A DNA stretch of 64,000 bases from an uncultured Chloroflexia bacterium (GCA_963700285.1 CAVOXA010000009.1:256001-320000); one strand, 5' to 3'; shown: positions 1 through 64,000, counted from the first letter of the stretch. Made by a program: numbers and translations. The notes: generated by a model from the sequence alone, not told the origin.

Positions 1-251
1 CTAGCCTTGGAGCCGATGCGGAGCGTGGCGCCTTGTCCAGCCTGATCAGGGTACGAGACCGTCACACTCTGTCCATCGACTGCATCCACATCATACCATT
101 CGTACACGGCCCTCGGCTCCCACAGTGTCTGTCCCAGGGCAATGGCCTCCTCGGCATCCTGGAGCAATTCTGGCCGGATCTGCCGTTGGCCCCGTGATTC
201 GACGATCTCTTCAGCGGCTACAGAAACCGGTACGTCGGTCAAGATTGGCAT
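1..251 (-). CDS. Partial CDS (runs off window edge), possibly a B12-dependent methionine synthase activation-domain-like protein
   Basis: Manual translation MPILTDVPVSVAAEEIVESRGQRQIRPELLQDAEEAIALGQTLWEPRAVYEWYDV...; ATG at 251 with GGAGA RBS; the 'EPRAVY' pattern recalls stand-alone MetH activation domains (family recall only). Confidence 0.5.
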   Translation of the reverse strand, partial: MPILTDVPVSVAAEEIVESRGQRQIRPELLQDAEEAIALGQTLWEPRAVYEWYDVDAVDGQSVTVSYPDQAGQGATLRIGSKA

Positions 252-426
252 CGCATCTCCCATTCTAGTTCTCTTCCACTATTTGCCAGGCATTCGCGGC
301 ATTGTACCACGCTTTTCCGCTCAGCAAAAATGTCAGGTTGGTCAAATCTGGACTACGGGTGTATAATACGGGGCCTCCCGCCCGGTTGGAGGAGCAGGAG
401 TCTGGCAACTGGAAAGGGAACCCCTG

Positions 427-1251
427 GTGGAATCAAAACCCAAGGATCTGCAGCAACCCGCACCGCGCTGGCCCAAGCTAACGGTGGTAGTCGTAGTCCT
501 GGCGGTCATGGTCATCCTGTTGGCCATCGTTCTTTCCCCTGCCTCGCTGCTGGGCAAAGCGGACCGGGTGGGCTATGCAGTCTGCCATCAGATCCCGGAG
601 CGGTCCTTTGTCCTGGCCGGGCGCCCACTGCCCCTCTGCGCGCGCTGCACCGGAACCTTTCTTGGCGCCACCCTGGGGTTGGCAGTCATGCTTCTCCTGC
701 GACGCGGGCGTGCCTCCCGCATGGCGCCTGCCTCAGTCCTGTTTGTCCTGATCCTTTTCATTGGCTTATGGGGTTTTGATGGCTTGAACTCCTACATGAC
801 GCTCTTTCCAGGCGGACCGAACCTCTACGAGCCGCAGAACTGGCTGCGGTTGACCACCGGCCTGCTCAACGGCCTGGCGCTCATCATCTTTGTCTTTCCA
901 ATATACAATTTTACGCTGTGGCGGGAGCCGACCGATGAACGGGTGATCAGGAGCATCTGGGAGTTGATGGCCATCCTACCCGTGGTCGCCCTGCTGGTTC
1001 TGGTCATCCAGGCAGAGATCGGTTTCTTGCTTTACCCCTTGGCCATCCTCAGCAGTCTGGGGGTCTTGATGCTGCTGGTACTCATCAACTCCATGCTGGC
1101 CGCCGTGATATTGGGGCGTGAGGGCTATGCCCTGACCTTTCGACAGGCCCTGGTTCCCCTCACGGTGGGGGCCGCCATGGCCATCCTGGAGATTACCGCC
1201 ATCGTTCTGTTCCGAGACTATTTGACAGCCAGGTTTGGACTGCCCTTCTGA
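427..1251 (+). CDS. DUF2085-family membrane protein
   Basis: CHQxPxRSF...PLCARCTG motif and several hydrophobic helices. Confidence 0.85.
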   Translation: MESKPKDLQQPAPRWPKLTVVVVVLAVMVILLAIVLSPASLLGKADRVGYAVCHQIPERSFVLAGRPLPLCARCTGTFLGATLGLAVMLLLRRGRASRMAPASVLFVLILFIGLWGFDGLNSYMTLFPGGPNLYEPQNWLRLTTGLLNGLALIIFVFPIYNFTLWREPTDERVIRSIWELMAILPVVALLVLVIQAEIGFLLYPLAILSSLGVLMLLVLINSMLAAVILGREGYALTFRQALVPLTVGAAMAILEITAIVLFRDYLTARFGLPF

Positions 1252-2318
1252 TCTTCTTTCCCGGTTCCGTCCCGGGAGGCTGCGAGAACGGCTCGGAAGA
1301 GGCGCGCCGGACTCTCGCGGATCCAGACAAAAGCCAACAGTGTGTCGATCAGGGTAAAGACCAGCACAAAGGCCCGCCGGCCAATGACAAAGATGGTAAA
1401 CTGGTCCAGCGAAAGACCAGCCAGGCCCAAAACAGCCGCCCAGCCCCCTTCCAGGAACCCCAGGGAGCCAGGCGTAACGGAAAAGATCAGGGCCAGTTGG
1501 GTCACACTCACCCCCATGGCCAGCAAATACCAGGGGATGTCAAGCTTCAGGGCATTGGCGATAAAGATCAGCCGCGCGGAGAGCAGGCCATACAGCAGGA
1601 TGGTCAGGAGGAAGGCCTGAATGGCCACTCGATTGGGCAGGATCCTTCTGTTGGTCACCTGATCCAGTTGCTGGGGCAACCTATGGGCGAATCTGGGGCC
1701 GATGATCGGCACCCGGGCCAGGGGATGGGCCAGGCGAGAGCCGGTCCGGCCCACCAGGCGTAGGGTCGCACCATACCGCAGGCCAATCACTATTGCCCCG
1801 ACGATCACAGTACTGGCCATGAGGACAAAGGCTACAGTCAGGCTGATCCCATTTGCCAGGAAAAGGGCCACCGGCAAGACCAGCAGCAGGGCCAGAATCA
1901 GGTCAAAGAGTTTGTCCACGAACACGGACAGGGCCGATTGACGCAGCGAGACGCTGCGCGAGAGGCTGAGGGCCACGGGACGCCCGCCCAGCATGCCCAC
2001 CGTGATGGGCAGCACCTGGCCCGTTAGCATGCCGATCATCTGATAGGTAAAGTAGTAGCGGAACGGGCAGGGCTCAGAAAAGTCGATCACCTGGTTGGCA
2101 ATGAGGGACCAACGATAGGTGGCTACCAGATTCCATAGAAGTGTAACCACAAAGGCGGCGAACACGTAGCGCCAGTCCGCCCGAACAATCACTTGCCAGG
2201 CCTCAATCCCCCCCAGGTACAGGATCAAGCCAAAGACCAGCACACCGGACAGGTTGATCACCCAGGACAGGATCCGGTTACGTTTCTGGTTCTTGGTACG
2301 TCCAGGCTTCTCGCTCAA
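1218..2318 (-). CDS. Lysylphosphatidylglycerol synthase TM-region / UPF0104 flippase-like membrane protein
   Basis: RW motif, 'VDKLFD', 'TPGSLGFLEGG'; probable TTG start at 2318 behind GAAGGGAAG; convergent overlap with the DUF2085 gene. Confidence 0.8.
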   Translation of the reverse strand: MSEKPGRTKNQKRNRILSWVINLSGVLVFGLILYLGGIEAWQVIVRADWRYVFAAFVVTLLWNLVATYRWSLIANQVIDFSEPCPFRYYFTYQMIGMLTGQVLPITVGMLGGRPVALSLSRSVSLRQSALSVFVDKLFDLILALLLVLPVALFLANGISLTVAFVLMASTVIVGAIVIGLRYGATLRLVGRTGSRLAHPLARVPIIGPRFAHRLPQQLDQVTNRRILPNRVAIQAFLLTILLYGLLSARLIFIANALKLDIPWYLLAMGVSVTQLALIFSVTPGSLGFLEGGWAAVLGLAGLSLDQFTIFVIGRRAFVLVFTLIDTLLAFVWIRESPARLFRAVLAASRDGTGKEDQKGSPNLAVK

Positions 2319-2440
2319 ATATCGCTTCCCTTCTGTTGTCAGGTAAACTGATGCAGTGTACCACAGAACCAACGATCGCGCACATTGCCATTCCGGGTTG
2401 AACATAAGGACAACCACAGTGCTGGAGTCCCACGACGCAA

Positions 2441-2469
2441 TTGACCAGCCCGACAAAGAGTGCTAGAAT
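2441..2469 (+). promoter_or_regulatory. Sigma70-type promoter of the kinase gene
   Basis: TTGACC-17 nt-TAGAAT. Confidence 0.6.
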
Positions 2470-2522
2470 TGCTCCCGTGCATATCCAGGGGAATTCGAAA
2501 AGAACGTTCTGCGAGAAGTGAC

Positions 2523-4163
2523 ATGCTCAACATCGAAGGGCAATTAGAGCAAAAGACAGCTCAGCTCGCGGCGTTGCGTGAAATAGGCCGCGCCATCAAC
2601 ACCGCCTGGGAACTGGAAACTACGCTGACCCTGATCACCCGCCGCACAGCCGATGTCATGGGCATGGACTCTTGCTCCATCTACCTGCTGAGTGATAAAG
2701 GCGAAGCGAGCGGTGAGATCCTGGTGCTCAAGGCCACCACCGGACTCGCGGCCAGTGCGGTTGGCAGGGTCTACCTGCGGCTGGGCGAGGGCCTAACGGG
2801 GTGGGCGGCACAGACCGGCCAGCCGGTTGCTGTGGCCGACGCAGCCCAGGATCCGCGTTTCCAATACCTTCCCGAGACGGAAGAAACTCGCTTCCAGTCC
2901 TTGCTGGCTGTGCCACTGGTAAACCAGGAGCGCGTGATAGGCTCCATGAACGTCCAGACGCGAGAATATCACGAATTCTCCTCCGACGAGGTGGAACTGC
3001 TCGGCCTCATTGCTGACCTGGCCGCCGGGGCGCTAGAGAAGGCAATGCTCTACGAGGGCATGCAGCGTCAGATCGGTGAACTCTCCGCCCTGGCCGAGGT
3101 GAGCGAGACGATCACCTCCCCCCGCTACCTGGACGAGATGCTGGAAGTTGTCGTCGAAATGGCCGCTCGCGTCATGAAGGCGCGTCTCTGCTCGCTGATG
3201 TTGCTAGATGAAGCCAGCGGCGAACTGATCCTGCGGGCGACTCAACCCTGGAGCATCGCCTACCGCGACAAGCCGCCCCTGCACGTCGGCGAGGGGGTCG
3301 TGGGACAAGTGGCCAAAGAAGGACAGCCAGTGGCTGTCCTCGACGTCCGCCAGGAACCCCGCTACCGCCATTCCGACATCGCCCGGCAAGAAGGGCTGTG
3401 TTCGCTACTCTGTGTCCCTCTTTCCGTCCGCGACCGGGTGATCGGCGTCATGAACTGCTATACGACCGCGCCCCACCGCTTTTCCAGCGAGGACATCTCG
3501 CTCTTTTCCACGCTGGCCAACCAGACCGCGCTGGCCATTGAAAACGCGCGCCTGGTGACCAACGCGGCCATCGTCCGCGAGATGCACCACCGCATCAAGA
3601 ACAACCTGCAGAACGTGGCCATGCTGCTCCGCCTGCAGATGAGCGCTGAGCGACCTATTTCGGCGCGAGAAGTGCTGAACGAGAGCATCAACCGTATCCT
3701 GAGCATCGCTGCCGTTCACGAGGTACTCTCTCATCGCGGCTTTCGGCTGGTAGACGTCAAGGAAGTACTGATGCGCGTGGGCCAGGCGGTGGTCCAGAAC
3801 ATGCGCCGGCCCGGCCTGGAGATCCATTTTTCTGTCGAGGGTGACGACGCCGCCCTTCCCTCTCAGGCCGCTACCTCGCTGGCCCTGGTCGTGAACGAGC
3901 TGGTTCAGAATGCCTTGGAGCACGCCTTTGTTGGCCGCTCTCAGGGTCAGGTTTCCGTTTCTCTGCAGCATTCAGGCAAAGACCTGGTCGTTGAGGTCCG
4001 GGACAATGGTATGGGCCTATCCGGCAGCCTGTCCAGTCACCTGGGATTAGAGATCGTCGAAACACTGGTTCGCGAAGACCTACATGGCGATTGGGCATTA
4101 GGTGAGGACAATGGCACCGTTGCCCGCGTGACTCTGCCCCTGGGAGAGGAATCCTCACGCTGA
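2523..4163 (+). CDS. Soluble GAF-GAF sensor histidine kinase (HisKA_2, PdtaS/EutW-like)
   Basis: Two GAF repeats (…SLLAVPL…, …SLLCVPL…), H-box EMHHRIKNNLQ, N-box NELVQNALEHAF, DNGMG; no TM helices. Confidence 0.9.
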   Translation: MLNIEGQLEQKTAQLAALREIGRAINTAWELETTLTLITRRTADVMGMDSCSIYLLSDKGEASGEILVLKATTGLAASAVGRVYLRLGEGLTGWAAQTGQPVAVADAAQDPRFQYLPETEETRFQSLLAVPLVNQERVIGSMNVQTREYHEFSSDEVELLGLIADLAAGALEKAMLYEGMQRQIGELSALAEVSETITSPRYLDEMLEVVVEMAARVMKARLCSLMLLDEASGELILRATQPWSIAYRDKPPLHVGEGVVGQVAKEGQPVAVLDVRQEPRYRHSDIARQEGLCSLLCVPLSVRDRVIGVMNCYTTAPHRFSSEDISLFSTLANQTALAIENARLVTNAAIVREMHHRIKNNLQNVAMLLRLQMSAERPISAREVLNESINRILSIAAVHEVLSHRGFRLVDVKEVLMRVGQAVVQNMRRPGLEIHFSVEGDDAALPSQAATSLALVVNELVQNALEHAFVGRSQGQVSVSLQHSGKDLVVEVRDNGMGLSGSLSSHLGLEIVETLVREDLHGDWALGEDNGTVARVTLPLGEESSR

Positions 4164-4226
4164 TGGGCGAAGGTCTCCTCCCTGATGGGCAAAGGTCTCC
4201 TCCTTGACGGGCGAAGGTCTCCGGCC
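4161..4226 (+). repeat. Three tandem 22-bp repeats
   Basis: TGATGGGCGAAGGTCTCCTCCC / TGATGGGCAAAGGTCTCCTCCT / TGACGGGCGAAGGTCTCCGGCC starting at 4161, 4183, 4205. Confidence 0.85.
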
Positions 4227-4291
4227 GAGCCCTTTTACCCACTGGGGTGAATCCTTGAACAATCCCACCATCACAAACACTTGGAGCGAAA

Positions 4292-4855
4292 ATGCGCGTA
4301 TTGATTGCCGATGACGAAGCCCTCATCCGCATGGGGCTGCGAGCCATGCTCCGAGATATGGGGCACGAGGTTGTGGGTGCCGCAGTCGACGGCCAAGACG
4401 CTCTGCGGCTTGCCTGCCAAACCTGCCCCAGCTTGGCCATTCTGGACATCAAGATGCCAGGCATGGATGGTCTGAACGTGGCAGCAGCCATTGCCCAGCG
4501 CTGCCCCTTGCCGGTCGTGATGCTGACCGCCTACAGCGAGCGCGATCTGGTCCAGAAAGCAGCAGAGACCGAAACGGTACAGGCTTACCTGGTCAAACCC
4601 ATTCGCGAAGAAGAGTTGGCCCCCGTCATCGAACTGGCTGTGGCCCGCTTTGCCGAGTGGCAGGCCCTACGGCTGGAAGCTGCCAGTCGTCAGGAGGCCC
4701 TGACAGCACGCGCCACCGTGGCTCAAGCCAAACAGATTCTCATGGATCGCGACGGGCTGACCGAGCGCCAGGCATTCCTGGAGATCCAGCACCGCGCCCG
4801 CCGCCAGCGCCAGACCATGCGCCAGGTAGCAGAGGTATTGCTGCGGGCGATTTGA
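4292..4855 (+). CDS. ANTAR-domain response regulator (PdtaR/EutV/NasT-like)
   Basis: Receiver DD, LDIKMP, MLTA, VKP; C-terminal ANTAR 'VAQAKQILMDRDGLTERQAFLEIQHRARRQRQTMRQVAE'. Confidence 0.93.
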   Translation: MRVLIADDEALIRMGLRAMLRDMGHEVVGAAVDGQDALRLACQTCPSLAILDIKMPGMDGLNVAAAIAQRCPLPVVMLTAYSERDLVQKAAETETVQAYLVKPIREEELAPVIELAVARFAEWQALRLEAASRQEALTARATVAQAKQILMDRDGLTERQAFLEIQHRARRQRQTMRQVAEVLLRAI

Positions 4856-4880
4856 CATTACCCCGATCCTGTGATATAGT
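4852..4880 (+). promoter_or_regulatory. Sigma70 promoter of the glutamate-synthase-like operon
   Basis: TTGACA-17 nt-TATAGT; the -35 overlaps the regulator's stop codon. Confidence 0.8.
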
Positions 4881-4892
4881 CTTGCCAGAACG

Positions 4893-4952
4893 GTGAGCCG
4901 CGCCATGGCGTGGTTCACAAGAACAAGCAAAGCATTGGGGCCGTGAAGCCCT
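4893..4952 (+). promoter_or_regulatory. Putative ANTAR-target dual stem-loop RNA leader
   Basis: P1 GTGAGCCGCGC-CATG-GCGTGGTTCAC (alternative register CGC-CATGGC-GTG hexaloop); P2 GGGGC-CGTGAA-GCCCT; both hexaloops have G at position 4; P2 overlaps the terminator 5' arm. Confidence 0.7.
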
Positions 4953-4996
4953 TGGTGCTGAACCAGCCTGGTTCAGCGCCAAGGGCTTTATTTTTT
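4946..4996 (+). terminator. Intrinsic terminator inside the leader
   Basis: AAGCCCTTGGTGCTGAACCAG...CTGGTTCAGCGCCAAGGGCTT (~20-bp stem) followed by TATTTTTT, ~25 nt upstream of the start codon. Confidence 0.88.
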
Positions 4997-5020
4997 CAGC
5001 CACGATCCAGGAGAGAGTTG

Positions 5021-7543
5021 ATGACCGGGCGCTATCATATTCACACCAAGCCAGCTCCACCAGACTTCACCTACCCAGCCAAGTTCCGGCTGGGCGAAGG
5101 CGACGATTACGTCAAGTATGGCCATGCCCCCTTTGAGCAAGGTCGCCGCGGGGGCGATCCACACTGGACGGCCGAGGTTATCAGCCAGACTTGGTATCAA
5201 GCCGAGACGGGTCGTATTCCCATCTCCGGCGCGGGCTACGGGGGTGCTTTTTCCGGCCCCGGATTCGACGGCATCTGGCTTGACATGTCCGAGATCGTCC
5301 GCCCTACCCGCGACGGGATCCACGGGCGCGAGTATATCTCCACGACAGTGGTCCTCGGACAGCGGCCGGCCGGCCTTTGCTTCGACGCGACGGGTCAACT
5401 GGTCTCGCAGATTCCACCGCAGGTCGAGATCCCCATCCCCACAATATTTGACCCGCTTCCGGTGCCGCTACCGGGAGACGGCGCCCAGTTGGCCGTGGTC
5501 CGCGCAGCTGCTCAGTTGGGGACACTGGCCCTGGTCCGGACCGAAGAATGGATCGACGGGCTCCAGGGCTATGCCGAGGCCATCGTGCCCCTGCTTACCC
5601 TCGATGACGATCCCAGGGCAGAGCGGCTGCGGGCGGCGCGAATGATCGAGATCGACGCCGAGTTTGATGAGAATATGGATGCGGTACTGGCATTGGCGCG
5701 CCAGATCCGGGCAGACTATCCAGCGACAGTGGTCGCCGTGCGGCTGGCTCTGGGTCCCGAAAGCCCGGCACAGGTGGAGGACTTGGCTGCCGGCGGTGTT
5801 GGGGTGGTCCACCTCTGCGCCGACGAGGGCGGCTATGAGCAGAGAGGTGACGCTCCGCGCTTTCTGTCCGATGCGCTGCAGGACGTCCACCAAGAGCTGG
5901 TGGAAGCAGGCCTGCGCGACCAGGTAACGCTGGTCGTGGGCGGTGGCATCGCTGCCGCTGAGCACGTGCCCAAGGCACTGGTCTGTGGCGCCGACGCTGT
6001 GGCCGTGGACTTTGCCCTGCAGGTCGCGCTGGGCTGTGCGTTGTGGGCCGATGTTCGGCGTCCTTGCCCGGTCGAGGACGCAGAAACCAACGTCGAGTTC
6101 GGTACCCAACGCATCGTGAATCTGATGGCTGCCTGGCGCGACCAGCTTCTGGAGGTACTGGGCGCCATGGGCATGCGCGAGGTCCGCCGTTTGCGGGGTG
6201 AGTTGGGCCGGACCATTTTCCAGAATGGGGAAGAGGAGGAATTCCGCAGCCTTTTTGGACACACAATCGCCGGGCACCCAGAGGCGGCGCCCCCTGAACC
6301 AGGCGATGGCGAGTTGGAAGGCGACCTGCGCTGGCCGACGCCCCTCATCTTGAGCACTGCGGAGCAGGGACGTACCGGACGGCCACCGGTCGCAGGGCTA
6401 GAGTGCCACGTGGGCCGCTCCGGCGGCGGCTTTGACCGCCTCCGCTTTCCTTTCGAACTGGAAAGCGACCGGAGCCTCAAGCCCGAAGCCCGAGTTGCCG
6501 GACTGCCTGGCCAGCAGTTTCCTTCTCTCGCCCTTGACCTGAACCGTCGCGATGCCACCCGCCCCCGCATCCAGATCCCCCATCCCTGGTACGGCGCGGG
6601 GATGTCCTTTGGCTCAGTCAGCGTGCAGACCATGCTCGCCCGCGCCTGGGCGGCAAAGTACTGGGATTCATTTACCTGCACCGGCGAGGGCGGCTATCCC
6701 GACGAGCTGATTCCCTACGCCGATCACATCATCACCCAGGTGGCCACCGGCTTGTTTGGCGTGCGCGAGGAAACGATCCAGCGGGCGCGCATCGTCGAGT
6801 TCAAGTACGCCCAGGGCGCCAAGCCCGGCCTGGGCGGCCACCTGCTGGGCAGCAAAGTCACCCCGGCCGTGGCTGCCCATGCGCGAAGCGGTAGTGGGCA
6901 CCAGCCTCTTTTCGCCCTTCCCCTTCCACAGCGTCTATTCCGTGGAGGACCACAAGAAACACGTGGACTGGATCAAGACCATCAATCCCCTTGCTCTGAT
7001 CTCGGTCAAGGTATCCACCCCCACCGACGTGGACATGGTGGCCGTCGGCAGCTACTATGCCGGGGCGCACATCGTCCATCTGGACGGCGCCTACGGAGGG
7101 ACTGGAGCCGCGCCGGAGATTGCCAAAAAGAACATCGCCATGCCCCTGGAGTACGCCATCCCCAAGGTACACCGCTTTCTCGAAGAAGAGGGCATCCGCG
7201 ACGAGATTGTGCTCATGGCTTCTGGCGGTGTACGCACGGCCTATGACATCGCCAAGGCCATCGCCCTGGGCGCTGACGGCTGCGTCATCGGTACCGCGGA
7301 TCTCATTCGCCCTGGGCTGCGTCCGCCTGGGCACCTGCGAGCGAGAGAACGGCTGCCCCTTTGGCATCACCACCACCGATCCCGAACTGGCCAAGCAGGT
7401 AGATCCCATGGAAGGCGGGCACCGGATCGCCAATCTATACACATCGTGGCGCATCACAGATCGCAGATATCCTACAGAGGCTTGGGTTGCCGAGCACACG
7501 CGACCTGCGGGGAAGGACCGATCTGCTGGTCTATCTTGCATAG
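5021..7543 (+). CDS. Glutamate synthase-related protein with two tandem FMN-binding (GltB2/GlxD-like) domains; frameshifted in this sequence
   Basis: RBS GGAGAGAG then ATG 5021. Domain 1: 'GGGIAAAEHVPKALVCGADAV', 'QLLEVLGAMG'. Domain 2: 'GMSFGSVS', 'TGEGG', 'QVATGLFGV', 'KYAQGAKPGLGGHL', 'DGAYGGTGA', 'CVRLGTCERENGCPFGITT'. Frame changes near 6878, 7305, 7460; ends ...LRGRTDLLVYLA* at 7543. Confidence 0.82.
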
Positions 7544-7613
7544 GAATCTGAGATTGCATGACGCAACACGCCTGGCATCATGTATAGGAAAACGCTGACT
7601 CGGAGCTGAAACC

Positions 7614-10288
7614 ATGAACCCACTCACAATCGCCGATCGCATCATTGCTTCGCGCCGGAGCCTGGTGTATGGGCGTCCTGCGCCGCCCATACACAAAGCC
7701 ACTGCAAGAAGGAGGCTGTGGCGTTGTTGGGCTGGCCGCCTCGGTGCCGGTGGCAGGCCGGCACCTGATGGCCCCTGCACGACAGATGCACAACCGGGGC
7801 AACGGCAAAGGGGGCGGCATCGCTGCCGCCGGGCTGTCCCCTGCACAGATGCGCGTCTCACCGGAGACGCTCCAGGCATGCCACGCTGCTCCAGGTTGCC
7901 TACCTGGATCCTCGATGCTCGCGCCGAGGTCGAGCAAAGCGCCATCCTGCCAGACCTGTGATGTACTGCAGGCCTACGCCGTACCCACGCTGGACGACCA
8001 CCGCGATGTGCCGGGGCTGGAGGTCAGGCCTCCGGATGTGTGGCGCTACTTTGTCCGGGCCAAGCCCGGCGCACTGGATCGCTTTCGCCGACGAGCATGA
8101 CCTGGAGGCTCTGGCGGCCCGACAGGTCGAGGACGAGTTCGTCTACCGCAACAGCTTCCAGCTCAACCAACGCTTCTACGCCAGCCTGGGCGAACAGCGG
8201 GCCTTTGTCCTCTCCCACGGGCGGGACCTGCTGGTCTTCAAGATCGTCGGCTATGCCGAGCAGGCGGCAGCCTACTACCTGCTGGAGGACCTGAAGGCCC
8301 ACGTCTGGATCGCCCACCAGCGCTACCCCACCAAGGGACGGGTCTGGCATCCGGGCGGCGCACACCCGTTCATCGGCCTGAACGAGGCACTGGTACACAA
8401 CGGCGACTTTGCCAACTATCACGCCGTTGGCGACCTACCTGCGACAGCGAAACATCGCCCCGCTGTTCCTGACCGATACCGAGGTCAGCGTGCTGCTCTT
8501 TGACCTGCTGGACCGCGTCTACGGCTACCCGCTGGAAGCCACCATCGAGGCGCTGGCGCCCACCACAGAGCGCGACTTTGAACTGCTGCCCCCAGAGAAG
8601 CAACGCCTCTACCAGGCGGTTCAGGCAACGCACCTGCACGCCTCGCCCGATGGGCCTTGGTTCTTTATCATCGCCCGCAGCCAGCCCGACGACCAGCAGT
8701 GGCAGTTGCTGGGCATCACCGACACCTCCATGCTGCGGCCTCAGGTCTTTGCCCTCCACGAAGGCAAGGTCCAGATCGGTCTCATCGCCTCTGAAAAGCA
8801 GGCCATCGACGCCGCCCTGGAGAGCCTGGCCGCCGAGGATGAGCGGATCTGTCCCGTGGCCGATCGCTACTGGAATGCGCGAGGCGGAAGCCACACCGAC
8901 GGCGGCGCCTTTCTGTTCACTGTCAGGCAGACTGCCCCGCGTCAGGCCGCTCAGAATGGGCGCGGACGAGAATTGATTGTGACCGACAAGTTCGGGGAGG
9001 AGGTCACGACACCGCTGGACCAGATCCACAACAATCCCAGTACCGCGACGCTGTACCCTCCCGTTCTGACTTGGACCGCGGGGGCACAATTCTTGACGGG
9101 CGGCCAGGAGCCCTCCAGTTGGGTCGTGGCTGGCCCCGAGGGAATTGCCGCCGCCTGGCATTGGCTGTGCCTGGAGATCCAGGCATGGGACTATGGTCAA
9201 TTGACCTGGTTCTGCGAGCGAATGGTAGCGCTGGCGTCCACCACTGCGGCACCACTGAACGGTGAGACCTGGGGATTTGTCGTGGGCCTGCTCACCCGGC
9301 TACGGGATCGGTCAGTACGATCCCGGTGCAAAGCGACGGGCCTCGATCCTGGCTATGGTGGACCGTACCCTCAGGTCCATCTTTGACACCGTGCCATTGC
9401 TGGCGGCCAGTGGTACAAGCCCTCTGCGACGTGTGAACTGGGAGACACGGGTCACGCTACGCGGGCCGCGTGATGCCGAGACGGTATTGGTACTAGATGC
9501 CTCCCGCTACCCGCCCGAGGGGGATGATTCGGCGGCCAGACTCATCGTCACAGCAGCCAGTTTGGGCTGGCGGCGCCTGGTCACCTACAATTGGCGGGGC
9601 GGACGTTTTTGCGGCTGCGGGCTGGGTCCGGGAAGCGAAGGGGTACGCATCGACGTCTATGGTTCCAGTGGCGACTACTTGGGCTCCGGTCTGCAGGGAG
9701 CCGAGGTCCACGTCCATGGCAGCGCCCAGGATCAGGTCGGCCAGATCCTCAAGGTCGGCAAGCTGGTGATCCATGGGGACGTGGGACAGACCTTCATGTA
9801 CGGAGCCAAGGGTGGGGAGGCCTACGTGCTGGGCAATGCAGCCGGCCGGCCGCTGATCAACGCTGCCGGCTGTCCCCGGGTGGTGATCAATGGTACCTGC
9901 CTCGACTATCTGGCCGAGTCATTCATGGCTGGCAGACCCGCTCAACGGCGGCGGCTTTGTCGTCCTCAATGGCATGGCCTTTGACGCCCACGGACAGATG
10001 GTAGCCCAGCGGACGCCCTATCCTGGCGGGAACCTCTTTTCACTGGCTTCGGGCGGGGCCATTTATCTCCGAGATCCCTACCACATGGTGGTTGAGGACC
10101 AACTCAATGGAGGAGCCTTCACACCCATGACTGAGGCCGACTGGAACTTGATGGTGCCCTACCTTGAGGAGAACGAGCGCCTGTTCGGGATCGCGGTAGA
10201 GTCGCTACTTACGGTGACAGGCAAGATTAGACGGCCGGAGGAGGTCTATCGCAAGGTAGCAGCCGTACAGTTGGAGGCTCTTGCATAG
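7614..10288 (+). CDS. Glutamate synthase-related protein: class-II glutamine amidotransferase domain fused to a GXGXG (GltB C-terminal) domain; frameshifted
   Basis: EGG|CGVVG Ntn nucleophile, 'MHNRGNGKGGG', 'AHQRYPT', 'GAHPF', 'VHNGD', 'TDTE', 'LRP'; C-terminal GSSGDYLGSG/GDVGQTFMYGAKGG beta-helix repeats; reconstructed from about 7 overlapping ORFs. Confidence 0.82.
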
Positions 10289-10485
10289 ACCACAGGGTAC
10301 CATGGGCTCACGCCCACCTTGGCTGGAAGCTCCCATCCGCTTGTGGTCGGGTTTCTACCTTCCAACAACAGCCCTTCAAGCGCAGCTACACGAATGGGCA
10401 TTGTGCCCGGGGTACGACCCCCATGCTTTCACGAGCTATTATGGGAAGGGATGGCCTGCAGAATGCCGCACTGGCACACTTTTGG

Positions 10486-10950
10486 TCAGACCGAGTTGGA
10501 AAACGGCCGCAGATGGTAATGGGTCCCCGTGATATATCGCTCCAACTGCTCGATCATGAACTCTTGATGGGATATGATGGCCTTGACCACATCCCCGATA
10601 GAGATCACGCCGACCACCTGATCATCTTCCAGCACGGGAAGATGGCGCACGCGCTTATCGGTCATCAGGGCCATGCACTCCTCGGTGCTCTGCTCGGGGC
10701 TCACATAGACCACCCTTTCAGTCATGATCTCCCCAACCCAGGTATCTTTAGCCGACTTGCCCTGGAGGGTGACCTTGCGAGCATAGTCCCGCTCCGACAA
10801 GATGCCCCCCAGACGGTCCCCATCCATGACCAGCACCGCCCCGATGTTCTTATCTGCCATCAATTGGAGCGCATCGTAAACTGGAACATCGCACCCAATT
10901 GACCAGACCTCGTGGCCCTTGTTCCGCAACATTTCCCTAACTGTAGTCAT
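10486..10950 (-). CDS. CBS-domain pair protein
   Basis: 'GILSERDYARKV', 'RHLPV', 'VISIGDVVK'; ATG 10950 behind GGAGGAGG. Confidence 0.92.
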   Translation of the reverse strand: MTTVREMLRNKGHEVWSIGCDVPVYDALQLMADKNIGAVLVMDGDRLGGILSERDYARKVTLQGKSAKDTWVGEIMTERVVYVSPEQSTEECMALMTDKRVRHLPVLEDDQVVGVISIGDVVKAIISHQEFMIEQLERYITGTHYHLRPFSNSV

Positions 10951-11143
10951 TGTTGGCCTCCTCCTTCCGCCAGCGATCTCGGGCGCCATTATAGCACAAG
11001 ATCTGGCCTGGCGTCAACCGCCGGGTTCAAGGCATGGTGGCTGGTGGCCCGAGTCTGACCGCCAAGTCTATGACCCTTTCTGGGCTGCTGCATCAACGGC
11101 CGGCGCACGCACGGCTGGGTCGCGCAACAGAGCTACTGCTCAA

Positions 11144-11180
11144 TAGAACATTTGAGCGGAAACGCCTTCTGTGGTACAAT
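11144..11180 (+). promoter_or_regulatory. Promoter overlapped by a LexA/SOS-box-like site
   Basis: TAGAACATTTGAGC overlapping TTGAGC-17 nt-TACAAT, 8 nt before ATG 11189. Confidence 0.5.
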
Positions 11181-11188
11181 GGTCCCCG

Positions 11189-13672
11189 ATGGACACAGCC
11201 ACCTTTCTCAAGCAGATCAAGAACCTGCCCGGCTACCGGGACCAGGTCGTCCACGTCGAGCGGCTGCCCGCCCGCCGGGCGCGCTACGGCAAGCTGGACC
11301 GGCCCCTGCCGCCGGCCCTGGAGGCGGCCCTGCGCGGCATCGGCGCCGAGCAGCTCTATACGCCACCAGGCCCAGGCCATCAACGCCGTCCGCGCCGGGC
11401 CAGCACGTCATCCTGTCCACCGGCACGGCCAGCGGCAAGACCCTGGCCTACAACCTCCCGGTCCTGGAGGCCCTCCTCGCCGACTCCCGGGCCCGGGCCC
11501 TGTACCTCTTTCCCACCAAGGCCCTGGCCCAGGACCAACTCCGCGGCCTGCGCGAACTGGCCCAGGGCGAGCGGCCTGCGGGCAGCAAGCGCTTTGGCAC
11601 CTACGACGGCGACACACCCCAGGGCGCCCGCGCCCGCCTGCGCCGCGAGGCGCAGCATCCTGCTCACCAACCCCGACATGCTCCACCTGGGCATCCTGCC
11701 CAACCACACCCTGTGGGCCGACTTTTTCGCCAACCTGCGCTTCGTCGTCCTCGACGAGGCCCACGTCTACCGGGGCGTGTTTGGCTCCCACGTGGGCTGC
11801 GTGCTGCGGCGGCTGTGGCGGGTCTGCGCCCGCTACGGCGCGGCGCCCCAGATCATCGCCTGCTCGGCCACCATCGCCAACCCCGGCGAGCACCTGCAGC
11901 CGCCTGACCGGCGTCGAGCCGGTGGTCGTGGACGACGACGGCGCGCCCCGCGGCGCCCGCGACTTTGTCCTCTGGAATCCGCCCTTTGTGGACCAGGCCC
12001 AGACCGCCGCGGCGCAGCGCCAACATCGAGGCGGCGCGCCTCTTTGCCCGACTGGTGCAGGCCGGCATCCGCACCATCACCTTTACCCGCGCCCGCCGCG
12101 TGGCCGAGCTGATCCTGCTCTACGCCCGCCGCATCCTGGAGGACGACGCTCCAGGCTCTGGCGCGACCGGGTGCGCGCCTACCGCGCCGGCTACCGCCCC
12201 GAGCAGCGCCGCGAGATCGAGCGCGGCCTGCGCCCCGGCGGCGACCTGCTGGGCGTGACCGCCACCTCGGCCCTGGAGCTGGGCATCGACATCGGCGACC
12301 TGGACGCCTCGGTGCTGGTCGGCTATCCGGGCACCATCGCCAGCCTGTGGCAGCAGGCCGGGCGGGCCGGGACGGGGCACGCGCCGCGCCCTGTCGGTGC
12401 TCATCGCCCTGGACAACCCGCTGGACCAGTACTTCATGCGCCATCCCCGGGACCTGTTTGGCCGGCCCCACGAGCACGCGCTCATCGACCCCTCCAATCC
12501 CTACATCCTGGAGCAGCACCTGCCCTGCGCCGCCCACGAGATTCCCGCTGTCGCGGGGCTCGGAGGAGGAGGGCAGACCTATGCGACGCCCTCCGCTGCC
12601 CGCTCGCGCACCGCGCCGGGCGCTGCCGGGCCGTCGCCGGCGAACAGCCCCCGGCCGCAGCCCAGCCAGCGGCAGCACCCACGCCCAAGCCGCCGCTGCC
12701 CCCTGGCCTGGCCCAGGGCGACGACGAGGCGCTCTTCGGCGCCGGGTTCGTGCCGGCCATGATCGCCCTGGAAGAAAGCGGGCGAGCTGGAGTACCGTCG
12801 GGGCGAGGGTCGGACCGCTGGTACCCCCGGCCCGGCGCCTATCCGGCCCAGAAGGTCTCGCTGCGGGCCCTGGCCGGCTCGCGGGTGGCGCTGCTCAACG
12901 CCGCCGCAGACTACCGCCTGCTGGAAGAGATCGAGGGCACCATCGGCCCTGTACCGCGTCCACCCCGGCGCCATCTATCTCCACCAGGGCGAGTCGTTCC
13001 TGGTGCGCGAGCTGGACCTGGACGCCGGGCACGCCATCCTCGAGCCGGTGCAGGTGAACTACTACACCCAGCCCCGCGAGATCAACGACGTGCGCATCCT
13101 GCGTTCGGTGGCCCACAAGCAGGTCGGCGCGGCGACGGCGCACCTGGGCGAGGTGCGGGTCACGCAGCAGGTGATCGGCTACCGGCGGGTGCAGCAGTTC
13201 CGCGAGGAGGTGCTGGGCGTGGAGGATCTGGACCTGCCGGCCCAGACCTTTGACACGGTGGCCCTGTGGTGGGAGGTGCCGCCGGACATCCTGGCCCAGG
13301 TGCAGCGGCGGCGGACTCGATCCGGCCGGCGGGCTGCACGCCGTGGAGCACGCGGCCATCGGCCTGCTGCCGCTGTTTGCCATGTGCGACCGCTGGGACA
13401 TCGGCGGGCTGTCGACGCCGCACCATCCCGACACCGGCACGGCGCTGGTCTTCATCTACGACGCCTTTCCGGGCGGCGTGGGCATCGCCGAGAAGGGATT
13501 CGACCTGCTGGCGGAGCTGTGGCGCGCGACCTACGAGGCGGTCCGCGACTGCCCCTGCGAGGATGGGCTGTCCGAGCTGTATCCAGAGCCCCAAGTGCGG
13601 CAACAACAACGAGCCGCTGGACAAAGCAGGCGGCGCGTCCTGATCCTGGCCGATCTGCTGAGGGGTACTTGA
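11189..13672 (+). CDS. DEAD/DEAH-box helicase with C-terminal DUF1998 Zn domain (MrfA/Hrq1/SftH family); heavily frameshifted
   Basis: [49 protein letters not shown], 'YDAFPGGVG', CPC...[19 protein letters not shown] spread over several frames. Confidence 0.9.
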
Positions 13673-13913
13673 CTCCTGTCCTTCTGCTGGGTTTTGATTT
13701 GCTTGTGACGCTACCTTCGCACAGTTGGCGGATACACGCTTTGGCGTCCATCAGCGCCTGACCTTCCGCCAGCAATTCTAAATCTGTTGTTGGAACTTTA
13801 CTCGCTTTGCCATCTGGCCCCTCCGATCTCGCGCGATCACGACCAAGCCATTCCCCCACCATACATACGCTATCTCCCTTCGTTGAGAATTGCTGGAGCG
13901 CTTCCCTCTAGAA

Positions 13914-13942
13914 TTGACTCCTAGGCGCTTTTGCGATAGAAT
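13914..13942 (+). promoter_or_regulatory. Sigma70 promoter
   Basis: TTGACT-17 nt-TAGAAT. Confidence 0.6.
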
Positions 13943-14088
13943 CGCTTTTTACCCCTTTTGTGCTGGTGCTTGTGTGCTCTTTCACCGGGGCTGATCAGTG
14001 TTTTGATCTGGTACGGCATGGCAAAACCTGCGGAACGTGGGAGTCAGGCCTTCTGGTCGGGGCTGATCCAGGAGGAGGGAGGAACAAG

Positions 14089-14430
14089 ATGGCAAGTGAT
14101 ACGGAACTGCATCTGATCCAGCGCGCTCGGGCACTCGTAGACGAAGGCTTCTATGTGAACAACCTGCGCGACGTGGTCGACCTGTACCGGGAACCATCCC
14201 TTGTGACCAGGTGGCCCACGGCCCTTTTTGTGTTGCGGACGATCACGCTGAATATCATCTACGAATGGGACAAACAGCCCGTTGTTTCTGCTGATGCGGA
14301 CAGGGTTCGCGCTCAACTGCAGCCCCTGTTCCGCCAGGTCTTGGACCTACTGGCCAGCGACGCAGACGCCGCGCAGGTTTATGCCGCGCTGGACGACCTT
14401 GTGCTGGCCTGGACAGAACTCAGCATCTAG
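14089..14430 (+). CDS. Hypothetical helical protein (113 aa)
   Basis: Very strong [15 protein letters not shown] before ATG 14089; upstream promoter; no recognised motif. Confidence 0.7.
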   Translation: MASDTELHLIQRARALVDEGFYVNNLRDVVDLYREPSLVTRWPTALFVLRTITLNIIYEWDKQPVVSADADRVRAQLQPLFRQVLDLLASDADAAQVYAALDDLVLAWTELSI

Positions 14431-14488
14431 GGCTTCCCTGGCGACCCATTCGATCGCAGTTGGTCCTGAACTAGGGCGGGCCCAGTTT

Positions 14489-14528
14489 GTAGTGCGCGCT
14501 TCAGCGCGCTTCTACGGCGCTGAAGCAT
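14489..14528 (+). repeat. GTAG-type REP palindrome
   Basis: GTAGTGCGCGCTTCAGCGCGCTT, recurring at ~48807. Confidence 0.7.
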
Positions 14529-14603
14529 CTCCTGAGCATAGTCAAAGGCACCCCCAAGAGCGCCCACTGCGAAACAGGTTGTCTTATTAGGACCTGTTCT
14601 TTA

Positions 14604-16049
14604 TCACTGCTCCTGAACCCGATCAGGGCGCACGATCGGCGGCCTGGTCTTCCAGAAGCCTGTCGCCTGCTCAAAGGCGTGGGCTAGCTGGAGCACGCCC
14701 CAGTCATCGTGGTGCCGGCCCACGATCTGCAGACCCACCGGAAGACCCCCTTCCGTGAAGCCACAGGGTACCGAGATGGCGGGCAACCCCAAGACGCTGA
14801 TATAGTAGCAGGACTTCATCCAGTCGATATAAGTCGCCATTTCAACGCCGTTGACCTCAGTCACGTAAGGTTGGGTGACGTCAAAGGGCGGTACCTGGCT
14901 CACGGGGAAGACCATGAACTCGTACTCTTCCATGAACTGCCGGGTGCGCTGGTATAGTTCCGTGTGCTTGCGCTCCGCACGGCCGATCTGGGGGCCCGTC
15001 AGTTTTTTCCCCTCCTCGATGTTCCAGACAATGGTGTCCTTTATCTGCCCAGGGTGGCTGTCCAACAGATCTCCATAGGACAGCTCAAACTGCCAGGCTC
15101 GGAGGACTTTGAAGGCTTTGTCTGCTCCGGCGAAATCAGGCTGGGTTCGGTCGACCCGGCAGCCCAGTTCATCGAAAACCCCGCGCTGGTCCTCCAGCAC
15201 GGCTGTGACCCGTGGGTCGACGGGCAGCCCTCCGAAGTCTGGGCTCCACGCAATCTGAACACCGTGGAAATCGCGATCCAGCGGTCGCCGGAACCCCTCA
15301 CCTGATTCAGCGATGGAGATCGGGGAGCGTGGATCGGGTCCGGCCATGGCGCTGATCAGGAGGGCCGCGTCGCCCACGGTACGGGCCATCGGCCCTTGCA
15401 CGCCCAACGTTGTCCAAGCAGCCAGGCTTGGCCACGAGGGTACGCGGCCGGGAGACGGTCGGAAGCCGACCACATTGCAATAGTTGGCCGGGTTGCGCAG
15501 GGAGCCGCCCATGTCGCTGCCGTCGGCGATGGGGATCAGGCCGCAGGCCAGGGCCACTGCTGCCCCGCCGCTGCTGCCACCACAGGTCTTGGACAGGTCG
15601 TAGGGGTTTCTGGTAACGCCAAAGACCTCGTTGTAGGTCTGGGACCCCGCGCCAAACTCGGGCGTGTTGGTCTTGCCGATGGTCAGCGCCCCGGCCGCCC
15701 TGAGGCGTTCGACGATGAGGGCATCTTCCTCCGGGACAAAATCGGCAAAGATGGGTGATCCGAAGGTCGTCCGGATCCCTTTTGTGGGGATGAGATCCTT
15801 GTGCGCGATAGGCAGGCCATGCAGCGGTCCCAGGGGCTCGCCAAGCGCCACAGCCTGGTCCGCTCGATCTGCTGATTCTATGGCGTGCTCTGGCAGCAGT
15901 GTCACGATGGCATTAACCTCAGGGTTGTAGCGCTCGATCTGCTCGAGGTGCGCAACCATGACCTCGCGCGCGGACAACTCCCTCTTACTAATGGCTTGAA
16001 CCAAGTCCCGGGCGGTCATGAAGCAGATTTCCGAATTGGACACAGTCAT
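14604..16049 (-). CDS. Amidase-signature family amidase
   Basis: HGLPIAHKD, GKTNTPEF, GGSSGG, GSDMGGSLRNPA. Confidence 0.95.
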   Translation of the reverse strand: MTVSNSEICFMTARDLVQAISKRELSAREVMVAHLEQIERYNPEVNAIVTLLPEHAIESADRADQAVALGEPLGPLHGLPIAHKDLIPTKGIRTTFGSPIFADFVPEEDALIVERLRAAGALTIGKTNTPEFGAGSQTYNEVFGVTRNPYDLSKTCGGSSGGAAVALACGLIPIADGSDMGGSLRNPANYCNVVGFRPSPGRVPSWPSLAAWTTLGVQGPMARTVGDAALLISAMAGPDPRSPISIAESGEGFRRPLDRDFHGVQIAWSPDFGGLPVDPRVTAVLEDQRGVFDELGCRVDRTQPDFAGADKAFKVLRAWQFELSYGDLLDSHPGQIKDTIVWNIEEGKKLTGPQIGRAERKHTELYQRTRQFMEEYEFMVFPVSQVPPFDVTQPYVTEVNGVEMATYIDWMKSCYYISVLGLPAISVPCGFTEGGLPVGLQIVGRHHDDWGVLQLAHAFEQATGFWKTRPPIVRPDRVQEQ

Positions 16050-16173
16050 CCTCCTTCAGGCTAGAGATGATCCTGCCACGGCTTCCCTCTGGATGTTATA
16101 GCACATTCCCGGGCACAGTTCAAGTCTCAAGGGCGTTGGAACGTTAAAACGCTGAACCAGAGGGAGAGTCATC

Positions 16174-16237
16174 TTGACAACATCGGGCAGACTGGTGTAT
16201 CATTTCGATTAGTGGAATACAATTCCACTATCCGGAA
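16174..16237 (+). promoter_or_regulatory. Promoter and tandem IclR-type operator
   Basis: TTGACA-18 nt-TATCAT; perfect palindrome TAGTGGAAT-ACA-ATTCCACTA (16210-16230) formed by two 15-bp sites TTTCGATTAGTGGAA and TTCCACTATCCGGAA. Confidence 0.7.
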
Positions 16238-16295
16238 CGATTTTCGCCCAGATTCTTGTGGCGCCATGTCCTGATTCTGTCCTGGGAGTGCTACC

Positions 16296-17078
16296 GTGCT
16301 CAATGCCTCGTCGGTGGCAGCCGTTGATAGATTGGTGAGAATACTGGATAGCTTTTCGGCAGAGCAGCCGGGATGGTCCCTGGCGGAGCTCAGCGCCCAC
16401 CTGCAGTTGCCAAAAAGCACGCTTCACCGCTTCCTGGTAAGTCTTGAGACCCACGACATCCTGCGTAGGAACCCCGATGACAGGCTCTGGCGCCCCGGCT
16501 ACAGGCTATTGGGCTGGGGCGAGTTGGCGGAAAAGACCATCGGCCTGAATCATCTGGCCCGGCCACTGATGAGCGAGATCGCCGCCGCCACGGGAGAAAT
16601 GGTCGTGTTGACGGTTTACTCTGGACAAGAGGCGGTCTGTACCGAAGTGATCGATGCTCGCCACTCCGTCCGGCTGGCCTTAGAGGTTGGGACGCGGCGA
16701 CCCCTCCACGCCGGCGCATCCTCCAAAATCCTCACAGCCTACCTTCCTGAGGCCGAGGTCCAGGCTGCCATCCGAGATCGGGGCCTGCCCAGGCTATGCA
16801 CCAACACCATCACAGATCTGGAGGATCTGCAGGCCGAGCTGGCGAGGATCCGCGATCTGGGGTACGCCCAGAGCCTGGAAGAAACGGACCCGGGCGCTTG
16901 GGGCATTGCTACGCCCATCTTTGACGGTGGGGGCGCTATGGTTGGCGCCATCGGAATTGCCGGACCGATCCAGCGCTATACCGAGGATCTGGCGCGGCAG
17001 TACGTTGCCCTCTGCCGGGAAGCTTGTCAGCAGGTTTCGGAACAACTTGGCGTGCGACCAGCCCCTGACGCGTCCTGA
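16296..17078 (+). CDS. IclR-family transcriptional regulator
   Basis: HTH 'LAELSAHLQLPKSTLHRFL'; 'PLHAGASSK', 'TNTITD', 'GYA..EE', 'GIATPIFD'. Confidence 0.95.
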   Translation: MLNASSVAAVDRLVRILDSFSAEQPGWSLAELSAHLQLPKSTLHRFLVSLETHDILRRNPDDRLWRPGYRLLGWGELAEKTIGLNHLARPLMSEIAAATGEMVVLTVYSGQEAVCTEVIDARHSVRLALEVGTRRPLHAGASSKILTAYLPEAEVQAAIRDRGLPRLCTNTITDLEDLQAELARIRDLGYAQSLEETDPGAWGIATPIFDGGGAMVGAIGIAGPIQRYTEDLARQYVALCREACQQVSEQLGVRPAPDAS

Positions 17079-17171
17079 TCTCGGTGGTTTGTGTGTATGA
17101 GATAGCTGGGGTACAGACAAAAAACACCAGATCCCAGATCTGGTACAAGCAGAACAGATGGAGGGACAGAT

Positions 17172-18101
17172 ATGGCTGATCTTGTCGGAATGGACATTCT
17201 CGACGGTGCGCAGTTCACCCGAAACGATCTGGTGCGGATCATGGAGGTGGCTGCTGATTTCCGGCAGCAACTTGAAGAGGGACAGCCGTCAAAGCTCATG
17301 GACGGCTATGTGATGGGCTCGCTCTTTTTTGAGCCCAGCACCCGCACCCGGCTGTCCTTCGAGACCGCGATGCACCGGCTGGGCGGTGCTGTGGTGGGTT
17401 TTGCCTCGGCCGGAGTCTCTTCCACAGCCAAAGGCGAATCGCTGGAAGATACGATCCGAACCGTTGACCAGTACGTCGACATCATTGCCATGCGCCACCC
17501 CGAGATTGGTTCCGCCCGGCGGGCGGCCGCAGTTGCCGAGGCGGTGGTACTCAATGGCGGCGACGGTGCAGGCCAGCATCCCACCCAGGCCCTGTTGGAC
17601 CTGTTTACCATCGAGTCGGAATGCGGCGGGGTCGACGGCAGGACCATCGTGCTGTGTGGCGACCTGAAGAACGGCCGTACGGTGCACGCCGGGGTCGAGC
17701 TCTACAAGCACTATGACTGCAAGATGATCTTTGTAGCGCCCCAGGCACTCGGAATGCCAGCCGGCATCACCGCCAGCCTTCGGGAACAGGGCATCCTGGT
17801 GGAAGAGACGATGGAGCTCGAGCCAGCCCTGGCCGAGGCGGACGTGTTCTACATGACCCGCATTCAGAAGGAGCGCTTTGCGGACCCGGCCGAGTACGAG
17901 AAGCTCAGTGGCAGCTATATCCTGACCCGTGAGATCGTCGAGCGCGTGAACCCAGGTGTGACGGTGCTGCATCCCCTGCCGCGGGTGGACGAGATCACGA
18001 CTGACGTGGACAGCCTGCCCGGCGCAGCCTATTTCCGCCAGGCAAAGAATGGCGTCTGTATTCGCATGGCCCTGATCGCCCTGGTGCTGGGCAAGGTGTA
18101 G
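17172..18101 (+). CDS. pyrB: Aspartate carbamoyltransferase (catalytic chain)
   Basis: FFEPSTRTRLSF, KGESLEDT, HPTQALLD, GDLKNGRT, TRIQKERF, HPLPR. Confidence 0.88.
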   Translation: MADLVGMDILDGAQFTRNDLVRIMEVAADFRQQLEEGQPSKLMDGYVMGSLFFEPSTRTRLSFETAMHRLGGAVVGFASAGVSSTAKGESLEDTIRTVDQYVDIIAMRHPEIGSARRAAAVAEAVVLNGGDGAGQHPTQALLDLFTIESECGGVDGRTIVLCGDLKNGRTVHAGVELYKHYDCKMIFVAPQALGMPAGITASLREQGILVEETMELEPALAEADVFYMTRIQKERFADPAEYEKLSGSYILTREIVERVNPGVTVLHPLPRVDEITTDVDSLPGAAYFRQAKNGVCIRMALIALVLGKV

Positions 18102-18136
18102 AGCTGCAAGGATGATCAGCTTTTTGGAGTGCGTAC

Positions 18137-20480
18137 ATGGACAAGCATAGATTTAACATCCTGGGCAAGGCAGCGAGGCGCAAGGACGGCGTAGCGCGGG
18201 TCACCGGCCAGGAGAAATATACGCCAGATATCAGGCTGCCGCGTATGCTCCAGGGTCGGATCTTGTCCAGCCCCTACGCCCATGCCCGCATCAAAAGCAT
18301 CGATGCCAGCGCTGCCCGAGGCGATGGGAGCTGTGGTCATCACCTGGGACGATATTCCCCACAAGCGCTACAACGAGCGCATCATCACCATTCCCTCAGT
18401 ATTACACAAAGACCACTATGTACTGGCGGACAAAGTCCGGCGCATGGGCGAGGCCGTGGCCGCTGTGGCAGCCGAGACCGAAGCCTTGGCCGAAAAAGCG
18501 ATGCGTGCCATCCGGGTCGAGTACGAGGTGCTGCCCGTCGTCACCGACCCCTTTGAAGCCATGGCGCCAGGCGCAGCGTCGATCTATGATACCATCGACT
18601 GGGGGCCCGACGAAATCAGGATCGAGAACAACATTGCCTGCCAACGCGACGTGAAAGAGGGCGATGCGGACAATGCCTTTGCCGAGGCGGACGTCGTCGT
18701 GGAGGGTCGTTTCAGCACGCAAAAGATCTACCACGCTCAGATGGAGCCCAAGTCCTGTGTCTGCCGGCCAGAGCCGGATGGCGGTCTTACCGTCTGGCCC
18801 ACGACCCAGTCGATCCACAACGTGCGCATTCTGCTGGGCGAGATTTTCGATATCCCTCTGAGCAAGATCAATGTCAAGAAGGTTCCAGTGGGTGGCACTT
18901 TTGGCTCCAGCATTCAGATGAACCCACCGATCCCCATCTGTGCGGCCCTGGCGCTCAAGGCCGGCCGGCCGGTCAGGCTCACGCTCACGCGCGAAGAGGA
19001 TGTCCACGACCACACGCGCTACGCCTCTCACATCCACCTCAAGCTGGCGGCCAAGAGCGATGGTACGCTGACCGGCGCCGAGATGGAGCTGGTGGCCGAC
19101 ATCGGCGCTCACAATATCCAGGCCTACTCTTTCCTGGGGGTCAGTGTCGGCTGGCTGGTCTCCCTGTACAAGCTGCCCAACGTATGCTACAAGGGCACAG
19201 CCGTTTACACCAACAAGGCCATCTCCTGCGCCATGCAGGGCTTTGGCAACCCCCAGGTCACCTTTGCCGCAGAATCGCTGATGGACGAGCTGGCGGACAA
19301 GCTGGGCATGGATCCGCTGACACTGCGCTTGAAGAACTATGTCGGCCTGGGTGACAGTTTCTGGGGGCAGGGGCCGCTGGTTCGCTCCATCGTACAGAGC
19401 GATGGCGTGCCCGAACTTCTGCAGCAGGGCGCGGAAGCCATCGGCTGGGATGTCCGGCCCCAGCCAGGGACCCAAACCGCTCGCCGCAGGCGGGGCATCG
19501 GCCTGGCCCGCGGCTTCCACACCTCCAGCGCTGGCGCGCCACAACCGGGCGACGTGATTGACTTTTCGGGCGCCATGGTCAAGGTGAACATCGACGGCTC
19601 CGTCGACGTCATCACGGCGTTGATGGACCACGGCGGTGGCACGCTGGAGGCCATCGCCAAGCTGGTGGCGGAGGAGTTGTGCGTGCCCCTGGACAAGGTG
19701 AACATGGCCCCGGCGGAGACCTGCTCAACCGTCTATGACTGTGTAACCCACGCCACGCGCGGCGTGTATGCTGGCGGTGGGGCGGCGGTCAAGGCGGCCA
19801 AAGAGGTGCACCAGGAATTGCTGGATACCGCTGCCCGCTACCTCAACGTCATGCCCGAAGCGCTGGCGCTGCGTCTGGACGAGGGTCTGGGGCAGAGCGT
19901 GATCTATGCCCCCTCCATGCCCGAACGGTGCATGACGTTGCAGGAACTCGCCACCCGCTGCTGGGAACAGAGCTGGAAGACCATCGCCTCGGTGGTCAGC
20001 TACCGGCCGACCAACTGCCCGCCGGCCTATGTCACGGTCTTTGTGGAAGTTGAGGTCGATACCTGGACCGGACAGGTACGGACCCTGCGGGCAGTGATGG
20101 GCAGCGACTGCGGCACGGTGGTCAACCCGGTGATGGCTGCCGGTCAACTGGAAGGTGGCCTCAGCAAGGGCGTGGGCTATGCTCTATACGAGAGCAACGA
20201 GTGGAACGCGGCTGGCCAGGTGGCCGGCGGCGGCTACTGGATCGATGCCAAGACAGCGGCCATCGGCGAGACACCCCACGTGGACGGCCTGACCATCCAT
20301 TTTGCCGATACCTACGAGCCGACTGGTCCCCATGGCGCCAAGGGGATCGGGGAGGCGGCGGCCAACCCGGTGGCGGCCGCCTACGCCAACGCCATCACCA
20401 ACGCCCTGGGAATCCGTTTCTACGAGCTACCCATCACGCCGGAAAAGATCCTGCGGGCGCTGAAAGGTGAGGAGGCTTAG
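18137..20480 (+). CDS. Xanthine dehydrogenase-family molybdopterin-binding subunit 1 (one frameshift near 18310)
   Basis: 'SPYAHARI', 'HAQMEP', 'GGTFG', 'MQGFGNPQ', 'GQLEGG', 'GAKGIGE'. Confidence 0.92.
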
Positions 20481-20509
20481 CCATGTGCCAGGAAAGCCAA
20501 GCCTATCCC

Positions 20510-21400
20510 ATGACGAACACCCACATCCTCCTGAACGAGTTTGACTATTTCGAGCCGGCCTCGCTGGCTGAGGCGTTTGCCCTGCTGGCCACGCACGGCG
20601 ATCGTGCCCAACTGCTGGCCGGCGGCTCCTATCTGCTGGTGCAGATGAAGCAGGAGCGGGCCGCGCCAGAAGTAGTGGTCAATATCAACCACGTGCATGG
20701 CTTGAGGGGCGCTGCCTGGCGCGACGACCAGCTTTGTATCGGTGCGCTTGCGACGATTCGTGAGACTCACAGTTTGCCAGTGGTACAATCCGGCTACCAG
20801 GCACTGGCCGAAGCCTGCGCTGCCTTTGGCTCGATGCAGATCCAGATGATGGGTACCCTTGGCGGGAACGTGTGCAACGGCTCACCTGCCTCCGACGCCG
20901 TGCCTGCGCTGATGGCCTTGGACGCGCGACTGGTGCTGGCCAGCCAAGGAGGGGAGCGCACTCTTCCGCTGTCCCAATTCTTGCTGGGCCCAGGCAGGAC
21001 CGCTCTGCGGGCCGGCGAGGTGCTGTCTCACGTATTGCTGCCCAAACCAGAGCAGGGAACGGGCAGCGCTTTCATCAAGCTTGCACGCGTGGCCGCCGAT
21101 CTGGCCAAGGTGAATGCCGCGGCTGTCGTCGTCCGTGACGGCGACTAGGATCAAGGACTGCAGAGTAGCCTTTGGTTCTGTGGCCCCTACGGTCATCCGG
21201 GCGGTCGAAACAGAGGCTTTCCTGCATGGCAAAGCCTTCAGCCCGGATCTGGCACTGGCCGCCGGCAAAGTCGCCATGGGCGAGATCACGCCCATTGACG
21301 ACGTGCGCTCCACGGCTTGGTACCGCCGCGAGGTGACCAGGGCGGTCACGTATGATCTTCTGATGGCGGCCTGGGATCGTGCAGCCGAGGAAAGGCCCAG
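20510..21400 (+). CDS. Xanthine dehydrogenase-family FAD-binding subunit 1 (frameshift near 21146; possibly fused to the following 2Fe-2S domain)
   Basis: 'LAGGSYL', 'QIQMMGTLGGNVCNGSPASD', 'PIDDVRSTAWYR'; 3' end uncertain. Confidence 0.8.
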
Positions 21401-21987
21401 CAGTGGACGGGGCGCTGGCCAGTACGCCGGTGGGTGTGGCCAAAACCCTGCGCTCAGGACGGCCCGGGCTGCAGGCCGCGGCGGGCGAACAGATGCCGCT
21501 GACGCTGCGGGTGAACGGCGAACAACATCATGCCTGGGTGACCCCCAATGACCTGCTGCTCAACGTATTGCGAGAAGACTTGGAATTCACCGGTCCCAAG
21601 TATGGCTGCGGCATTGGCGAGTGCGGCGCGTGTACCGTGTTGCTCAACGGCCGGCCGGCCCTTGCCTGTCTCACGCTGGCGCTGGCGGCCGATGGAGCCG
21701 AGGTGGTGACGGTCGAAGGCCTCCAGGCCGCCGATGGGGCCTTGCACCCTCTGCAGGAGGCTTTCCTCGATCACCAGGCTTTCCAGTGCGGCTACTGCAC
21801 GCCCGGTATCCTGATGATGTCCAAGACGCTGTTGGATGATATCCCGGTACCGGACGAGGACGACGTACGCGATTACCTGCGCGGCAATCGTTGCCGGTGT
21901 ACCGGTTTCGCCAGCATTGTCCGCGCTGTTCTGAGCAGCGTACAACAACCGCATGGCGCGCTACCGGATATTGGGCGCCAGGATTAG
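21379..21987 (+). CDS. 2Fe-2S subunit 1 (CoxS/XdhC type)
   Basis: GCGIGECGACTV...C, QCGYCTPG, CRCTG. Confidence 0.9.
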   Translation: MQPRKGPAVDGALASTPVGVAKTLRSGRPGLQAAAGEQMPLTLRVNGEQHHAWVTPNDLLLNVLREDLEFTGPKYGCGIGECGACTVLLNGRPALACLTLALAADGAEVVTVEGLQAADGALHPLQEAFLDHQAFQCGYCTPGILMMSKTLLDDIPVPDEDDVRDYLRGNRCRCTGFASIVRAVLSSVQQPHGALPDIGRQD

Positions 21988-22003
21988 GATATTGGAGGGT
22001 TCA

Positions 22004-22870
22004 ATGCTACCAGTGTACAGTTCGCTGCAGCCGGCGACGTTGGACGAGGCGCTTGGCGTGCTGGCCGGAGTGGATGACGTGCTGCCCATCGCCGGCGGCA
22101 CCAATGTAGTCATGGCCATGCGCGATGGACAGCACCGGGGCAAGACGCTAATGGATGTGACCCGGTTGGCAGAGTTGCGTGGCATCCGCCTGGAAAATGG
22201 ACACGTGGTTATCGGCGGCGGCACCACGGCCGCCGAATTGCTGGACTCCACACTCATAGCCGAACACGCCCGACCTCTGCACCAGGCCTCCCGGGTCTTT
22301 GCCAACCCGCTGATCCGCAACCGGGCTACCGTAGCGGGCAACATCGCGGACGCTTCCCCGGCAGCCGATATGGTCCCGCCCCTGCTGGTTCTGGATGCGG
22401 AGGTGGACCTGGTCAGCGCATCCGGGAGCCGCTGGATCCCGTTGGACCAGTTCATGGTGGGCGTCAACCAGACCATGCGGCAGCCCGACGAGTTGATCGT
22501 CTCCCTCCGCTGGCCGATCCCCACGGCGTGTAGTGCGGGCGCTTTCCACAAACTGGCATTGCGCAAAGGGAGCGCTTGTTCAGTGCTGAGTGTGGCGGTG
22601 CTGGTTCAAGCCAACAGCGCCGGGCACGTCTCTCTGGCCAGGATTGCGATGGGGGCGTTGGCCGCCAAGCCCGTCCGTGCTTACCAAGCTGAAGACGTGC
22701 TGGCAGGCAAAGCCCTGACAGACAATGTCATCGAAGTTGCCGCCCGATTGGCGGCAGAGTCGACAGAGCCCATCGACGACGTGCGCGGGACGGCCTCCTA
22801 TCGCCGGCGCATGGCCGGCGTATTGACCCGACGCTTGCTCACAGAGGCGGCGGAGCTGGGGCAGGAGTGA
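22004..22870 (+). CDS. Xanthine dehydrogenase-family FAD-binding subunit 2
   Basis: 'IAGGTN', 'IRNRATVAGNIADASPAAD', 'PIDDVRGTASYR'; ATG 22004 behind GGAGG. Confidence 0.92.
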   Translation: MLPVYSSLQPATLDEALGVLAGVDDVLPIAGGTNVVMAMRDGQHRGKTLMDVTRLAELRGIRLENGHVVIGGGTTAAELLDSTLIAEHARPLHQASRVFANPLIRNRATVAGNIADASPAADMVPPLLVLDAEVDLVSASGSRWIPLDQFMVGVNQTMRQPDELIVSLRWPIPTACSAGAFHKLALRKGSACSVLSVAVLVQANSAGHVSLARIAMGALAAKPVRAYQAEDVLAGKALTDNVIEVAARLAAESTEPIDDVRGTASYRRRMAGVLTRRLLTEAAELGQE

Positions 22871-22874
22871 TGCA

Positions 22875-23375
22875 ATGACACCGAAACTGGTAGCACTCAA
22901 CGTAAACGGCCGGACGCACCACGTCGCCCTCGAGCCTCACATTACCTTGCTGCGGGCCTTGCGCGAGCTTGGCTACACCGATGTGAAGAACGGCTGCGAA
23001 AAAGGTGAATGCGGGGCCTGCGCCGTGCTCCTGGATGGCGCTGCAGTCAACAGTTGCCTGGTGCTGGCTTGGCAGGCCGACGGTGTAGAGATCGTGACCA
23101 ACGCTGGGCTGGGGACGATGGATGCCCCCCACCCATTGCAGAAAGCCTTCGCCGACCACGGCGCGGTCCAGTGCGGTTATTGCACGCCTGGCATGATCGT
23201 CTCTGCCAAGGCATTGCTGGATCGAGAGCCAGATCCAAGTGAGGAGGAGATCCGCGAGGCGCTCTCAGGCAATCTCTGTCGCTGTACCGGCTATGGGCAG
23301 ATCTTTGAGGCGGTCAGGGTTGCCGCAGCCGAGATCCGGTCAGACACGGCTCGGTACGAGAAGGGAGGTGCATGA
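22875..23375 (+). CDS. 2Fe-2S subunit 2 (CoxS/XdhC type)
   Basis: GCEKGECGAC, QCGYCTPG, GNLCRCTGY. Confidence 0.95.
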   Translation: MTPKLVALNVNGRTHHVALEPHITLLRALRELGYTDVKNGCEKGECGACAVLLDGAAVNSCLVLAWQADGVEIVTNAGLGTMDAPHPLQKAFADHGAVQCGYCTPGMIVSAKALLDREPDPSEEEIREALSGNLCRCTGYGQIFEAVRVAAAEIRSDTARYEKGGA

Positions 23376-25765
23376 TGGAGGCACGATACAGGGCCAAGCC
23401 ACTCCCGCCCGTCAATCTGCCGGAACTCCGCCAGGTGGGCAAACCTTTGCGCCGGATAGATGCCATGGGCAAGGCGGTGGGTCACACCACCTATGCCGGT
23501 GATTATTCCATGCCCAACATGCTCCACGCCAAGGTTCTCCGCAGCACCGAGCCGCATGCCCGGATCGTGTACCTGGATGTAAGCCGGGCTGCTGAGTTGC
23601 CGGGTGTGGCCTGCGTGCTCACAGCCGCCGATATGGAAAACGCCGGAAAACTCACCACCGATCTGCCGGGCCAGACCGGGCAGCAGCGACGGGCCGGCTC
23701 CGACGCTCAGGTGCTGGCGGCCGAGATCGTCCGTTTTATGGGTGAACCCATCGCTCTGGTGGCGGCCGAGACCGTCGAGATTGCCGAGCAAGCGCTGAGA
23801 CTGATCGAGGTCGAGTATGAGCCCCTGCCCGGTGTGTTTGACCCTCACAAAGCACTCGAGCCCGGCGCCCCCGTGATCTACGAGCCGGATAACCTGGTCG
23901 CCAGGTGGAAGATCCGCCGGGGGGATGTGGACAAGGGCATGGCGGCGGCCGACTTGATCGTAGAGAACACCTTCCGGGTCCCCTTCCAGGACCATGCCTA
24001 CATCGAGCCTGAAGCGGGCCTGGCCTGGGTGGATGGGCAGGGTGTGATTAACATCCGGGTCTGTACCCAGGTGGTGGAGCATTTCCGCAGCATCGCTCGC
24101 GCTTTGGGGGTACCCCAGAATAAGATCCGTGTGCGCGGAACGCTGCTGGGTGGCGGCTTTGGTGGCAAGGAGGATATCACGGTAGAGATCTTTTTGGCGC
24201 TTCTTGCTCAAAAGACCGGCCAACCAGTCCGCCTGGCCTACACCCGTGAGGAGTCCTTGATCGGCCATTCCAAACGCCATCCCTTCACCATCACCCATCG
24301 TACCGGCGTGCAGCGCAATGGCCGGCTAACGGCGGCTGAGATCAAGCTGGTGGCTGATTCGGGCGCCTATCCCTACCTCAGCCCCTACGTCCTGCTCTAC
24401 GCTACGGCCATGTCCAGCGGCCCGTACCGCATTCCTCACCTCAAGGTCGATGGCTATGCGGCTGCCACGAATCAGACATTCGCCAGCGCCTTCCGTGGCT
24501 TTGGCGGTCCGCAGGCCTGCTTTGCCTATGAGGGTCAGATGGACGCCATCGCCGAGGCGCTGAACATGGACCCTCTGGAGTTGCGCAAGATCAACTACCT
24601 GCACACGGGCGATCCCATCGCCACCGGACAGGTCATTGACAGCGCGGCTTGGCTGGAAGAGACGGCAAGCCGCGCGCTGGCAGCCCTGGGGGAAAAGACG
24701 CCCAACCACGGCCCGGTCAAGACGGGCTGGGGCTTTGCGTCCTATTTTCAGTCGTATGGCCGCATAACCTGGATGCACGATACCAGCCGCGCCTGGGTAG
24801 GTCTGGAACTGGATGGCACGGCCGTGATCCGCAGCGGTGTGCCGGACCTGGGTGCGGGACAGATCAACACCCTGGCCCAGATCACGGCCGAGATCCTGGG
24901 CGTGTCGCTGCACGACATCACCGTATACAGTACCGACTCGGCCGTGACACCGCTGGCCGGTACCTCCACAGCTACCCGGCAACTCTACATGTCCGGCAAC
25001 GCGGTGAGCATGGCGGCCAACGCCGTCCGGCAGGTACTGCTGGAGCGGGCACAGAGGCATTTTGAGGAGGAAATCGAGGATCTGGACCTGGCCGATGGGC
25101 GGGTGTTCGTCAAGGGCGATCCGGACCAGTCGATGCCGCTTAGCGAACTGGCGGCGATCTGTGCCGCCGAGGGGCTGGAGCTGTCCAATCTAGCCCAATT
25201 CAATGCTCCCTTTACCGGCCCGCTGGACCCCGAGACCGGCCAGGGGCGGATCTGGCCTGATTTCACCTTCGGCGCCCATGCCGTGGAGGTGGCCGTGGAT
25301 ATGGAGACCGGCCAGGTGGATATCCTCAAGAGCATCGGCTGCCACGACGTGGGCCGGGCCATCAACCCCGATGCCTGCGAGGGCCAGATCGTCGGCGGTG
25401 CACACCAGGGCCTGGGCTACGCCATGTTGGAAGGATACCGCATGAAAGAGGGGCGGGTTGTTACGCCATCGCTGGCCGAGTATCTCCTCCCCACTGCCGT
25501 AGACTTTGTGCCCAGCCAGGCCATCATCCTGGAATCGGGTACCGGCAAAGGGCCGTTTGGTTCGAAAGGGATCGGTGAACCAGCCCTGACACCAGCCGCA
25601 GCGGCTGTGGCAAACGCTGTCGCCGACGCGGTTGGAGCCCGTGTCTACGAGCTGCCGCTGACGCCCGAGCGGGTGTTGGCGGCTATCGATCAGGCCCAGT
25701 CCGGCCAGCTCTGGCACAAAAAACGGGGCGAACCCAGCGCAGAAGTCCCATCCGACCCTCAGTAA
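23372..25765 (+). CDS. Xanthine dehydrogenase-family molybdopterin-binding subunit 2
   Basis: 'HAYIEPE', 'GGGFGGKE', 'AFRGFGGPQ', 'DLGAGQ', 'SKGIGEP'. Confidence 0.95.
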   Translation: MMEARYRAKPLPPVNLPELRQVGKPLRRIDAMGKAVGHTTYAGDYSMPNMLHAKVLRSTEPHARIVYLDVSRAAELPGVACVLTAADMENAGKLTTDLPGQTGQQRRAGSDAQVLAAEIVRFMGEPIALVAAETVEIAEQALRLIEVEYEPLPGVFDPHKALEPGAPVIYEPDNLVARWKIRRGDVDKGMAAADLIVENTFRVPFQDHAYIEPEAGLAWVDGQGVINIRVCTQVVEHFRSIARALGVPQNKIRVRGTLLGGGFGGKEDITVEIFLALLAQKTGQPVRLAYTREESLIGHSKRHPFTITHRTGVQRNGRLTAAEIKLVADSGAYPYLSPYVLLYATAMSSGPYRIPHLKVDGYAAATNQTFASAFRGFGGPQACFAYEGQMDAIAEALNMDPLELRKINYLHTGDPIATGQVIDSAAWLEETASRALAALGEKTPNHGPVKTGWGFASYFQSYGRITWMHDTSRAWVGLELDGTAVIRSGVPDLGAGQINTLAQITAEILGVSLHDITVYSTDSAVTPLAGTSTATRQLYMSGNAVSMAANAVRQVLLERAQRHFEEEIEDLDLADGRVFVKGDPDQSMPLSELAAICAAEGLELSNLAQFNAPFTGPLDPETGQGRIWPDFTFGAHAVEVAVDMETGQVDILKSIGCHDVGRAINPDACEGQIVGGAHQGLGYAMLEGYRMKEGRVVTPSLAEYLLPTAVDFVPSQAIILESGTGKGPFGSKGIGEPALTPAAAAVANAVADAVGARVYELPLTPERVLAAIDQAQSGQLWHKKRGEPSAEVPSDPQ

Positions 25766-25774
25766 GGAGAAGTA

Positions 25775-27142
25775 GTGGTGGAGATAAAGTACGATCTATT
25801 GTTCGCCGGCGGTACGGTGGTCACTGGCCAGGGCATGCAGCTGGCCGACGTGGGGGTCTGGGGAGAAAAACTGGCAGCCATCGGCCGGGATCTGCCTCAA
25901 GAGGCAGCCAGGGAGGTCATTGACGCCAGTGGCAAGTACATCCTGCCAGGCGCTATCGATGTGCACGTGCACCCTGTCTATCTCGACAGCGTGGAGCACT
26001 GTTCTGCCCTGGCCGCTTATGGCGGAACCACGACCGTGATCCATTTTGCCTACGCTCGTACCGGAGAAAGCTTGCTGGACAAGGTCGAGGAGATGAGGGC
26101 GGACGGGTTGGCCAACTCCCGGCTGGACTTTGGCCTTCATGGTGGCATGTTTGAGGCTCCCCGTCAAGTGCCCGAGATCCCAAAAGTGATGGATCTGGGC
26201 GTCCGCTCGTTCAAGTTCTTCCTGACCTACCTCAAGCAGGGCTGGTACACCGATGACTACCAGTTGATCAAGGCCATGGATATCCTGGCAGAACAGGGTG
26301 GCATGGCCATGGTCCATGCTGAGAACGGCGGCGCCATCGATTACCTGGAAGACAAATACCTGAAGGGCCCGGGGGCATCGGCCCGTTACTTTAATGCTTC
26401 CCGGCCTGCCGCACTGGAGGAGGAAGCTGCTTTCCGCTCGATCCGCCTGGCAGAGCTTGTAGATTGCCCGCTGTACATCGCTCACGTAACCTCGGCGCGG
26501 ACGGTTGACCTTATCCGCCGCGAGCAGGCTGCCGGACGCAAGGTCTTTGCCGAGACCTGTCCTCAATACCTGACCCTTACCCAAGAGATCATCGAGGAGC
26601 GTGGGGCGCTGGCCAAGATCGGGCCGCCCATCCGATCGGCCGCTGACCGTGACGCGATATGGGCCGGCCTGAGGGATGGCACGCTGCAAGCAGTCTCTTC
26701 GGATCACGCGGCCAAGGCCAAAGATGTGAACGGCGATTTCCTGGAGCAGGGTTTTGGCTCGCCGCAGATGGAAACGCTCCTGCCGCTGGTATACGATGGC
26801 GGCGTGAATCGGGGCCGGATCAGCCTGGTCCGGCTGGTTCAAGTGCTGTGCGAAAACCCGGCCCGCATCTTTGGTCTCTACCCGCGCAAGGGTACTCTGG
26901 CCATCGGCTCGGACGCCGACTTGGTGGTTTTGGATCCCAACCACGAGTTCACCATTCGCTCAGAGAACCAGCACTCGAAGGCTGGCTATACCTTGTACGA
27001 GGGACGTACGGTTCTGGGTTGGCCAGAGATGTCCTTCCAGCGCGGGCAGCCCGTCCTCTGGCAGGGGCAGGTGGTAGCGAAACCCGGCGGTGCCCATTTC
27101 CTGCCGGTACAGCCAGCCCAAATCGAACCACTGACCGTCTGA
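25775..27142 (+). CDS. Cyclic amidohydrolase (dihydropyrimidinase/hydantoinase/allantoinase family)
   Basis: PGAIDVHVH, GGTTT, SFKFF (carboxylated Lys), HAEN, HVT, ETCPQYL, SDHA, GSDADLV. Confidence 0.92.
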   Translation: MVEIKYDLLFAGGTVVTGQGMQLADVGVWGEKLAAIGRDLPQEAAREVIDASGKYILPGAIDVHVHPVYLDSVEHCSALAAYGGTTTVIHFAYARTGESLLDKVEEMRADGLANSRLDFGLHGGMFEAPRQVPEIPKVMDLGVRSFKFFLTYLKQGWYTDDYQLIKAMDILAEQGGMAMVHAENGGAIDYLEDKYLKGPGASARYFNASRPAALEEEAAFRSIRLAELVDCPLYIAHVTSARTVDLIRREQAAGRKVFAETCPQYLTLTQEIIEERGALAKIGPPIRSAADRDAIWAGLRDGTLQAVSSDHAAKAKDVNGDFLEQGFGSPQMETLLPLVYDGGVNRGRISLVRLVQVLCENPARIFGLYPRKGTLAIGSDADLVVLDPNHEFTIRSENQHSKAGYTLYEGRTVLGWPEMSFQRGQPVLWQGQVVAKPGGAHFLPVQPAQIEPLTV

Positions 27143-27168
27143 CTCGAATCACGGCTGTTTCGCATACC

Positions 27169-27197
27169 CGTCATCCTGAGTGCAGCGAAGGATCTCG
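27169..27197 (+). repeat. REP-like fragment
   Basis: GTCATCCTGAGTGCAGCGAAGGATCTC, a common intergenic REP type. Confidence 0.55.
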
Positions 27198-27213
27198 GTA
27201 ACTGGAGGAACAC

Positions 27214-29081
27214 TTGGAACCAAAGATACTCACCGGAAGCGAAGCGTTGGCCATGGGCGCGCTGCGCGCCGGGGTGAAGGTCGTGACAGGCTACCCCGGC
27301 ACGCCATCTACCGGAGCCATTGACCAGCCTGCTCAAGATGGACTTGCCGGACCGCCACGTGGAGTGGAGTACCAACGAAAAGGTAGCCTTTGAGATTGCC
27401 GCCGGGGCGGCTTGGGCCGGCCAGCGGGCAATGTGTACCATGAAGATGTCGGGGGTCAACGTGGCCTACGACTCACTGATCTCCATCGCCTATTCCGGCG
27501 TCAATGGCGGTCTGGTAATCTATGTAGCCGACGATCCTGGCGTGAGCGCGGGTATGTGCGAGCAGGATACGCGCGGTTTCGCGCTTATGAGCGACCTGCC
27601 CATCCTAGAACCGGCCACGGTGGCAGAGGCCTACGAGTTGGTCCCGGTGGCCTTTGATCTCTCCGAGCAGACCGGCACCCCGGTCTTTGTCCGCTTGGTG
27701 ACGGCGCTGGCCAACTCATACGCGTCCGTGACCGTGGAGGAGCCCCTGCCTCCCGCCCTTCGCGAGCCGATTCTTGAGCGCGACATCGCCAAGTACACCA
27801 AGGCTGGTTCGCTCATCTGCCTGAACCAGCACCGCGACCTGATAGCACGCCTGGCAAAGTCGGCGGCAATCATCGAGCAGATGGGCATCAACCGGCTGCG
27901 CCTCGCGGAAAATGCTGGTGGGTTGGGCGTCGTGGCCGCTGGGGTGGTCAACTCCTACCTGGAAGAGGGTTTTGAGGTTACGGCCGAGTATGGTTCTGAC
28001 CGCGAGGCTGTCTCGGTACTAGAGGTCCGGGCCAGCCACCCGTTCCCGGCTCGTCAGGTGCAAGAGCTTCTGGCCCACTGTGGCGTCATCCTGGTACTGG
28101 AGGAGCTAGAGCCGTACCTGGAGCAGGGTGTGATCATGGAAGCCCAGCGGGCTGGCTTTGAAGGGCGTGTCGTGGGCAAGCTGGATGGGCCACTCAGCCG
28201 ACTGGGCGAATACGGCCTCAAGCAGGTAGTGGAGGGGCTGGCGGAGGCGCTGGATCTCTCGATCCCGCCAGGCCTGTTCCAGGGAAGCATAGAGGCGGAG
28301 ACCCTGGCCGCCGCCCGGCCCATCACCGTCTGCGCCGGATGCCCGCACCGCGGAACCTACCTGGCCATCAACCGGGCCTTGAGAAGACTGCGGTTCAAAA
28401 AGGACGAGGTGATGGTGACCGGCGACATCGGCTGCACCATCCTGGGTATGAACCCGCCCTTTGACACGGTCTGGAACGAGGTCTCGATGGGGGCCAGCAT
28501 CAGCCTGGCCCAGGGCTATGTCCACGGCGGCGTCGAGACCCCGGTCATTGCCACCATCGGCGATTCTACCTTCTTCCATGGCGGCATCCCGGGGCTGATC
28601 AACGCTGTGCAACACCAGGTTCCACTGACCCTCATCATCATGGACAACGGCTGGACGGCCATGACCGGTATGCAGGTCAACCCCGGTACGGCCGGTGCAT
28701 TCCAGTCTGGCGGGCAACAGGTGGATATCGCCAGGATCATCCCGGCGCTGGGCGTTGAGCACTTTTTTGAGATCGACCCCTTTGACCTGGCTGGCTCCGC
28801 AGCGGCGATCCAGGAGGCCCTGACCCTGCCCAGGGTCAAGGTGATACTGGCCCGGCAGGAGTGCGCTATCCAGTCCGTCCGGCACGGCGACCAGGCCGGC
28901 CTTGTCCAGGTCGATGCCGAAAAGTGCAACCTGTGCAAGCTGTGCATCATCCAGACCGGCTGTCCGGCTATTGATATCGGTCGAAGATACCATCGTGATC
29001 GATCCCAGCCTGTGCGACGGCTGCGGGCTGTGTGCGGAGGTATGTAACTTGGACGCCATCGTGAAAGAGCCAGCGCCATGA
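27214..29081 (+). CDS. iorA: Indolepyruvate:ferredoxin oxidoreductase alpha subunit (frameshifts near 27320 and 28980)
   Basis: TTG start behind GGAGG; 'GYPGTPST', 'NEKVAFE', 'DDPG', 'CAGCPHR', 'GDIGC', 'GDSTFFH', C-terminal CxxCxxC ferredoxin motifs. Confidence 0.88.
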
Positions 29082-29664
29082 AATTCGACCTGTATCTGGT
29101 TGGGGTAGGCGGCCAGGGTGTCCTGACCATCGGTGACGTCATCACGGAAGCGGCGCTGGGCTCGGGGATTCCAGCCAACTTTTATCCGACCAAAGGGATG
29201 GCCCAGCGCGGCGGTTTTGTCAAGGCTCAGGTGCGGTTGGGCCGCGCGATGGTGGGACCGCAGATCCCCGAGAAGGGCGCGGACCTGGCCATTGCCATGG
29301 AGCTTTCAGAATCGCTGCGGGCGGTGCGCTTTGTCAGGCCCGGCGGCGAATTTGCTGCTCTTTGGGCACGTGTGGCAGCCCACAGCCGTCATGCTGGACA
29401 AGGCGCCCTATCCTGGCCTGGAGGCCGTCGAGGAACAGGCAGCGGCCGCGGAGATCAGTCCTTCACTACCTTGACCCGGCGGGCGTACCGGTGCTCGATG
29501 GAAGGCCCGTCCCGGCCAATGTGTACGTGTTGGGCGCTGCCCTGGGCTTGACACGCCTGGGAAATGTGCTGGACCCCGCCGCGGTGGAGGAACTGGTCGT
29601 CTCCCGCTGGAAACGCGGCGTGGAAGCCAACCGGCTGGCATTCCGGGCCGGGCTAGAGGCTTAG
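29078..29664 (+). CDS. iorB: Indolepyruvate:ferredoxin oxidoreductase beta subunit (frameshifted)
   Basis: 'GVGGQG', 'GMAQRGG', 'ANVYVLGA', 'NRLAF..G'. Confidence 0.85.
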
Positions 29665-31723
29665 ATGGGCCTGCAGAGTCTGTTCTACCCGCGCGGGGTG
29701 GCCGTCATCGGATCTACGTCCCTGGGAAAACTGGGCTACCAGCTCATCCGCCAGTTGCAGGACGGTGGCTATCGGGCCGTGTACGCGGTGAACCCGACGG
29801 GCAAAGGGCTACCCGCAGACCAGGACCAGGCTGCCGTGCCAGGCTTTGCATCCATGATACAGATCGGCCCGCCCGTGGACCTGGCGGTGATCGTCTCTCC
29901 TACAAGTACCGTGCCGGCTGTGCTGGAGGATTGTGGTCGGGCGGGGATCAAGGCGGCCGTCATTATCACGGCCGGCTTCTCCGAGGTAGGCAATCACGCC
30001 GGAGAGGCGGAGGTGGCGCGTGTGGCACGGCAGTACGACATCCGCTTCGTAGGCCCCAACTGCGCTGGCATTGTCAACACGCTTCACAAGCTGACCCCCA
30101 CACTGGAGACCCTGCCGCCTGCTGGGAAGTGTATCGCTTATCGCCCAGAGCGGTGCCGTGGGTGGTGTGGTATTGGCCTGGGCCAAGGAATTCGGACTGG
30201 GCATCTCCAAGTTTGTGAGCTATGGCAACGGGGCGGACCTGCGCGAAGTCGAGTTGTTGCGCTACCTGGCCGGCGATCCGGACACGGACGTGGTGGCGCT
30301 GTACATCGAGAGCGTCAGCGACGGTCGAGCGTTCATGGAGGCAGCCCAGTACTGTACCCGGCACAAGCCCCTGCTGGTTATCAAATCCGGCCGGACCGAA
30401 TCGGGGCAGCGGGCGACCCTGTCCCATACCGGCTCGATGGCTGGTGCGGATGCGGTGTACGATGCGGCGCTGCAGCAGTGTGGGGCCATCCGTGTGCAAA
30501 CAGTGGAGGAGCTGTTTGACGCTTGCAAGGCCTTCAGCGTTCTGCCGCCGCTGGATGGCGACCGGGTTGTTATTGTGACCAATTCTGGCGGTCCGGGGGT
30601 GATGGCGGCGGATTGGGCGGAGGAGATTGGGCTGGACGTGGCCGAACCGAGTTCGATGGGCCAAGCTCGGCTTGCCGAGTTCCTGCCCCCCCACTGCGCC
30701 TTCAAGAATCCGGTGGACCTGACCGTCGAGGGCACCGAAGACGGCTATCGCCGGGCGCTATTGGCCCTGCTCGAAGAATATGACGCCGCGCTGGCCCTGA
30801 ATATCGCCCCGGCCTACCTTGACTCGGTGTCGCTGGCGCGTGGCGTCTGCGACGCGGCCAAAGGGAGCGGGAAGCCGGTCGCGGCGGCCTTTTTGCCTGC
30901 CCAGATCGTCAAGGATGCGCTGCCCTACCTGGAATCGCGGGGGATTCCCAGTTTTGCCACTGGAGAGCGGGCGGTGAGCGCGCTTGGTCACATGGCCCGT
31001 CACCAGGCCCGGCAGAAGGCTTGGCGGCAACCGCCAAGCCCTGACCCCGAACAACAGATCCCCGGACTCCTTCCTGGCTCGGTGCAGATGTTGGAACACG
31101 AGGCGATGGACTGGCTGAAGGCCAATGGGTTCCCCGTCCCGGACTATTGCTTTGCAGCCACGGCGGAAGGTGCTCTCCAGGGATGCCGCGAGATCGGTTA
31201 CCCGGTGGTGATGAAGGTCGTTTCGCCTGATATCCTGCACAAATCCGACGTGGGTGGGGTGGTCTTGCATGTCCAGGATGGCGCCGCGGCGGAAGCTGCG
31301 TTCTCCCGACTGCGCGACGCGGCCGCCGGCAAGGATTTTCGCGGCGTTGTCATCTACCCCATGCTCCAGGGGGCGCAGGAAGTCCTGCTGGGCCTTTCAA
31401 GGGACCCCCAGTTCGGCCCGGTAGTGGCCTGTGGCCTGGGCGGCGTCTATACCGAAGTCTGGCAGGATATCGCGTTGCGGGTGGCGCCGGTGGATACTCA
31501 GGAGGCCGGAGACATGATCAGAGAGCTCAAGTCGTTGCCCCTGCTTCAGGGTACGCGCGGCAAGCTTCCCTGCGACTTGGGTGCCCTGGCCGGCGTACTG
31601 GCCGAATTCTCTCAACTACCCTTCCGCTACCCGGATATCAGTGAGGTCGATCTCAACCCGGTCTTTGTCTTCCCCGAAGGGATTGTGGTGGGAGACGTAC
31701 GAATCATCAACAGGAGCAAGTGA
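29665..31723 (+). CDS. ADP-forming acyl-CoA synthetase (acetate--CoA ligase family, fused alpha/beta; frameshift near 30135)
   Basis: 'VAVIGST', 'GPNCAG', 'SYGNGAD', 'SHTGSMAG', 'NSGGPG', 'NPVDLT', ATP-grasp 'HKSDVGGV', 'DLNP'. Confidence 0.92.
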
Positions 31724-31725
31724 CT

Positions 31726-32847
31726 ATGGCATCCAAGGTCAAACCCCAACCAGGATTGAAGAACTTGCGACCCTACGTACCCGGTACACCCATAGAGGAT
31801 GTTCAGCGCCAGTATGGCCTCAAGGATGTCATCAAGCTGGCATCCAATGAAAACCCCTTTGGCTCCTCGCCCAAGGCCCTCGAAGCGATCCGCCAGGCGC
31901 TGCCCCGGCTCAACCAATACCCTGACTCCGGATGCCATGCACTCCGCCACGCCCTGGCAACAGCCCTCCAGGTGGATCCAAAACAGCTTGTCGTCGGCAA
32001 CGGCGCCGATGGTGTCATCACCCAGATCTGTATGGCCTATCTGGATGAGAGAAGCCAGGTCATTGCCAGCAAGTCCTCCTTTCCAAATCACGAGCGCTTC
32101 ACCCACATCATGCGGGCCCAGCTCACCAAGATCCCCCTCAAGAACCACAGGTTGGACCTGGAGGCCATGGCGGACGCTATCACAGAAAGAACCACGCTGG
32201 TTTTTGTCTGCAACCCCAACAATCCGACCGGCACCATCGTCACCGCCAACCAGGTTGAAGCCTTCATGGAGCGGGTTCCGGATCACGTGCTGGTGGCCTT
32301 TGACGAAGCTTACTACGAACTGGTCGATTCCGATGAATACCCGGAGACGATAGCCTACATCCGCGAGGGCCGCGAGAATGTTATCCTGCTGCGGACCTTT
32401 TCCAAGGTCTATGGCTTGGCCGGTATCCGGCTGGGCTATGGTGTTGCCATGCCCAGCGTACTGGCCCCCATGAACCAGGTCAAGGACTCCTTTCCGGTGA
32501 ACCAGCTTGCTCAGGTAGCAGGGATCGCGGCCCTGCAGGACCAGGAATTCCTGCAGAGAACTGTGCAGGCCAACCATGCATCCCGGCTGTGGTTGTACGA
32601 GCAGTTTGAACGGCTGGGTCTCTCCTATGTTGAGAGCCACACCAACTTTGTGTTGTTTCATATCGGTCCCCATGCCCTCGACATCCAGCAGGAACTCCTG
32701 AAGCAAGGCGTGATCATTCGCCCCTGCGACGGCTACGATCTCTGTGATTGGCTCAGGGTGACGGTCGGTACGCCTGAACAGGACGCCCGCTTCATCGAGA
32801 CACTGGAGAGCGTGCTCGAGATCCTCCCGGAGGATTCTGGCATATAG
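31726..32847 (+). CDS. hisC: HisC-family (class I/II) PLP aminotransferase (histidinol-phosphate/aromatic type)
   Basis: KLASNENPFG, CNPNNPTG, DEAY, LRTFSKVYGLAGIRLGY, RVTVG. Confidence 0.85.
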   Translation: MASKVKPQPGLKNLRPYVPGTPIEDVQRQYGLKDVIKLASNENPFGSSPKALEAIRQALPRLNQYPDSGCHALRHALATALQVDPKQLVVGNGADGVITQICMAYLDERSQVIASKSSFPNHERFTHIMRAQLTKIPLKNHRLDLEAMADAITERTTLVFVCNPNNPTGTIVTANQVEAFMERVPDHVLVAFDEAYYELVDSDEYPETIAYIREGRENVILLRTFSKVYGLAGIRLGYGVAMPSVLAPMNQVKDSFPVNQLAQVAGIAALQDQEFLQRTVQANHASRLWLYEQFERLGLSYVESHTNFVLFHIGPHALDIQQELLKQGVIIRPCDGYDLCDWLRVTVGTPEQDARFIETLESVLEILPEDSGI

Positions 32848-32965
32848 TGGGCCACCACATCCTGGCAGAATCAACCAGTAGCAGGGCAGTAGCCGGTGCA
32901 ATCCTGCGGGAGGATCGCCCAGTCCAGGAGCTTTGCAACAACCCTGCTCTGCCTATTGAAGCGAG

Positions 32966-32994
32966 TTGACGCCTCGGGGTTCTTACCCTATAAT
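32966..32994 (+). promoter_or_regulatory. Sigma70 promoter
   Basis: TTGACG-17 nt-TATAAT. Confidence 0.75.
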
Positions 32995-33039
32995 TAGCAG
33001 ACCGCGCGTACCTGCAGGATACAGAAGCCTGTTAGGAGG

Positions 33040-33282
33040 GTGAGCATGATACAGCTATACGACAAAGAATCGGATACTCTGATCGGTAGCATTACGGCTC
33101 CAGATCTGCAGTTTTTGATTGATCAGCTTGAAGAAGAGGACTCTGAGGATCAAGACTACTACATTGATCGCGCCACGCTCGTGTGGTTTGAAGAAAACGG
33201 TGCCAATTCGGCCCTGCTCACCTTGCTGCGCGAGGCTTTGGGTGACCGCCAGGGGATGGATATCCGTTGGGAAGAGGACTGA
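33040..33282 (+). CDS. Small acidic conserved hypothetical protein (80 aa)
   Basis: AGGAGG RBS, own promoter; 'LQFLIDQLEEE..EDQDYYI' pattern of a small family often mislabelled as galactosyldiacylglycerol synthase (recall). Confidence 0.8.
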   Translation: MSMIQLYDKESDTLIGSITAPDLQFLIDQLEEEDSEDQDYYIDRATLVWFEENGANSALLTLLREALGDRQGMDIRWEED

Positions 33283-33365
33283 CACAGGTCAGTTGGTCAA
33301 ACCTTGTTCCCTCGATTGCCCGTATTTGTTCCGATTCTACGGAAATCTCGATCCGTGTTGACCCC

Positions 33366-34277
33366 CTATGCAGCCACGTCTGCGTACACAACACCGGTCA
33401 ATTCCTCGGACACGGCCCACAATCGCTCCGCGACTACCTGATCGTGGGACTGGTTGCTCGAGCGAACCTTGGCCGGCCCTCCGCCCAGCTCCATGAAACC
33501 ACGGGGACCGACAAAGTCACCGCCCTGTACATCTGGGGCGGTGGCTGCGTACAGCGTTGGCAGCGCGCCCTTCTCGGGGCGTTGGGCTAGCAACGGGTTC
33601 AGCCAGCGTATCAACGCATAGTTTCTCTGAAGGTTTGTGCCCGCCCAGCCGGGGTGGGCAGCCGCGACGATGACGCGGGCGCCCTCGAGACGCCTCTGTA
33701 GCTCGTAGGCAAACAGCAGGTTGGCCAGCTTGCTCTGCGCATAGGCCGCCGTCGCATTGTAGGAAGCCTTGCCCTGCAGGTCATCAAAGTGGATACTCCC
33801 TGCGCGATGGGCTAGGCTGCTCAGTACGACTACCCGCGAGCCAGCAGTACGCACGATCAGGTCCAGCAGCAATCCGCTCAGTGCAAAGTGGCCCAGGTGG
33901 TTGGTGCCGAACTGCAGCTCAAAACCCTCCACTGTTTCCTGGCGCTGGGGCGGTCTCATCACCCCCGCGTTGTTGATCAAGAGGTCCAGGCGACTGTGGC
34001 CTGCCCGGTAAGCCCCGGCAAAGCGGCGTACCGAGGCCAAATCGGCCAGGTCAAGCCGCATCATTTCGACACTGCCGCGGGGATTCTCAGCCCGAATCCG
34101 TTCGGCGGCTTCCGTGCCCTTCTGCCTGCTGCGGCAGGCCATGATGACCGTCGCCCCACCATGGGCCAGCGCGCGGACCGTCTCGTAGCCGATGCCGCTG
34201 TTGGCGCCGGTGACGGCGGCGATCCTGCCGCTTTGATCGGGCATGTGTTCACTGGTCCAATGCTTGTTCCACGACAC
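33366..34277 (-). CDS. Short-chain dehydrogenase (retinol-DH/protochlorophyllide-reductase-like)
   Basis: TGANSGIG, NNAG, NHLGHF, YAQSK, HPG; probable GTG start at 34277. Confidence 0.92.
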   Translation of the reverse strand: MSWNKHWTSEHMPDQSGRIAAVTGANSGIGYETVRALAHGGATVIMACRSRQKGTEAAERIRAENPRGSVEMMRLDLADLASVRRFAGAYRAGHSRLDLLINNAGVMRPPQRQETVEGFELQFGTNHLGHFALSGLLLDLIVRTAGSRVVVLSSLAHRAGSIHFDDLQGKASYNATAAYAQSKLANLLFAYELQRRLEGARVIVAAAHPGWAGTNLQRNYALIRWLNPLLAQRPEKGALPTLYAATAPDVQGGDFVGPRGFMELGGGPAKVRSSNQSHDQVVAERLWAVSEELTGVVYADVAA

Positions 34278-34405
34278 GGATTGTCTATACCTCTCCTCAG
34301 CTGGCCTGCTGCGGGGAGTATACCACGTTCCTGATCCTCTGTTAAATTGGGTCTCTGCTGCGGGCATGCAACCTGATACACTCTGAAACCAAGTGCATCC
34401 ATACC

Positions 34406-37006
34406 TCAGTCTGGCGCAGAGCTAGCAATGACCTGGGGGCCACGCTGTTCTAGATACACTTTCCCTTCGCCGCCATCCACCGTGATCATGTCGCCGCTTT
34501 GGATATGCTTGGTTGCCGCCCCTGTGCCCAAGACAGCGGGAATGCCGTACTCCCGGGCCACAATCGATCCGTGACTGAGGGGACCGCCAATATCGGTGAC
34601 GATAGCCGCGGCGCGGGCAAACAGTGGGGTCCAGGCTGGGGTGGTGAGTGGGGCCACAAGGACATCCCCGGCCCTGAACTGCGCAAAATCCTCTGGACCA
34701 TGCACAACACAGGCTGGAGCGGTTGCCCGGCCCGGGCTGGCGGCAACGCCTTTGAGGCTATCTTTATGGCGCTTGCTGGTCCTCGATGACTTGATATCCC
34801 CCATCTTTCTACCCAGGATCCTGAGTTCGGGTAACATCTGCGGCGGCGTTGCGCGCCTTGCAGCGCGCCAGACTGCCTTGCGCATGGGGATAGCGGCCGC
34901 CAGAAAGCTTTGAGTCTCACCCCGATCAATCCTCGCTGCGGCTTCCTCAACCTGGTCCTGATCCAGCCAAAAGACATCGTCGGGTACCTCGATGATGCCT
35001 CCCTTGGCGAAGCGGCGGCCCACTTCGCGCAGTATCTGCCGCAGCAAGGGATAGCCCAGCCCGACATCGGCCAGTCCATCTTCGCGCAGCGGGGCATAGC
35101 GTTGGGCCGGCCCAAGTGTGCCTTGAAACAGCTTCAGGCGCAGCCCCTTCAGCCTATTCAGCATGGCCCGTTTCGCCTGCTCGCGCCGGTCAACCGCGGC
35201 CTGCTGGCGAGCGTGGGGGTCAGTCCCCTGGCCGCTGAGGAGCCACTTGCACGTATCCAGCAGTGGTGCCGGGTCGTCCGCGGGCACCGGATTGGCAAAG
35301 TCCAGGTTGTAGATGGTGTGGCCGTAGCGCTGCAGATGTTCCTGGAAGCGACCTTGCCATTCGGACCAATCGTCTGCCTCCACGCCCGGTGGCGGCTGCA
35401 AAGCGGACGACTTGATCTGGAGGGCGAGTTCGGATGTCGGCGTGTTCTTCAGGTAGCTGGACAATCCAGAAGGCGTGCGGGCCCAGTTGGCCAGGTCGTA
35501 CAGCGATTTTTCCGCCTGGATGGGCAGACTGTCAAAACCCATCAGATAAACCGGCGCCGCTGGATCGTCTCGGCGTTTGAGCACTGTATTGTAGGCCAGG
35601 GTGAACAATCCCTCGCTGATCCAGGCGGCCGGGATGACGCCAGACACCAGCGCCCCGTAGGCGTCGACCGCTGTTTCCATCAGCTCGCGCGCTGCGCCCA
35701 CGAGTTCGGTGGTCGACATCTCGCACCAGCCAGTGCCCTGCCAGCGCTCGACAGTGGCCAGGTAGCGAGGGCGTCCTACGTCGACCCACCGTTCCACCGC
35801 GCCCGTGAACATGCGCTTCATAATTCCAATGCTGCCCAGGACTATCCGGCCAATCTGGCCGGGTGTCCACGAGCCATTGTAATAGGCGTACTTGTTGACG
35901 CTGATGATCAGTTCGTCTGGCACGAGATCCGGCTTGCCTAGAAAATCGGCCAGCAGCCCGCCCAGGCTGGCATTGACCGCGGCCCGGCCCAGTGTGCCAA
36001 AGAGGGGAGTCAGCGGATCGGCCATCAGTTCGACGATGTTGTTGCGCATCGCAACATAGCTGCCCTGGGGCAACTTCCACTCGGTCGGGATGGGCGGTTC
36101 AGGCTCGGGTAGGGCTGTGATGGGCCGGGCCTGGACGATGGCGAAGGATGGCTGCGTCTGGGCGCCTTTGCCCTCTGCAGATGCGGCGTCTCTCCTCTCC
36201 GGTACGACCCACTCGATGTCCATGGGCAGGCCCAAGAACTCTTCGATTTGCGTACCCAGACGAACCAGTTCGGCGGCTTCCGAATCAGAGAGTACGGGAG
36301 CCTTGCGCAACGCCCCAGGGACAACCTTTTCTTGCGTACCGCTGGCCACGCGGACTGTCATTACCTGTTTGTCGCTCGTTTCGCGCGAAAGCACGCGACC
36401 CGTGGCTTTGTCCACGACGAGTGTGTCCGGTGTCACCAGGCCACCCACAATGGCCTCACCCAGGCCCCATGCCGCGCTGATCATGGCCTGATCGCGCTGG
36501 CCGGTGACCGGATTGGCGGTGAACAATACGCCAGAACTCTCTGCGCGCACCAACTGCTGGACGATGACGGCAACCCTGTGTTCCGAATCCAGGCCTTTGG
36601 CTTTGCTATAGGCCTGAACCCGCTCACCGTGTCGCGAGTGATACACTGTGTGGATGGCCTCGTAGATTTCCTCGCCGCTGTGCACGTTGAGTACCGTCTC
36701 AAACTCACCAGCAAAGGAAGCCTGGGCCGAGTCTTCGCTCATCGCAGAGGAGCGCACCGCAAAGGTCATGGGGTGCCGTGCGTCCGTCTTGCCCACGGCT
36801 CCCCGTAGATGGCTGAGCTGCACCTGAACCTGCAACCAGGCTTCAGCGCTTATCTCGTCATCGACAAAGGCGCTGGGCAGAATGACAAAACCCTCCGGCA
36901 CCGGAAAGTTGGCTTGGTACAGCCTGGCCAGCGCGCCACCCTTGCCCCCGGCTTGCGGCTGTTGTTCTGCAGTCAGCTCGGCAAAGGACTTGACCACGTC
37001 ATTCAC
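34406..37006 (-). CDS. PEP/pyruvate-binding small-molecule dikinase (rifampicin phosphotransferase-like architecture)
   Basis: N-terminal ATP-grasp (GGKG, AVRSSA, GLGEAIVGG, DIEW, QARPIT), central helical domain, C-terminal His domain 'GGPLSHGSIVAREYGIP'. Confidence 0.88.
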   Translation of the reverse strand: MNDVVKSFAELTAEQQPQAGGKGGALARLYQANFPVPEGFVILPSAFVDDEISAEAWLQVQVQLSHLRGAVGKTDARHPMTFAVRSSAMSEDSAQASFAGEFETVLNVHSGEEIYEAIHTVYHSRHGERVQAYSKAKGLDSEHRVAVIVQQLVRAESSGVLFTANPVTGQRDQAMISAAWGLGEAIVGGLVTPDTLVVDKATGRVLSRETSDKQVMTVRVASGTQEKVVPGALRKAPVLSDSEAAELVRLGTQIEEFLGLPMDIEWVVPERRDAASAEGKGAQTQPSFAIVQARPITALPEPEPPIPTEWKLPQGSYVAMRNNIVELMADPLTPLFGTLGRAAVNASLGGLLADFLGKPDLVPDELIISVNKYAYYNGSWTPGQIGRIVLGSIGIMKRMFTGAVERWVDVGRPRYLATVERWQGTGWCEMSTTELVGAARELMETAVDAYGALVSGVIPAAWISEGLFTLAYNTVLKRRDDPAAPVYLMGFDSLPIQAEKSLYDLANWARTPSGLSSYLKNTPTSELALQIKSSALQPPPGVEADDWSEWQGRFQEHLQRYGHTIYNLDFANPVPADDPAPLLDTCKWLLSGQGTDPHARQQAAVDRREQAKRAMLNRLKGLRLKLFQGTLGPAQRYAPLREDGLADVGLGYPLLRQILREVGRRFAKGGIIEVPDDVFWLDQDQVEEAAARIDRGETQSFLAAAIPMRKAVWRAARRATPPQMLPELRILGRKMGDIKSSRTSKRHKDSLKGVAASPGRATAPACVVHGPEDFAQFRAGDVLVAPLTTPAWTPLFARAAAIVTDIGGPLSHGSIVAREYGIPAVLGTGAATKHIQSGDMITVDGGEGKVYLEQRGPQVIASSAPD

Positions 37007-37130
37007 TTACTTTGCCCCCTTCCAATTCTGTGCTCTCCTCACCTACGGTCACCGGCATCCCCTCGAACCAGTTTACCCAGCGACTGCCGATCCTACCTTG
37101 AACCCGGATCTGAACTCTGTACTGTTCCAC
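36999..37130 (-). pseudogene. Truncated small conserved protein fragment
   Basis: 'YRVQIRVQGRIGSRWVNWFEGM' matches the N-terminus of a small family common in Chloroflexota/Actinomycetota (recall); the C-terminal half is missing. Confidence 0.45.
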
Positions 37131-37686
37131 AATTGTTTTCGAGTTCGTTCGGGGTGGGGCGTGCGGCCAACCCTTTGATCCGCTGCACCGCAATGGCCAG
37201 GGCGAGATCCCCACTGGGCCAGATGTCCGGCCGACGCAGCGCCATCAGCAGGTAAGTATCCGCCGTCCACGGCCCGATACCTTTGAGTTGGGTCAGCGCT
37301 GACCGCGCTGCCATGTCGTCCATCGTCTCCAACGCGCCCAAGTCAAGACGGCCATCGCCCAGGGCGTGTGCCAGACTGCGACCGTAGGCGGTTTTGTGGC
37401 GGCTGAAACCGATGGATTTAAGGCGGTCGTCATCCAGTTCGAGAAACCGGGCCGGGGTAAGCGGCGATGCCGCGGTAAGCAGACGGTCGTAGGCCGCTTG
37501 CGCGGATGCGAGCGATACCTGCTGTTGCAGGATAATGTGCACGAGTGTGGGGAACCCGGGCTCCCGCGCCCACATGGGGGGTGAACCCAGATCCTCCAAG
37601 ATCCGGTTCAGATCCGGGTCGCGCTCCGACAGGATGCGCAAGCCCCGCATCAGGGTTTCTGGGGTCAGCGGCACTGGTACGGACAT
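37093..37686 (-). CDS. alkA: DNA-3-methyladenine glycosylase II (AlkA/HhH-GPD), C-terminus apparently truncated
   Basis: 'ILQQQVS', HhH 'LKGIGPWTAD', 'RPDIWPSGDL'; lacks the usual W.P.R...LW tail. Confidence 0.8.
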   Translation of the reverse strand: MSVPVPLTPETLMRGLRILSERDPDLNRILEDLGSPPMWAREPGFPTLVHIILQQQVSLASAQAAYDRLLTAASPLTPARFLELDDDRLKSIGFSRHKTAYGRSLAHALGDGRLDLGALETMDDMAARSALTQLKGIGPWTADTYLLMALRRPDIWPSGDLALAIAVQRIKGLAARPTPNELENNCGTVQSSDPGSR

Positions 37687-37745
37687 GAGAATCGGCGACT
37701 TTTAGTTACAAACACTGGTATGAACCGAGGCGTACTTAACCTTCC

Positions 37746-38969
37746 CTATGACAGAACCCCATCCAAATCCAGCAAAAGATCCCGAAGGACCTGCGCGATG
37801 TCGACCAGCTTGCCGGTAGCCACAATCTCTGGCTTGTCTCGGGCCGTGTGCGCCACGTAGGCCCACAGCTCGTCGAACCGGTCCGAGGTGATGGCCAGGG
37901 CGGGTCTCTGCTGCTGAACAAATATCGCGTGGTCGCTTTGATACCATGGCTCGCCTTCGATCATGCCTTCCTGGGCGGAAAATACCCTGCGTATGGCACC
38001 GGCAATCTCTGCGGGGCAGCCGTACAGAGAGTAGGCTGTATGCCCCTGGTGATAACCCGCTCCGTCCATGTTGATGGCCAGGATGATTTCGTCGAACCTG
38101 CCTTCGTTGTCTTTGAGAAACTGCATCTCTCCCGGGGCAGAGTAATAGTCCTCGCCGTTCAGGGCAACGATCTCCAGGCCAAGCTTCCCAGAATGGTCCT
38201 GCAGCAGCTCAGCGAGCAGGAGGAGAACCACCACCCCCGTGGCATTGTCCAGGGCACCGGGAGTGCCCTTCTTGGCATCAATATGGGCGCATACCACCAC
38301 CCTGCGGCCGGAATCTTTCCCCTTACGAGCGACGACGTTGCAGCCCTTGGCGGGCAGCCGCTCTGCCTGAAAGTCAAGGGTAACTTTTCGACCCGCATGG
38401 CGGGCCAATCTTGCTCCATCCTCCTCCGTCATATAGACTGAGGGGATGTCGAAATCGCCGTCCTCGATGAGGGGAAACGGGTATACCCCGCCCGCCATCT
38501 GCGGGTCTCGAGAGGTAGCGGCGATGATGGCCCTGGGGGCCCTGTTCTCGAGCAGGCCAATGATCCGCTTGTGGTGGTCGGGGTTGTAGAAAGTAAAATT
38601 CTTGGGCATCAACTGCTCTGCGGCTATCTCCCCTCGGAGCATCAAGATCTTTTCCGATACTTTGCTGGCGGCCAGTTCCTCAACAGTGGATGTCACAGCC
38701 AGGGGGGCCTTGGCCTGGCATCCCAGGGAGTAGGGGCTGACACAAGCCTCAAAAGGCTCGCCGTCAGCTTCGAGATGGACCTTTCCATGGCTCCAGTCGA
38801 TGCAGTCGAACGCCCGGTACTCTGTGCCAAACCCGAAGGAGGCCACGGTCCGGGCGAAAAACTCTGTTGAGGCCCGGTTACCCGGACTGCCTACAGACCT
38901 GCTGGGGACCTCCACACACAATCTGCGCAGGTAATCATCTGCCTTCTCTGCCAGGGTGATGGATGACAT
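37746..38969 (-). CDS. M28-family peptidase with PA domain
   Basis: 'AHID', 'GALDNATG', 'NGED', 'INMDG', 'SDH', 'HT..D'; ATG 38969 behind GAGGAGGAG. Confidence 0.88.
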   Translation of the reverse strand: MSSITLAEKADDYLRRLCVEVPSRSVGSPGNRASTEFFARTVASFGFGTEYRAFDCIDWSHGKVHLEADGEPFEACVSPYSLGCQAKAPLAVTSTVEELAASKVSEKILMLRGEIAAEQLMPKNFTFYNPDHHKRIIGLLENRAPRAIIAATSRDPQMAGGVYPFPLIEDGDFDIPSVYMTEEDGARLARHAGRKVTLDFQAERLPAKGCNVVARKGKDSGRRVVVCAHIDAKKGTPGALDNATGVVVLLLLAELLQDHSGKLGLEIVALNGEDYYSAPGEMQFLKDNEGRFDEIILAINMDGAGYHQGHTAYSLYGCPAEIAGAIRRVFSAQEGMIEGEPWYQSDHAIFVQQQRPALAITSDRFDELWAYVAHTARDKPEIVATGKLVDIAQVLRDLLLDLDGVLS

Positions 38970-38980
38970 GGTTCTCCTCC

Positions 38981-39340
38981 TCAGGATGGCCGGGCGTAGC
39001 CTGGCTCGTAAAGCACAATCTCCAGGTCCCCTGGGGCCTTGAAAGAAGAAGTAAATCCCCACTCAGTTTCGGCGATGGGTCCGGTGAACTCGACCCCCCT
39101 GGCCGACAACTCAGCCACCGTACTTTCGATGTTGTCACAATAGAACGAAACGTGCTGTATGCCAAAGCCGCGGCCCTTTTCCAGGTCAACCGGGTGACAT
39201 CCAACTTTGGCCCCTGGGAGATCAAAGATCAGCCACCCACCGCCGATATCGAAGGACTGGAGTCCTAGCTTGTCGCGCAGAAAGGCGCAGAGTTTCTCCG
39301 CCTCGGAGGAATAGAACATGGCATGGATACCTCTTATCAT
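38981..39340 (-). CDS. VOC/glyoxalase-family protein
   Basis: 'H.MFYS', 'DIGGGWLIF', 'SFYCDNIESTVAEL..RGVEF', 'WG'. Confidence 0.85.
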   Translation of the reverse strand: MIRGIHAMFYSSEAEKLCAFLRDKLGLQSFDIGGGWLIFDLPGAKVGCHPVDLEKGRGFGIQHVSFYCDNIESTVAELSARGVEFTGPIAETEWGFTSSFKAPGDLEIVLYEPGYARPS

Positions 39341-39381
39341 CGCCTTCTCCCTGAAGATAGAGCTTCTATTCTGGGTCACCG

Positions 39382-40353
39382 CTACACGGCCCCGCAGCGC
39401 GCCTCCAAGGGCCCAGGTGACAAGAGCCCGGCCAACACGCTTAGCACGACGAGTACGGCCCACAGCGCCGCCGCCAATGCCACGTATATGACAAGCAGCA
39501 GGATACTATAGCCCTGCACCGACATGAGCACCCCGACCAGAATCTCCGCCAGGAATAGAATGCCCAGCGCCGTCGCGGCGCGGCGGACTGCGCCGTTCTT
39601 GGGCTGCAGGCGCCAGGCCTGTACGATCACCGCGATGAGCAGTATGCCCGCTGCAGTAGCGAGTAGGAGACGCGCCGCCCGGAGCCAGCCGTGCACATCG
39701 TCAGGTACCGCTTGTCCGCCATACAGGGGCCAGCCCAAACACCTGACAAGCGAACCGTTCTTTGCGACGAGGACCCCACTCACCAGAACAACGAATACAG
39801 CGACGAGCGTCCACGAGGCCAACTTGGCAAAAGCGCTGTGGAACAGCAGCCTGTCGGGCAGGGTGGGATCCGCGTGCCGGGCAAAGGCCACCACGGTCGC
39901 CGTCGGCACAAGGGCCAGCACTATCAGCGCCGAGCCAAGGTCAACGGCCGCCAGCCCGGGCGATAGTCCCTGCAGGACTACGAGGGCGCCAAAGATGGTC
40001 ACTGCGACGAAAAAAGCGATAGCCAGTGCCAGCGGGCGGCTCACCCACCGGATCGAGCGGTACTGCCACAGGCCCACGGCCGCTGCGGCGACGATGAGCA
40101 GCGACGTCAAGGCAGCCACGACACGGTGCGAGTACTCGATGATGGAATCCATCCGCATGGGTGGAACCAGCTGGCCGTAACACCCTGGCCAGTCGGGACA
40201 TCCCACGCTTCCCCCGGTGACACAGACGATGCCGCCGGCGGTGATCAGGAGATAGGTCATAACGGCTGTCATGAAAAGCAGGTAGCAGTACCATCTTGCG
40301 ACAGGCATCCTGCCCTCTGATCCCCGGTCCCCGCTTGGGTTTTTGCTACTCAC
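39382..40353 (-). CDS. COX15/CtaA-family membrane protein (degenerate heme A synthase-like)
   Basis: 'GCPDWPGC', 'EYSHR', internal repeat 'CLGWP'; about 8 TM helices. Confidence 0.8.
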   Translation of the reverse strand: MSSKNPSGDRGSEGRMPVARWYCYLLFMTAVMTYLLITAGGIVCVTGGSVGCPDWPGCYGQLVPPMRMDSIIEYSHRVVAALTSLLIVAAAAVGLWQYRSIRWVSRPLALAIAFFVAVTIFGALVVLQGLSPGLAAVDLGSALIVLALVPTATVVAFARHADPTLPDRLLFHSAFAKLASWTLVAVFVVLVSGVLVAKNGSLVRCLGWPLYGGQAVPDDVHGWLRAARLLLATAAGILLIAVIVQAWRLQPKNGAVRRAATALGILFLAEILVGVLMSVQGYSILLLVIYVALAAALWAVLVVLSVLAGLLSPGPLEARCGAV

Positions 40354-40391
40354 TCGTCAAAGGACTCGCAGAGCCGTGACAAAAGGTTCGC

Positions 40392-41135
40392 CTACGCCTC
40401 GCAAGGCGGCTCATCGGCGATGGATTTGATCAAATCGGCTGCTGCTTCGATCTGGTCTGCCGTCCCGTCGATGCCAATCCAGGCCGCGCCTTCCGCACCA
40501 TAGATCCCTCCGGAAGCGATCAATCGCGCCTCAGCTCCCGTTATCAGCTTGATGGCATCTACCTCTGTGAAAATCTGACCTGATACAGGGTACAGTCGCG
40601 GGCCCTCTGCCCCAGGCGCATTGCACCAATCGGCCAGACACTTTACGTCATCCAGCACACGTTTCTCCAACCCCACGGGCACCAGCAGCCGTACCCTCCG
40701 GCCGATCATGGCTGACATGGCTGCATGGATCGTGCCCGCCTTGGGGTGGCCGATCTGTACCGCAGCCCAGCCGTGCTGGTCGAAGGCGTTTGCCCCCTTT
40801 AGAACAACGTCGCCAGCCTTGAGGTCGTCCTCGACGTCGAAAATAGTCTTACCCTTCTGCCACTGGCCGTCGCGTATCACCACATCACCAGGGAAATCGG
40901 CTTTGGGTGCCTTGGCGCCCGGTGCGGTCGTCATACCCCGGCGAAAACCTACCCGGGAGAACCCTTCAGCCTGTCCCAGTGATTTGAGGATCTCTTCAGC
41001 CACGTAGCCGTTCGTCGTGCCGGCAATGATGACCAGGGTTCCTGTGTCAAGAGCAGCCTGCAGGTCGGGGTGATGGACCATTGCTTTGCCGATCAGCCGC
41101 TTGCCCATGGAAGTAGTCAAACAAAACTGTTTCAT
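40392..41135 (-). CDS. Conserved hypothetical protein (247 aa)
   Basis: Intact ORF with RBS GAAAGGGG; 'GTTNGYVAEE', 'KGANA', 'PVGLEK' look like conserved motifs; function unknown. Confidence 0.8.
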   Translation of the reverse strand: MKQFCLTTSMGKRLIGKAMVHHPDLQAALDTGTLVIIAGTTNGYVAEEILKSLGQAEGFSRVGFRRGMTTAPGAKAPKADFPGDVVIRDGQWQKGKTIFDVEDDLKAGDVVLKGANAFDQHGWAAVQIGHPKAGTIHAAMSAMIGRRVRLLVPVGLEKRVLDDVKCLADWCNAPGAEGPRLYPVSGQIFTEVDAIKLITGAEARLIASGGIYGAEGAAWIGIDGTADQIEAAADLIKSIADEPPCEA

Positions 41136-41244
41136 TTCGTTCCCCTTTCTTGTACTGGTTCAGTTGACGCCAATGTATTCTTCTTACGACCCAGCTGTCG
41201 GTGTCATACCCGCGCTCATCGGCCGCAGATCGGTTCACACTATA

Positions 41245-42183
41245 TCATGAACTCTGGCTCAGGGCCAGTTGATTCTGTTCCAGAACCTGGATGATGCGCA
41301 GTACCGTCAGGTTCACAGGTGTAGGAATGCCGTATGTCTCTCCCAATTCGACGACCTTGCCACCAAAGATCTCCACCTCTGTCTTGCGCCCAGCCTCCAC
41401 GTCCTGTAACATGGACGTTTTTCCCTGTGGAGACAGGGTGTCAAGAACGGTGTTCCAGTCTTCGATGTCCTTGGCTACCAAGTTGACCCCGGCGACCCGG
41501 GCCAACTGGATCACCTCCCGCATCAAGGCTTCCATCAATGCCCGGGCCTGTGGCGATGATTGGAACACGCCATACGGGGCCCGCATCACCGCCGATGCCT
41601 GGTTTGCGCCGACGTTGACCATGAACTTCCACCACAGCATGCGCAGCATGTCATGGGGCGTTTCATGGGGGATTCTGGCGCGCCTGAAGGCATCCTGTAC
41701 GGCTTCTACCCGTGGACTGACCTGGGTGTTGGTCGCCTCCCCGAAATAGTGCATGCCGGGCTTGGTATAGGTGATCTGGTTCCCCTCGCGCACAGCATCA
41801 ATGCCCACCGAGATGGCATACAGCACCTTGTCCATCCCATAGGCAGCCCCAATGATCTCCTCGCTATCGAGTCCGTTCATCACCGAAATGATGGCGGTCT
41901 CATCCCCGACGAGGTTCTTCAGATCAGAAACTGCCTCCAGGAGGTGGTGATGTTTCAGTGCCACGATGATGAGATCGGCGGGCGCTGTGGCCTGGTCAGG
42001 ATGGACAACCGGAATGGCGTAGGCTTTGCCGTTGACAACCAAACCATCACGCTTCAGCCGTTCCTGACGGCGCCCCCGAGCGATCACGGCCGTCGAGAAT
42101 CCGGGGGTGTCGTGAAATCTGGCGGCAAAAAAGGCGCCCATCGCCCCCGCGCCCAAGATGGCTACCCTCTTGATTTGCTTCAT
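41245..42183 (-). CDS. panE: Ketopantoate reductase family
   Basis: GAGAMG, 'MNG', 'WWKFMVN', 'SMLQDVEAGRKTEVE'. Confidence 0.9.
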   Translation of the reverse strand: MKQIKRVAILGAGAMGAFFAARFHDTPGFSTAVIARGRRQERLKRDGLVVNGKAYAIPVVHPDQATAPADLIIVALKHHHLLEAVSDLKNLVGDETAIISVMNGLDSEEIIGAAYGMDKVLYAISVGIDAVREGNQITYTKPGMHYFGEATNTQVSPRVEAVQDAFRRARIPHETPHDMLRMLWWKFMVNVGANQASAVMRAPYGVFQSSPQARALMEALMREVIQLARVAGVNLVAKDIEDWNTVLDTLSPQGKTSMLQDVEAGRKTEVEIFGGKVVELGETYGIPTPVNLTVLRIIQVLEQNQLALSQSS

Positions 42184-42233
42184 AGACTATTCTACCCACT
42201 CCTCACATTCCAGAACCCCATGTATAGTGCGAT

Positions 42234-42623
42234 TCAAGCCAGTGTTTCCCCACCCCTTTCCCGCTCCGGCCGCCGGAACCGCCCCCGAAACTCCTCGGCA
42301 GGATACCGGTGCTCGTTCGTCTCCAGTTTCTCCAGCACCGCCCCGCTCACCTCCATGTCCAGCGCATTGCTCAGGCTCAGGCAATAGATCACAATATCAG
42401 CCAGCTCATCGGCCACTGCCGCCTGCTCGCCTGGCTCCTGGACGGCATCCCGTGCCTCCTCAGTCGTCAGCCATTGGAAATGCTCCATCAACTCCGCCGC
42501 TTCAATGGCGATGGACATGCTCAAGTTCTTTGGAGAATGAAAAGGCTGCCACTCACGGGCGTCGACAAAAGCCGCGACTGCTTCCCGGAGTGACCCGACG
42601 GTAGTGAGGGCGTCCAATTGCAT
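42234..42623 (-). CDS. MazG-like nucleotide pyrophosphohydrolase
   Basis: 'REWQPFHSPKNL', 'EAAELME.FQW', 'DELAD', 'N..RYP'. Confidence 0.92.
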   Translation of the reverse strand: MQLDALTTVGSLREAVAAFVDAREWQPFHSPKNLSMSIAIEAAELMEHFQWLTTEEARDAVQEPGEQAAVADELADIVIYCLSLSNALDMEVSGAVLEKLETNEHRYPAEEFRGRFRRPERERGGETLA

Positions 42624-42711
42624 GCTTTTACTCCTGCGCGTGGTGTAGCTGGTATTGTACTAGAGGGCAGCGCAGGTGTCAAAGGTGGGCGTGGAATGGA
42701 GCCAATGGACG

Positions 42712-43902
42712 CTAGCGACTGCCGTCTGGCAGGGAATCCCAGTCGTCCCACAACGCCAGTTGGTGCGGGGGACGCTTGCCAGCCAGCAGAACATAGGGCG
42801 CGGCCCGCTCTGCCACGGCGCCGGCCTTGCCCAGATCGTCCAGTTCCCGCAGGGTTCCCTGCCGACGCCATTCCAGGAGCCGCCCCACCGACGTGGGGCC
42901 CAGTCCCGGTACGCGCAGCAGTTCCCTCTGGGAGGCGCGGTTCACCTCAATGGGGAACAGCTCGGGATGGTTGCAGGCGTACAGCATCTTGGGATCGGCC
43001 TTGCGCGGCAGGTTGCCCTCCTGATCAAAGACCAGGTCCTCATAGCGAAAGCCATAGAATCGCAAAAGCCAGTCGGCCTGGTACAGGCGGTGTTCCCGCC
43101 AGGCGGGCGTGGGTTCGCGGCCGTCCAGGGCCGTACCCGGAATGGGGTTGAAGCGGCTGTAGTAAGCCCGTCGCAGGTCCAGATCCCTGTACAAGTGATC
43201 CATGGTGAACAGGATCTCGCGGTCCGCCTCTCCGGCGGCCCCGACCACGAACTGGGTAGTCTGGCCCGATGGTGCCAGACGGCCGCCGCTGGCGTCCATC
43301 AGCTTCTTGATAATCCCCATCGGCCGGGTCAGTTCCTCAAAGAACGCCTTTCGGGGTGCGATGGCCTCCAGCCGCTCGGGATTCGGTGCCTCCAGATTGA
43401 TCGATACCCGCTGGGCCAGTTGTAGCGCTCGCTCGATGTGGCTTTCGGAGGCGCCGGGCAGGATCTTGAGGTGAACATAACCCGAGAACTGGTAGCGGTT
43501 ACGCAGCAGTTCCACACAGTCGATCATGCGACCCATCGTGTCGTCGGCGCTGGCGCACACCCCCGAGCTGAGAAACATGCCATCTACCAGGTTGGCCCGC
43601 TCCAATCGATCAAAAGCCCGCGCCAGCTCGTCCGGCGTGAACTGGGTACGCGGTACGTCACGGCTAGCGCGCAGGCCGCAGTAGTAGCAGTTCTTGTTGC
43701 AGACGTTGGTCATCAGGACCTTGAGCACGCGCAGCCGCTTCCCGCCCTGCATCTTTGTCGGATAGATCCAGCGATTCAGGTCGCGATCTGGCAGCATCGA
43801 CCTTTTCGATGCTTCGAGTTTGCCCGCCGGGGCGCCACTGGCCGTACATAGATCATACTGCGCCGCTTCACCCAAGGTTTCGATCTTTTGCATCAAGCCC
43901 AT
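42712..43902 (-). CDS. Putative DNA modification/repair radical SAM protein with C-terminal HhH
   Basis: CNKNCYYC, 'MFLSSG', 'YVHLKI', 'REHRLYQADWLLRFYGF', 'LLRVPGLG'. Confidence 0.92.
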   Translation of the reverse strand: MGLMQKIETLGEAAQYDLCTASGAPAGKLEASKRSMLPDRDLNRWIYPTKMQGGKRLRVLKVLMTNVCNKNCYYCGLRASRDVPRTQFTPDELARAFDRLERANLVDGMFLSSGVCASADDTMGRMIDCVELLRNRYQFSGYVHLKILPGASESHIERALQLAQRVSINLEAPNPERLEAIAPRKAFFEELTRPMGIIKKLMDASGGRLAPSGQTTQFVVGAAGEADREILFTMDHLYRDLDLRRAYYSRFNPIPGTALDGREPTPAWREHRLYQADWLLRFYGFRYEDLVFDQEGNLPRKADPKMLYACNHPELFPIEVNRASQRELLRVPGLGPTSVGRLLEWRRQGTLRELDDLGKAGAVAERAAPYVLLAGKRPPHQLALWDDWDSLPDGSR

Positions 43903-43922
43903 TCATCCATCTCCTCACGTCT

Positions 43923-43951
43923 ATTATATGCACAAATGTTCTAATCGTCAA
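43923..43951 (-). promoter_or_regulatory. Sigma70 promoter with a LexA/SOS box in the spacer
   Basis: Minus strand TTGACG-ATTAGAACATTTGTGCA-TATAAT; GAAC-N4-GTGC resembles the GAAC-N4-GTTC LexA box of Chloroflexota and Gram-positives. Confidence 0.75.
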
Positions 43952-44114
43952 GTCTGAACCATGGGTTGTTGTCCACAAGTTCATGATACTGTTGTTAGCC
44001 GATTTCCTTCACCACCAGGGCACCAAGCCCGCCAAGCTGACAAGGTTTTCAGTCTTCCTTTGTACTCTTTGCGCCTTTGCGGTGAGACGTAGGCAATCAC
44101 CAGTCCAGACCAGG

Positions 44115-44143
44115 TTGACAAATGCAGGTCGGAGGTGTAGAAT
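44115..44143 (+). promoter_or_regulatory. Sigma70 promoter
   Basis: TTGACA-17 nt-TAGAAT. Confidence 0.75.
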
Positions 44144-44166
44144 TGCCCGACAGGAGATGGAGACGA

Positions 44167-45015
44167 ATGTTCTATCGTGAACGAGCCAGCGTCGTAGCCA
44201 CGCTGGTTGTGCTGGGTCTTATCTTGGACGTATTCCTACAGCTCCCGAGCTGGATGCGGGACCTGACCGTATTGGGCTCTCCGCTGACCGTCAGTATCTC
44301 CCAAACGGTGTTAATGTCCGCACTTCTGGTTGGCATCGTCTGCAGTGGAACCGATGTCATTGTGCGCTCCCATCCTAGGGCGCGCCAGATAGAGGCCCGC
44401 TTCAGCTTTGTCACCTGGACCTTGCCGGCGCTAACTGTGTTGTTGGCTGTGGTCTTGCTGCCCCAGGCGCCAACGCTGCTCTACCGGATGGCCGGCATGA
44501 TGGTGACCGGCCTCATCTTGATCTTGGTCATCAGCGCCGAGTACTATACCGTGGACACCACCGACCGGCGCTATCTGGCAGCCAGGCTGAGCCTGAATGC
44601 CTGGGCCTACCTGTTGGCATTGGTGGCGTTCATCCTGATCTATTCGGCCAAGGCCCGCAGCCTTGTCTCGGCCACGCAGGTTACGTTGATCAGCACACTG
44701 CTGGCACTAGAGCTCTTGCGCAGTGCGCGGCGAAGCTTTGGCCGTACGTCGCTCTATGCCATAATCGCCGGACTGATCACGGGCGAGATCATCTGGGCCA
44801 TGAATTACTGGCGCATTCAGGGCATCACCGGCGGCCTGATCCTGCTGCTGGGTTTCTACGTGGCAACGGGCCTGGCCAACCAGCAACTCCAGGAACGGCT
44901 GACGCGTCGCGTGCTCATCGAGTATGCTGTCGTGGCCCTCATCGGCCTGGTGATCCTGCTCCAGTTTCAAGTCGTGCAAGGCGGTGGCTACGGTTTGACA
45001 TTTCCGCCAAATTGA
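44167..45015 (+). CDS. Multi-pass membrane protein (DUF5656-like)
   Basis: About 9 TM segments; 'RSHP', 'WTLPAL', 'EIIWAMNYW', 'IEY'. Confidence 0.75.
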   Translation: MFYRERASVVATLVVLGLILDVFLQLPSWMRDLTVLGSPLTVSISQTVLMSALLVGIVCSGTDVIVRSHPRARQIEARFSFVTWTLPALTVLLAVVLLPQAPTLLYRMAGMMVTGLILILVISAEYYTVDTTDRRYLAARLSLNAWAYLLALVAFILIYSAKARSLVSATQVTLISTLLALELLRSARRSFGRTSLYAIIAGLITGEIIWAMNYWRIQGITGGLILLLGFYVATGLANQQLQERLTRRVLIEYAVVALIGLVILLQFQVVQGGGYGLTFPPN

Positions 45016-45023
45016 TCTAGAAT
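44995..45023 (+). promoter_or_regulatory. Sigma70 promoter of a short transcript
   Basis: TTGACA-17 nt-TAGAAT. Confidence 0.7.
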
Positions 45024-45080
45024 CTTGGACGGTGACCGATGGTCACTGCCGAATACCATCTTATGAAGGGAGGCCGTTGG

Positions 45081-45167
45081 ATGTTCTACGACTCGATTGC
45101 ACAGCATACCGTTCCTGCTGTCGGCGATGCTGGTCGCCGCTGTCGTAGTGCGCCCAAATGCCCTTAG
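45081..45167 (+). CDS. Putative small ORF / leader peptide (28 aa as read)
   Basis: RBS GAAGGGAGG 7 nt before ATG; MFYDSIAQHTVPAVGDAGRRCRSAPKCP*; another frame reads ...LLSAMLVAAVVVRP. Confidence 0.45.
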   Translation: MFYDSIAQHTVPAVGDAGRRCRSAPKCP

Positions 45168-45182
45168 TTATTGTTTACTACG

Positions 45183-45222
45183 GGCCGTGGGGGCACTGCA
45201 ACCCCCACGGCCTTTTTTATTT
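45183..45222 (+). terminator. Intrinsic terminator
   Basis: GGCCGTGGGGG-8 nt-CCCCCACGGCC + TTTTTTATTT. Confidence 0.9.
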
Positions 45223-45240
45223 CCCTGGACGTACGCTGTC

Positions 45241-45279
45241 CAAGAGCCGTGGGAACCAACCCCACGGCTCTTGCTTTCT
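45241..45279 (+). terminator. Second, related hairpin
   Basis: CAAGAGCCGTGGG-7 nt-CCCACGGCTCTTG + CTTTCT. Confidence 0.6.
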
Positions 45280-45437
45280 GTGGCCCCAGTACCCTGCTTG
45301 TGTGGGCACCGCCACCGGACCGGGTATGGGTTCTTTCTGCCCTTCGAAGGGCCAGGGCTGCATGGGAGGAGCAGTGAACCCGGATCCGCGTTGGAGGATT
45401 GGCCAGATGGCCAATGGTCAAATACTCCACCTGGCCG

Positions 45438-45466
45438 TTGCGCTACCGGAAGCCAGGGTCTATACT
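45438..45466 (+). promoter_or_regulatory. Probable promoter of the MFS operon
   Basis: TTGCGC-17 nt-TATACT. Confidence 0.5.
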
Positions 45467-45615
45467 AGATGGATCGTCGCCAAAGTTCGTAGTGGGTGCT
45501 TCAGCGCCCTGATGTGCGCAAGAATGCCAGGAAAAAGGCACTGAGGTGTCTACTGCGAACGGGTTCTGGCGTGGAGGGGAAAGCACACCGATGTGTGGAG
45601 AAGGGAGAAAGGACG

Positions 45616-46983
45616 ATGGAAGAGGTCGGCCGCTACCTGAAGCGGCTGGGGCAGTTTAGCCCGAATGCACGTTTCTATTTGCTGAGCGAGCTCATCATCG
45701 GCTTGAGCTTCTCCATCTATATGCTCATCTTTAACTTGCACGTCGACAGCCTGGGGTATCCGCGGAGCTTTCTGGGGCAGTTGCAGGCGCTGCCCAACTT
45801 GATCGCGCTCTTTGCCGCGGTCCCGGCCGGCGTCATGGTCGACTATATCGGCCGCAAACGGGCTCTGCTGCTGGCCAATTTTGGGCGGGCGCTGGCCACG
45901 GTCGGCATCGTGCTGGCGCCGGATCCCAACTGGCTGCGTCTCTCGATGGTCACCTTTGGCGTTTCGATGTCGCTGTGGGCTGTCACGGCTTCGCCCTTCA
46001 TGATGGAGAACTCGCGGGAGGAAGAGCGTACTTCGCTCTTTAGCGCCCATTTTGGCCTGACGACGTTGGTTGGCTTCTTTGGCACCCTGGTGGGTGGCTA
46101 CCTGCCTACCTTCTTTGGCCTGCGGCTGGGCGTTGACGTCGAGAGTTCGGTGGCCTACGGGGCGACGCTGGCCGTTACTGCCGCGCTGTGGGCCCTGTCC
46201 CTGGTCCCGCTGTTGATGATCAAGGAACAGCCCCGGCCCGAGTCCGACCGCGTCCGTTCCGTGTGGCCCTGGCGCAATCTGAGCAACCGGCGGATGGCGC
46301 TGCATATCTTTGTACCAAACATTGCGATCTCTATGGGAGCCGCGATCTTGATCCCGTACATGAACCTCTTTTTCAAGGAGACCTTTCCCATCACCGACCG
46401 GGTGCTGGGCACATTGTTTGCCGTCTCGTCGGTGGTCACGGGGGTCGCAACGCTGGCGGCGCCGATGCTGGCCGATCGCTGGGGGCGCATCCGGGCCTTG
46501 GTCATCACCCAGATGCTGTCGATCCCGTTTCTGCTGACCATCGGTTTTGTGCCGGTTCTCTCAGTGGCAGCCTTTGCCTTCTGGATGCGGGCCGCGCTGA
46601 TGATGATGGGTGGGCCGCTGTACGACTCCTTTGCCATGGAGCAGGTGACGGCCCGGGAGCGAGCCACCATCAGCGGTCTCATGGGCATGAGCTGGAGCCT
46701 GGGCTGGACCATAGGGCCCTTCTTGAGCGGCTACATGCAGGAGAATCCCAACATCGGCTTCAAGCCGATCTTTGTCATCACCAGTGGGCTCTATCTCCTG
46801 GCCGCCATCCTGGCGCGTACCTTCTTTCAGCGGTTGGACGACGAACAGCGCCGGGCGGCGGCGCTCAAAAAGATGGGCGTCATCGACTTGACGGCGGCGA
46901 AGGCGAGGCAGACGACGACCGGCTATGATAGCGCTCGACAGCCAACTGGGCGCCAGCGGAAGGCAGGAGATGGCGATGGATGA
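45616..46983 (+). CDS. MFS transporter
   Basis: 12 TM pattern, motif A 'GVMVDYIGRK' and 'LADRWGR'; ATG 45616 behind GAAAGGA. Confidence 0.92.
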   Translation: MEEVGRYLKRLGQFSPNARFYLLSELIIGLSFSIYMLIFNLHVDSLGYPRSFLGQLQALPNLIALFAAVPAGVMVDYIGRKRALLLANFGRALATVGIVLAPDPNWLRLSMVTFGVSMSLWAVTASPFMMENSREEERTSLFSAHFGLTTLVGFFGTLVGGYLPTFFGLRLGVDVESSVAYGATLAVTAALWALSLVPLLMIKEQPRPESDRVRSVWPWRNLSNRRMALHIFVPNIAISMGAAILIPYMNLFFKETFPITDRVLGTLFAVSSVVTGVATLAAPMLADRWGRIRALVITQMLSIPFLLTIGFVPVLSVAAFAFWMRAALMMMGGPLYDSFAMEQVTARERATISGLMGMSWSLGWTIGPFLSGYMQENPNIGFKPIFVITSGLYLLAAILARTFFQRLDDEQRRAAALKKMGVIDLTAAKARQTTTGYDSARQPTGRQRKAGDGDG

Positions 46984-47614
46984 GCGACAGAACAAGTGGA
47001 TCTGGTCGGAGCCGGGCGGCTATGACCGCTGGACAGCCGCCGAGGCATGCATCTACTACGAGCGTTACAACGACCTGCTCGACCTGGTTGTGGTTCGATG
47101 CCAGGTCAGGGCTGATGACCTGGTGCTGGACATTGGCACCGGAACCGGTGAGCTGGCCCGGCGTTTCGCCCTGAACCGGGGCTGCCGGGTCATCGGGCTG
47201 GATCCCACAGCGGGAATGGTCGACGAGGCGCGCCGCAAAGCGTGTGAGGGGAACTGGGGGGACGTGCGCTTTCGCGTTGTCGATGAGCCCTTCCTGCAGA
47301 TCCCCTATCGTGATGGAACCTTTGACGCCGTAGGCAGCACGCAGGCCTTCCATCACCTGCCCGAGTACCACAAGCCGGCGGCCGTGCGGGAGATGGCCCG
47401 CGTGCTGCACAAGGGCGGGCGGCTGGCCATCGGCGATGTGATCTTTCATGGCCGGGCGGACTTGAAGGCGGCACTGGCCCGCTGGCCCGAGGAATTGGAG
47501 GAGGAGTACTTTGCCTATCTGGAGACGCTGCAGCCGATGTTTCGCGAGGCGGGTCTGAGCATCCACGCCGAACAGTTGAGCCGCGCCAACTGGGTGGTGT
47601 GGGGCAGAAAGTAA
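46976..47614 (+). CDS. Class I SAM-dependent methyltransferase
   Basis: VLDIGTGTG, 'GLDP', 'FDAV', 'AFHHLP', 'RVLHKGG'. Confidence 0.9.
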   Translation: MDERQNKWIWSEPGGYDRWTAAEACIYYERYNDLLDLVVVRCQVRADDLVLDIGTGTGELARRFALNRGCRVIGLDPTAGMVDEARRKACEGNWGDVRFRVVDEPFLQIPYRDGTFDAVGSTQAFHHLPEYHKPAAVREMARVLHKGGRLAIGDVIFHGRADLKAALARWPEELEEEYFAYLETLQPMFREAGLSIHAEQLSRANWVVWGRK

Positions 47615-47709
47615 GCCGGAGACCTGATGGGACTGTGAGCGGGAATGAAAGCTGAACTTGATGGGTATTCCCACCGAGATGCATCGCGTGCTTTTGAGGA
47701 GAAGCGTAC

Positions 47710-48687
47710 ATGACTGAGGAGATCATCATTCGCAACTATCACCCGGGGGATTTGGAACCCCTGGTGGACCTGATCAACGAATCGGACGCCGTGGACAAGC
47801 AGGAGAGGGGCGTGACCCTGGCCGAGATGGAGCACCGGCTGGGCTTCCCGAACCGGCACCCGGAGACCGATTGTTTCCTGGCCTGGGATGGCGACCGCCT
47901 GGTTGGCTGGTCCGATATGTTCCTGCGCCCGGGTGATGGGCGCGTCGACCACTCTATCTACAACTGGGGCGTGGTCCATCCCGGCTGGCGGCGTCGCGGC
48001 CTGGGCCGGCGGCTTCTGGAACGCGCCTACCACCGGGCCACGGACTATCTGCCCCAACTCGGGGCGGGCCGCGTGAACTTTTTCGCCTACACCGGCGATG
48101 GCGAGCATGGCCGGCGGGCCCTGTTCGAAGCGTTCGGCCTGGAACCGGTGCGCTACTGGCTGGACCTGGAACGTTCCCTGGACGGCGACCTGCCGCCGGT
48201 AGAGCTGCCTGCGGGTGTCCGGCTGCGGGCCTTTGACCCCCAGCGCGACGTCGAGGAAGTCTGGCGGGTCGACAGCCTGGCTTTCCGTGACCACTGGAAC
48301 CACGCCGAAGCCAGCCTGGAGGAGTTTCAACACTGGGTCGCCGGGCCCAATCTCCGGCCAGAGCTTTGGTTCCTGGCCGAGGAAGAGGAGACCGGCCGGA
48401 TCGTGGGCCTGGGCCTCAACGAAATCAGCCCCGATCATATCGGCCGGACCGGCCGCCAGGAGGGCCTCATCGACACCCTGGGTGTGCTTCGTTCTCACCG
48501 CGGCCGTGGTCTCGGTACGGCGCTTCTGGTGCAGTGCCTCCACGGCCTAAAGCAGGCTGGCATGGACATGGCTTTCCTGGACGCCGATGCGGAGAATCCA
48601 ACCGGCGCGGTACGCCTCTACGAGCGGGTGGGCTTCCAGGTCCGCAGAACGCGGATATTCTACCGCAAGGCCATGCGCGAGGAGTGA
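47710..48687 (+). CDS. Tandem-domain GNAT acetyltransferase (MshD-like fold)
   Basis: Two motif-A sites 'VHPGWRRRGLG' and 'VLRSHRGRGLG'; 'NPTGAVRLYERVGF'. Confidence 0.92.
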   Translation: MTEEIIIRNYHPGDLEPLVDLINESDAVDKQERGVTLAEMEHRLGFPNRHPETDCFLAWDGDRLVGWSDMFLRPGDGRVDHSIYNWGVVHPGWRRRGLGRRLLERAYHRATDYLPQLGAGRVNFFAYTGDGEHGRRALFEAFGLEPVRYWLDLERSLDGDLPPVELPAGVRLRAFDPQRDVEEVWRVDSLAFRDHWNHAEASLEEFQHWVAGPNLRPELWFLAEEEETGRIVGLGLNEISPDHIGRTGRQEGLIDTLGVLRSHRGRGLGTALLVQCLHGLKQAGMDMAFLDADAENPTGAVRLYERVGFQVRRTRIFYRKAMREE

Positions 48688-48742
48688 GCGGGGCGATGAC
48701 GATGGCAAAGAGCAAATGGGAACGCCGGCGCGCTGATGGCCC

Positions 48743-48872
48743 GGCCCGAAACCGTAGGAGGCCCACGAAAGCCATGCGCAGGACCCGGGAAGAGGCAGGA
48801 CCGTTCGTAGTGCGCGCTTCAGCGCGCTTTCCTGGCCCATACAAGGCCCAAACCGTAGGAGGCCCATGAAAG
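48743..48872 (+). repeat. ~28-bp direct repeats flanking a GTAG-REP
   Basis: GGCCCGAAACCGTAGGAGGCCCACGAAAG (48743) and GGCCCAAACCGTAGGAGGCCCATGAAAG (48845), with GTAGTGCGCGCTTCAGCGCGC between them. Confidence 0.75.
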
Positions 48873-48882
48873 GAGGAGTTTT

Positions 48883-49416
48883 ATGATTGAGATCAAAGAA
48901 ATGAAACCTTCAGCGATAGATCGAGTCGCCGAGATCGACCGCTCTGAGCAGGTGACGCTGGGCTACTTTTTCCGGGACGGACGGCTCGAATCGGAGGGCG
49001 TGGACTGGCCAGTGCCCCGCTGGTACGCCGAGGGCGAGTCGGAGCACAGCGTACAGGCCAAGGTGAAGGCCTGGAAGCCTCTTTTGGAGCAGGGCGGGAC
49101 GATGTTCGGAGCTTTTGATGGGGAGCTGTTGGTGGGGCTGGCCATCTACCGCCCGGAACTGGCGGGGTCCACGGCCCAGTTGGCGGTCCTGCACGTGAGC
49201 CATGGCTATCGCCGCAGGGGGATTGCTACCCGGCTCACGTCGGAGGCCATCCGCCAGGCCAGGCAGGACGGGGCGACAGAACTGTACATCTCGGCCACGC
49301 CTTCCCGGTCGGCGGTGGGCTTTTACCGGAGCCAGGGCTTCCGGCTTGTCGACAAGCCTCATCCAGAGCTATACGCACTGGAGCCCGAGGACATTCACAT
49401 GATCATGAACTTGTGA
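48883..49416 (+). CDS. GNAT acetyltransferase
   Basis: 'LHVSHGYRRRGIA', 'YISATPS.SAVGFY..QG', 'EPEDIHM'. Confidence 0.9.
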   Translation: MIEIKEMKPSAIDRVAEIDRSEQVTLGYFFRDGRLESEGVDWPVPRWYAEGESEHSVQAKVKAWKPLLEQGGTMFGAFDGELLVGLAIYRPELAGSTAQLAVLHVSHGYRRRGIATRLTSEAIRQARQDGATELYISATPSRSAVGFYRSQGFRLVDKPHPELYALEPEDIHMIMNL

Positions 49417-49464
49417 GGTGGATTCCCGCTAGAAGCATGTGGGAATGACAGGAGAGAACCAACG

Positions 49465-50523
49465 GTGACGCAAGACGATGCAACGATGGAAAAGTACGAA
49501 GCGTATGAAGAGCTCTTCGATCCACTCTGGGTGGGCTCAAAAGCAGGGCGACGACGCAAGCCCAGGATCAGGCAGATGCTCAATAGATCCCGGGAAGAGA
49601 TCCTCGCCGAACTGACCGATGACCTGGACGACGTGGATCTGGGCTTCCAGACGACCTACCGGCCCTCGCGCTACGAGGCGGGCTGGTTGCTGAACTCGCT
49701 GTATACTTTTTACAACGAGGGGCTTATCACAGACGTGCTGGCCCTGGTCAAGGGGGGCAAGGAGGCCAGCGTCTACTGCTGCCAGGCCCACCCGGCCACG
49801 GGCCTGGACCTGCTGGCGGCCAAGGTGTACCGGCCGCGCATGTTTCGCAACCTGCGCAACGACAAGATGTACCGCCAGGGACGCGAGATCCTGTTGGCGG
49901 GCGGCGGGCCGGCAGGCCGGGATTCGGGCTATATCGAGCGCGCCATCCGGCACAAGACGGATTTTGGCCTGCAAGCGGCGCATACGTCGTGGCTGATGTA
50001 CGAGTTCACGGCCATGGAACGGCTGCACGAGGCCGGCGGCGCGGTGCCGCGGCCCGTGGCCTCCAGCGAAAACGCCATCCTGATGAGCTATCACGGCGAT
50101 GAGGTCATGGCCGCGCCTACGCTGAACACCATTCAGCTGGAGCCTGGGGAGGCTGAAGCGCTTTTCCGTGAAGTACTGCGCAACGTGGACCTGATGCTGC
50201 AACACGACCTGATCCACGGCGATCTCTCGGCCTACAACATCCTGTACTGGAGGCCCGAGGATTCGGCGGCGGCGATCACGCTCATCGACTTTCCGCAGGT
50301 CGTGAACCTGCACACCAACGACAACGCCGGTACCATCCTGCAGCGCGACATCCAGCGTACCTGCGAGTACTTTCAACAGCAGGGGGTGGTCTGCGATCCA
50401 GCGGCCATCCTGGAGGGGTTCTGGGAACGCTACGTGGCACGGGTCGACCCCATGGATGAAGAGGCCGATCAGTCCCGGCTTCTGGCCGAGCTTGAACGGG
50501 CGCTCGGGCCAATGCCCGCCTGA
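49465..50523 (+). CDS. RIO1-family atypical protein kinase
   Basis: GGKEASVY, AAKVY, IHGDLSAYNIL, IDFPQ, 'LQRD'. Confidence 0.92.
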   Translation: MTQDDATMEKYEAYEELFDPLWVGSKAGRRRKPRIRQMLNRSREEILAELTDDLDDVDLGFQTTYRPSRYEAGWLLNSLYTFYNEGLITDVLALVKGGKEASVYCCQAHPATGLDLLAAKVYRPRMFRNLRNDKMYRQGREILLAGGGPAGRDSGYIERAIRHKTDFGLQAAHTSWLMYEFTAMERLHEAGGAVPRPVASSENAILMSYHGDEVMAAPTLNTIQLEPGEAEALFREVLRNVDLMLQHDLIHGDLSAYNILYWRPEDSAAAITLIDFPQVVNLHTNDNAGTILQRDIQRTCEYFQQQGVVCDPAAILEGFWERYVARVDPMDEEADQSRLLAELERALGPMPA

Positions 50524-50530
50524 GATTACC

Positions 50531-50628
50531 AGACCTGACAGGTTTCTGACCTTCGTGGCGGGACCTCTGCCACCCGAGTTTGGAACAAGCGTGTGCTGCT
50601 TCCGAAATGGCGCAAACCTGTCAGGTCT
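50531..50628. repeat. REP-type 15-bp inverted repeat
   Basis: AGACCTGACAGGTTT (50531) ... AAACCTGTCAGGTCT (50614); the same motif forms a compact palindrome at 57526-57558. Confidence 0.8.
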
Positions 50629-50661
50629 TGGCTCCACAGAAGTCAAGTAGGAGAAGGTACG

Positions 50662-51741
50662 ATGCTAACACTGGAAAGAACCAAAAAACAGACGGGACCG
50701 CCACCGGTCCCGAAAACAGGATGGCCAGCCCATCTGGTCATCCCCATACCCGACGCACCGGCCATCCCAGGCCTCACCTTCCGCGGCTTCCGCGGCCATG
50801 TCGACTACCCGGCCATGGTTGCCGTGCTGGAAAGTTCCAAAGAGGCTGACGGCCTGGAACGGGTGGACACGGTCGACGACGTGGCCCGTACCTACCGCTA
50901 CCTGATCAACAGCGACCCCTACCAGGACATGCTCTTTGTGGCGCTGAGGGGGCGGGTGATTGGCTACGGCCGGGTGTGGTGGGAGCGGGAAGTGGCTGGT
51001 CAACGGCTGTACGCACACTTTGCCCACCTGCTTCCCGCCTGGCGAGGGCGGGGCATCCGCCGCAGCATGCTGCGCCACAACGAGCGCCGCCTGCGAGAGA
51101 TCGCATCTTCTCAGTCTCCGCGCCGCGGCGCGGAGATTGAGAAGTGTTGTTTCGACGTCTGGGCTGCCGAGACTGAGGCCCACTGGTGCTCGCTGCTGGC
51201 CAGTGAGGGCTATGCCGCCGCGCGCCATCACCTGGACATGGTCCGTCCCCATCTGGAGGAGGTCCCCGATCTGCCGCTGCCTGACGGCCTGGAGGTCCGG
51301 CCGGTGCGACCCGACCAGCTCCTCCAGGTCCGGGACGCCGCGCAAGATGCCTTCTATGACCACTGGGGCCAGACGGCGTCGCAGGCCGAGCGGTTCGTGG
51401 AGTGGCAGGGGGCGCCGACCTTCAGGCCCGACCTGTGGCAGGTGGCCTGGGACGGGGACCAGGTGGCCGGCGTGGTCCTGAACTACGTCGACCGCGCCGA
51501 GAACCGGGCGTACCACCGCCAGCGGGGCTATACCGAAAACATCTGCGTGCGCCGCCCCTGGCGCCGCCGCGGCCTGGCCCGGGCGTTGCTCGCCCGCAGC
51601 CTGCGGCTCCTGAGCGAGCTGGGCCTGCAAGAGGCGGCCCTGGGCGTCGACGCCGAGAACCCCAACAGCGCCGGGACGCTCTACGAGAGCCTGGGTTTCC
51701 GGACGGTCAAGCGCCACACGACCTACCGCAAGCCGCTGTAG
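50662..51741 (+). CDS. Tandem-domain GNAT acetyltransferase
   Basis: 'LLPAWRGRGI' and 'VRRPWRRRGLA'; 'GVDAENPNSAGTLYESLGF'; paralogous to 47710-48687. Confidence 0.92.
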   Translation: MLTLERTKKQTGPPPVPKTGWPAHLVIPIPDAPAIPGLTFRGFRGHVDYPAMVAVLESSKEADGLERVDTVDDVARTYRYLINSDPYQDMLFVALRGRVIGYGRVWWEREVAGQRLYAHFAHLLPAWRGRGIRRSMLRHNERRLREIASSQSPRRGAEIEKCCFDVWAAETEAHWCSLLASEGYAAARHHLDMVRPHLEEVPDLPLPDGLEVRPVRPDQLLQVRDAAQDAFYDHWGQTASQAERFVEWQGAPTFRPDLWQVAWDGDQVAGVVLNYVDRAENRAYHRQRGYTENICVRRPWRRRGLARALLARSLRLLSELGLQEAALGVDAENPNSAGTLYESLGFRTVKRHTTYRKPL

Positions 51742-51948
51742 GCTGAAACCTAGACCCTAAGCCTACATTTCACACCTTTCCAACCGCATAGAGAGTAAAG
51801 TTCGTCTTACCACAAGGTATGATGGCAATGAAAGGGGGTAGCAGCTCAGGGCTGCCACCGTGAGGTGGTCAGTGGTGGACCAGTTGAGGGTGCAGTTTGG
51901 CGTTCTTTGCCTTTCTGGACGCAGCTCCCCCTCCCCAGTGGCCCAGGC

Positions 51949-53331
51949 TCAAGCAGCGCTTTGCTGTTTGTGGGGCGGTGGCAGAGCCCATGCCTGATCA
52001 TGCCCTGCAGAAGGCTGTAGAGCTGTCCAGTGCGGGAACCGGAGTTCCACCAGGACCTGGGCCAAAACCTGCGAGAGCTCTGTCAGCTCCTCATCCAAAG
52101 GGACCAGTCGCAGACAACGGCTGTGGTCCCAACAGACGGTTTCCACGACATCCAAGGTTTGGAGTTTGACGATGATGCGCCGGGTGGTCATCTGCAATCC
52201 ACCCTGGCGTGCCTGCCGTTCCAGCAGACTGTAGGTCAACAAGGCCAGCATGTTGATGAGCAACATGGCCTCGATGCGTTCGTCTTTGTGCAAGTAGATG
52301 GGTGACACGCGCAAGTGGCCCTTGGAGACTTGGATCTGCTTCTCGACCCCATCCTTCTGGTGATAGAGTGCCAGCATCTTCTGCGGGGTCAGTGAGTAGT
52401 CGTTGGTGACCAGCAAGTAGCGGCCATCACGCTCCATTATTTGGTGGAGGGCAGCGCTATCGACCCACCAACGGAGCCCAACCTGTTTCTGCTCATCGAT
52501 GTCTGTCGCTTCAGAAGCCGTTGCAGCCTTTGCATGTTCTCTTCGACTGTAGCCAGGTCGGTCGTCCGTCCCGACCACAGGTCATAGTGCGCGGGGATGT
52601 TGTCGTCAGCGGTCACGTTCAGCCCCATCTTGAACTTGCGTTTATTCATCGGTATGTTGTTGGCGAAGCCAGAGTCTACGTGCTGACTGCGAGCGTAGGT
52701 ACCGTGGACCACGAAAGCCGTCAGGTCATAGAAGACAAGAGACAGGTCGATCTTTGCCTGGACCAGGGCACGATCAACCACCTCTTGCCAGATCTCTTGA
52801 CAGTGAGGACAGATAGCAACCAGTGTCCGGGCCAGCCGGTCATCGTTGAACTTGGTCGCTGGGATGCCCAGCGTGTAGACCAGCACCGTCCGGGCCAGCC
52901 AATCGGCGACCTGATACAGGGGCAGCGGTATCGTCAACCGGTTAAGGACCAAGACCAGGGCTACCACACCATGGTCGACCTTGGCCCTCGTGGGACAGTA
53001 GCGGTTGATGATGTCCCGCACCTGCAACGTGTCCAGCAAGGCGTACAGCACTGGCAATGCACCCAGATGCCGCCGTAACTGACTTCGAGTCACGAGATCC
53101 ACTAGCCAGAGTCAGGGCCCCGGCCAGAGCCAGCCGGGCTAAATGGGCTATCCACTTGGCGCGGCGATGGGCGCGACGCAGAGCACAGTACCGCCGCCAA
53201 GCCCACTTGCGCCATCGATGCTTCGAATGCCAGGGGAAGGCTGACCCATTGCCCTGCTCATGAGCGACCACACCTGCAAGAGTTGGCATCTGAGAGGCTG
53301 ACAAGTCACTCGCATCCGTTGCCTTGGGCAA
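51949..53331 (-). pseudogene. IS1634-family transposase remnant (frameshift plus internal deletion)
   Basis: 'HLGALP', 'NDDRLARTL', 'YDLT', then an abrupt jump near 52500 to 'DGRYLLVTN', 'LYHQKDGVEK', 'PIYLHKDERIEAM'. Confidence 0.8.
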
Positions 53332-53365
53332 CGTCCAGTAGGCCAGGCAAGCAATGGCCCATATC

Positions 53366-54679
53366 AGCCAGACTCAGTAGATCCAAATTATTAGGGCCGA
53401 GGCGCGGCTGGTGCGATGATTTCATGAACGCAACCATAGTGTTGCTCCAATGCACGGGTAACAAACTTGGAAAACCGATTCAATTGGAATCGCTTGGTGT
53501 CTAACAAGCGGCAGCCACGGCGCGGAAGCTGGGTGTAATGCCAACGCAAGTGCAGCCACACGTTCAGCAGAAAGAAGCTCAGTCCGATGAGCACGAATCG
53601 ATAGGCAGCGTTCTTGGATGTGGTCCAGCCCCGTACTTGGTTGGCGCATCTATAACCGGTTTCAATGCCGAACCGTTTGCGGTACAGTCGACGCGCTTGG
53701 CGGGGCGACAGGTCCAGATTGATCGAGATGAAGATCAGCCAATCGGCACGGCGCTTCATCCGCCCTGTACGCTGGGCCGTGGTGAACACCCGGCAGACTA
53801 CCATCTGAGCGGTGAAGGGTTTCTTGTTCTGGCTCTGGAAGGTGTGCGTTGTGCTATAGCTCTTGTTCCCACGACACAAGGCGCGTGTACCGCCCGTCCG
53901 CCCACGGATGGGGCAGGCAATCAGAGCTGGTATCTGACGCTCGGTCAGATATTCCATGCCCGCAATGCTGGCGAACCCTTTGTCCAAAAGCAATCGTTTC
54001 ACACGGATTTCTATCTTTTCAAGCTGACGCAGCAAGATATCCAGCACCGTGACTATGTCATCATCCGGCAAGAAGAAACGAAGAGCCAAGGTTACGCGCA
54101 GTCCTCGCAGGATGACGTAGGCCGTAGCGACACGGTAGAACCGCGTCGTGCCATTCTTGGCTTTGCCCCGAACCCAAAGGCCTTCTTCTTGCGAGGTTTT
54201 ACCGTAGTACGATCGGTCATGCAGGTCAATGGCAATATCGCGAGACTGACGCCAGACGCGCAGTGGGCTTTGGGCTGCCAGGGCAGCATTCAAGCTGCGC
54301 TCCAGATCAGGCAAGCCTTCCACGGTCAGTTGCTCATTCAAGTACTGGCGAATGGTCTCCGGGTGTGGGGTACCAATCAGGTCAGCGCAAACCGACTCGA
54401 TGGTATTCCCCGTGGCACCAACGGCCAACAGCACATTCAACAGATCCTCCGTGGAGCACTTGAAGCCTTTTGCCTCCAGGGCCAAATGCTTCTGAAGGCC
54501 AACACGCGCCTGTTCAAGTACTTGCTGATCAGTCAATTTCAGTGTATCATCCTTCATGGGCTTGCCCTCCTTGGATTGTCGGTGTGGTGCTTACAATCTT
54601 ACAAGGTTTGGGCAAGCCTGACAATTTCCACACAGGCTAGCACGCTATCGATACAGAATTGGATCTACTGAGTCTGGCT
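53366..54679 (-). mobile_element. ISH3/IS4-like insertion sequence with terminal inverted repeats
   Basis: Perfect 21-bp IR AGCCAGACTCAGTAGATCCAA (53366-53386) / TTGGATCTACTGAGTCTGGCT (54659-54679) around the transposase; lower GC. Confidence 0.88.
53391..54557 (-). CDS. DDE transposase (ISH3-family-like), intact 388 aa
   Basis: 'IAIDLHD..YYG', 'LLLDKGF', 'YRKRFGIETGYR'. Confidence 0.92.
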   Translation of the reverse strand: MKDDTLKLTDQQVLEQARVGLQKHLALEAKGFKCSTEDLLNVLLAVGATGNTIESVCADLIGTPHPETIRQYLNEQLTVEGLPDLERSLNAALAAQSPLRVWRQSRDIAIDLHDRSYYGKTSQEEGLWVRGKAKNGTTRFYRVATAYVILRGLRVTLALRFFLPDDDIVTVLDILLRQLEKIEIRVKRLLLDKGFASIAGMEYLTERQIPALIACPIRGRTGGTRALCRGNKSYSTTHTFQSQNKKPFTAQMVVCRVFTTAQRTGRMKRRADWLIFISINLDLSPRQARRLYRKRFGIETGYRCANQVRGWTTSKNAAYRFVLIGLSFFLLNVWLHLRWHYTQLPRRGCRLLDTKRFQLNRFSKFVTRALEQHYGCVHEIIAPAAPRP

Positions 54680-56597
54680 ATTTGCGATAGTTTTGTACTG
54701 TCGAGGATCAGTCTCCTTAACGACTCTGCCTCAATGATCGTCAACCACGTGTGAGGTATGATGTATCCTAGCAGTCCTTTTTCTCGCAAGAGGCGTAATC
54801 CCATCTCGACAAAGAAGCCATAGGAGTCAAACTTGCCGACCATAGAGTGATAGGCAGAGCGCAAGTACTTCTTGTCTGCCGCAGCAAAGAGCGCTCCATA
54901 GGGCGGATTGCCGATGACCGCATCAAATCCCCCAGCCGCCATCGCTTCCGGGAACTCGGCCTCCCAATCGAACGGATTGATCCGCCGCACCTCCTCCTCG
55001 TCCGGCACAAGCTGCCCCTCGAAATAGTCCCAGCCCGATCAGGCGAGTTCCCGCACTTGATGTTGTCGCCCAGGTCGGGCAGCGCCCGCTCGCGCCAGAA
55101 GCTGAGCTGCTGGCCCAGCGTCTCCTCCGTCTCGCCCTCCAGCACCTTCAGCAGCAGGCTCAGCTTGGTCACCTCCACCGCCTGCCGGTCGATGTCCACC
55201 CCGTAGATGTGGTCCAGCAGGATGCGCTTCTTCTCCGCCGTCGTCAGCCGCCAGTCGCCCGCCCGGCCCCTGGTAGACCGGCCGGCTCCTTGCCCGGCGC
55301 GTGCTTCTCCGGGTCGTTGCTCCTCGTACCAGCGCCGGTAGTGGTCCAGCAGGAACTGGTAGGCGCCCAGCAGGAACGAGCCCGACCCGCAGGCCGGGTC
55401 CAGCACCCGCAGCGGCGGCTTGCCCCGCGTCCCCCGCAACTGCCGCGGCGATTTGCCCTCCACCAGCTTGCCCACGGTCTGCTGGACGATATAGTCCACG
55501 ATGTAGGCCGGCGTGTAGTAGACGCCGCCCGCCTTTTTGACCTCCGGCTTCTCCTCGACCACGGCCCGGTGGGCGGGCGTCAGGCGGATCACCTTGCCCA
55601 GGAACTGCTCGTAGACCTGGCCCAGGACCTCGGCCGGCAGCACCGAGAACTCGTAGGGGCACTCGGGGTAGTACAGGCCGGCCAGGATCGGCTTGAGCAC
55701 CCTGTCGTCGATGGTCAGGGTCCGGGTCAGGGTGTCGGCCTGAAAGTCAAAGAGGCCCGAGTTGTACTTTTCGTCGGCCTGGCGGTACAGGTCGCCGCCA
55801 TCCGGGCGTAGATCTGCGGCCCGTTGGTCAGGGCCAGCAGCCGCCCGTACTCCTCGATGCCCCGGTCCTCGGCCATCCGCAGAAAGATGATGCGGTCGAT
55901 GGTGCGCTGCACGGCAAAGTTCAGCTCGTGCGACCGTCAGCGCCGGGTTGCGCAGGGCCAGGTTGCGGGCCAGGGCGTCGCGCCAGCCCTCGATCTCTTT
56001 CAGGAACTCGGCGTCGACCTCGCTGGTGCCGCGCTTGCCGCTTGGTGTCCTCGCACGTAGCGGTCGAAGGAGCCCTGCAGCACCGACTCGCGGGCGAAGA
56101 CGCCGTACACCTCGTCGAAGCGGGCCAGGTACTGGTCGAAGGTCAGGTACAGGATGCGGGCCACGCCCGGCCTTGTCGGCCGGCCTGGGCCGGATGCGGC
56201 AGTCGTAGACGGCAAACTCCTCAAAGTCGGTCAGGATGCTCAGGGGCAGCTTGGCGCTCCAGGCGTAGCGGCGGAGTTGGTAGGCCGGGCCGATGTCGCC
56301 GTGGACCGAGACGGAGGGCTTCTTGGCCTCGACAAAGAACTTGCGGGTGCCGCCGACGCGGAAGCAATAGTCGGGCGCGCGGCGCGCACCGCCGACCGTG
56401 ATGGCGTCCTCGTGGACGACGTCCTTGTACTGCTCGGCGTAGCCCTTGACGTTGCGCACGTCCCAGCCCAGGGCCTCGAAGAAGGGGTCGATGAACTCGA
56501 CGCGGACCTGGGCTTCTTTGTAGTCGGGGCGGGTGTAGACGTCGCGGTTGCGTTGGAATCGGTTGACCAGGTCAGCCACTGCTGGGGGTACGGTCAT
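54680..56597 (-). pseudogene. Type IIG/IIL restriction-modification fusion (Eco57I/TaqI-like N6-MTase), truncated by the IS and frameshifted
   Basis: Nuclease 'PDY..R...KFFVEAKKP', 'QLRRY'; MTase 'GVYYTP', 'LDPACGSGSFL', 'YGVDID', 'FDAVIGNPPY'; the reading frame runs into the IS end about 75 codons after NPPY, so no TRD C-terminus. Confidence 0.88.
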
Positions 56598-56822
56598 CTC
56601 TCATTCCCTACCATTTGTCCCTAGAATCGTGCACAGAAAAACCCGCCGGGTTCAGACGGCCCCATCGGGGGCTGGCGGCAGGCGGGTGGAACTGGCGTTT
56701 GAGAGGTGGGGGCCGTTGCCGCCCCGGCATGAATTGTCTCAGAAAATGCGTTTGCCGCGCGCAGAAATTATACCATAAACAGGACGCTTTGGAAAGCCGG
56801 ACGACCGTCCCGTGCATCCTGC

Positions 56823-56908
56823 ACCTGGAAGAGCCGGTGCTGGGCACTGAGATCGACAGAAGTCTGCCCAGCACCGCCCGTTTACGGCGGTGCCGGAATC
56901 GCACCCAC
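56823..56908 (+). repeat. Dispersed ~86-bp repeat, copy A
   Basis: ACCTGGAAGAGCCGGTGCTGGGCACTGAGATCGACAGAAGTCTGCCCAGCACCGCCCGTTTACGGCGGTGCCGGAATCGCACCCAC; near-identical copy at 62847-62934, partial copy at 60002-60072. Confidence 0.88.
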
Positions 56909-56910
56909 AA

Positions 56911-56941
56911 GGGGAGATTGCTTCGGTTCCCTCGCAATGAC
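56911..56941 (+). repeat. GTCATTGCGAG-type REP half
   Basis: GGGGAGATTGCTTCGGTTCCCTCGCAATGAC; related sequences at 60078-60229. Confidence 0.65.
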
Positions 56942-57112
56942 GGGGCTTGGCGGCGATGGCCCTGCAAATCGAATCGAGAGCGATTTTGATTCAGAACCAG
57001 CATTGGGGACGTGTTCTGAAGGGAACAGAGGGCAGAGATGATGGAAGTCGAGGGCTGGGAGATGCGTCACCGGAGGCGGGTCGTCATTGAGAAGATCAAG
57101 CAGGGGGACGAT

Positions 57113-57250
57113 AGGGCTGCTGCAAGGCCGGAGACGAACCTCCCGCAGGCTTGTCCGCGGCCGAGATACCGGCAGAACCGGGCCGGATTCACCCGTGTGC
57201 GGGTACCTGAAGAGGCCGAACCTGCGGGAGGTTGCCCTGGCAACAGCCCT
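57113..57250. repeat. ~140-bp element with nested inverted repeats (MITE-like)
   Basis: AGGGCTGCTGCAAGG...AACCTCCCGCAGG pairs with CCTGCGGGAGGTT.GCCCTGGCAACAGCCCT. Confidence 0.6.
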
Positions 57251-57582
57251 GGGGGGACGGGGCGATGGGCGGCGGGTTGACCGGGCGGAAGGCCGGAATT
57301 CTGCGGACTTGGCCACAACCTTCTGCCATGGGCAAGCTCGCTTTGCTTGCGCCGCCACTGTGTGCTACACTAGCGGCAGGGATGGCCGGGCACGCTCCGT
57401 CGCGTGCCGCTTTTTGTGCGAGGTAGAGGGTGAGCCGCTCGCCAGGCAAGGGGGGTGTACAGCGCGATGGGCGCCGCCGGGTCCAGCATGCAGGCTGGGG
57501 GCGGCGAGATTGTCGTTTGTGGCTGAGACCTGACAGGTTTCGAAAACCTGTCAGGTCTTTGTATTTGCGGAGGAGGGGGGCA

Positions 57583-60028
57583 ATGAAGAACAAAGGCACT
57601 GGCGACCATTTTGCTGGTGATTGGCGGTCCTGGCCGGCCTGGCGGCCGGCGGGAGCTACGCCCAGGAGGCCGGGCCGGGGACAGCTCCGCTCAGCACAGG
57701 TACTTCGGCTCCGCTCAGCACAGGTTTCACCTACCAGGGGAAACTCAAGAGCGATGGCACCCCCTACAGCGGCGTCTGCGACCTGAGGTTCGGCCTGTGG
57801 GATGCGCCCGGTGGCGGCGCGCAGATCGGCGCGGCGCAGACCACGACCAACGTGGGCCTGGAGGAGGGAACCTTTACCGTGCAGCTCGACTTTGGGGCGG
57901 GCGCCTTCCCGGGCGCCGCCCGCTGGCTGGCCATCGAGGTGCGTTGCCCGGCGGGCAAGGGCGGCTACACGGCGCTGAGCCCGCGGCAGCCGCTGACGGC
58001 GGCGCCCTATGCGTTGTGGGCGGGGGGCGCGGCGTGGGCGGGGCTGACGGGGATGCCGGCCGGCTTTGCCGACGGGGCGGACAATGACACGACCTACAGC
58101 GCCGGGACGGGGCTGGCCCTGAGCGGTACGGCATTCGGCCTGGCCGCGGCCTACCGGCTGCCGTAGGGCTGCGCCAACGGGCAGATCGCCGAGTGGAACG
58201 GTTCCGCCTGGGCCTGTGGCAACGACGATGGGGGCGGCGGGGGCAGCGATTGGACGCTGGCGGGCAACGCCGGGACGAACCCCGGCGCCCAGTTCCTGGG
58301 CACGACCGACAACAAGGCGCTGGAGCTGAAGGTCAACGGCGCCCGGGCGCTGCGACTGGAACCGGGGTCCAGCCCCAATCTGATGGGCGGCTACAGCGGC
58401 AATGCCGTGACGAGCGGTGCAGCCGGCGCAACCATCGGCGGCGGGGGAGGCGGCGGCAATGCCAACCGGGTGACGGACGGCTGGGGGACGGTGGCCGGTG
58501 GGGCCAACAACCGCGCCGGGGACGACAGCGGCACCGTGGAGAGTGCGCGCTTTGCGACCGTCGGCGGTGGGATAGGCAACTATGCCGGCAAGGAGTCGGC
58601 GACGGTCGCCGGGGGGTCTGCCAACCAGGTGATCGGCGCGTACGGCACGGTGGGCGGCGGGGAGCAGAACCACGCCAACGGCGAGCGCTCCACCGTGGCG
58701 GGGGGATCGAGCAACGAGGCCATCGGGCCCTATGCCACCGCCGGCGGCGGGCAGGACAACACGGCCAACGGCAGGTCGGCCACGGTGGGTGGGGGCTGGA
58801 GCAACACCGCCGGCGCCCAATACGCCACGGTGGGCGGGGGCTATGACAACGCCGCCAGCAACGAGTACACCACGGTGGGTGGCGGCAGCACGAACACCGC
58901 CAGCCACCTGGATGCCACCGTGGCCGGGGGAGGCCACAACACCGCCAGCGGCCCCCGGGCCGCCGTGGGCGGGGGGAGAGCAACACCGCCAGCGAACAGG
59001 GTGCTGTCGTGGGCGGCGGCCGGTGGAACAGCGCTGCGGCAGCCTTCGCGACCATCGGTGGCGGCGGTCCCACGGACCCTGCCAGCCCGCAGACGACCAA
59101 CAACCGCGTGACCGACGAGTACGGCACGGTGGGAGGCGGCGGAGGCAACCGGGCCGGAGCCGACGATGGGAATCCACACAACCAGGACTATGCGACGGTG
59201 GGCGGGGGCTACAGCAATTTCGCCTGGGGCGAAGGTGCCACCGTGGGCGGGGGCTGGGATAACGACGCCAGCGCCACCTATGCAGTGGTGGCCGGGGGCC
59301 ACGACAACAGCGCCAACGGGATGAATGCCACCGTGGGCGGGGGCGAACAAAACTATGCCATCGGCGACATCTCCACCGTCGGCGGGGGGCTCAACAACTG
59401 GGCCAAGGGCCATGGCGCCATGGTGCCAGGCGGCACCGGCAACCGGGCCTTGGGGAACTATAGCTTCGCCGCCGGCTATCAAGCCGTGGCGACCAACGGC
59501 GGCTGCTTCGTGTGGGGCGACTATACCGGTGGCGAAATCTCCTGCAACAACAACAATCGCTGGCTAGCACGCGCCAGCGGCGGCGTCTATTTCTACACCA
59601 ACTCCGCCCTCAGCAGCGGCGTGTACGTCAGCGCCGGGGGCAACTCCTGGAACGGCATCAGCGACCGGGCCGTCAAGGAGAACTTGACCCCGGCCGACGG
59701 CCAGGCCCTGCTGGAGACGCTGGCCTCGCTGCCCGTGCAGGAGTACAACCTCAAGAGCCAGAGCCCCGCCATCCGCCACATCGGCCTGGTGGCCCAGGAT
59801 TTTGCGGCTTTTGGCTACGGCGAGAGCGAGACGGCGATCAATATGCAGGATGCCGATGGCGTGGCGCTGGCCGCGATCCAGGGGCTGTACCAATTGTCGC
59901 AAGAGCAGGCGACGCAGCTTGGGGCGCTCCGGGCGGAGAACGACGGGCTGCGGGCAGAGCTCGCCGACCTGGCGGCGCGGCTGGCTGCTCTGGAGGCATC
60001 GCCTGGAAGCGCCGGTGCTGGGCAGTGA
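57583..60028 (+). CDS. Secreted glycine-rich repeat protein with C-terminal peptidase S74 intramolecular chaperone (tail-fibre/adhesin-like); interrupted by indels and an in-frame TAG
   Basis: Signal-peptide-like N-terminus, 'FTYQGKL', about 18 repeats of 'ATVGGG..N.A', 'SDRAVKEN', 'HIGLVAQDF', terminal coiled coil; TAG at 58164-58166. Confidence 0.85.
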
Positions 60029-60072
60029 AATCGATGGAGATCGTACCGGCCTGGAACAGCCGGTGCTGGGCG
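60002..60072 (+). repeat. Dispersed repeat, partial copy B (two core units)
   Basis: CCTGGAAGCGCCGGTGCTGGGCAGTGAAATCGA...CCTGGAACAGCCGGTGCTGGGC; supplies the stop codon of the upstream gene. Confidence 0.75.
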
Positions 60073-60270
60073 GTGTAGCGACGAAGCAGTCTCTACTGAG
60101 CAGTTGGGGATCGCTTCCCTTCGGCGGCCTCAGGGCAAACTGCCGGCCTGTGGCCTCCTCGCGATGACGAGATCTGGTGTCATCTCACTCTGAGTGGCGG
60201 CACCCGCCATGGAAAAACTCGCAATGACAGGATTTGGATGCGATGGCCCTGCTACGGCTGGGGAATCGGG

Positions 60271-60299
60271 TTGACCTTCTCTCTCACCTGCGATACAAT
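60271..60299 (+). promoter_or_regulatory. Sigma70 promoter
   Basis: TTGACC-17 nt-TACAAT. Confidence 0.6.
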
Positions 60300-60559
60300 A
60301 GGGTCGCCAGCATGGCGGAGGCTGCAATCGACTTCCCGGACGCTTGTCAAGCGCTGGAGTCTGACCCAGTTCGCCGGATCCACGGGCTCCCATCCCTTCG
60401 CCGGGGCACGGCTTCCGGGAAATTGGGCAGGCCGTGCATCCCGCACCGCGGGGCCGATTTGCCCGGTACCATGATGGAAGGGTAGAGCAGAAGGGATAGC
60501 ACCGGCAAGGGGTTCGCGGCTCCGCACGAGCAACCACCCATCTCGAAAGGAGCAAGGCC

Positions 60560-60944
60560 ATGGCCAATAAAACGCAGCCGGTCGACGAGTACCTGGCAGG
60601 CCTGCCAGAGGACAAGCGAGCGGCGCTTGAAGAGCTGCGAAAGACGATCCGCGATGTGGTACCCGGGGCCGAGGAGCGCATCAGCTACGGCCTGCCCGCC
60701 TTCCGGTTTGAAGGCAGAATGCTGGTGGGCTATGGCGCGACGGCCAAACATTGCGCCCTCTATCCTCATGAGTTCCACTACGGTCGAGGCCTTCCAGGCC
60801 GATCTGAAAGGCTATTCCACCGGCAAGGGCACGATCCGCTTTCAGGCGGACGCCCCCCTGCCGGCGGATCTCGTTCGGAAGCTGGTCGAGGCGCGGATTG
60901 CGGAGAATCAGGTGCAACGAACTCTACAAGTGCGTTGCACCTGA
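60560..60944 (+). CDS. DUF1801 (YdhG-like) protein, frameshift near 60765
   Basis: 'VDEYLAGLP', 'EERISYGLPAF', 'KHCALYP', then 'KGTIRF..D.PLP..LV.KLV..RI.E'. Confidence 0.88.
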
Positions 60945-60971
60945 ATAATGAGCCCAGATAGGAGAAGCACC

Positions 60972-61469
60972 ATGAACGAGAAGATGGAGATCATCGCGAA
61001 GCTGAGAGACGTGTTCGACCGCTGGCAGCAGCTCCTGGCCGGCATAAGTGAGGAGCAGATCACGGCCCCTCTCGCTCCCTCCACCTGGTCTACCCAAGAC
61101 GTGATCGCCCACCTGTGGGCCTGGCAGCAGCTTTCCATTGCCCGCCTGGAGGCCGCCCTGCTCAACCGGGAACCCGAATTTTCGCTGTGGCCCGGGGAGA
61201 TGGAACCAGAGGCGGAGGAGGAGGTGGACCGGATCAATGCCTGGGTCTATGAGGCCAACTGCGCGCGGCCCTGGCCGAGCGTGTACCGAGACTGGCAGGA
61301 AGGGTTTCTCCGGTTCCTGGAACTGGCCGAGACCGTTCCGGAAGAGGACCTGATGGACCCGGAGCGATACCCCTGGCTGGGCGGGTACCCCCTCCACGCC
61401 GTGCTCGTGGGCTCTTGTGAGCATCATCTTGAGGATCATCTGGAGCCGTTGCTGGCCGCCGGTCGCTAG
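60972..61469 (+). CDS. DinB/ClbS-DfsB four-helix-bundle protein
   Basis: 'WSTQDVIAHLWAWQ', 'INAW', 'EHH.EDH'. Confidence 0.85.
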   Translation: MNEKMEIIAKLRDVFDRWQQLLAGISEEQITAPLAPSTWSTQDVIAHLWAWQQLSIARLEAALLNREPEFSLWPGEMEPEAEEEVDRINAWVYEANCARPWPSVYRDWQEGFLRFLELAETVPEEDLMDPERYPWLGGYPLHAVLVGSCEHHLEDHLEPLLAAGR

Positions 61470-61706
61470 TGACCCTTCACGAAACAGACATTGGCTTTTC
61501 CCTGCTCAAGGTAGGTCCGTGACCTGGCGATTTCTGCTCCTTTCAGCGTGAAGAATCGGGTCACGGACCCGATGAGAGCGACTATGGTGCCCACATCTGT
61601 GGTGTGAAGCGGCACGCCGTCTAACCCCAGACTGGACACCTGCCCAGAAGTAGGGTATCATACGCGCTGTATCCAGCCTATACACTCCATCGCAGGAGGC
61701 AAAACC

Positions 61707-62780
61707 ATGGATGAGACTGCAGAACTGCTAAAAGCCATCACCGAGGCCGACGGCGTGCCCGGCTACGAGAGCGACATCCGGGCCATCATGCGCGAGTACC
61801 TGGAGGACGTCGCCGTCATCCAGCAGGACAAGATGGGCAGCTTTATCGGATCGCACGCCGGCGCCGGCGAAGACGCGCCTCGGGTGATGCTGGCCGGCCA
61901 CATGGATGAGATCGGCTTTATGGTCCGCCACATCAGCAAGGAGGGCTTTGTCAAGTTCCTGCCGCTGGGCGGCTGGTGGGACCAGGTCCTGCTGGGCCAC
62001 CGGGTGCGCATCAAGACTTCCAAGGGCGACGTCCTGGGCGTGCTGGGGGCCAAGCCGCCGCACCTGCTGAGCGGGGATGAGGCGAAAAAGCTGGTCGAGA
62101 AAACGGACATGTACATCGACGTCGGCGCCCGGTCGGAGGAAGAGGTCCGCGAGTTTGGTGTGCGACCCGGCGACCCGATCATTCCCGTCAGTGATTTTGT
62201 GGTCATGGCCAACCCCAGCTTTTATCTGTGCAAGGCATTTGACAACCGCCTGGGCTGCGCGCTGGCCATGCAGGCGCTGCGGCAGGCGGCGGCGGACGGC
62301 CATCCCAACACGGTCTATGCCGTGGGCACCGTCCAGGAGGAGGTGGGGCTGCGCGGGGCCAGGACATCGGCTTTCGCCATCGACCCCGACGTCGGCATCG
62401 TGCTGGAGGTGGACATTGCCGGCGACGTACCGGGCATCAAACCAGAAGAGTCGGCGGTCAAGATGGGCGGCGGGCCGACGATGCTGGTCTATGACAGGAG
62501 CATGATCCCCAACCTGAAGCTGCGCGACCTGGTCATCGCCACCGCCGAGGAACTCGAGATCCCGCTCCAGTTCTCGGCCATGTCCGGCGGGGCGACGGAC
62601 GGCGGCCCCATGCACCTGCACAACGCGGGCGTGCCGACGGTGGTCATTGGCGTGCCGACGCGGCACATCCACAGCCACAATGCCATGATCTGCCGCGAGG
62701 ACTATGACCAGGCACTGACGCTGGTGTCCGCGTTGGTGCAAAAGCTGGATGCGGAGACGGTGGCGGGGCTGACGAGGTAA
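61707..62780 (+). CDS. M42-family aminopeptidase
   Basis: 'GVPGYE', 'AGHMDEIG', 'KAFDNRLG', 'TVQEEVGLRGA', 'GATDG', 'RHIHS'. Confidence 0.95.
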   Translation: MDETAELLKAITEADGVPGYESDIRAIMREYLEDVAVIQQDKMGSFIGSHAGAGEDAPRVMLAGHMDEIGFMVRHISKEGFVKFLPLGGWWDQVLLGHRVRIKTSKGDVLGVLGAKPPHLLSGDEAKKLVEKTDMYIDVGARSEEEVREFGVRPGDPIIPVSDFVVMANPSFYLCKAFDNRLGCALAMQALRQAAADGHPNTVYAVGTVQEEVGLRGARTSAFAIDPDVGIVLEVDIAGDVPGIKPEESAVKMGGGPTMLVYDRSMIPNLKLRDLVIATAEELEIPLQFSAMSGGATDGGPMHLHNAGVPTVVIGVPTRHIHSHNAMICREDYDQALTLVSALVQKLDAETVAGLTR

Positions 62781-62787
62781 ATGTATC

Positions 62788-62934
62788 GCACCGGCATGGA
62801 AGAGCACCGGCCTGGAAGAGCCGGTGCTAGGCGCTGGCTGGAACGTACCTGGAAGAGCCGGTGTGCTAGGGACTGAAATCAACGGAAGTCTGCCCGGCAC
62901 CGCCCGTTTACGGCGGTGCCGGAATCGCACCCAC
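62788..62934 (+). repeat. Dispersed repeat, copy C with tandem partial cores
   Basis: Several (C)TGGAAGAG(C)CGGTGCT units, then a full copy at 62847-62934. Confidence 0.88.
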
Positions 62935-63013
62935 TTGGCGAGAATGCCAGCAAGGGTGCGGGCCGGAGGTCCGAGGGAAAACCCTTAGGGCCTGGATCCA
63001 CTCACGTTGATAT

Positions 63014-63042
63014 TTGCCATATAGGACCACTTTTGCTATAAT
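63014..63042 (+). promoter_or_regulatory. atp operon promoter
   Basis: TTGCCA-17 nt-TATAAT. Confidence 0.7.
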
Positions 63043-63120
63043 TCCGCGGGCACCCAGCAAGCCGACATTCAGTCCGACGGCGTACAGTCGGAGGTCAGCA
63101 AAGCCCGCACAAGGAGCCGG

Positions 63121-63471
63121 ATGCAGGTGAAAAAACGGCAAGCATTGGGTCTGGCCATGAACATGAGCTGGACCATGCTGTTCTCACTCCTGATTCCCCT
63201 GCTGGCCGGCGTCTGGCTTGACAAGAAACTGGGAACCGCCCCGCTTTTTATCCTGATCGGGGCTATCCTGGGCATATCAGCGGCCACAATCGGGGTCGCG
63301 CGCATGACCATCCGTACCTTTGGCAAGACGACCGCGGCCTACGACGCTGTAAAGGAAGCAGCGCTGCTGGAGGATAGCCCAACCATCTCTGGTCCAGAGG
63401 CCGGGTGGGAGCAGCAAGCAGAAACCAACGAGCTTGTCCAGAGCGAAGGCGAAGGAAAGGACTCGCCCTGA
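63121..63471 (+). CDS. AtpZ/AtpI-family ATP synthase accessory protein
   Basis: 'GVWLDKKLGTAPLFILIG'; directly upstream of atpB. Confidence 0.85.
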   Translation: MQVKKRQALGLAMNMSWTMLFSLLIPLLAGVWLDKKLGTAPLFILIGAILGISAATIGVARMTIRTFGKTTAAYDAVKEAALLEDSPTISGPEAGWEQQAETNELVQSEGEGKDSP

Positions 63472-63519
63472 GTTTATCCCGAGTCCTCGAGGAACCTAGC
63501 CGAAGGAGGCAATAGCGTA

Positions 63520-64000
63520 GTGTCTATGCTTCGATCACGCAAATTCCTGATTGGCGCGGCCATTGTCATTGCCGTGGCCGTGATGCTGATCATCCTGCCC
63601 ATCCCCAGCGTCACCCTGGCCGACATCTCCATCCCCGCCGAAGCGGTCCTGCACGTGGGTGGGATCACCATCACCAACACCATGCTCTCCTCCTGGCTGA
63701 CCATGATCGTGCTCATCGTCGCCGGCTGGCTCATCTGCCGCAATATGACCGAGGTTCCCGGCCGCTGGCAGGGCTTCTTGGAGATCTTGACCGAGTTCTT
63801 TTACGGGCTGGTGGAGGGCGCGGCGGAGAAAAAGTGGGCGCGGCGGTTCTTTCCCATTGTCATGACCCTCTTTCTCTTTATCATCGTCTCCAACTGGTTG
63901 GGGCTGACACCCCTCTTTGGCAGTTGGGGCCCCTTGCACCACGCCCACGAGGGCAAAGAAGGCCAGTCGGTCCAGTGGCTCAATGAGTCCAAGACCCTGG
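63520..64000 (+). CDS. atpB: F0F1 ATP synthase subunit a (partial, runs off window)
   Basis: Manual translation ...ITNTMLSSWL...VPGRWQGFLE...FFPIVMTLFLFIIVSNWLGLTP...; RBS AAGGAGG. Confidence 0.92.
   Translation, partial: MSMLRSRKFLIGAAIVIAVAVMLIILPIPSVTLADISIPAEAVLHVGGITITNTMLSSWLTMIVLIVAGWLICRNMTEVPGRWQGFLEILTEFFYGLVEGAAEKKWARRFFPIVMTLFLFIIVSNWLGLTPLFGSWGPLHHAHEGKEGQSVQWLNESKTL

Follow-up and report, generated by a model that had tools for sequence, protein, structure and literature searches.

In a 64,000-nt window from an uncultured Chloroflexia bacterium, the leader of a glutamate-synthase-like (glt-like) operon carries a conserved hairpin with a C1/G4 hexaloop that overlaps an intrinsic terminator, downstream of genes for a GAF-GAF histidine kinase and an ANTAR response regulator with Arg in place of the Met plug of EutV. 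From the sequence comparisons described below, we consider it quite probable that this is a one-hairpin attenuator, likely read by the adjoining Arg-plug ANTAR protein, that turns on the operon under nitrogen shortage. The original prediction of an ANTAR-type attenuator paired with a GAF kinase, probably a soluble one, is upheld, as P2, terminator, kinase, and regulator are all present, but the complete dual-hairpin switch it described is not, as only the second hairpin, P2, is conserved.

P2 (4937..4952, + strand) has the predicted sequence GGGGC-CGUGAA-GCCCU, with five pairs (-7.2 kcal/mol), a C-G closing pair, and a loop at 4942-4947 bearing C1, G4, and A5. The terminator (4945..4996, + strand), supported by folding and covariation, comprises a 20-pair stem (4945-4989), in line with the roughly 20 bp anticipated, and a U-tract, and the 3' half of P2 doubles as its 5' arm. 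The two structures were expected to be incompatible, and co-transcriptional folding indeed shows mutual exclusion: P2 has a probability of 0.98 in transcripts ending at 4952-4980 and of 0.00 from 4988, where the terminator reaches 1.0. The P2 state is 9.1 kcal/mol costlier than the terminator state.

Exact GGGCCGYGAAGCCC over a terminator is found in all 12 family leaders, which were picked by downstream gene and not by motif, and C1 and G4 are each present in 12/12 of them. The P2 consensus from 46 aligned sites is GGC-CNNGAM-GCC, where GGC/GCC occurs in 46/46 and the inner three pairs are invariant, both partly by selection; slid controls reach a comparable covariation score, and two-sided support for P2 comes only from the outer pair (nine A-U) and two GAGC/GCUC sites. 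In the terminator, 15/19 pairs are changed on both sides among the 46 sites and 0/500 shuffles reach the covariation score. The terminator pair formed by loop position 6 changes from A-U to C-G in 6/46 sites, while C1 is unpaired in the P2 fold and in the terminator fold alike.

Such a conserved 14-mer might also be recognized by some other factor that binds RNA or DNA, or might form a GNRA-like fold at the foot of an ordinary terminator. The near-invariant stem does exceed what the backbone contacts of EutV would need, the GYGA in the loop of family f1 fits a GNRA tetraloop, and no Rfam family was matched (three chance-level matches in window positions 1-20000, none at the gathering threshold). 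Nevertheless, the GNRA reading is broken because loop positions 2-3 are free to vary between families, and the six-nucleotide loop with a C-G closing pair, G4, and overlap with the terminator 5' arm are hallmarks of the ANTAR dual-hexaloop class, of which P2 lacks A1 and the upstream P1 hexaloop. The element also tracks Arg-type ANTARs in its distribution and is even found 5' of the regulator gene itself (locus L349), which makes a site unrelated to ANTAR proteins very improbable.

Upstream of P2, the predicted promoter of the attenuated operon (4852..4880, + strand, TTGACA-17-TATAGT) is borne out by 11/12 consensus positions and an extended -10, in a scan that found 3 sites vs 0.9 expected. 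Its -35 box overlaps the regulator stop codon, and a comparable promoter lies 5' of the element in 49/53 homologous leaders. The whole leader folds with z = -5.9, and 0/200 shuffles are equally stable.

The hairpin that follows (4893..4918, + strand) is the P1 of the original prediction, which assigned it a CATGGC hexaloop (4904-4909). It folds instead into a perfect 11-bp stem capped by a CAUG tetraloop (-18.2 kcal/mol, P=0.99), and in the 12 family leaders it varies, bearing a tetraloop or a pentaloop, or is missing; P1 as a hexaloop was rejected in view of this tetraloop and its lack of conservation in relatives. In a canonical two-hairpin switch, the protein would have to rearrange the 5' hairpin so that it presents a CAUGGC hexaloop (P1), which recruitment would need. 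A CGC-CAUGGC-GUG register can be drawn, and EutV does need both hairpins in vivo, A1 mutations lowering induction and binding (PMC3369931, PMC8934654). Moreover, a strict P1 candidate occurs in 10/49 leaders vs 2.9 expected from mononucleotide shuffles, and could therefore serve some leaders as an optional helper. However, the register demands a 2-nt bulge, reaches -6.6 to -8.0, about 10 kcal/mol below the stability of the tetraloop, and has a closing-pair probability of 0.000; 39/49 leaders have no strict P1, in 11/49 the -10 box is separated from P2 by 30 nt or less, and one relative (L253) has a glt-like operon controlled without any 5' hairpin. A switch depending on two hairpins is thus very unlikely.

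The C letters themselves are real. Sequencing error at C1 was ruled out by short-read contigs of runs X1 and X2 (same study, close strain), which have C and no other letter at 4904 and 4942, and another genome (G001) has both C's at the equivalent positions. The claim that both loops begin with C1 holds for P2, with its conserved C1/G4, but not for P1, which forms no hexaloop.

The regulator (4292..4855, + strand) belongs to an Arg-plug clade of REC-ANTAR response regulators, as assigned from Pfam, alignment to EutV and Rv1626, a model, and a tree. The receiver residues D8, E9, D52, T79, and K102 are all present, followed by the ANTAR domain (PF03861), and the protein aligns without gaps to EutV (6wsh/6ww6) and Rv1626 (1s8n), its predicted structure (pLDDT 92.7) giving Foldseek TM values of 0.77-0.81 to EutV. 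The residues R140, K147, E158, and F162 are equivalent to the EutV G4 contacts R142, K149, E160, and Y164, while R170 takes the place of Met172, the plug inside the hexaloop. This plug residue is Arg in 41/43 clade members vs 0/61 other REC-ANTARs, of which 59 have Met. The clade (SH-aLRT 93, quick tree, unstarred) also keeps the phospho-acceptor residues and the G4 contacts (R in 42/43, K or R in 43/43, E in 43/43). The lineage-specific ANTAR code suggested originally therefore has a correlate on the protein side: Arg170 probably lets the protein tolerate or favor a C1 loop, and may strengthen binding so far that no recruitment hairpin is needed.

Because an HMM built from only the ANTAR domain failed to tell the clades apart, the kinase was used as a proxy for the regulator clade. 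Matches to the element model were found in 44/73 kinase-positive vs 30/316 kinase-negative genomes (29/73 kinase-positive genomes having none), or in 23/52 vs 23/309 when training genomes were left out, a table that overstates the association because kin genomes are not independent. When 27 of the 30 kinase-negative matches were searched for ANTARs, an Arg-plug protein was present in 17/27. The element co-occurs with the Arg type over three protein architectures and many families, and the Arg-type gene is often directly upstream of it (G383, G288, G347, G365, G401, G335).

It is conceivable that the element is an ANTAR attenuator in which C1 merely reflects lineage drift, Arg being incidental and the reader being a Met-plug PdtaR-like paralogue or any ANTAR. 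EutV makes no contact to A1 (PMC8934654), and the conservation of A1 and G4 in actinobacterial targets is given only as 'more than 50%' (PMC8164766). Met-plug ANTARs occur in nearly all genomes checked, including the host genome with its PdtaR-like paralogue pair at G000:C10:701 kb, and in five genomes with an intact C1 site, mostly fragmented assemblies, no Arg-type ANTAR was found (G040, G145, G202, G298, G318). Position 1 is A, G, U, or C in similar GGC-N6-GCC hairpins before ilvB and gltB. Against drift, lineages with only the Met type found have another base in place of C1 or have lost it: family f22 has the same hairpin before gltB with U1 or G1 (two genomes tested), and the nadE site of G160 has neither C1 nor G4. 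Together with the strong co-occurrence and adjacency of Arg-type genes, this makes drift an unlikely explanation, and we favor reading of C1 by the Arg-plug protein.

The predicted role in nitrogen control is supported across the class, which is Anaerolineae by titled matches. In 401 scanned class genomes, GGC-CNNGAM-GCC precedes amt, glnA, GSIII, PII, nadE, LysE, and glt-like genes. With loop positions 1-3 left free, the pattern matches in 101/401 genomes, 59/112 examined matches pass the terminator filter, and C1 is found in 19/19 filtered sites before amt, PII, glnA, nadE, or a glt-like gene. Among 22 further sites that the model search placed in front of amt, GS, or glt-like genes, C1 is present in 20, the model having been trained on C1; two A1 sites before amt are among the model matches. 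An A1 site before amt occurs in G321, where only an Arg-type ANTAR was found. Judging from these sites, the preference for C1 is strong, though not absolute. The glnA leaders of kinase-positive genomes contain the element in 1/15 cases. Clostridial NitR is linked to glnA-gltAB.

Outside the class, 149 genomes of the phylum gave two weak full-length matches, both without the C1/G4 loop; kinases from these genomes are longer, at 31-40% identity, and the ANTARs have Met in 6/7 (five genomes tested). A metagenome pattern scan gave mostly chance matches, with a terminator arm in only 7/121. A contig scan for regulator relatives returned mostly distant regulators. In the host genome, there are two copies of the exact 14-mer (0.33 expected), one of them accompanied by a terminator, and 14 sites have one mismatch. 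The model search of this genome returned only the known site and its reverse strand, the motif is absent from the glnA, ilvB, thrC, and nadE leaders, and a loose hexaloop-plus-terminator scan yielded 32 candidates, none convincing. Queries for amt, PII, gltB, LysE, and GSIII found no match in this assembly (89% complete). The genome scan proposed for further sites revealed no genome-wide regulon in the host.

The kinase (2523..4163, + strand, 546 aa) has the architecture GAF-GAF-HisKA_2-HATPase_c, Pfam confirming both this protein and the ANTAR regulator as predicted. A candidate sigma-70-like promoter for the kinase-regulator genes lies at 2441..2469 (+ strand), as a consensus match only (10/12, extended -10). 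The HisKA_2 domain with its phospho-His motif and HATPase_c are both present (Pfam, alignment), and the EMHHRIKNNLQ motif is kept in 28 orthologues. EutW is likewise a HisKA_2-type kinase. Residues 30-541 lie mostly under Pfam domains, with no membrane family among the Pfam matches. The closest solved GAFs to GAF1 (about residues 12-175) include those of PtsP/EI-Ntr (3ci6, 3trc; E about 1e-22). Single-GAF kinases have kept GAF1 (52-55% identity), and the GAF part of 234-aa GAF-ANTAR fusions is 56% identical to GAF1 vs 33% to GAF2; GAF1 is thus likely the sensor domain.

The attenuated operon includes two glt-like genes, both on the + strand. Gene 1 (5021..7551; Pfam, mapping) encodes a glutamate-synthase-like protein of about 843 aa in relatives with two Glu_synthase FMN-type stretches, and is split into four frame segments in the assembly. 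Gene 2 (7614..10288; about 888 aa in relatives), split into six, maps to an intact protein (L496) and has a possible amidotransferase-like part, seen as weak glmS/purF similarity of one fragment, and a GXGXG domain. These frame breaks are most likely assembly errors, because short-read contigs are without one base at 11 places that coincide with them; pseudogenes were accordingly rejected in favor of likely assembly insertions.

We propose the following mechanism. GAF1 would respond to the nitrogen status of the cytoplasm, most likely to glutamine (inhibiting) versus 2-oxoglutarate, like the PtsP GAF. The kinase would then phosphorylate Asp52, and the regulator would dimerize as EutV does. The dimer would catch P2 in the roughly 30 nt between its folding at 4952 and the appearance of the terminator 3' arm (4982-4988), with loop G4 stacking on Phe162. 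The leftover upper stem of the terminator would stop about 7 nt before the U-tract, and the polymerase would therefore read through.

This system offers natural test pairs, having one hairpin, C1, and Arg at the residue that plugs the loop in EutV, while genomes that carry it also encode a Met-type paralogue, and the R/M by C1/A1 contrast bears on whether ANTAR proteins own a specificity code. For Anaerolineae, it further supplies a specific nitrogen regulon, of a kind that dual-hairpin A1 search models overlook, along with a candidate nitrogen sensor. A broader hypothesis, which we put forward tentatively, is that Anaerolineae use an orthogonal ANTAR code, with an Arg plug and tight C1 reading for which one hairpin is enough, that in this way two or three ANTAR paralogues in one cell run separate regulons, and that a PtsP-like glutamine/2-oxoglutarate GAF, found in two-GAF and one-GAF kinases and in GAF-ANTAR fusions, feeds what is a main nitrogen circuit of this large, mostly uncultured class.

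Among known systems, EutW/EutV, which acts on eut leaders in Enterococcus faecalis (PMC3369931; 6WW6, PMC8934654), has the same plan of a soluble kinase and a REC-ANTAR regulator. It shares the C-G closed hexaloop with G4 over a terminator, and the equivalents of R142, K149, E160, and aromatic 164 are kept here. In contrast, our system has one hairpin instead of two, C1 instead of A1, Arg for Met172 (together with the equivalents of K143A, K147Q, N173R, and R177T), a GAF-GAF sensor, and nitrogen assimilation targets. EutV binds single hexaloops (PMC8934654). Binding was abolished in EutV M172A (PMC8934654); with the A1 and dual-hairpin requirements of EutV, an Arg-plug protein on one hairpin is therefore without tested precedent in the papers examined. 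ANTAR antitermination as published depends on two A1/G4 hairpins, and the EutV structure paper left unsettled the reason for A1 conservation and the action of single hexaloops in vivo (PMC8934654).

The solved protein closest in sequence to the regulator is Rv1626 (1s8n), the PdtaR of the Mycobacterium tuberculosis PdtaS/PdtaR system (E 5.5e-46, about 49% identity), which differs in its Met plug and RMDL motif. For the sensor, the best named structural relatives are the PtsP/enzyme I-Ntr GAFs; that of PtsP is needed for control by glutamine and 2-oxoglutarate (PMC13104625), and the GAF here, whose ligand may be similar, is instead fused to a histidine kinase or straight to an ANTAR domain.

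Searches of a largely open-access literature found no paper dealing with a C1 loop, an Arg-plug ANTAR, or an ANTAR target from Chloroflexota, and seven supplement files of PMC3369931 list nothing under Anaerolinea, Chloroflex-, Caldilinea, or Dehalococcoides. A dual-hairpin A1/G4 model has predicted ANTAR nitrogen regulons in Firmicutes and other bacteria, with sites upstream of genes for glutamine synthetase (25 mentions), ammonium transporters (18), and glutamate synthase (PMC3369931, section 10, supplement file 6). In Geobacter sulfurreducens, GnfK/GnfR controls nifH, glnK, and amtB by kinase-activated ANTAR antitermination, for which a single conserved site at the base of the terminator was described (PMC2995071), but with an A1 loop (CAGGCAANGGCGCC), a GnfK without sensor domain, and sigma-54 promoters, unlike the system described here. 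All of these comparisons suggest a variant of already known ANTAR nitrogen control, whose new features would be the single hairpin, C1, and the Arg plug.

The kinase (GAF-GAF-HisKA_2-HATPase, 546 aa, 2523-4163) and the regulator (REC-ANTAR, 187 aa, 4292-4855) of the original prediction were both recovered by Pfam. Between their genes lies a 22-bp tandem repeat (4160-4222, 2.9 copies, 90% identity). The titled relatives of the regulator belong to the Anaerolineae (66% identity in one search, 67-77% in another), so this class is most likely the origin of the window, as judged from sequence. The leader contains, as proposed, a promoter (4852-4880), which is near-consensus, the hexaloop hairpin P2 (4937-4952, by folding), and a terminator with a 20-pair stem and a U-tract (4945-4996, by terminator search and folding). 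It folds with a z of -5.9 and matches no Rfam family. Folding of growing transcripts also bears out the proposed exclusion between P2 and the terminator, P2 having a computed probability of 0.98 in transcripts ending at 4952-4980 and being lost when the terminator 3' arm is transcribed; the computed energy gap between the two states is 9.1 kcal/mol. The two predicted loop-initial C's, checked for an A at position 1, are C in short-read contigs (two runs, one study).

In relatives, two long genes follow the promoter: one encodes ~843 aa and has two stretches of Glu_synthase type, and the other encodes ~888 aa and includes a GXGXG domain. The window copies are broken into four and six frame segments, respectively. 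Because contigs from two sequencing runs (X1 and X2) have one base fewer at 11 places coinciding with these breaks, assembly errors most likely account for the breaks, and the glutamate synthase-like (glt-like) operon itself is most likely unbroken. A helicase-like region (11034-13761, named from translations) is likewise split into several frames, as would be expected if single-base errors are frequent in the assembly.

The upstream hairpin P1 did not hold up as a CAUGGC hexaloop: its predicted fold is an 11-bp stem without mismatches, capped by a CAUG tetraloop (-18.2 kcal/mol), versus -6.6 to -8.0 kcal/mol and a probability of 0.000 for the hexaloop register. The leaders of relatives were chosen by downstream gene, the first glt-like gene being searched in the 23 genomes of the family and found in 12. 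All 12 leaders share GGGCCGYGAAGCCC over the terminator and a sigma-70-like promoter, and both the element (P2 plus overlapping terminator) and the promoter are also kept where the regulator gene sits elsewhere (G005, G017, G018). The 5' hairpin varies in sequence and loop size among the 12 and is absent from one (L253). A promoter is present in 49 leaders; in 11 of these, 30 nt or less separate the -10 box from P2, and 39 have no strict P1; the other 10, one of them a tandem attenuator, compare with 2.9 expected from a simple shuffle. This excess would favor the dual-hairpin switch originally proposed, which we nevertheless consider quite unlikely given the variable 5' hairpin. The conserved unit, on these alignments, is one hairpin. 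Two tandem C1 hairpin-terminator units occur ahead of amt genes at five loci (L261, L462, L522, L546, L577), which suggests tighter or two-step control there.

A pattern search that left loop positions 1-3 unspecified gave matches in 101 of the 401 class genomes, and a reversed-pattern control gave ~40 matches (hand count). We examined 112 matches, leaving out six known beforehand as well as an unpublished genome, and 59 passed a terminator filter. C1 is found in all 19 filtered sites upstream of amt, PII, glnA, nadE or a glt-like gene (named by annotation search and printed N-termini). Further C1 sites lie upstream of genes for ABC and amino-acid permeases, of lpdA and of the ANTAR gene, and family f10 has AGGC-CNNGAC-GCCU ahead of a LysE gene. 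Two f10 loci (L557, L585) carry a C1 element ahead of genes for multi-GAF proteins, and the regulon may reach further signalling proteins in this family. Across 46 aligned sites, terminator covariation is strong, with two-sided changes in 15 of 19 pairs; the inner three pairs of P2 are invariant, hence giving no covariation evidence, and its outer pair is G-C in 25, A-U in 9, G-U in 1 and unpaired in 11.

A covariance model of the element, run on 389 class genomes, gave new matches ahead of amt (often tandem), glutamine synthetase (GS) I, GS III, glt-like, LysE and permease genes. The 22 new amt, GS and glt-like sites comprise 20 with C1 and 2 with A1, the model favoring C1 by training. GAGC/GCUC in two sites is a two-sided change in P2, and a mismatch or a U-G closing pair is seen in several new sites. 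No convincing element was found in 149 genomes of the phylum outside the class, and pattern, model and gene-leader searches of the window's genome return this single site.

The regulator aligns to EutV without gaps: R142, K149, E160 and Y164 correspond to R140, K147, E158 and F162, and the plug residue Met172 to Arg170. A quick tree of 104 REC-ANTARs, taken from retrieved loci, groups 43 in a single branch (SH-aLRT 93), and the plug is Arg in 41 of these versus none of the 61 others (59 Met, 2 Gln). A third type with Gln at the plug is sister to the Arg clade in this tree (L406, L477, L589, L591, L592, L594, L614, L615). The kinase is present in 79 of 401 class genomes; the unpublished genome G357 is counted only in this tally and that of the 101 pattern-matched genomes. 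Full-length model matches (E up to 1e-3) occur in 44/73 kinase-positive versus 30/316 kinase-negative genomes, and in 23/52 versus 23/309 without training genomes, both comparisons being inflated by relatedness. ANTARs were searched in 27 of the 30 kinase-negative genomes with a match: 17 have the Arg type, either beside a kinase with one GAF domain or within a 234-aa GAF-ANTAR fusion, the sites of 5 are degenerate, and in 5 with an intact C1 site (G040, G145, G202, G298, G318) the Arg type was not found. That the element is not an ANTAR target we regard as very improbable beside the co-occurrence.

The lineage-specific loop code of the original prediction stands in part. The Arg plug, the U1 or G1 of the gltB leaders of family f22 (only Met type in the two genomes tested) and the decayed loop of G160, where only the Met type was found, count for it, whereas G321, where only the Arg type was found yet the site is A1, counts against a strict code. 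Reading by a paralogue, or the lack of any code, would suit this exception and the five genomes with an intact C1 site, and is unlikely given the plug distribution. A second ANTAR system of the window's genome is a PdtaS/PdtaR-type pair whose regulator carries a Met plug (G000:C10:700-702 kb, L003; frame-broken in the assembly), and no target of this pair was identified. The glnA leader of the same genome (G000:C15:245.9-246.0 kb) combines a promoter with a long hairpin, which an A1/G4 hexaloop (GGC-ACGGGG-GUU) overlaps, but lacks a U-tract; the Met-type paralogue may target it. GGC-hexaloop-GCC hairpins with G4 also occur at the base of terminators upstream of ilvB (L271, L288, L328, L337, L368, L467), gltB (L319, L321-L323) and thrC (L273), and across this set loop position 1 may be any of the four bases; these are possibly Met-type paralogue targets or parts of amino-acid attenuators.

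GAF1 of the kinase is nearest to PtsP (EI-Ntr) GAF structures (E ~1e-22), and the PtsP GAF is reported to be required for glutamine inhibition and 2-oxoglutarate stimulation (PMC13104625). It is the domain retained in single-GAF kinases (52-55% identity), and the GAF of the GAF-ANTAR fusions is 56% identical to GAF1 versus 33% to GAF2. These one-component fusions (~234 aa, Arg plug) occur in families f39 and f60 (L411:1483-2187, minus strand; L595-L599), in genomes with C1 sites upstream of GS, amt and permeases. Since GAF1 is PtsP-like and retained in the variants, and the target genes concern nitrogen, the sequences point to sensing of glutamine or 2-oxoglutarate via GAF1. Under nitrogen shortage the kinase would phosphorylate Asp52 of the regulator, whose dimer would bind P2 ahead of synthesis of the terminator 3' arm, and polymerase would continue into the glt-like genes; under ample nitrogen the terminator would fold. 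We consider this mechanism, as a whole, quite probable.

That ANTAR proteins control glnA, amt and glutamate synthase has already been published as a prediction (PMC3369931), and such control is described as demonstrated for nifH with GnfR (PMC2995071). A literature search of titles and listings turned up nothing on loops with C1, ANTARs with an Arg plug or ANTAR targets in Chloroflexota. In EutV, G4 is reported to stack on Tyr164 with A1 uncontacted, and M172A to abolish binding (PMC8934654); in vivo, the two hairpins and the A1 base are all important (PMC3369931, PMC8934654). NasR is reported to bind a single hairpin about tenfold more weakly, with SELEX selecting A1/G4 (PMC7496416), and actinobacterial targets are described as looser (PMC8164766). 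Dual hairpins are the only kind of ANTAR target in the accessible part of a 2025 review (PMC12591593). The window element differs from this dual-hexaloop family in two defining features, A1 and P1, and its regulator differs from the known readers of such RNAs in the Met plug. From its sequence, the element nonetheless appears to work like an ANTAR antiterminator.

Follow-up and report, generated by a model that had tools for sequence, protein, structure and literature searches.

What would an anaerobe degrade with an operon that joins an aspartate carbamoyltransferase (ATCase) to two molybdenum hydroxylases, a cyclic amidohydrolase and an amino acid fermentation module? Such a locus lies in a 64,000-nucleotide stretch of DNA (the window, as analysed in full) from an uncultured Chloroflexia bacterium (genome G000), and a first-pass annotation had read it as a single catabolic unit with substrate-level ATP formation. 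The locus was characterized by its gene content and order, conservation, residue patterns and co-occurrence. We conclude that the operon probably encodes an undescribed, O2-independent route of histidine catabolism; literature searches returned no description of this route.

For every step of the route we infer the substrate and the direction of flux. The aminotransferase would convert histidine to imidazolepyruvate, IorAB would convert this to imidazoleacetyl-CoA, and the ADP-forming ligase (ACD) would release imidazole-4-acetate with the gain of one ATP. Two Mo-dependent hydroxylations would follow, both with water-derived oxygen: the first at C2 of imidazole-4-acetate by the large subunit MoL2 and the second by MoL1, yielding hydantoin-5-acetate. 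The cyclic amidohydrolase would open the latter to N-carbamoyl-aspartate, which ATCase would split into aspartate and carbamoyl phosphate, and a second ATP would be obtained from carbamoyl phosphate by a carbamate kinase encoded elsewhere. Imidazole-4-acetate (C5H6N2O2) plus two oxygens gives hydantoin-5-acetate (C5H6N2O4), which opens to N-carbamoyl-aspartate. Since two added oxygens suffice, no reductase is needed, which fits the scarcity of PyrD-like genes (found at none of 30 Chloroflexota Mo loci and at one of 18 long archaeal loci). The first-pass annotation had noted the lack of a carbamate kinase near the operon; none is present in the window, and two are encoded elsewhere in the genome (C1:205124 and C1:1699141).

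ORF and profile checks of the window confirmed a tightly packed operon, with all previously named genes in place and on their strands. The plus strand carries, in this order: (i) an IclR-family regulator (16296..17078; orthologs 39-65%, the first gene of the cluster in relatives); (ii) ATCase (17172..18101; TIGR00670, 351 bits, cut-off 237); (iii) Mo hydroxylase 1, composed of MoL1 (18137..20480) and fused FAD and 2Fe-2S parts (20483..21987); (iv) Mo hydroxylase 2, composed of FAD (21953..22870), 2Fe-2S (22875..23375) and MoL2 (23372..25765) subunits; (v) a cyclic amidohydrolase of its own subfamily (25775..27142); (vi) the alpha (IorA-type; 27202..29078) and beta (IorB; 29078..29664) subunits of a 2-oxoacid:ferredoxin oxidoreductase (IOR); (vii) ACD, a fused alpha-beta ADP-forming acyl-CoA synthetase (29665..31723); and (viii) a subfamily I-beta (HisC/ArAT-type) aminotransferase (31720..32847; TIGR01141, 343 bits, cut-off 277). 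Compared with intact orthologs, the window contains eight frameshifts: one in MoL1 (near 18318), two in FAD1-FeS1 (a single fused gene in relatives), two in iorA, two in iorB and one in acd (near 30124). At no fewer than five of the eight places (18318, 27322, 28983, 29458 and 30124; at least these) the extra base is absent from contigs of related sediment strains, so the frameshifts are likely assembly errors. The divergent amidase-signature enzyme (PRK07486 subfamily; 14604..16049, minus strand), earlier counted as part of the unit, adjoins the cluster only in this genome and its congener G652 among the relatives' loci compared, and was placed outside the conserved unit.

A sigma-70-like promoter match (16174..16203, plus strand; 11 of 12 consensus bases) is weak taken alone, as four such sites were found in the region against 4.2 expected. 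Directly 3' of its -10 box lies a perfect palindrome with 9-bp arms (16210..16230), likely the IclR operator. The palindrome core is single-copy in the genome. A similar motif precedes iclR in five relatives (G652, G401, G405, G502 and G738) and a looser pattern matched two more, six of the 13 relatives' regions being without any.

The cluster is conserved as a unit in Anaerolineae, occurs in many Chloroflexota and is partly conserved in archaea. In a panel of 52 genomes, iorA orthologs (threshold at least 60%) were found in 17, every one of which also belongs to the 20 genomes containing a MoL1 ortholog, and in none of the 32 others; this co-occurrence holds even where the modules lie apart. 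Conservation and co-occurrence thus support the single catabolic unit with substrate-level ATP formation. Among 18 archaeal MoL1 loci, 10 hold a cyclic amidohydrolase (29-34% like the window version) and an ATCase (40-48%), and eight are without the pair nearby; such non-orthologous pairs appear to have been recruited beside MoL1. PEP carboxykinase, a further point in favour of the proposed route, adjoins cluster genes in G401, G405, G1062 and G934.

All three enzyme types of aminotransferase-IOR-ACD fermentation are encoded in the operon. Intact relatives score below the equivalog cut-offs for IorA (559 of 651) and ACD alpha (456 of 567). IorAB is predicted to act on imidazolepyruvate, ACD to convert imidazoleacetyl-CoA to imidazoleacetate with ATP formation, and the aminotransferase to be a histidine aminotransferase. 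The aminotransferase pocket (D97/F121/N123/F258) does not separate histidine from phenylalanine or tryptophan and shows Phe at both places where aromatic aminotransferases typically have it; that of biosynthetic HisC is hydrophilic (Asn/Tyr/Met/Tyr; PMC4703992). Precedent for the first half of the route is offered by the histidine aminotransferase and imidazolylacetate-specific ligase described for Thermococcales (PMC9986279; PMC3942289).

Both Mo sets have the L/FAD/FeS subunits, Mo-site Gln and catalytic Glu (GIGE) of the xanthine oxidase family, and in MoL1 orthologs Gln occupies the position that is usually Arg of xRGFG. Neither large subunit reached the equivalog cut-offs for XdhA, PucD, 4-hydroxybenzoyl-CoA reductase or CO dehydrogenase, the best scores being 442 of 780 for MoL1 (from an ORF about 60 N-terminal residues short) and 550 of 784 for MoL2, whose best PDB matches are 4-hydroxybenzoyl-CoA reductase and nicotinate dehydrogenase. 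In the tree, MoL1 shares a clade (support 100/100) with a Streptomyces Mo subunit encoded adjoining nnhA on plasmid NZ_CP109164.1. The Streptomyces NnhA matches (E 5e-238) the solved enzyme PDB 9azg, which makes imidazol-2-one (PMC11659421); the plasmid carries nnhA a second time, with genes for hydantoinase, M20 carbamoylase and XdhC after it. The nnhA link comes from a single plasmid, with identity of about 41%. MoL1 is predicted to hydroxylate (2-oxo-imidazolyl)acetate to hydantoin-5-acetate, and MoL2 is predicted, by elimination, to be the imidazole-4-acetate C2 hydroxylase; the second Mo subunit of the archaeal loci is not a MoL2 ortholog.

The amidohydrolase is predicted to hydrolyse hydantoin-5-acetate and is possibly also the cell's dihydroorotase. 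It has the metal ligands H64, H66, K147, H181, H237 and D310, scores 387 bits (cut-off 393) with the dihydropyrimidinase/D-hydantoinase model TIGR02033, has a first specificity loop that is 7-8 residues shorter, and does not reach the NCBIfam cut-offs for ErtD, a hydantoin-5-propionate amidohydrolase (237 of 650 and 221 of 600). Its active-site lysines K154, K314 and K316, invariant in 120/120 homologs, would suit a carboxylate substrate. The invariant substrate-binding Arg, Asn and His that mark dihydroorotases (PMC9771888) are absent, with HVHP, HFAY and DHAAK at those places. All three are present in the archaeal partner enzymes (HxHxR, MPN/HPN, DHAPH and a GPTTG loop), whose top profile score is to allantoinase. 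These archaeal residues favour a six-membered route, which we consider unlikely, in which the Mo enzymes would make orotate from a pyrimidine-4-carboxylate-type compound, a PyrD acting in trans would reduce the orotate and a true dihydroorotase would feed ATCase in reverse. It would agree with pyrD/pyrK in one archaeal locus (G934, between transporter genes), with pyrD elsewhere in G000 and with the depletion of housekeeping pyrC (Anaerolineae-type pyrC in 4/28 genomes with a close amidohydrolase vs. 15/20 without), but it is opposed by the lack of a reductase at the 30 Chloroflexota loci, the missing triad in the window enzyme, the allantoinase scores in archaea and the imidazolone-linked member of the MoL1 clade. 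Moreover, aminotransferase, IOR and ACD yield a ring-acetate, not a ring-carboxylate, and we know of no abundant natural source of pyrimidine-4-carboxylate-type compounds.

Histidine as the substrate is consistent with the distribution of the hut pathway. Urocanase (hutU) occurs in 4 of the 17 iorA genomes vs. 29 of the 35 others, an anticorrelation seen among kin, and hutU matches were found in 13/13 cluster-negative members of the G000 family. Neither HutH nor HutU was found in G000 (89% complete); in family f11, hut is present in three of five cluster genomes. The retention of hut in four cluster genomes would also suit a modified histidine (ring-methylated histidine, hercynine or ergothioneine) as main substrate, demethylated by MttB/corrinoid proteins and degraded by the same chemistry, with histidine secondary. 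One MttB subfamily (71-78% alike) is encoded within or next to the cluster in G402, G406, G502, G579 and G627, a third Mo set lies near it in G406, G579 and G627, and G587 has corrinoid and methyl-THF transferase genes. This variant is nevertheless quite unlikely: MttB is absent from G000 and most cluster loci, hut is missing in most cluster genomes, which fits histidine itself, and the Mo-dependent ergothioneine synthase belongs to a different family (DMSO reductase).

The last step of the histidine route depends on ATCase, which contains STRT, K84, R105, HPTQ, R167, R229, Q231 and HPLPR (numbers and roles following E. coli ATCase), with intact carbamoyl phosphate and aspartate pockets. K84, R167, R229, Q231 and HPLPR are kept in 16/16 Chloroflexota and 8/8 archaeal cluster ATCases aligned. 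Family score and conserved pockets point to a true aspartate carbamoyltransferase, predicted to work phosphorolytically, although genomic context points both ways on direction. The first-pass annotation stated that its reading would fall if the genome had no other pyrB, pyrC or hisC and the cluster were not conserved as a unit, or if the cluster matched a characterised pathway. The cluster ATCase is indeed the only pyrB found in G000 (as in five archaea checked), and no canonical pyrC was found there, whereas the cluster aminotransferase is a second copy beside a separate hisC in the his operon, and the cluster is conserved. The sole pyrB, the missing canonical pyrC and the archaeal dihydroorotase residues leave room for a pyrimidine role. 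As N-carbamoyl-aspartate is also a pyrimidine precursor, genomes without the housekeeping pair probably also use ATCase and the amidohydrolase as their pyrB and pyrC.

The same gaps, the persistence of the ATCase-amidohydrolase pair in G498 and G661, which have no Mo or IOR orthologs, and the scattered modules of family f97 would be expected if a housekeeping pair were merely co-located with an aryl amino acid fermentation module and unrelated Mo enzymes. We regard this as very unlikely, since in several families the two genes sit on either side of the Mo sets, under a single IclR and with no pyrD, pyrE/F of G000 lie on another contig, non-orthologous pairs stand beside MoL1 in archaea, a carbamoylase takes the place of ATCase in three genomes, and IOR orthologs are found strictly together with MoL1 orthologs.

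At six loci, a 53-56% paralog of the amidohydrolase is accompanied by a hydantoin/allantoin racemase; these loci have IOR and ACD yet lack a MoL1 ortholog. The racemase, like the carbamoylase in place of ATCase, favours the histidine route; the missing MoL1 ortholog speaks against it. Although these loci (IOR, racemase, amidohydrolase, aminotransferase, ATCase, ACD and once carbamate kinase) resemble a hydantoin-utilisation operon and the aminotransferase has its two Phe residues, we regard as highly improbable a sequence in which oxidation and opening of a heterocycle yield an N-carbamoyl aryl amino acid that loses its carbamoyl group before the aminotransferase, IOR and ACD ferment it, given the unchanged ATCase pocket in all aligned copies, racemase loci included, and the invariant lysines suited to a carboxylate. 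With a complete aspartate pocket the released amino acid should be aspartate rather than an aryl one on which IOR would act; this disfavours the order first proposed (ring, carbamoyl transfer, transamination, IOR, ACD), while the alternative in the same annotation, side chain first and then ring, fits and points to histidine.

Parts of the histidine route resemble known systems. The aerobic imidazoleacetate pathway of Pseudomonas also leads from imidazole-4-acetate to aspartate: a flavin monooxygenase forms imidazoloneacetate, which is converted via formimino-aspartate to aspartate. Unlike the proposed route, it needs O2, and C2 leaves as formate or formamide with no formation of carbamoyl phosphate. 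Orotate fermentation, reportedly studied by Lieberman and Kornberg in 1954, likewise interconverts N-carbamoyl-aspartate with dihydroorotate and 5-carboxymethylhydantoin (by dihydroorotase and carboxymethylhydantoinase), but without Mo enzymes or an amino acid module; to our knowledge, carboxymethylhydantoinase has no known gene. Aldehyde oxidase oxidises imidazolonepropionate. Side routes of ergothioneine and histidine via hydantoin-5-propionate (ErtD, ErtE; NCBIfam) also lead from imidazole through a 5-substituted hydantoin to an N-carbamoyl amino acid, but are one carbon longer (Glu as product) and are entered by a lyase and a hydratase. In 2-nitroimidazole degradation by actinobacteria (NnhA) and at the NZ_CP109164.1 nnhA loci, where gene context suggests the role of the Mo enzyme, a MoL1-clade Mo enzyme, hydantoinase and carbamoylase are grouped around imidazol-2-one; the ring there is unsubstituted and entered via nitro hydrolysis (PMC11659421). 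Thermococcales histidine fermentation (TK0548; imidazolylacetyl-CoA synthetase TK2127) employs the same trio of enzyme types and is proposed to reach imidazole-4-acetate and ATP by the same side-chain steps; the sections of these reports available to us do not follow the acid further and name no oxidoreductase for the histidine keto acid (PMC9986279; PMC3942289). Unlike there, a single operon in the window combines the three genes with others for ring oxidation and ring opening. The reductive urate (2,8-dioxopurine) pathway (xdhD-ygfK-ssnA-hyuA-ygeW-yqeA-ygeY-ygeX) shares a Mo enzyme, cyclic amidohydrolase, phosphorolytic transcarbamylase (replaceable by a carbamoylase) and carbamate kinase, but is reductive and needs YgfK, SsnA, YgeX and YgeY (PMC12507026). 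SsnA, YgfK/UacX, YgeX, YgeY and a YgeW-type transcarbamylase were not found among the operon ORFs, and G000 has a separate reductive-urate-type cluster (C1:1678000-1705000; ORFs and HMM matches).

Jointly, and tentatively, these results may add a third route of histidine breakdown, independent of O2, that operates in Chloroflexota and archaea and probably in further sediment anaerobes, an uncharacterised Mo-hydroxylase subfamily converting imidazol-2-ones to hydantoins, and a gene for carboxymethylhydantoinase. A canonical ATCase would run backwards for ATP, and histidine-derived carbamoyl-aspartate could, through a dual hydantoinase/dihydroorotase, supply pyrimidines without carbamoyl-phosphate synthetase.

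All genes named in the first-pass annotation, i.e., iclR, an ATCase gene, two molybdenum (Mo) hydroxylase sets, a cyclic amidohydrolase gene, iorA, iorB, acd and a HisC-type aminotransferase gene, are present in the order stated there. The host genome (G000; 7.05 Mb, 89% complete) carries the window on contig C9. Comparison with intact orthologs revealed 8 frameshifts in the window. Since the extra base is absent at no fewer than 5 of the 8 sites in contigs of related sediment strains, and iorA, iorB and acd are all intact in a metagenome contig at 90% identity, these were treated as assembly errors. In relatives, one fused gene encodes both the FAD and the FeS subunit of Mo set 1. A sigma-70-like site and a palindrome with 9-bp arms (16210-16230) lie upstream of iclR, and a terminator scan gave chance-level hits only. 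Elsewhere in the window, glutamate synthase-like and DEAD/DEAH helicase-like genes (positions 5021-10288 and 11171-13761; labels assigned by eye) are split into several ORFs, probably by assembly frameshifts of the same kind, and positions 34406-37006 encode an 866-aa PEP-utilizing protein, which we take to be rifampin phosphotransferase/PEP synthase-like.

The gene set is conserved within Chloroflexota. Mo set 1 is located directly downstream of the ATCase gene in all 8 closest loci among the best 80 ATCase loci kept, and a phylum-wide ATCase search of 401 genomes found no cluster-type copy besides that of G000. The Mo, amidohydrolase, iorA, iorB and acd genes are consecutive in genomes G652, G738, G464, G502, G627, G671, G691 and G408, and occur together in changed order in G711; hisC is next in line in G652, G627, G691, G408, G711 and G587. 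Separate loci carry the Mo-ATCase genes, the amidohydrolase gene and the ior genes in one genome family (f97), with their co-occurrence retained. Of the 401 genomes searched in the class, 32 have close amidohydrolase homologs (E ≤ 1e-120). A non-random panel of 52 genomes was assembled from these positives plus the 20 negatives that came first in the list (13 from the family of G000); of the 52, 20 encode orthologs (≥60%) of the large subunit of Mo hydroxylase 1 (MoL1) and 17, every one within these 20, encode IorA orthologs (≥60%). The latter were also found in 8/8 further genomes (G401-G408, one a duplicate of G615). Orthologs of the second large subunit (MoL2) were looked for within the fetched loci. 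A 66%-identical amidohydrolase gene (L101:9992-11353) stands on a metagenome contig without other cluster genes.

Judged from sequence, we favor with moderate confidence the view that the cluster encodes an oxygen-free histidine route, leading through imidazole-4-acetate, hydantoin-5-acetate and N-carbamoyl-aspartate to aspartate and carbamoyl phosphate. The aspartate pocket of the ATCase is complete in 24 of 24 aligned cluster copies, with motifs as in PDB 1ml4 and with residues that presumably have the roles we ascribe to them; as the whole pocket is kept, the partner substrate should be N-carbamoyl-aspartate. To our knowledge, two rings open to this compound: dihydroorotate and hydantoin-5-acetate. 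The aminotransferase, IorAB (IOR) and the ADP-forming acyl-CoA synthetase (ACD) would convert ring-CH2-CH(NH2)-COOH into ring-CH2-COOH and, by our own reasoning, we know of no common amino acid other than histidine that yields a ring acetate convertible to hydantoin-5-acetate. The step from imidazole-4-acetate to hydantoin-5-acetate would, on the same reasoning, take just two oxygens, as many as there are Mo enzymes, without any reductase. Every part of the cluster comes from a known family, and the pathway logic is like that of other Mo-hydroxylase heterocycle routes. A precedent for the side-chain half comes from Thermococcales (PMC9986279, PMC3942289), and no description of the proposed route was found in the main texts of open papers and preprints.

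The cluster aminotransferase belongs to subfamily I-beta and has a pocket whose residues point neither to histidine nor to aromatic substrates in particular, and both Mo large subunits score below curated cut-offs. The amidohydrolase, encoded by an intact gene at 25775-27142, is by sequence comparison a subfamily of its own: it is devoid of the dihydroorotase triad (substrate-binding Arg, Asn and His), scores just below the D-hydantoinase cut-off, and contains K154, K314 and K316, invariant in 120/120 homologs, with K314 at the carboxylate-binding His position. Its single-sequence AlphaFold model was unusable (pLDDT 39), an ESM Atlas search returned generic dihydropyrimidinase clusters only, and its plasmid homologs (~40%) proved to be ordinary dihydropyrimidinases. 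No clue to a ligand came from the binding protein of the associated ABC transporter. A link to the Mo-dependent ergothioneine synthase was rejected, as that enzyme belongs to a different family.

Among plasmid homologs of MoL1, the best (40.5%; next 35.8%) is encoded, with FAD and FeS subunits, in Streptomyces sp. NBC_01727, where it adjoins nnhA, whose product matches the solved 2-nitroimidazole hydrolase. The product of that hydrolase is imidazol-2-one, which, according to PMC11659421, a paper silent on neighboring genes, the host metabolizes fully. Plasmid NZ_CP109164.1 has two identical nnhA copies (L290:6801-14121 and L291:12001-17877), one beside a permease-like gene and the MoL1-clade Mo enzyme, the other followed by genes for a hydantoinase, an M20 carbamoylase and XdhC, which makes it a candidate for a complete route from 2-nitroimidazole via imidazol-2-one and hydantoin to glycine. 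The Streptomyces subunit shares the motifs TQSIH, GFGNPQ, FHTSG and YDVVT-HA with MoL1. A 21-row tree of chosen sequences puts both in one group, at 100/100, together with the archaeal and deltaproteobacterial relatives of MoL1; the closest named relatives of the Streptomyces subunit occur in Pseudonocardia, Amycolatopsis, Lentzea and Mycobacterium. This one plasmid suggests that the MoL1 clade may oxidize imidazol-2-ones to hydantoins, which would place MoL1 at the second hydroxylation step. Upstream of the G401 cluster lies an ADI/DDAH-fold gene (L001:4222-5253) that has no more than 24% identity to NnhA and was kept only as a lead, with five homologs of greater distance in G785; its product possibly acts on a 2-substituted imidazole.

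Neither hutH nor hutU, the genes of the Hut histidine pathway, was found in G000 (89% complete). Matches to hutU occurred in 4 of 17 genomes with Mo and IOR genes versus 29 of 35 others (naive Fisher p 5e-5, overstated because kin are not independent), in agreement with hutH, as well as in 1/5 further Chloroflexota cluster genomes and 0/5 archaea. Genomes G652, G671 and G691 (L255, L256 and L257) carry a divergent-type hutH-hutU pair (~600 vs. ~900 bits); at the G652 site, the flanking genes are kept in G000 and hutH-hutU is absent. Genes for PEP carboxykinase, a second aminotransferase, and malate-racemase-like or Ldh_2 proteins recur near the cluster, in line with aspartate as the product. 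An N-carbamoylase takes the place of the ATCase after the Mo sets and amidohydrolase in G625, G763 and G781; PMC12507026 describes the same swap, of YgeW and UacY, in urate catabolism. Running the ATCase in reverse is uphill and requires the pull of a carbamate kinase, a limit shared by YgeW (PMC12507026). On contig C1, G000 has a separate purine-type cluster that encodes a carbamate kinase and two transcarbamylases. By our reasoning, about 8 electrons are freed per histidine, and an electron sink is therefore needed.

Of the separate housekeeping copies that the first-pass annotation proposed to look for, hisC was found in its own his operon (C1) and pyrB was not, the cluster ATCase being the sole pyrB found; other G000 carbamoyltransferases are <30% alike to it. 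G000 pyrD and pyrE/F lie on contig C10. No carB was found in G000; this gene is patchy (7/32 vs. 6/20 genomes of two groups, 0/9 in a separate search) and uninformative. No Anaerolineae-type pyrC was detected in G000 with a single query, which divergent dihydroorotases could escape, and a dihydroorotase motif scan of this genome yielded nothing convincing. One C10 amidohydrolase scores barely above the broad TIGR00857 cut-off but is without the Arg, Asn and His.

MoL1 orthologs (50-56%) occur in 19 of 401 genomes in the phylum of a Bathyarchaeota record. Among the 18 archaeal loci fetched (one partial match was left out), 10 contain a cyclic amidohydrolase gene together with an ATCase gene (two of the latter edge-cut) inside the fetched stretch and 8 do not. 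In the archaeal amidohydrolases the dihydroorotase triad is present, as is the loop, yet their top family is allantoinase, and the cluster ATCase is the sole ATCase in 5/5 archaea checked. In the G934 locus (L329:35-14318), pyrK-pyrD is inserted in the ABC-transporter operon between the MoL1 and ATCase genes, and a divergent dihydroorotase-like gene occurs with an aminotransferase gene. Housekeeping pyrC was found in 4/28 genomes with the close amidohydrolase versus 15/20 negatives, and G498 and G661 keep the ATCase and amidohydrolase genes with Mo and IOR absent. For these reasons (archaeal triad, sole ATCase, pyrD/pyrK of G934, pyrC depletion, G498 and G661), the pair probably serves pyrimidine synthesis, at least partly. 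Hydantoinases commonly accept both ring sizes, and the pair is therefore read as having a dual role. The archaeal triad and the G934 locus also fit a second reading, in which the substrate of the whole cluster may be a six-membered ring; against this, a PyrD-like gene is present in 0/30 Chloroflexota Mo loci (1/18 long archaeal loci). Histidinol dehydrogenase-family genes lie near the MoL1 gene in two archaeal loci (L320:5421-6668 and L325:1757-3067). Action on methylated histidines, with demethylation, is possible, given that five cluster genomes carry genes of one MttB subfamily.

Several related loci were observed. In six genomes (L241, L243, L253, L263, L265 and L224), the companions of the cluster are MttB-subfamily genes, genes for corrinoid proteins and methyl-THF transferase, and a third Mo set. 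Loci L228-L232 and L234 combine iorAB, a hydantoin/allantoin racemase, an amidohydrolase paralog (53-56%) and an aminotransferase, mostly with ATCase and ACD and once with carbamate kinase; no MoL1 ortholog was found in these genomes, where hut is present. Parallel clusters in L274 (G444:C47) and L275 (G413:C19) contain iorAB, Mo sets, a HisC-type aminotransferase, CoA transferases and an acyl-CoA dehydrogenase (with a B12 mutase in L274), presumably resembling anaerobic tryptophan/indoleacetate degradation.

Four of the cluster enzymes are soluble and easily expressed, which makes the histidine route directly testable. If true, it would (i) assign reactions to two uncharacterized Mo-hydroxylase subfamilies, (ii) provide a candidate gene for the carboxymethylhydantoinase activity of 1954, (iii) put a canonical ATCase to catabolic use and (iv) fill, by prediction, the gap that follows NnhA in azomycin degradation. 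Imidazole-4-acetate, the Thermococcales histidine product and a histamine metabolite, would gain an anaerobic fate, and one of the 20 proteinogenic amino acids would have a new catabolic route, in peptide-fermenting sediment bacteria and archaea, most of them without Hut.
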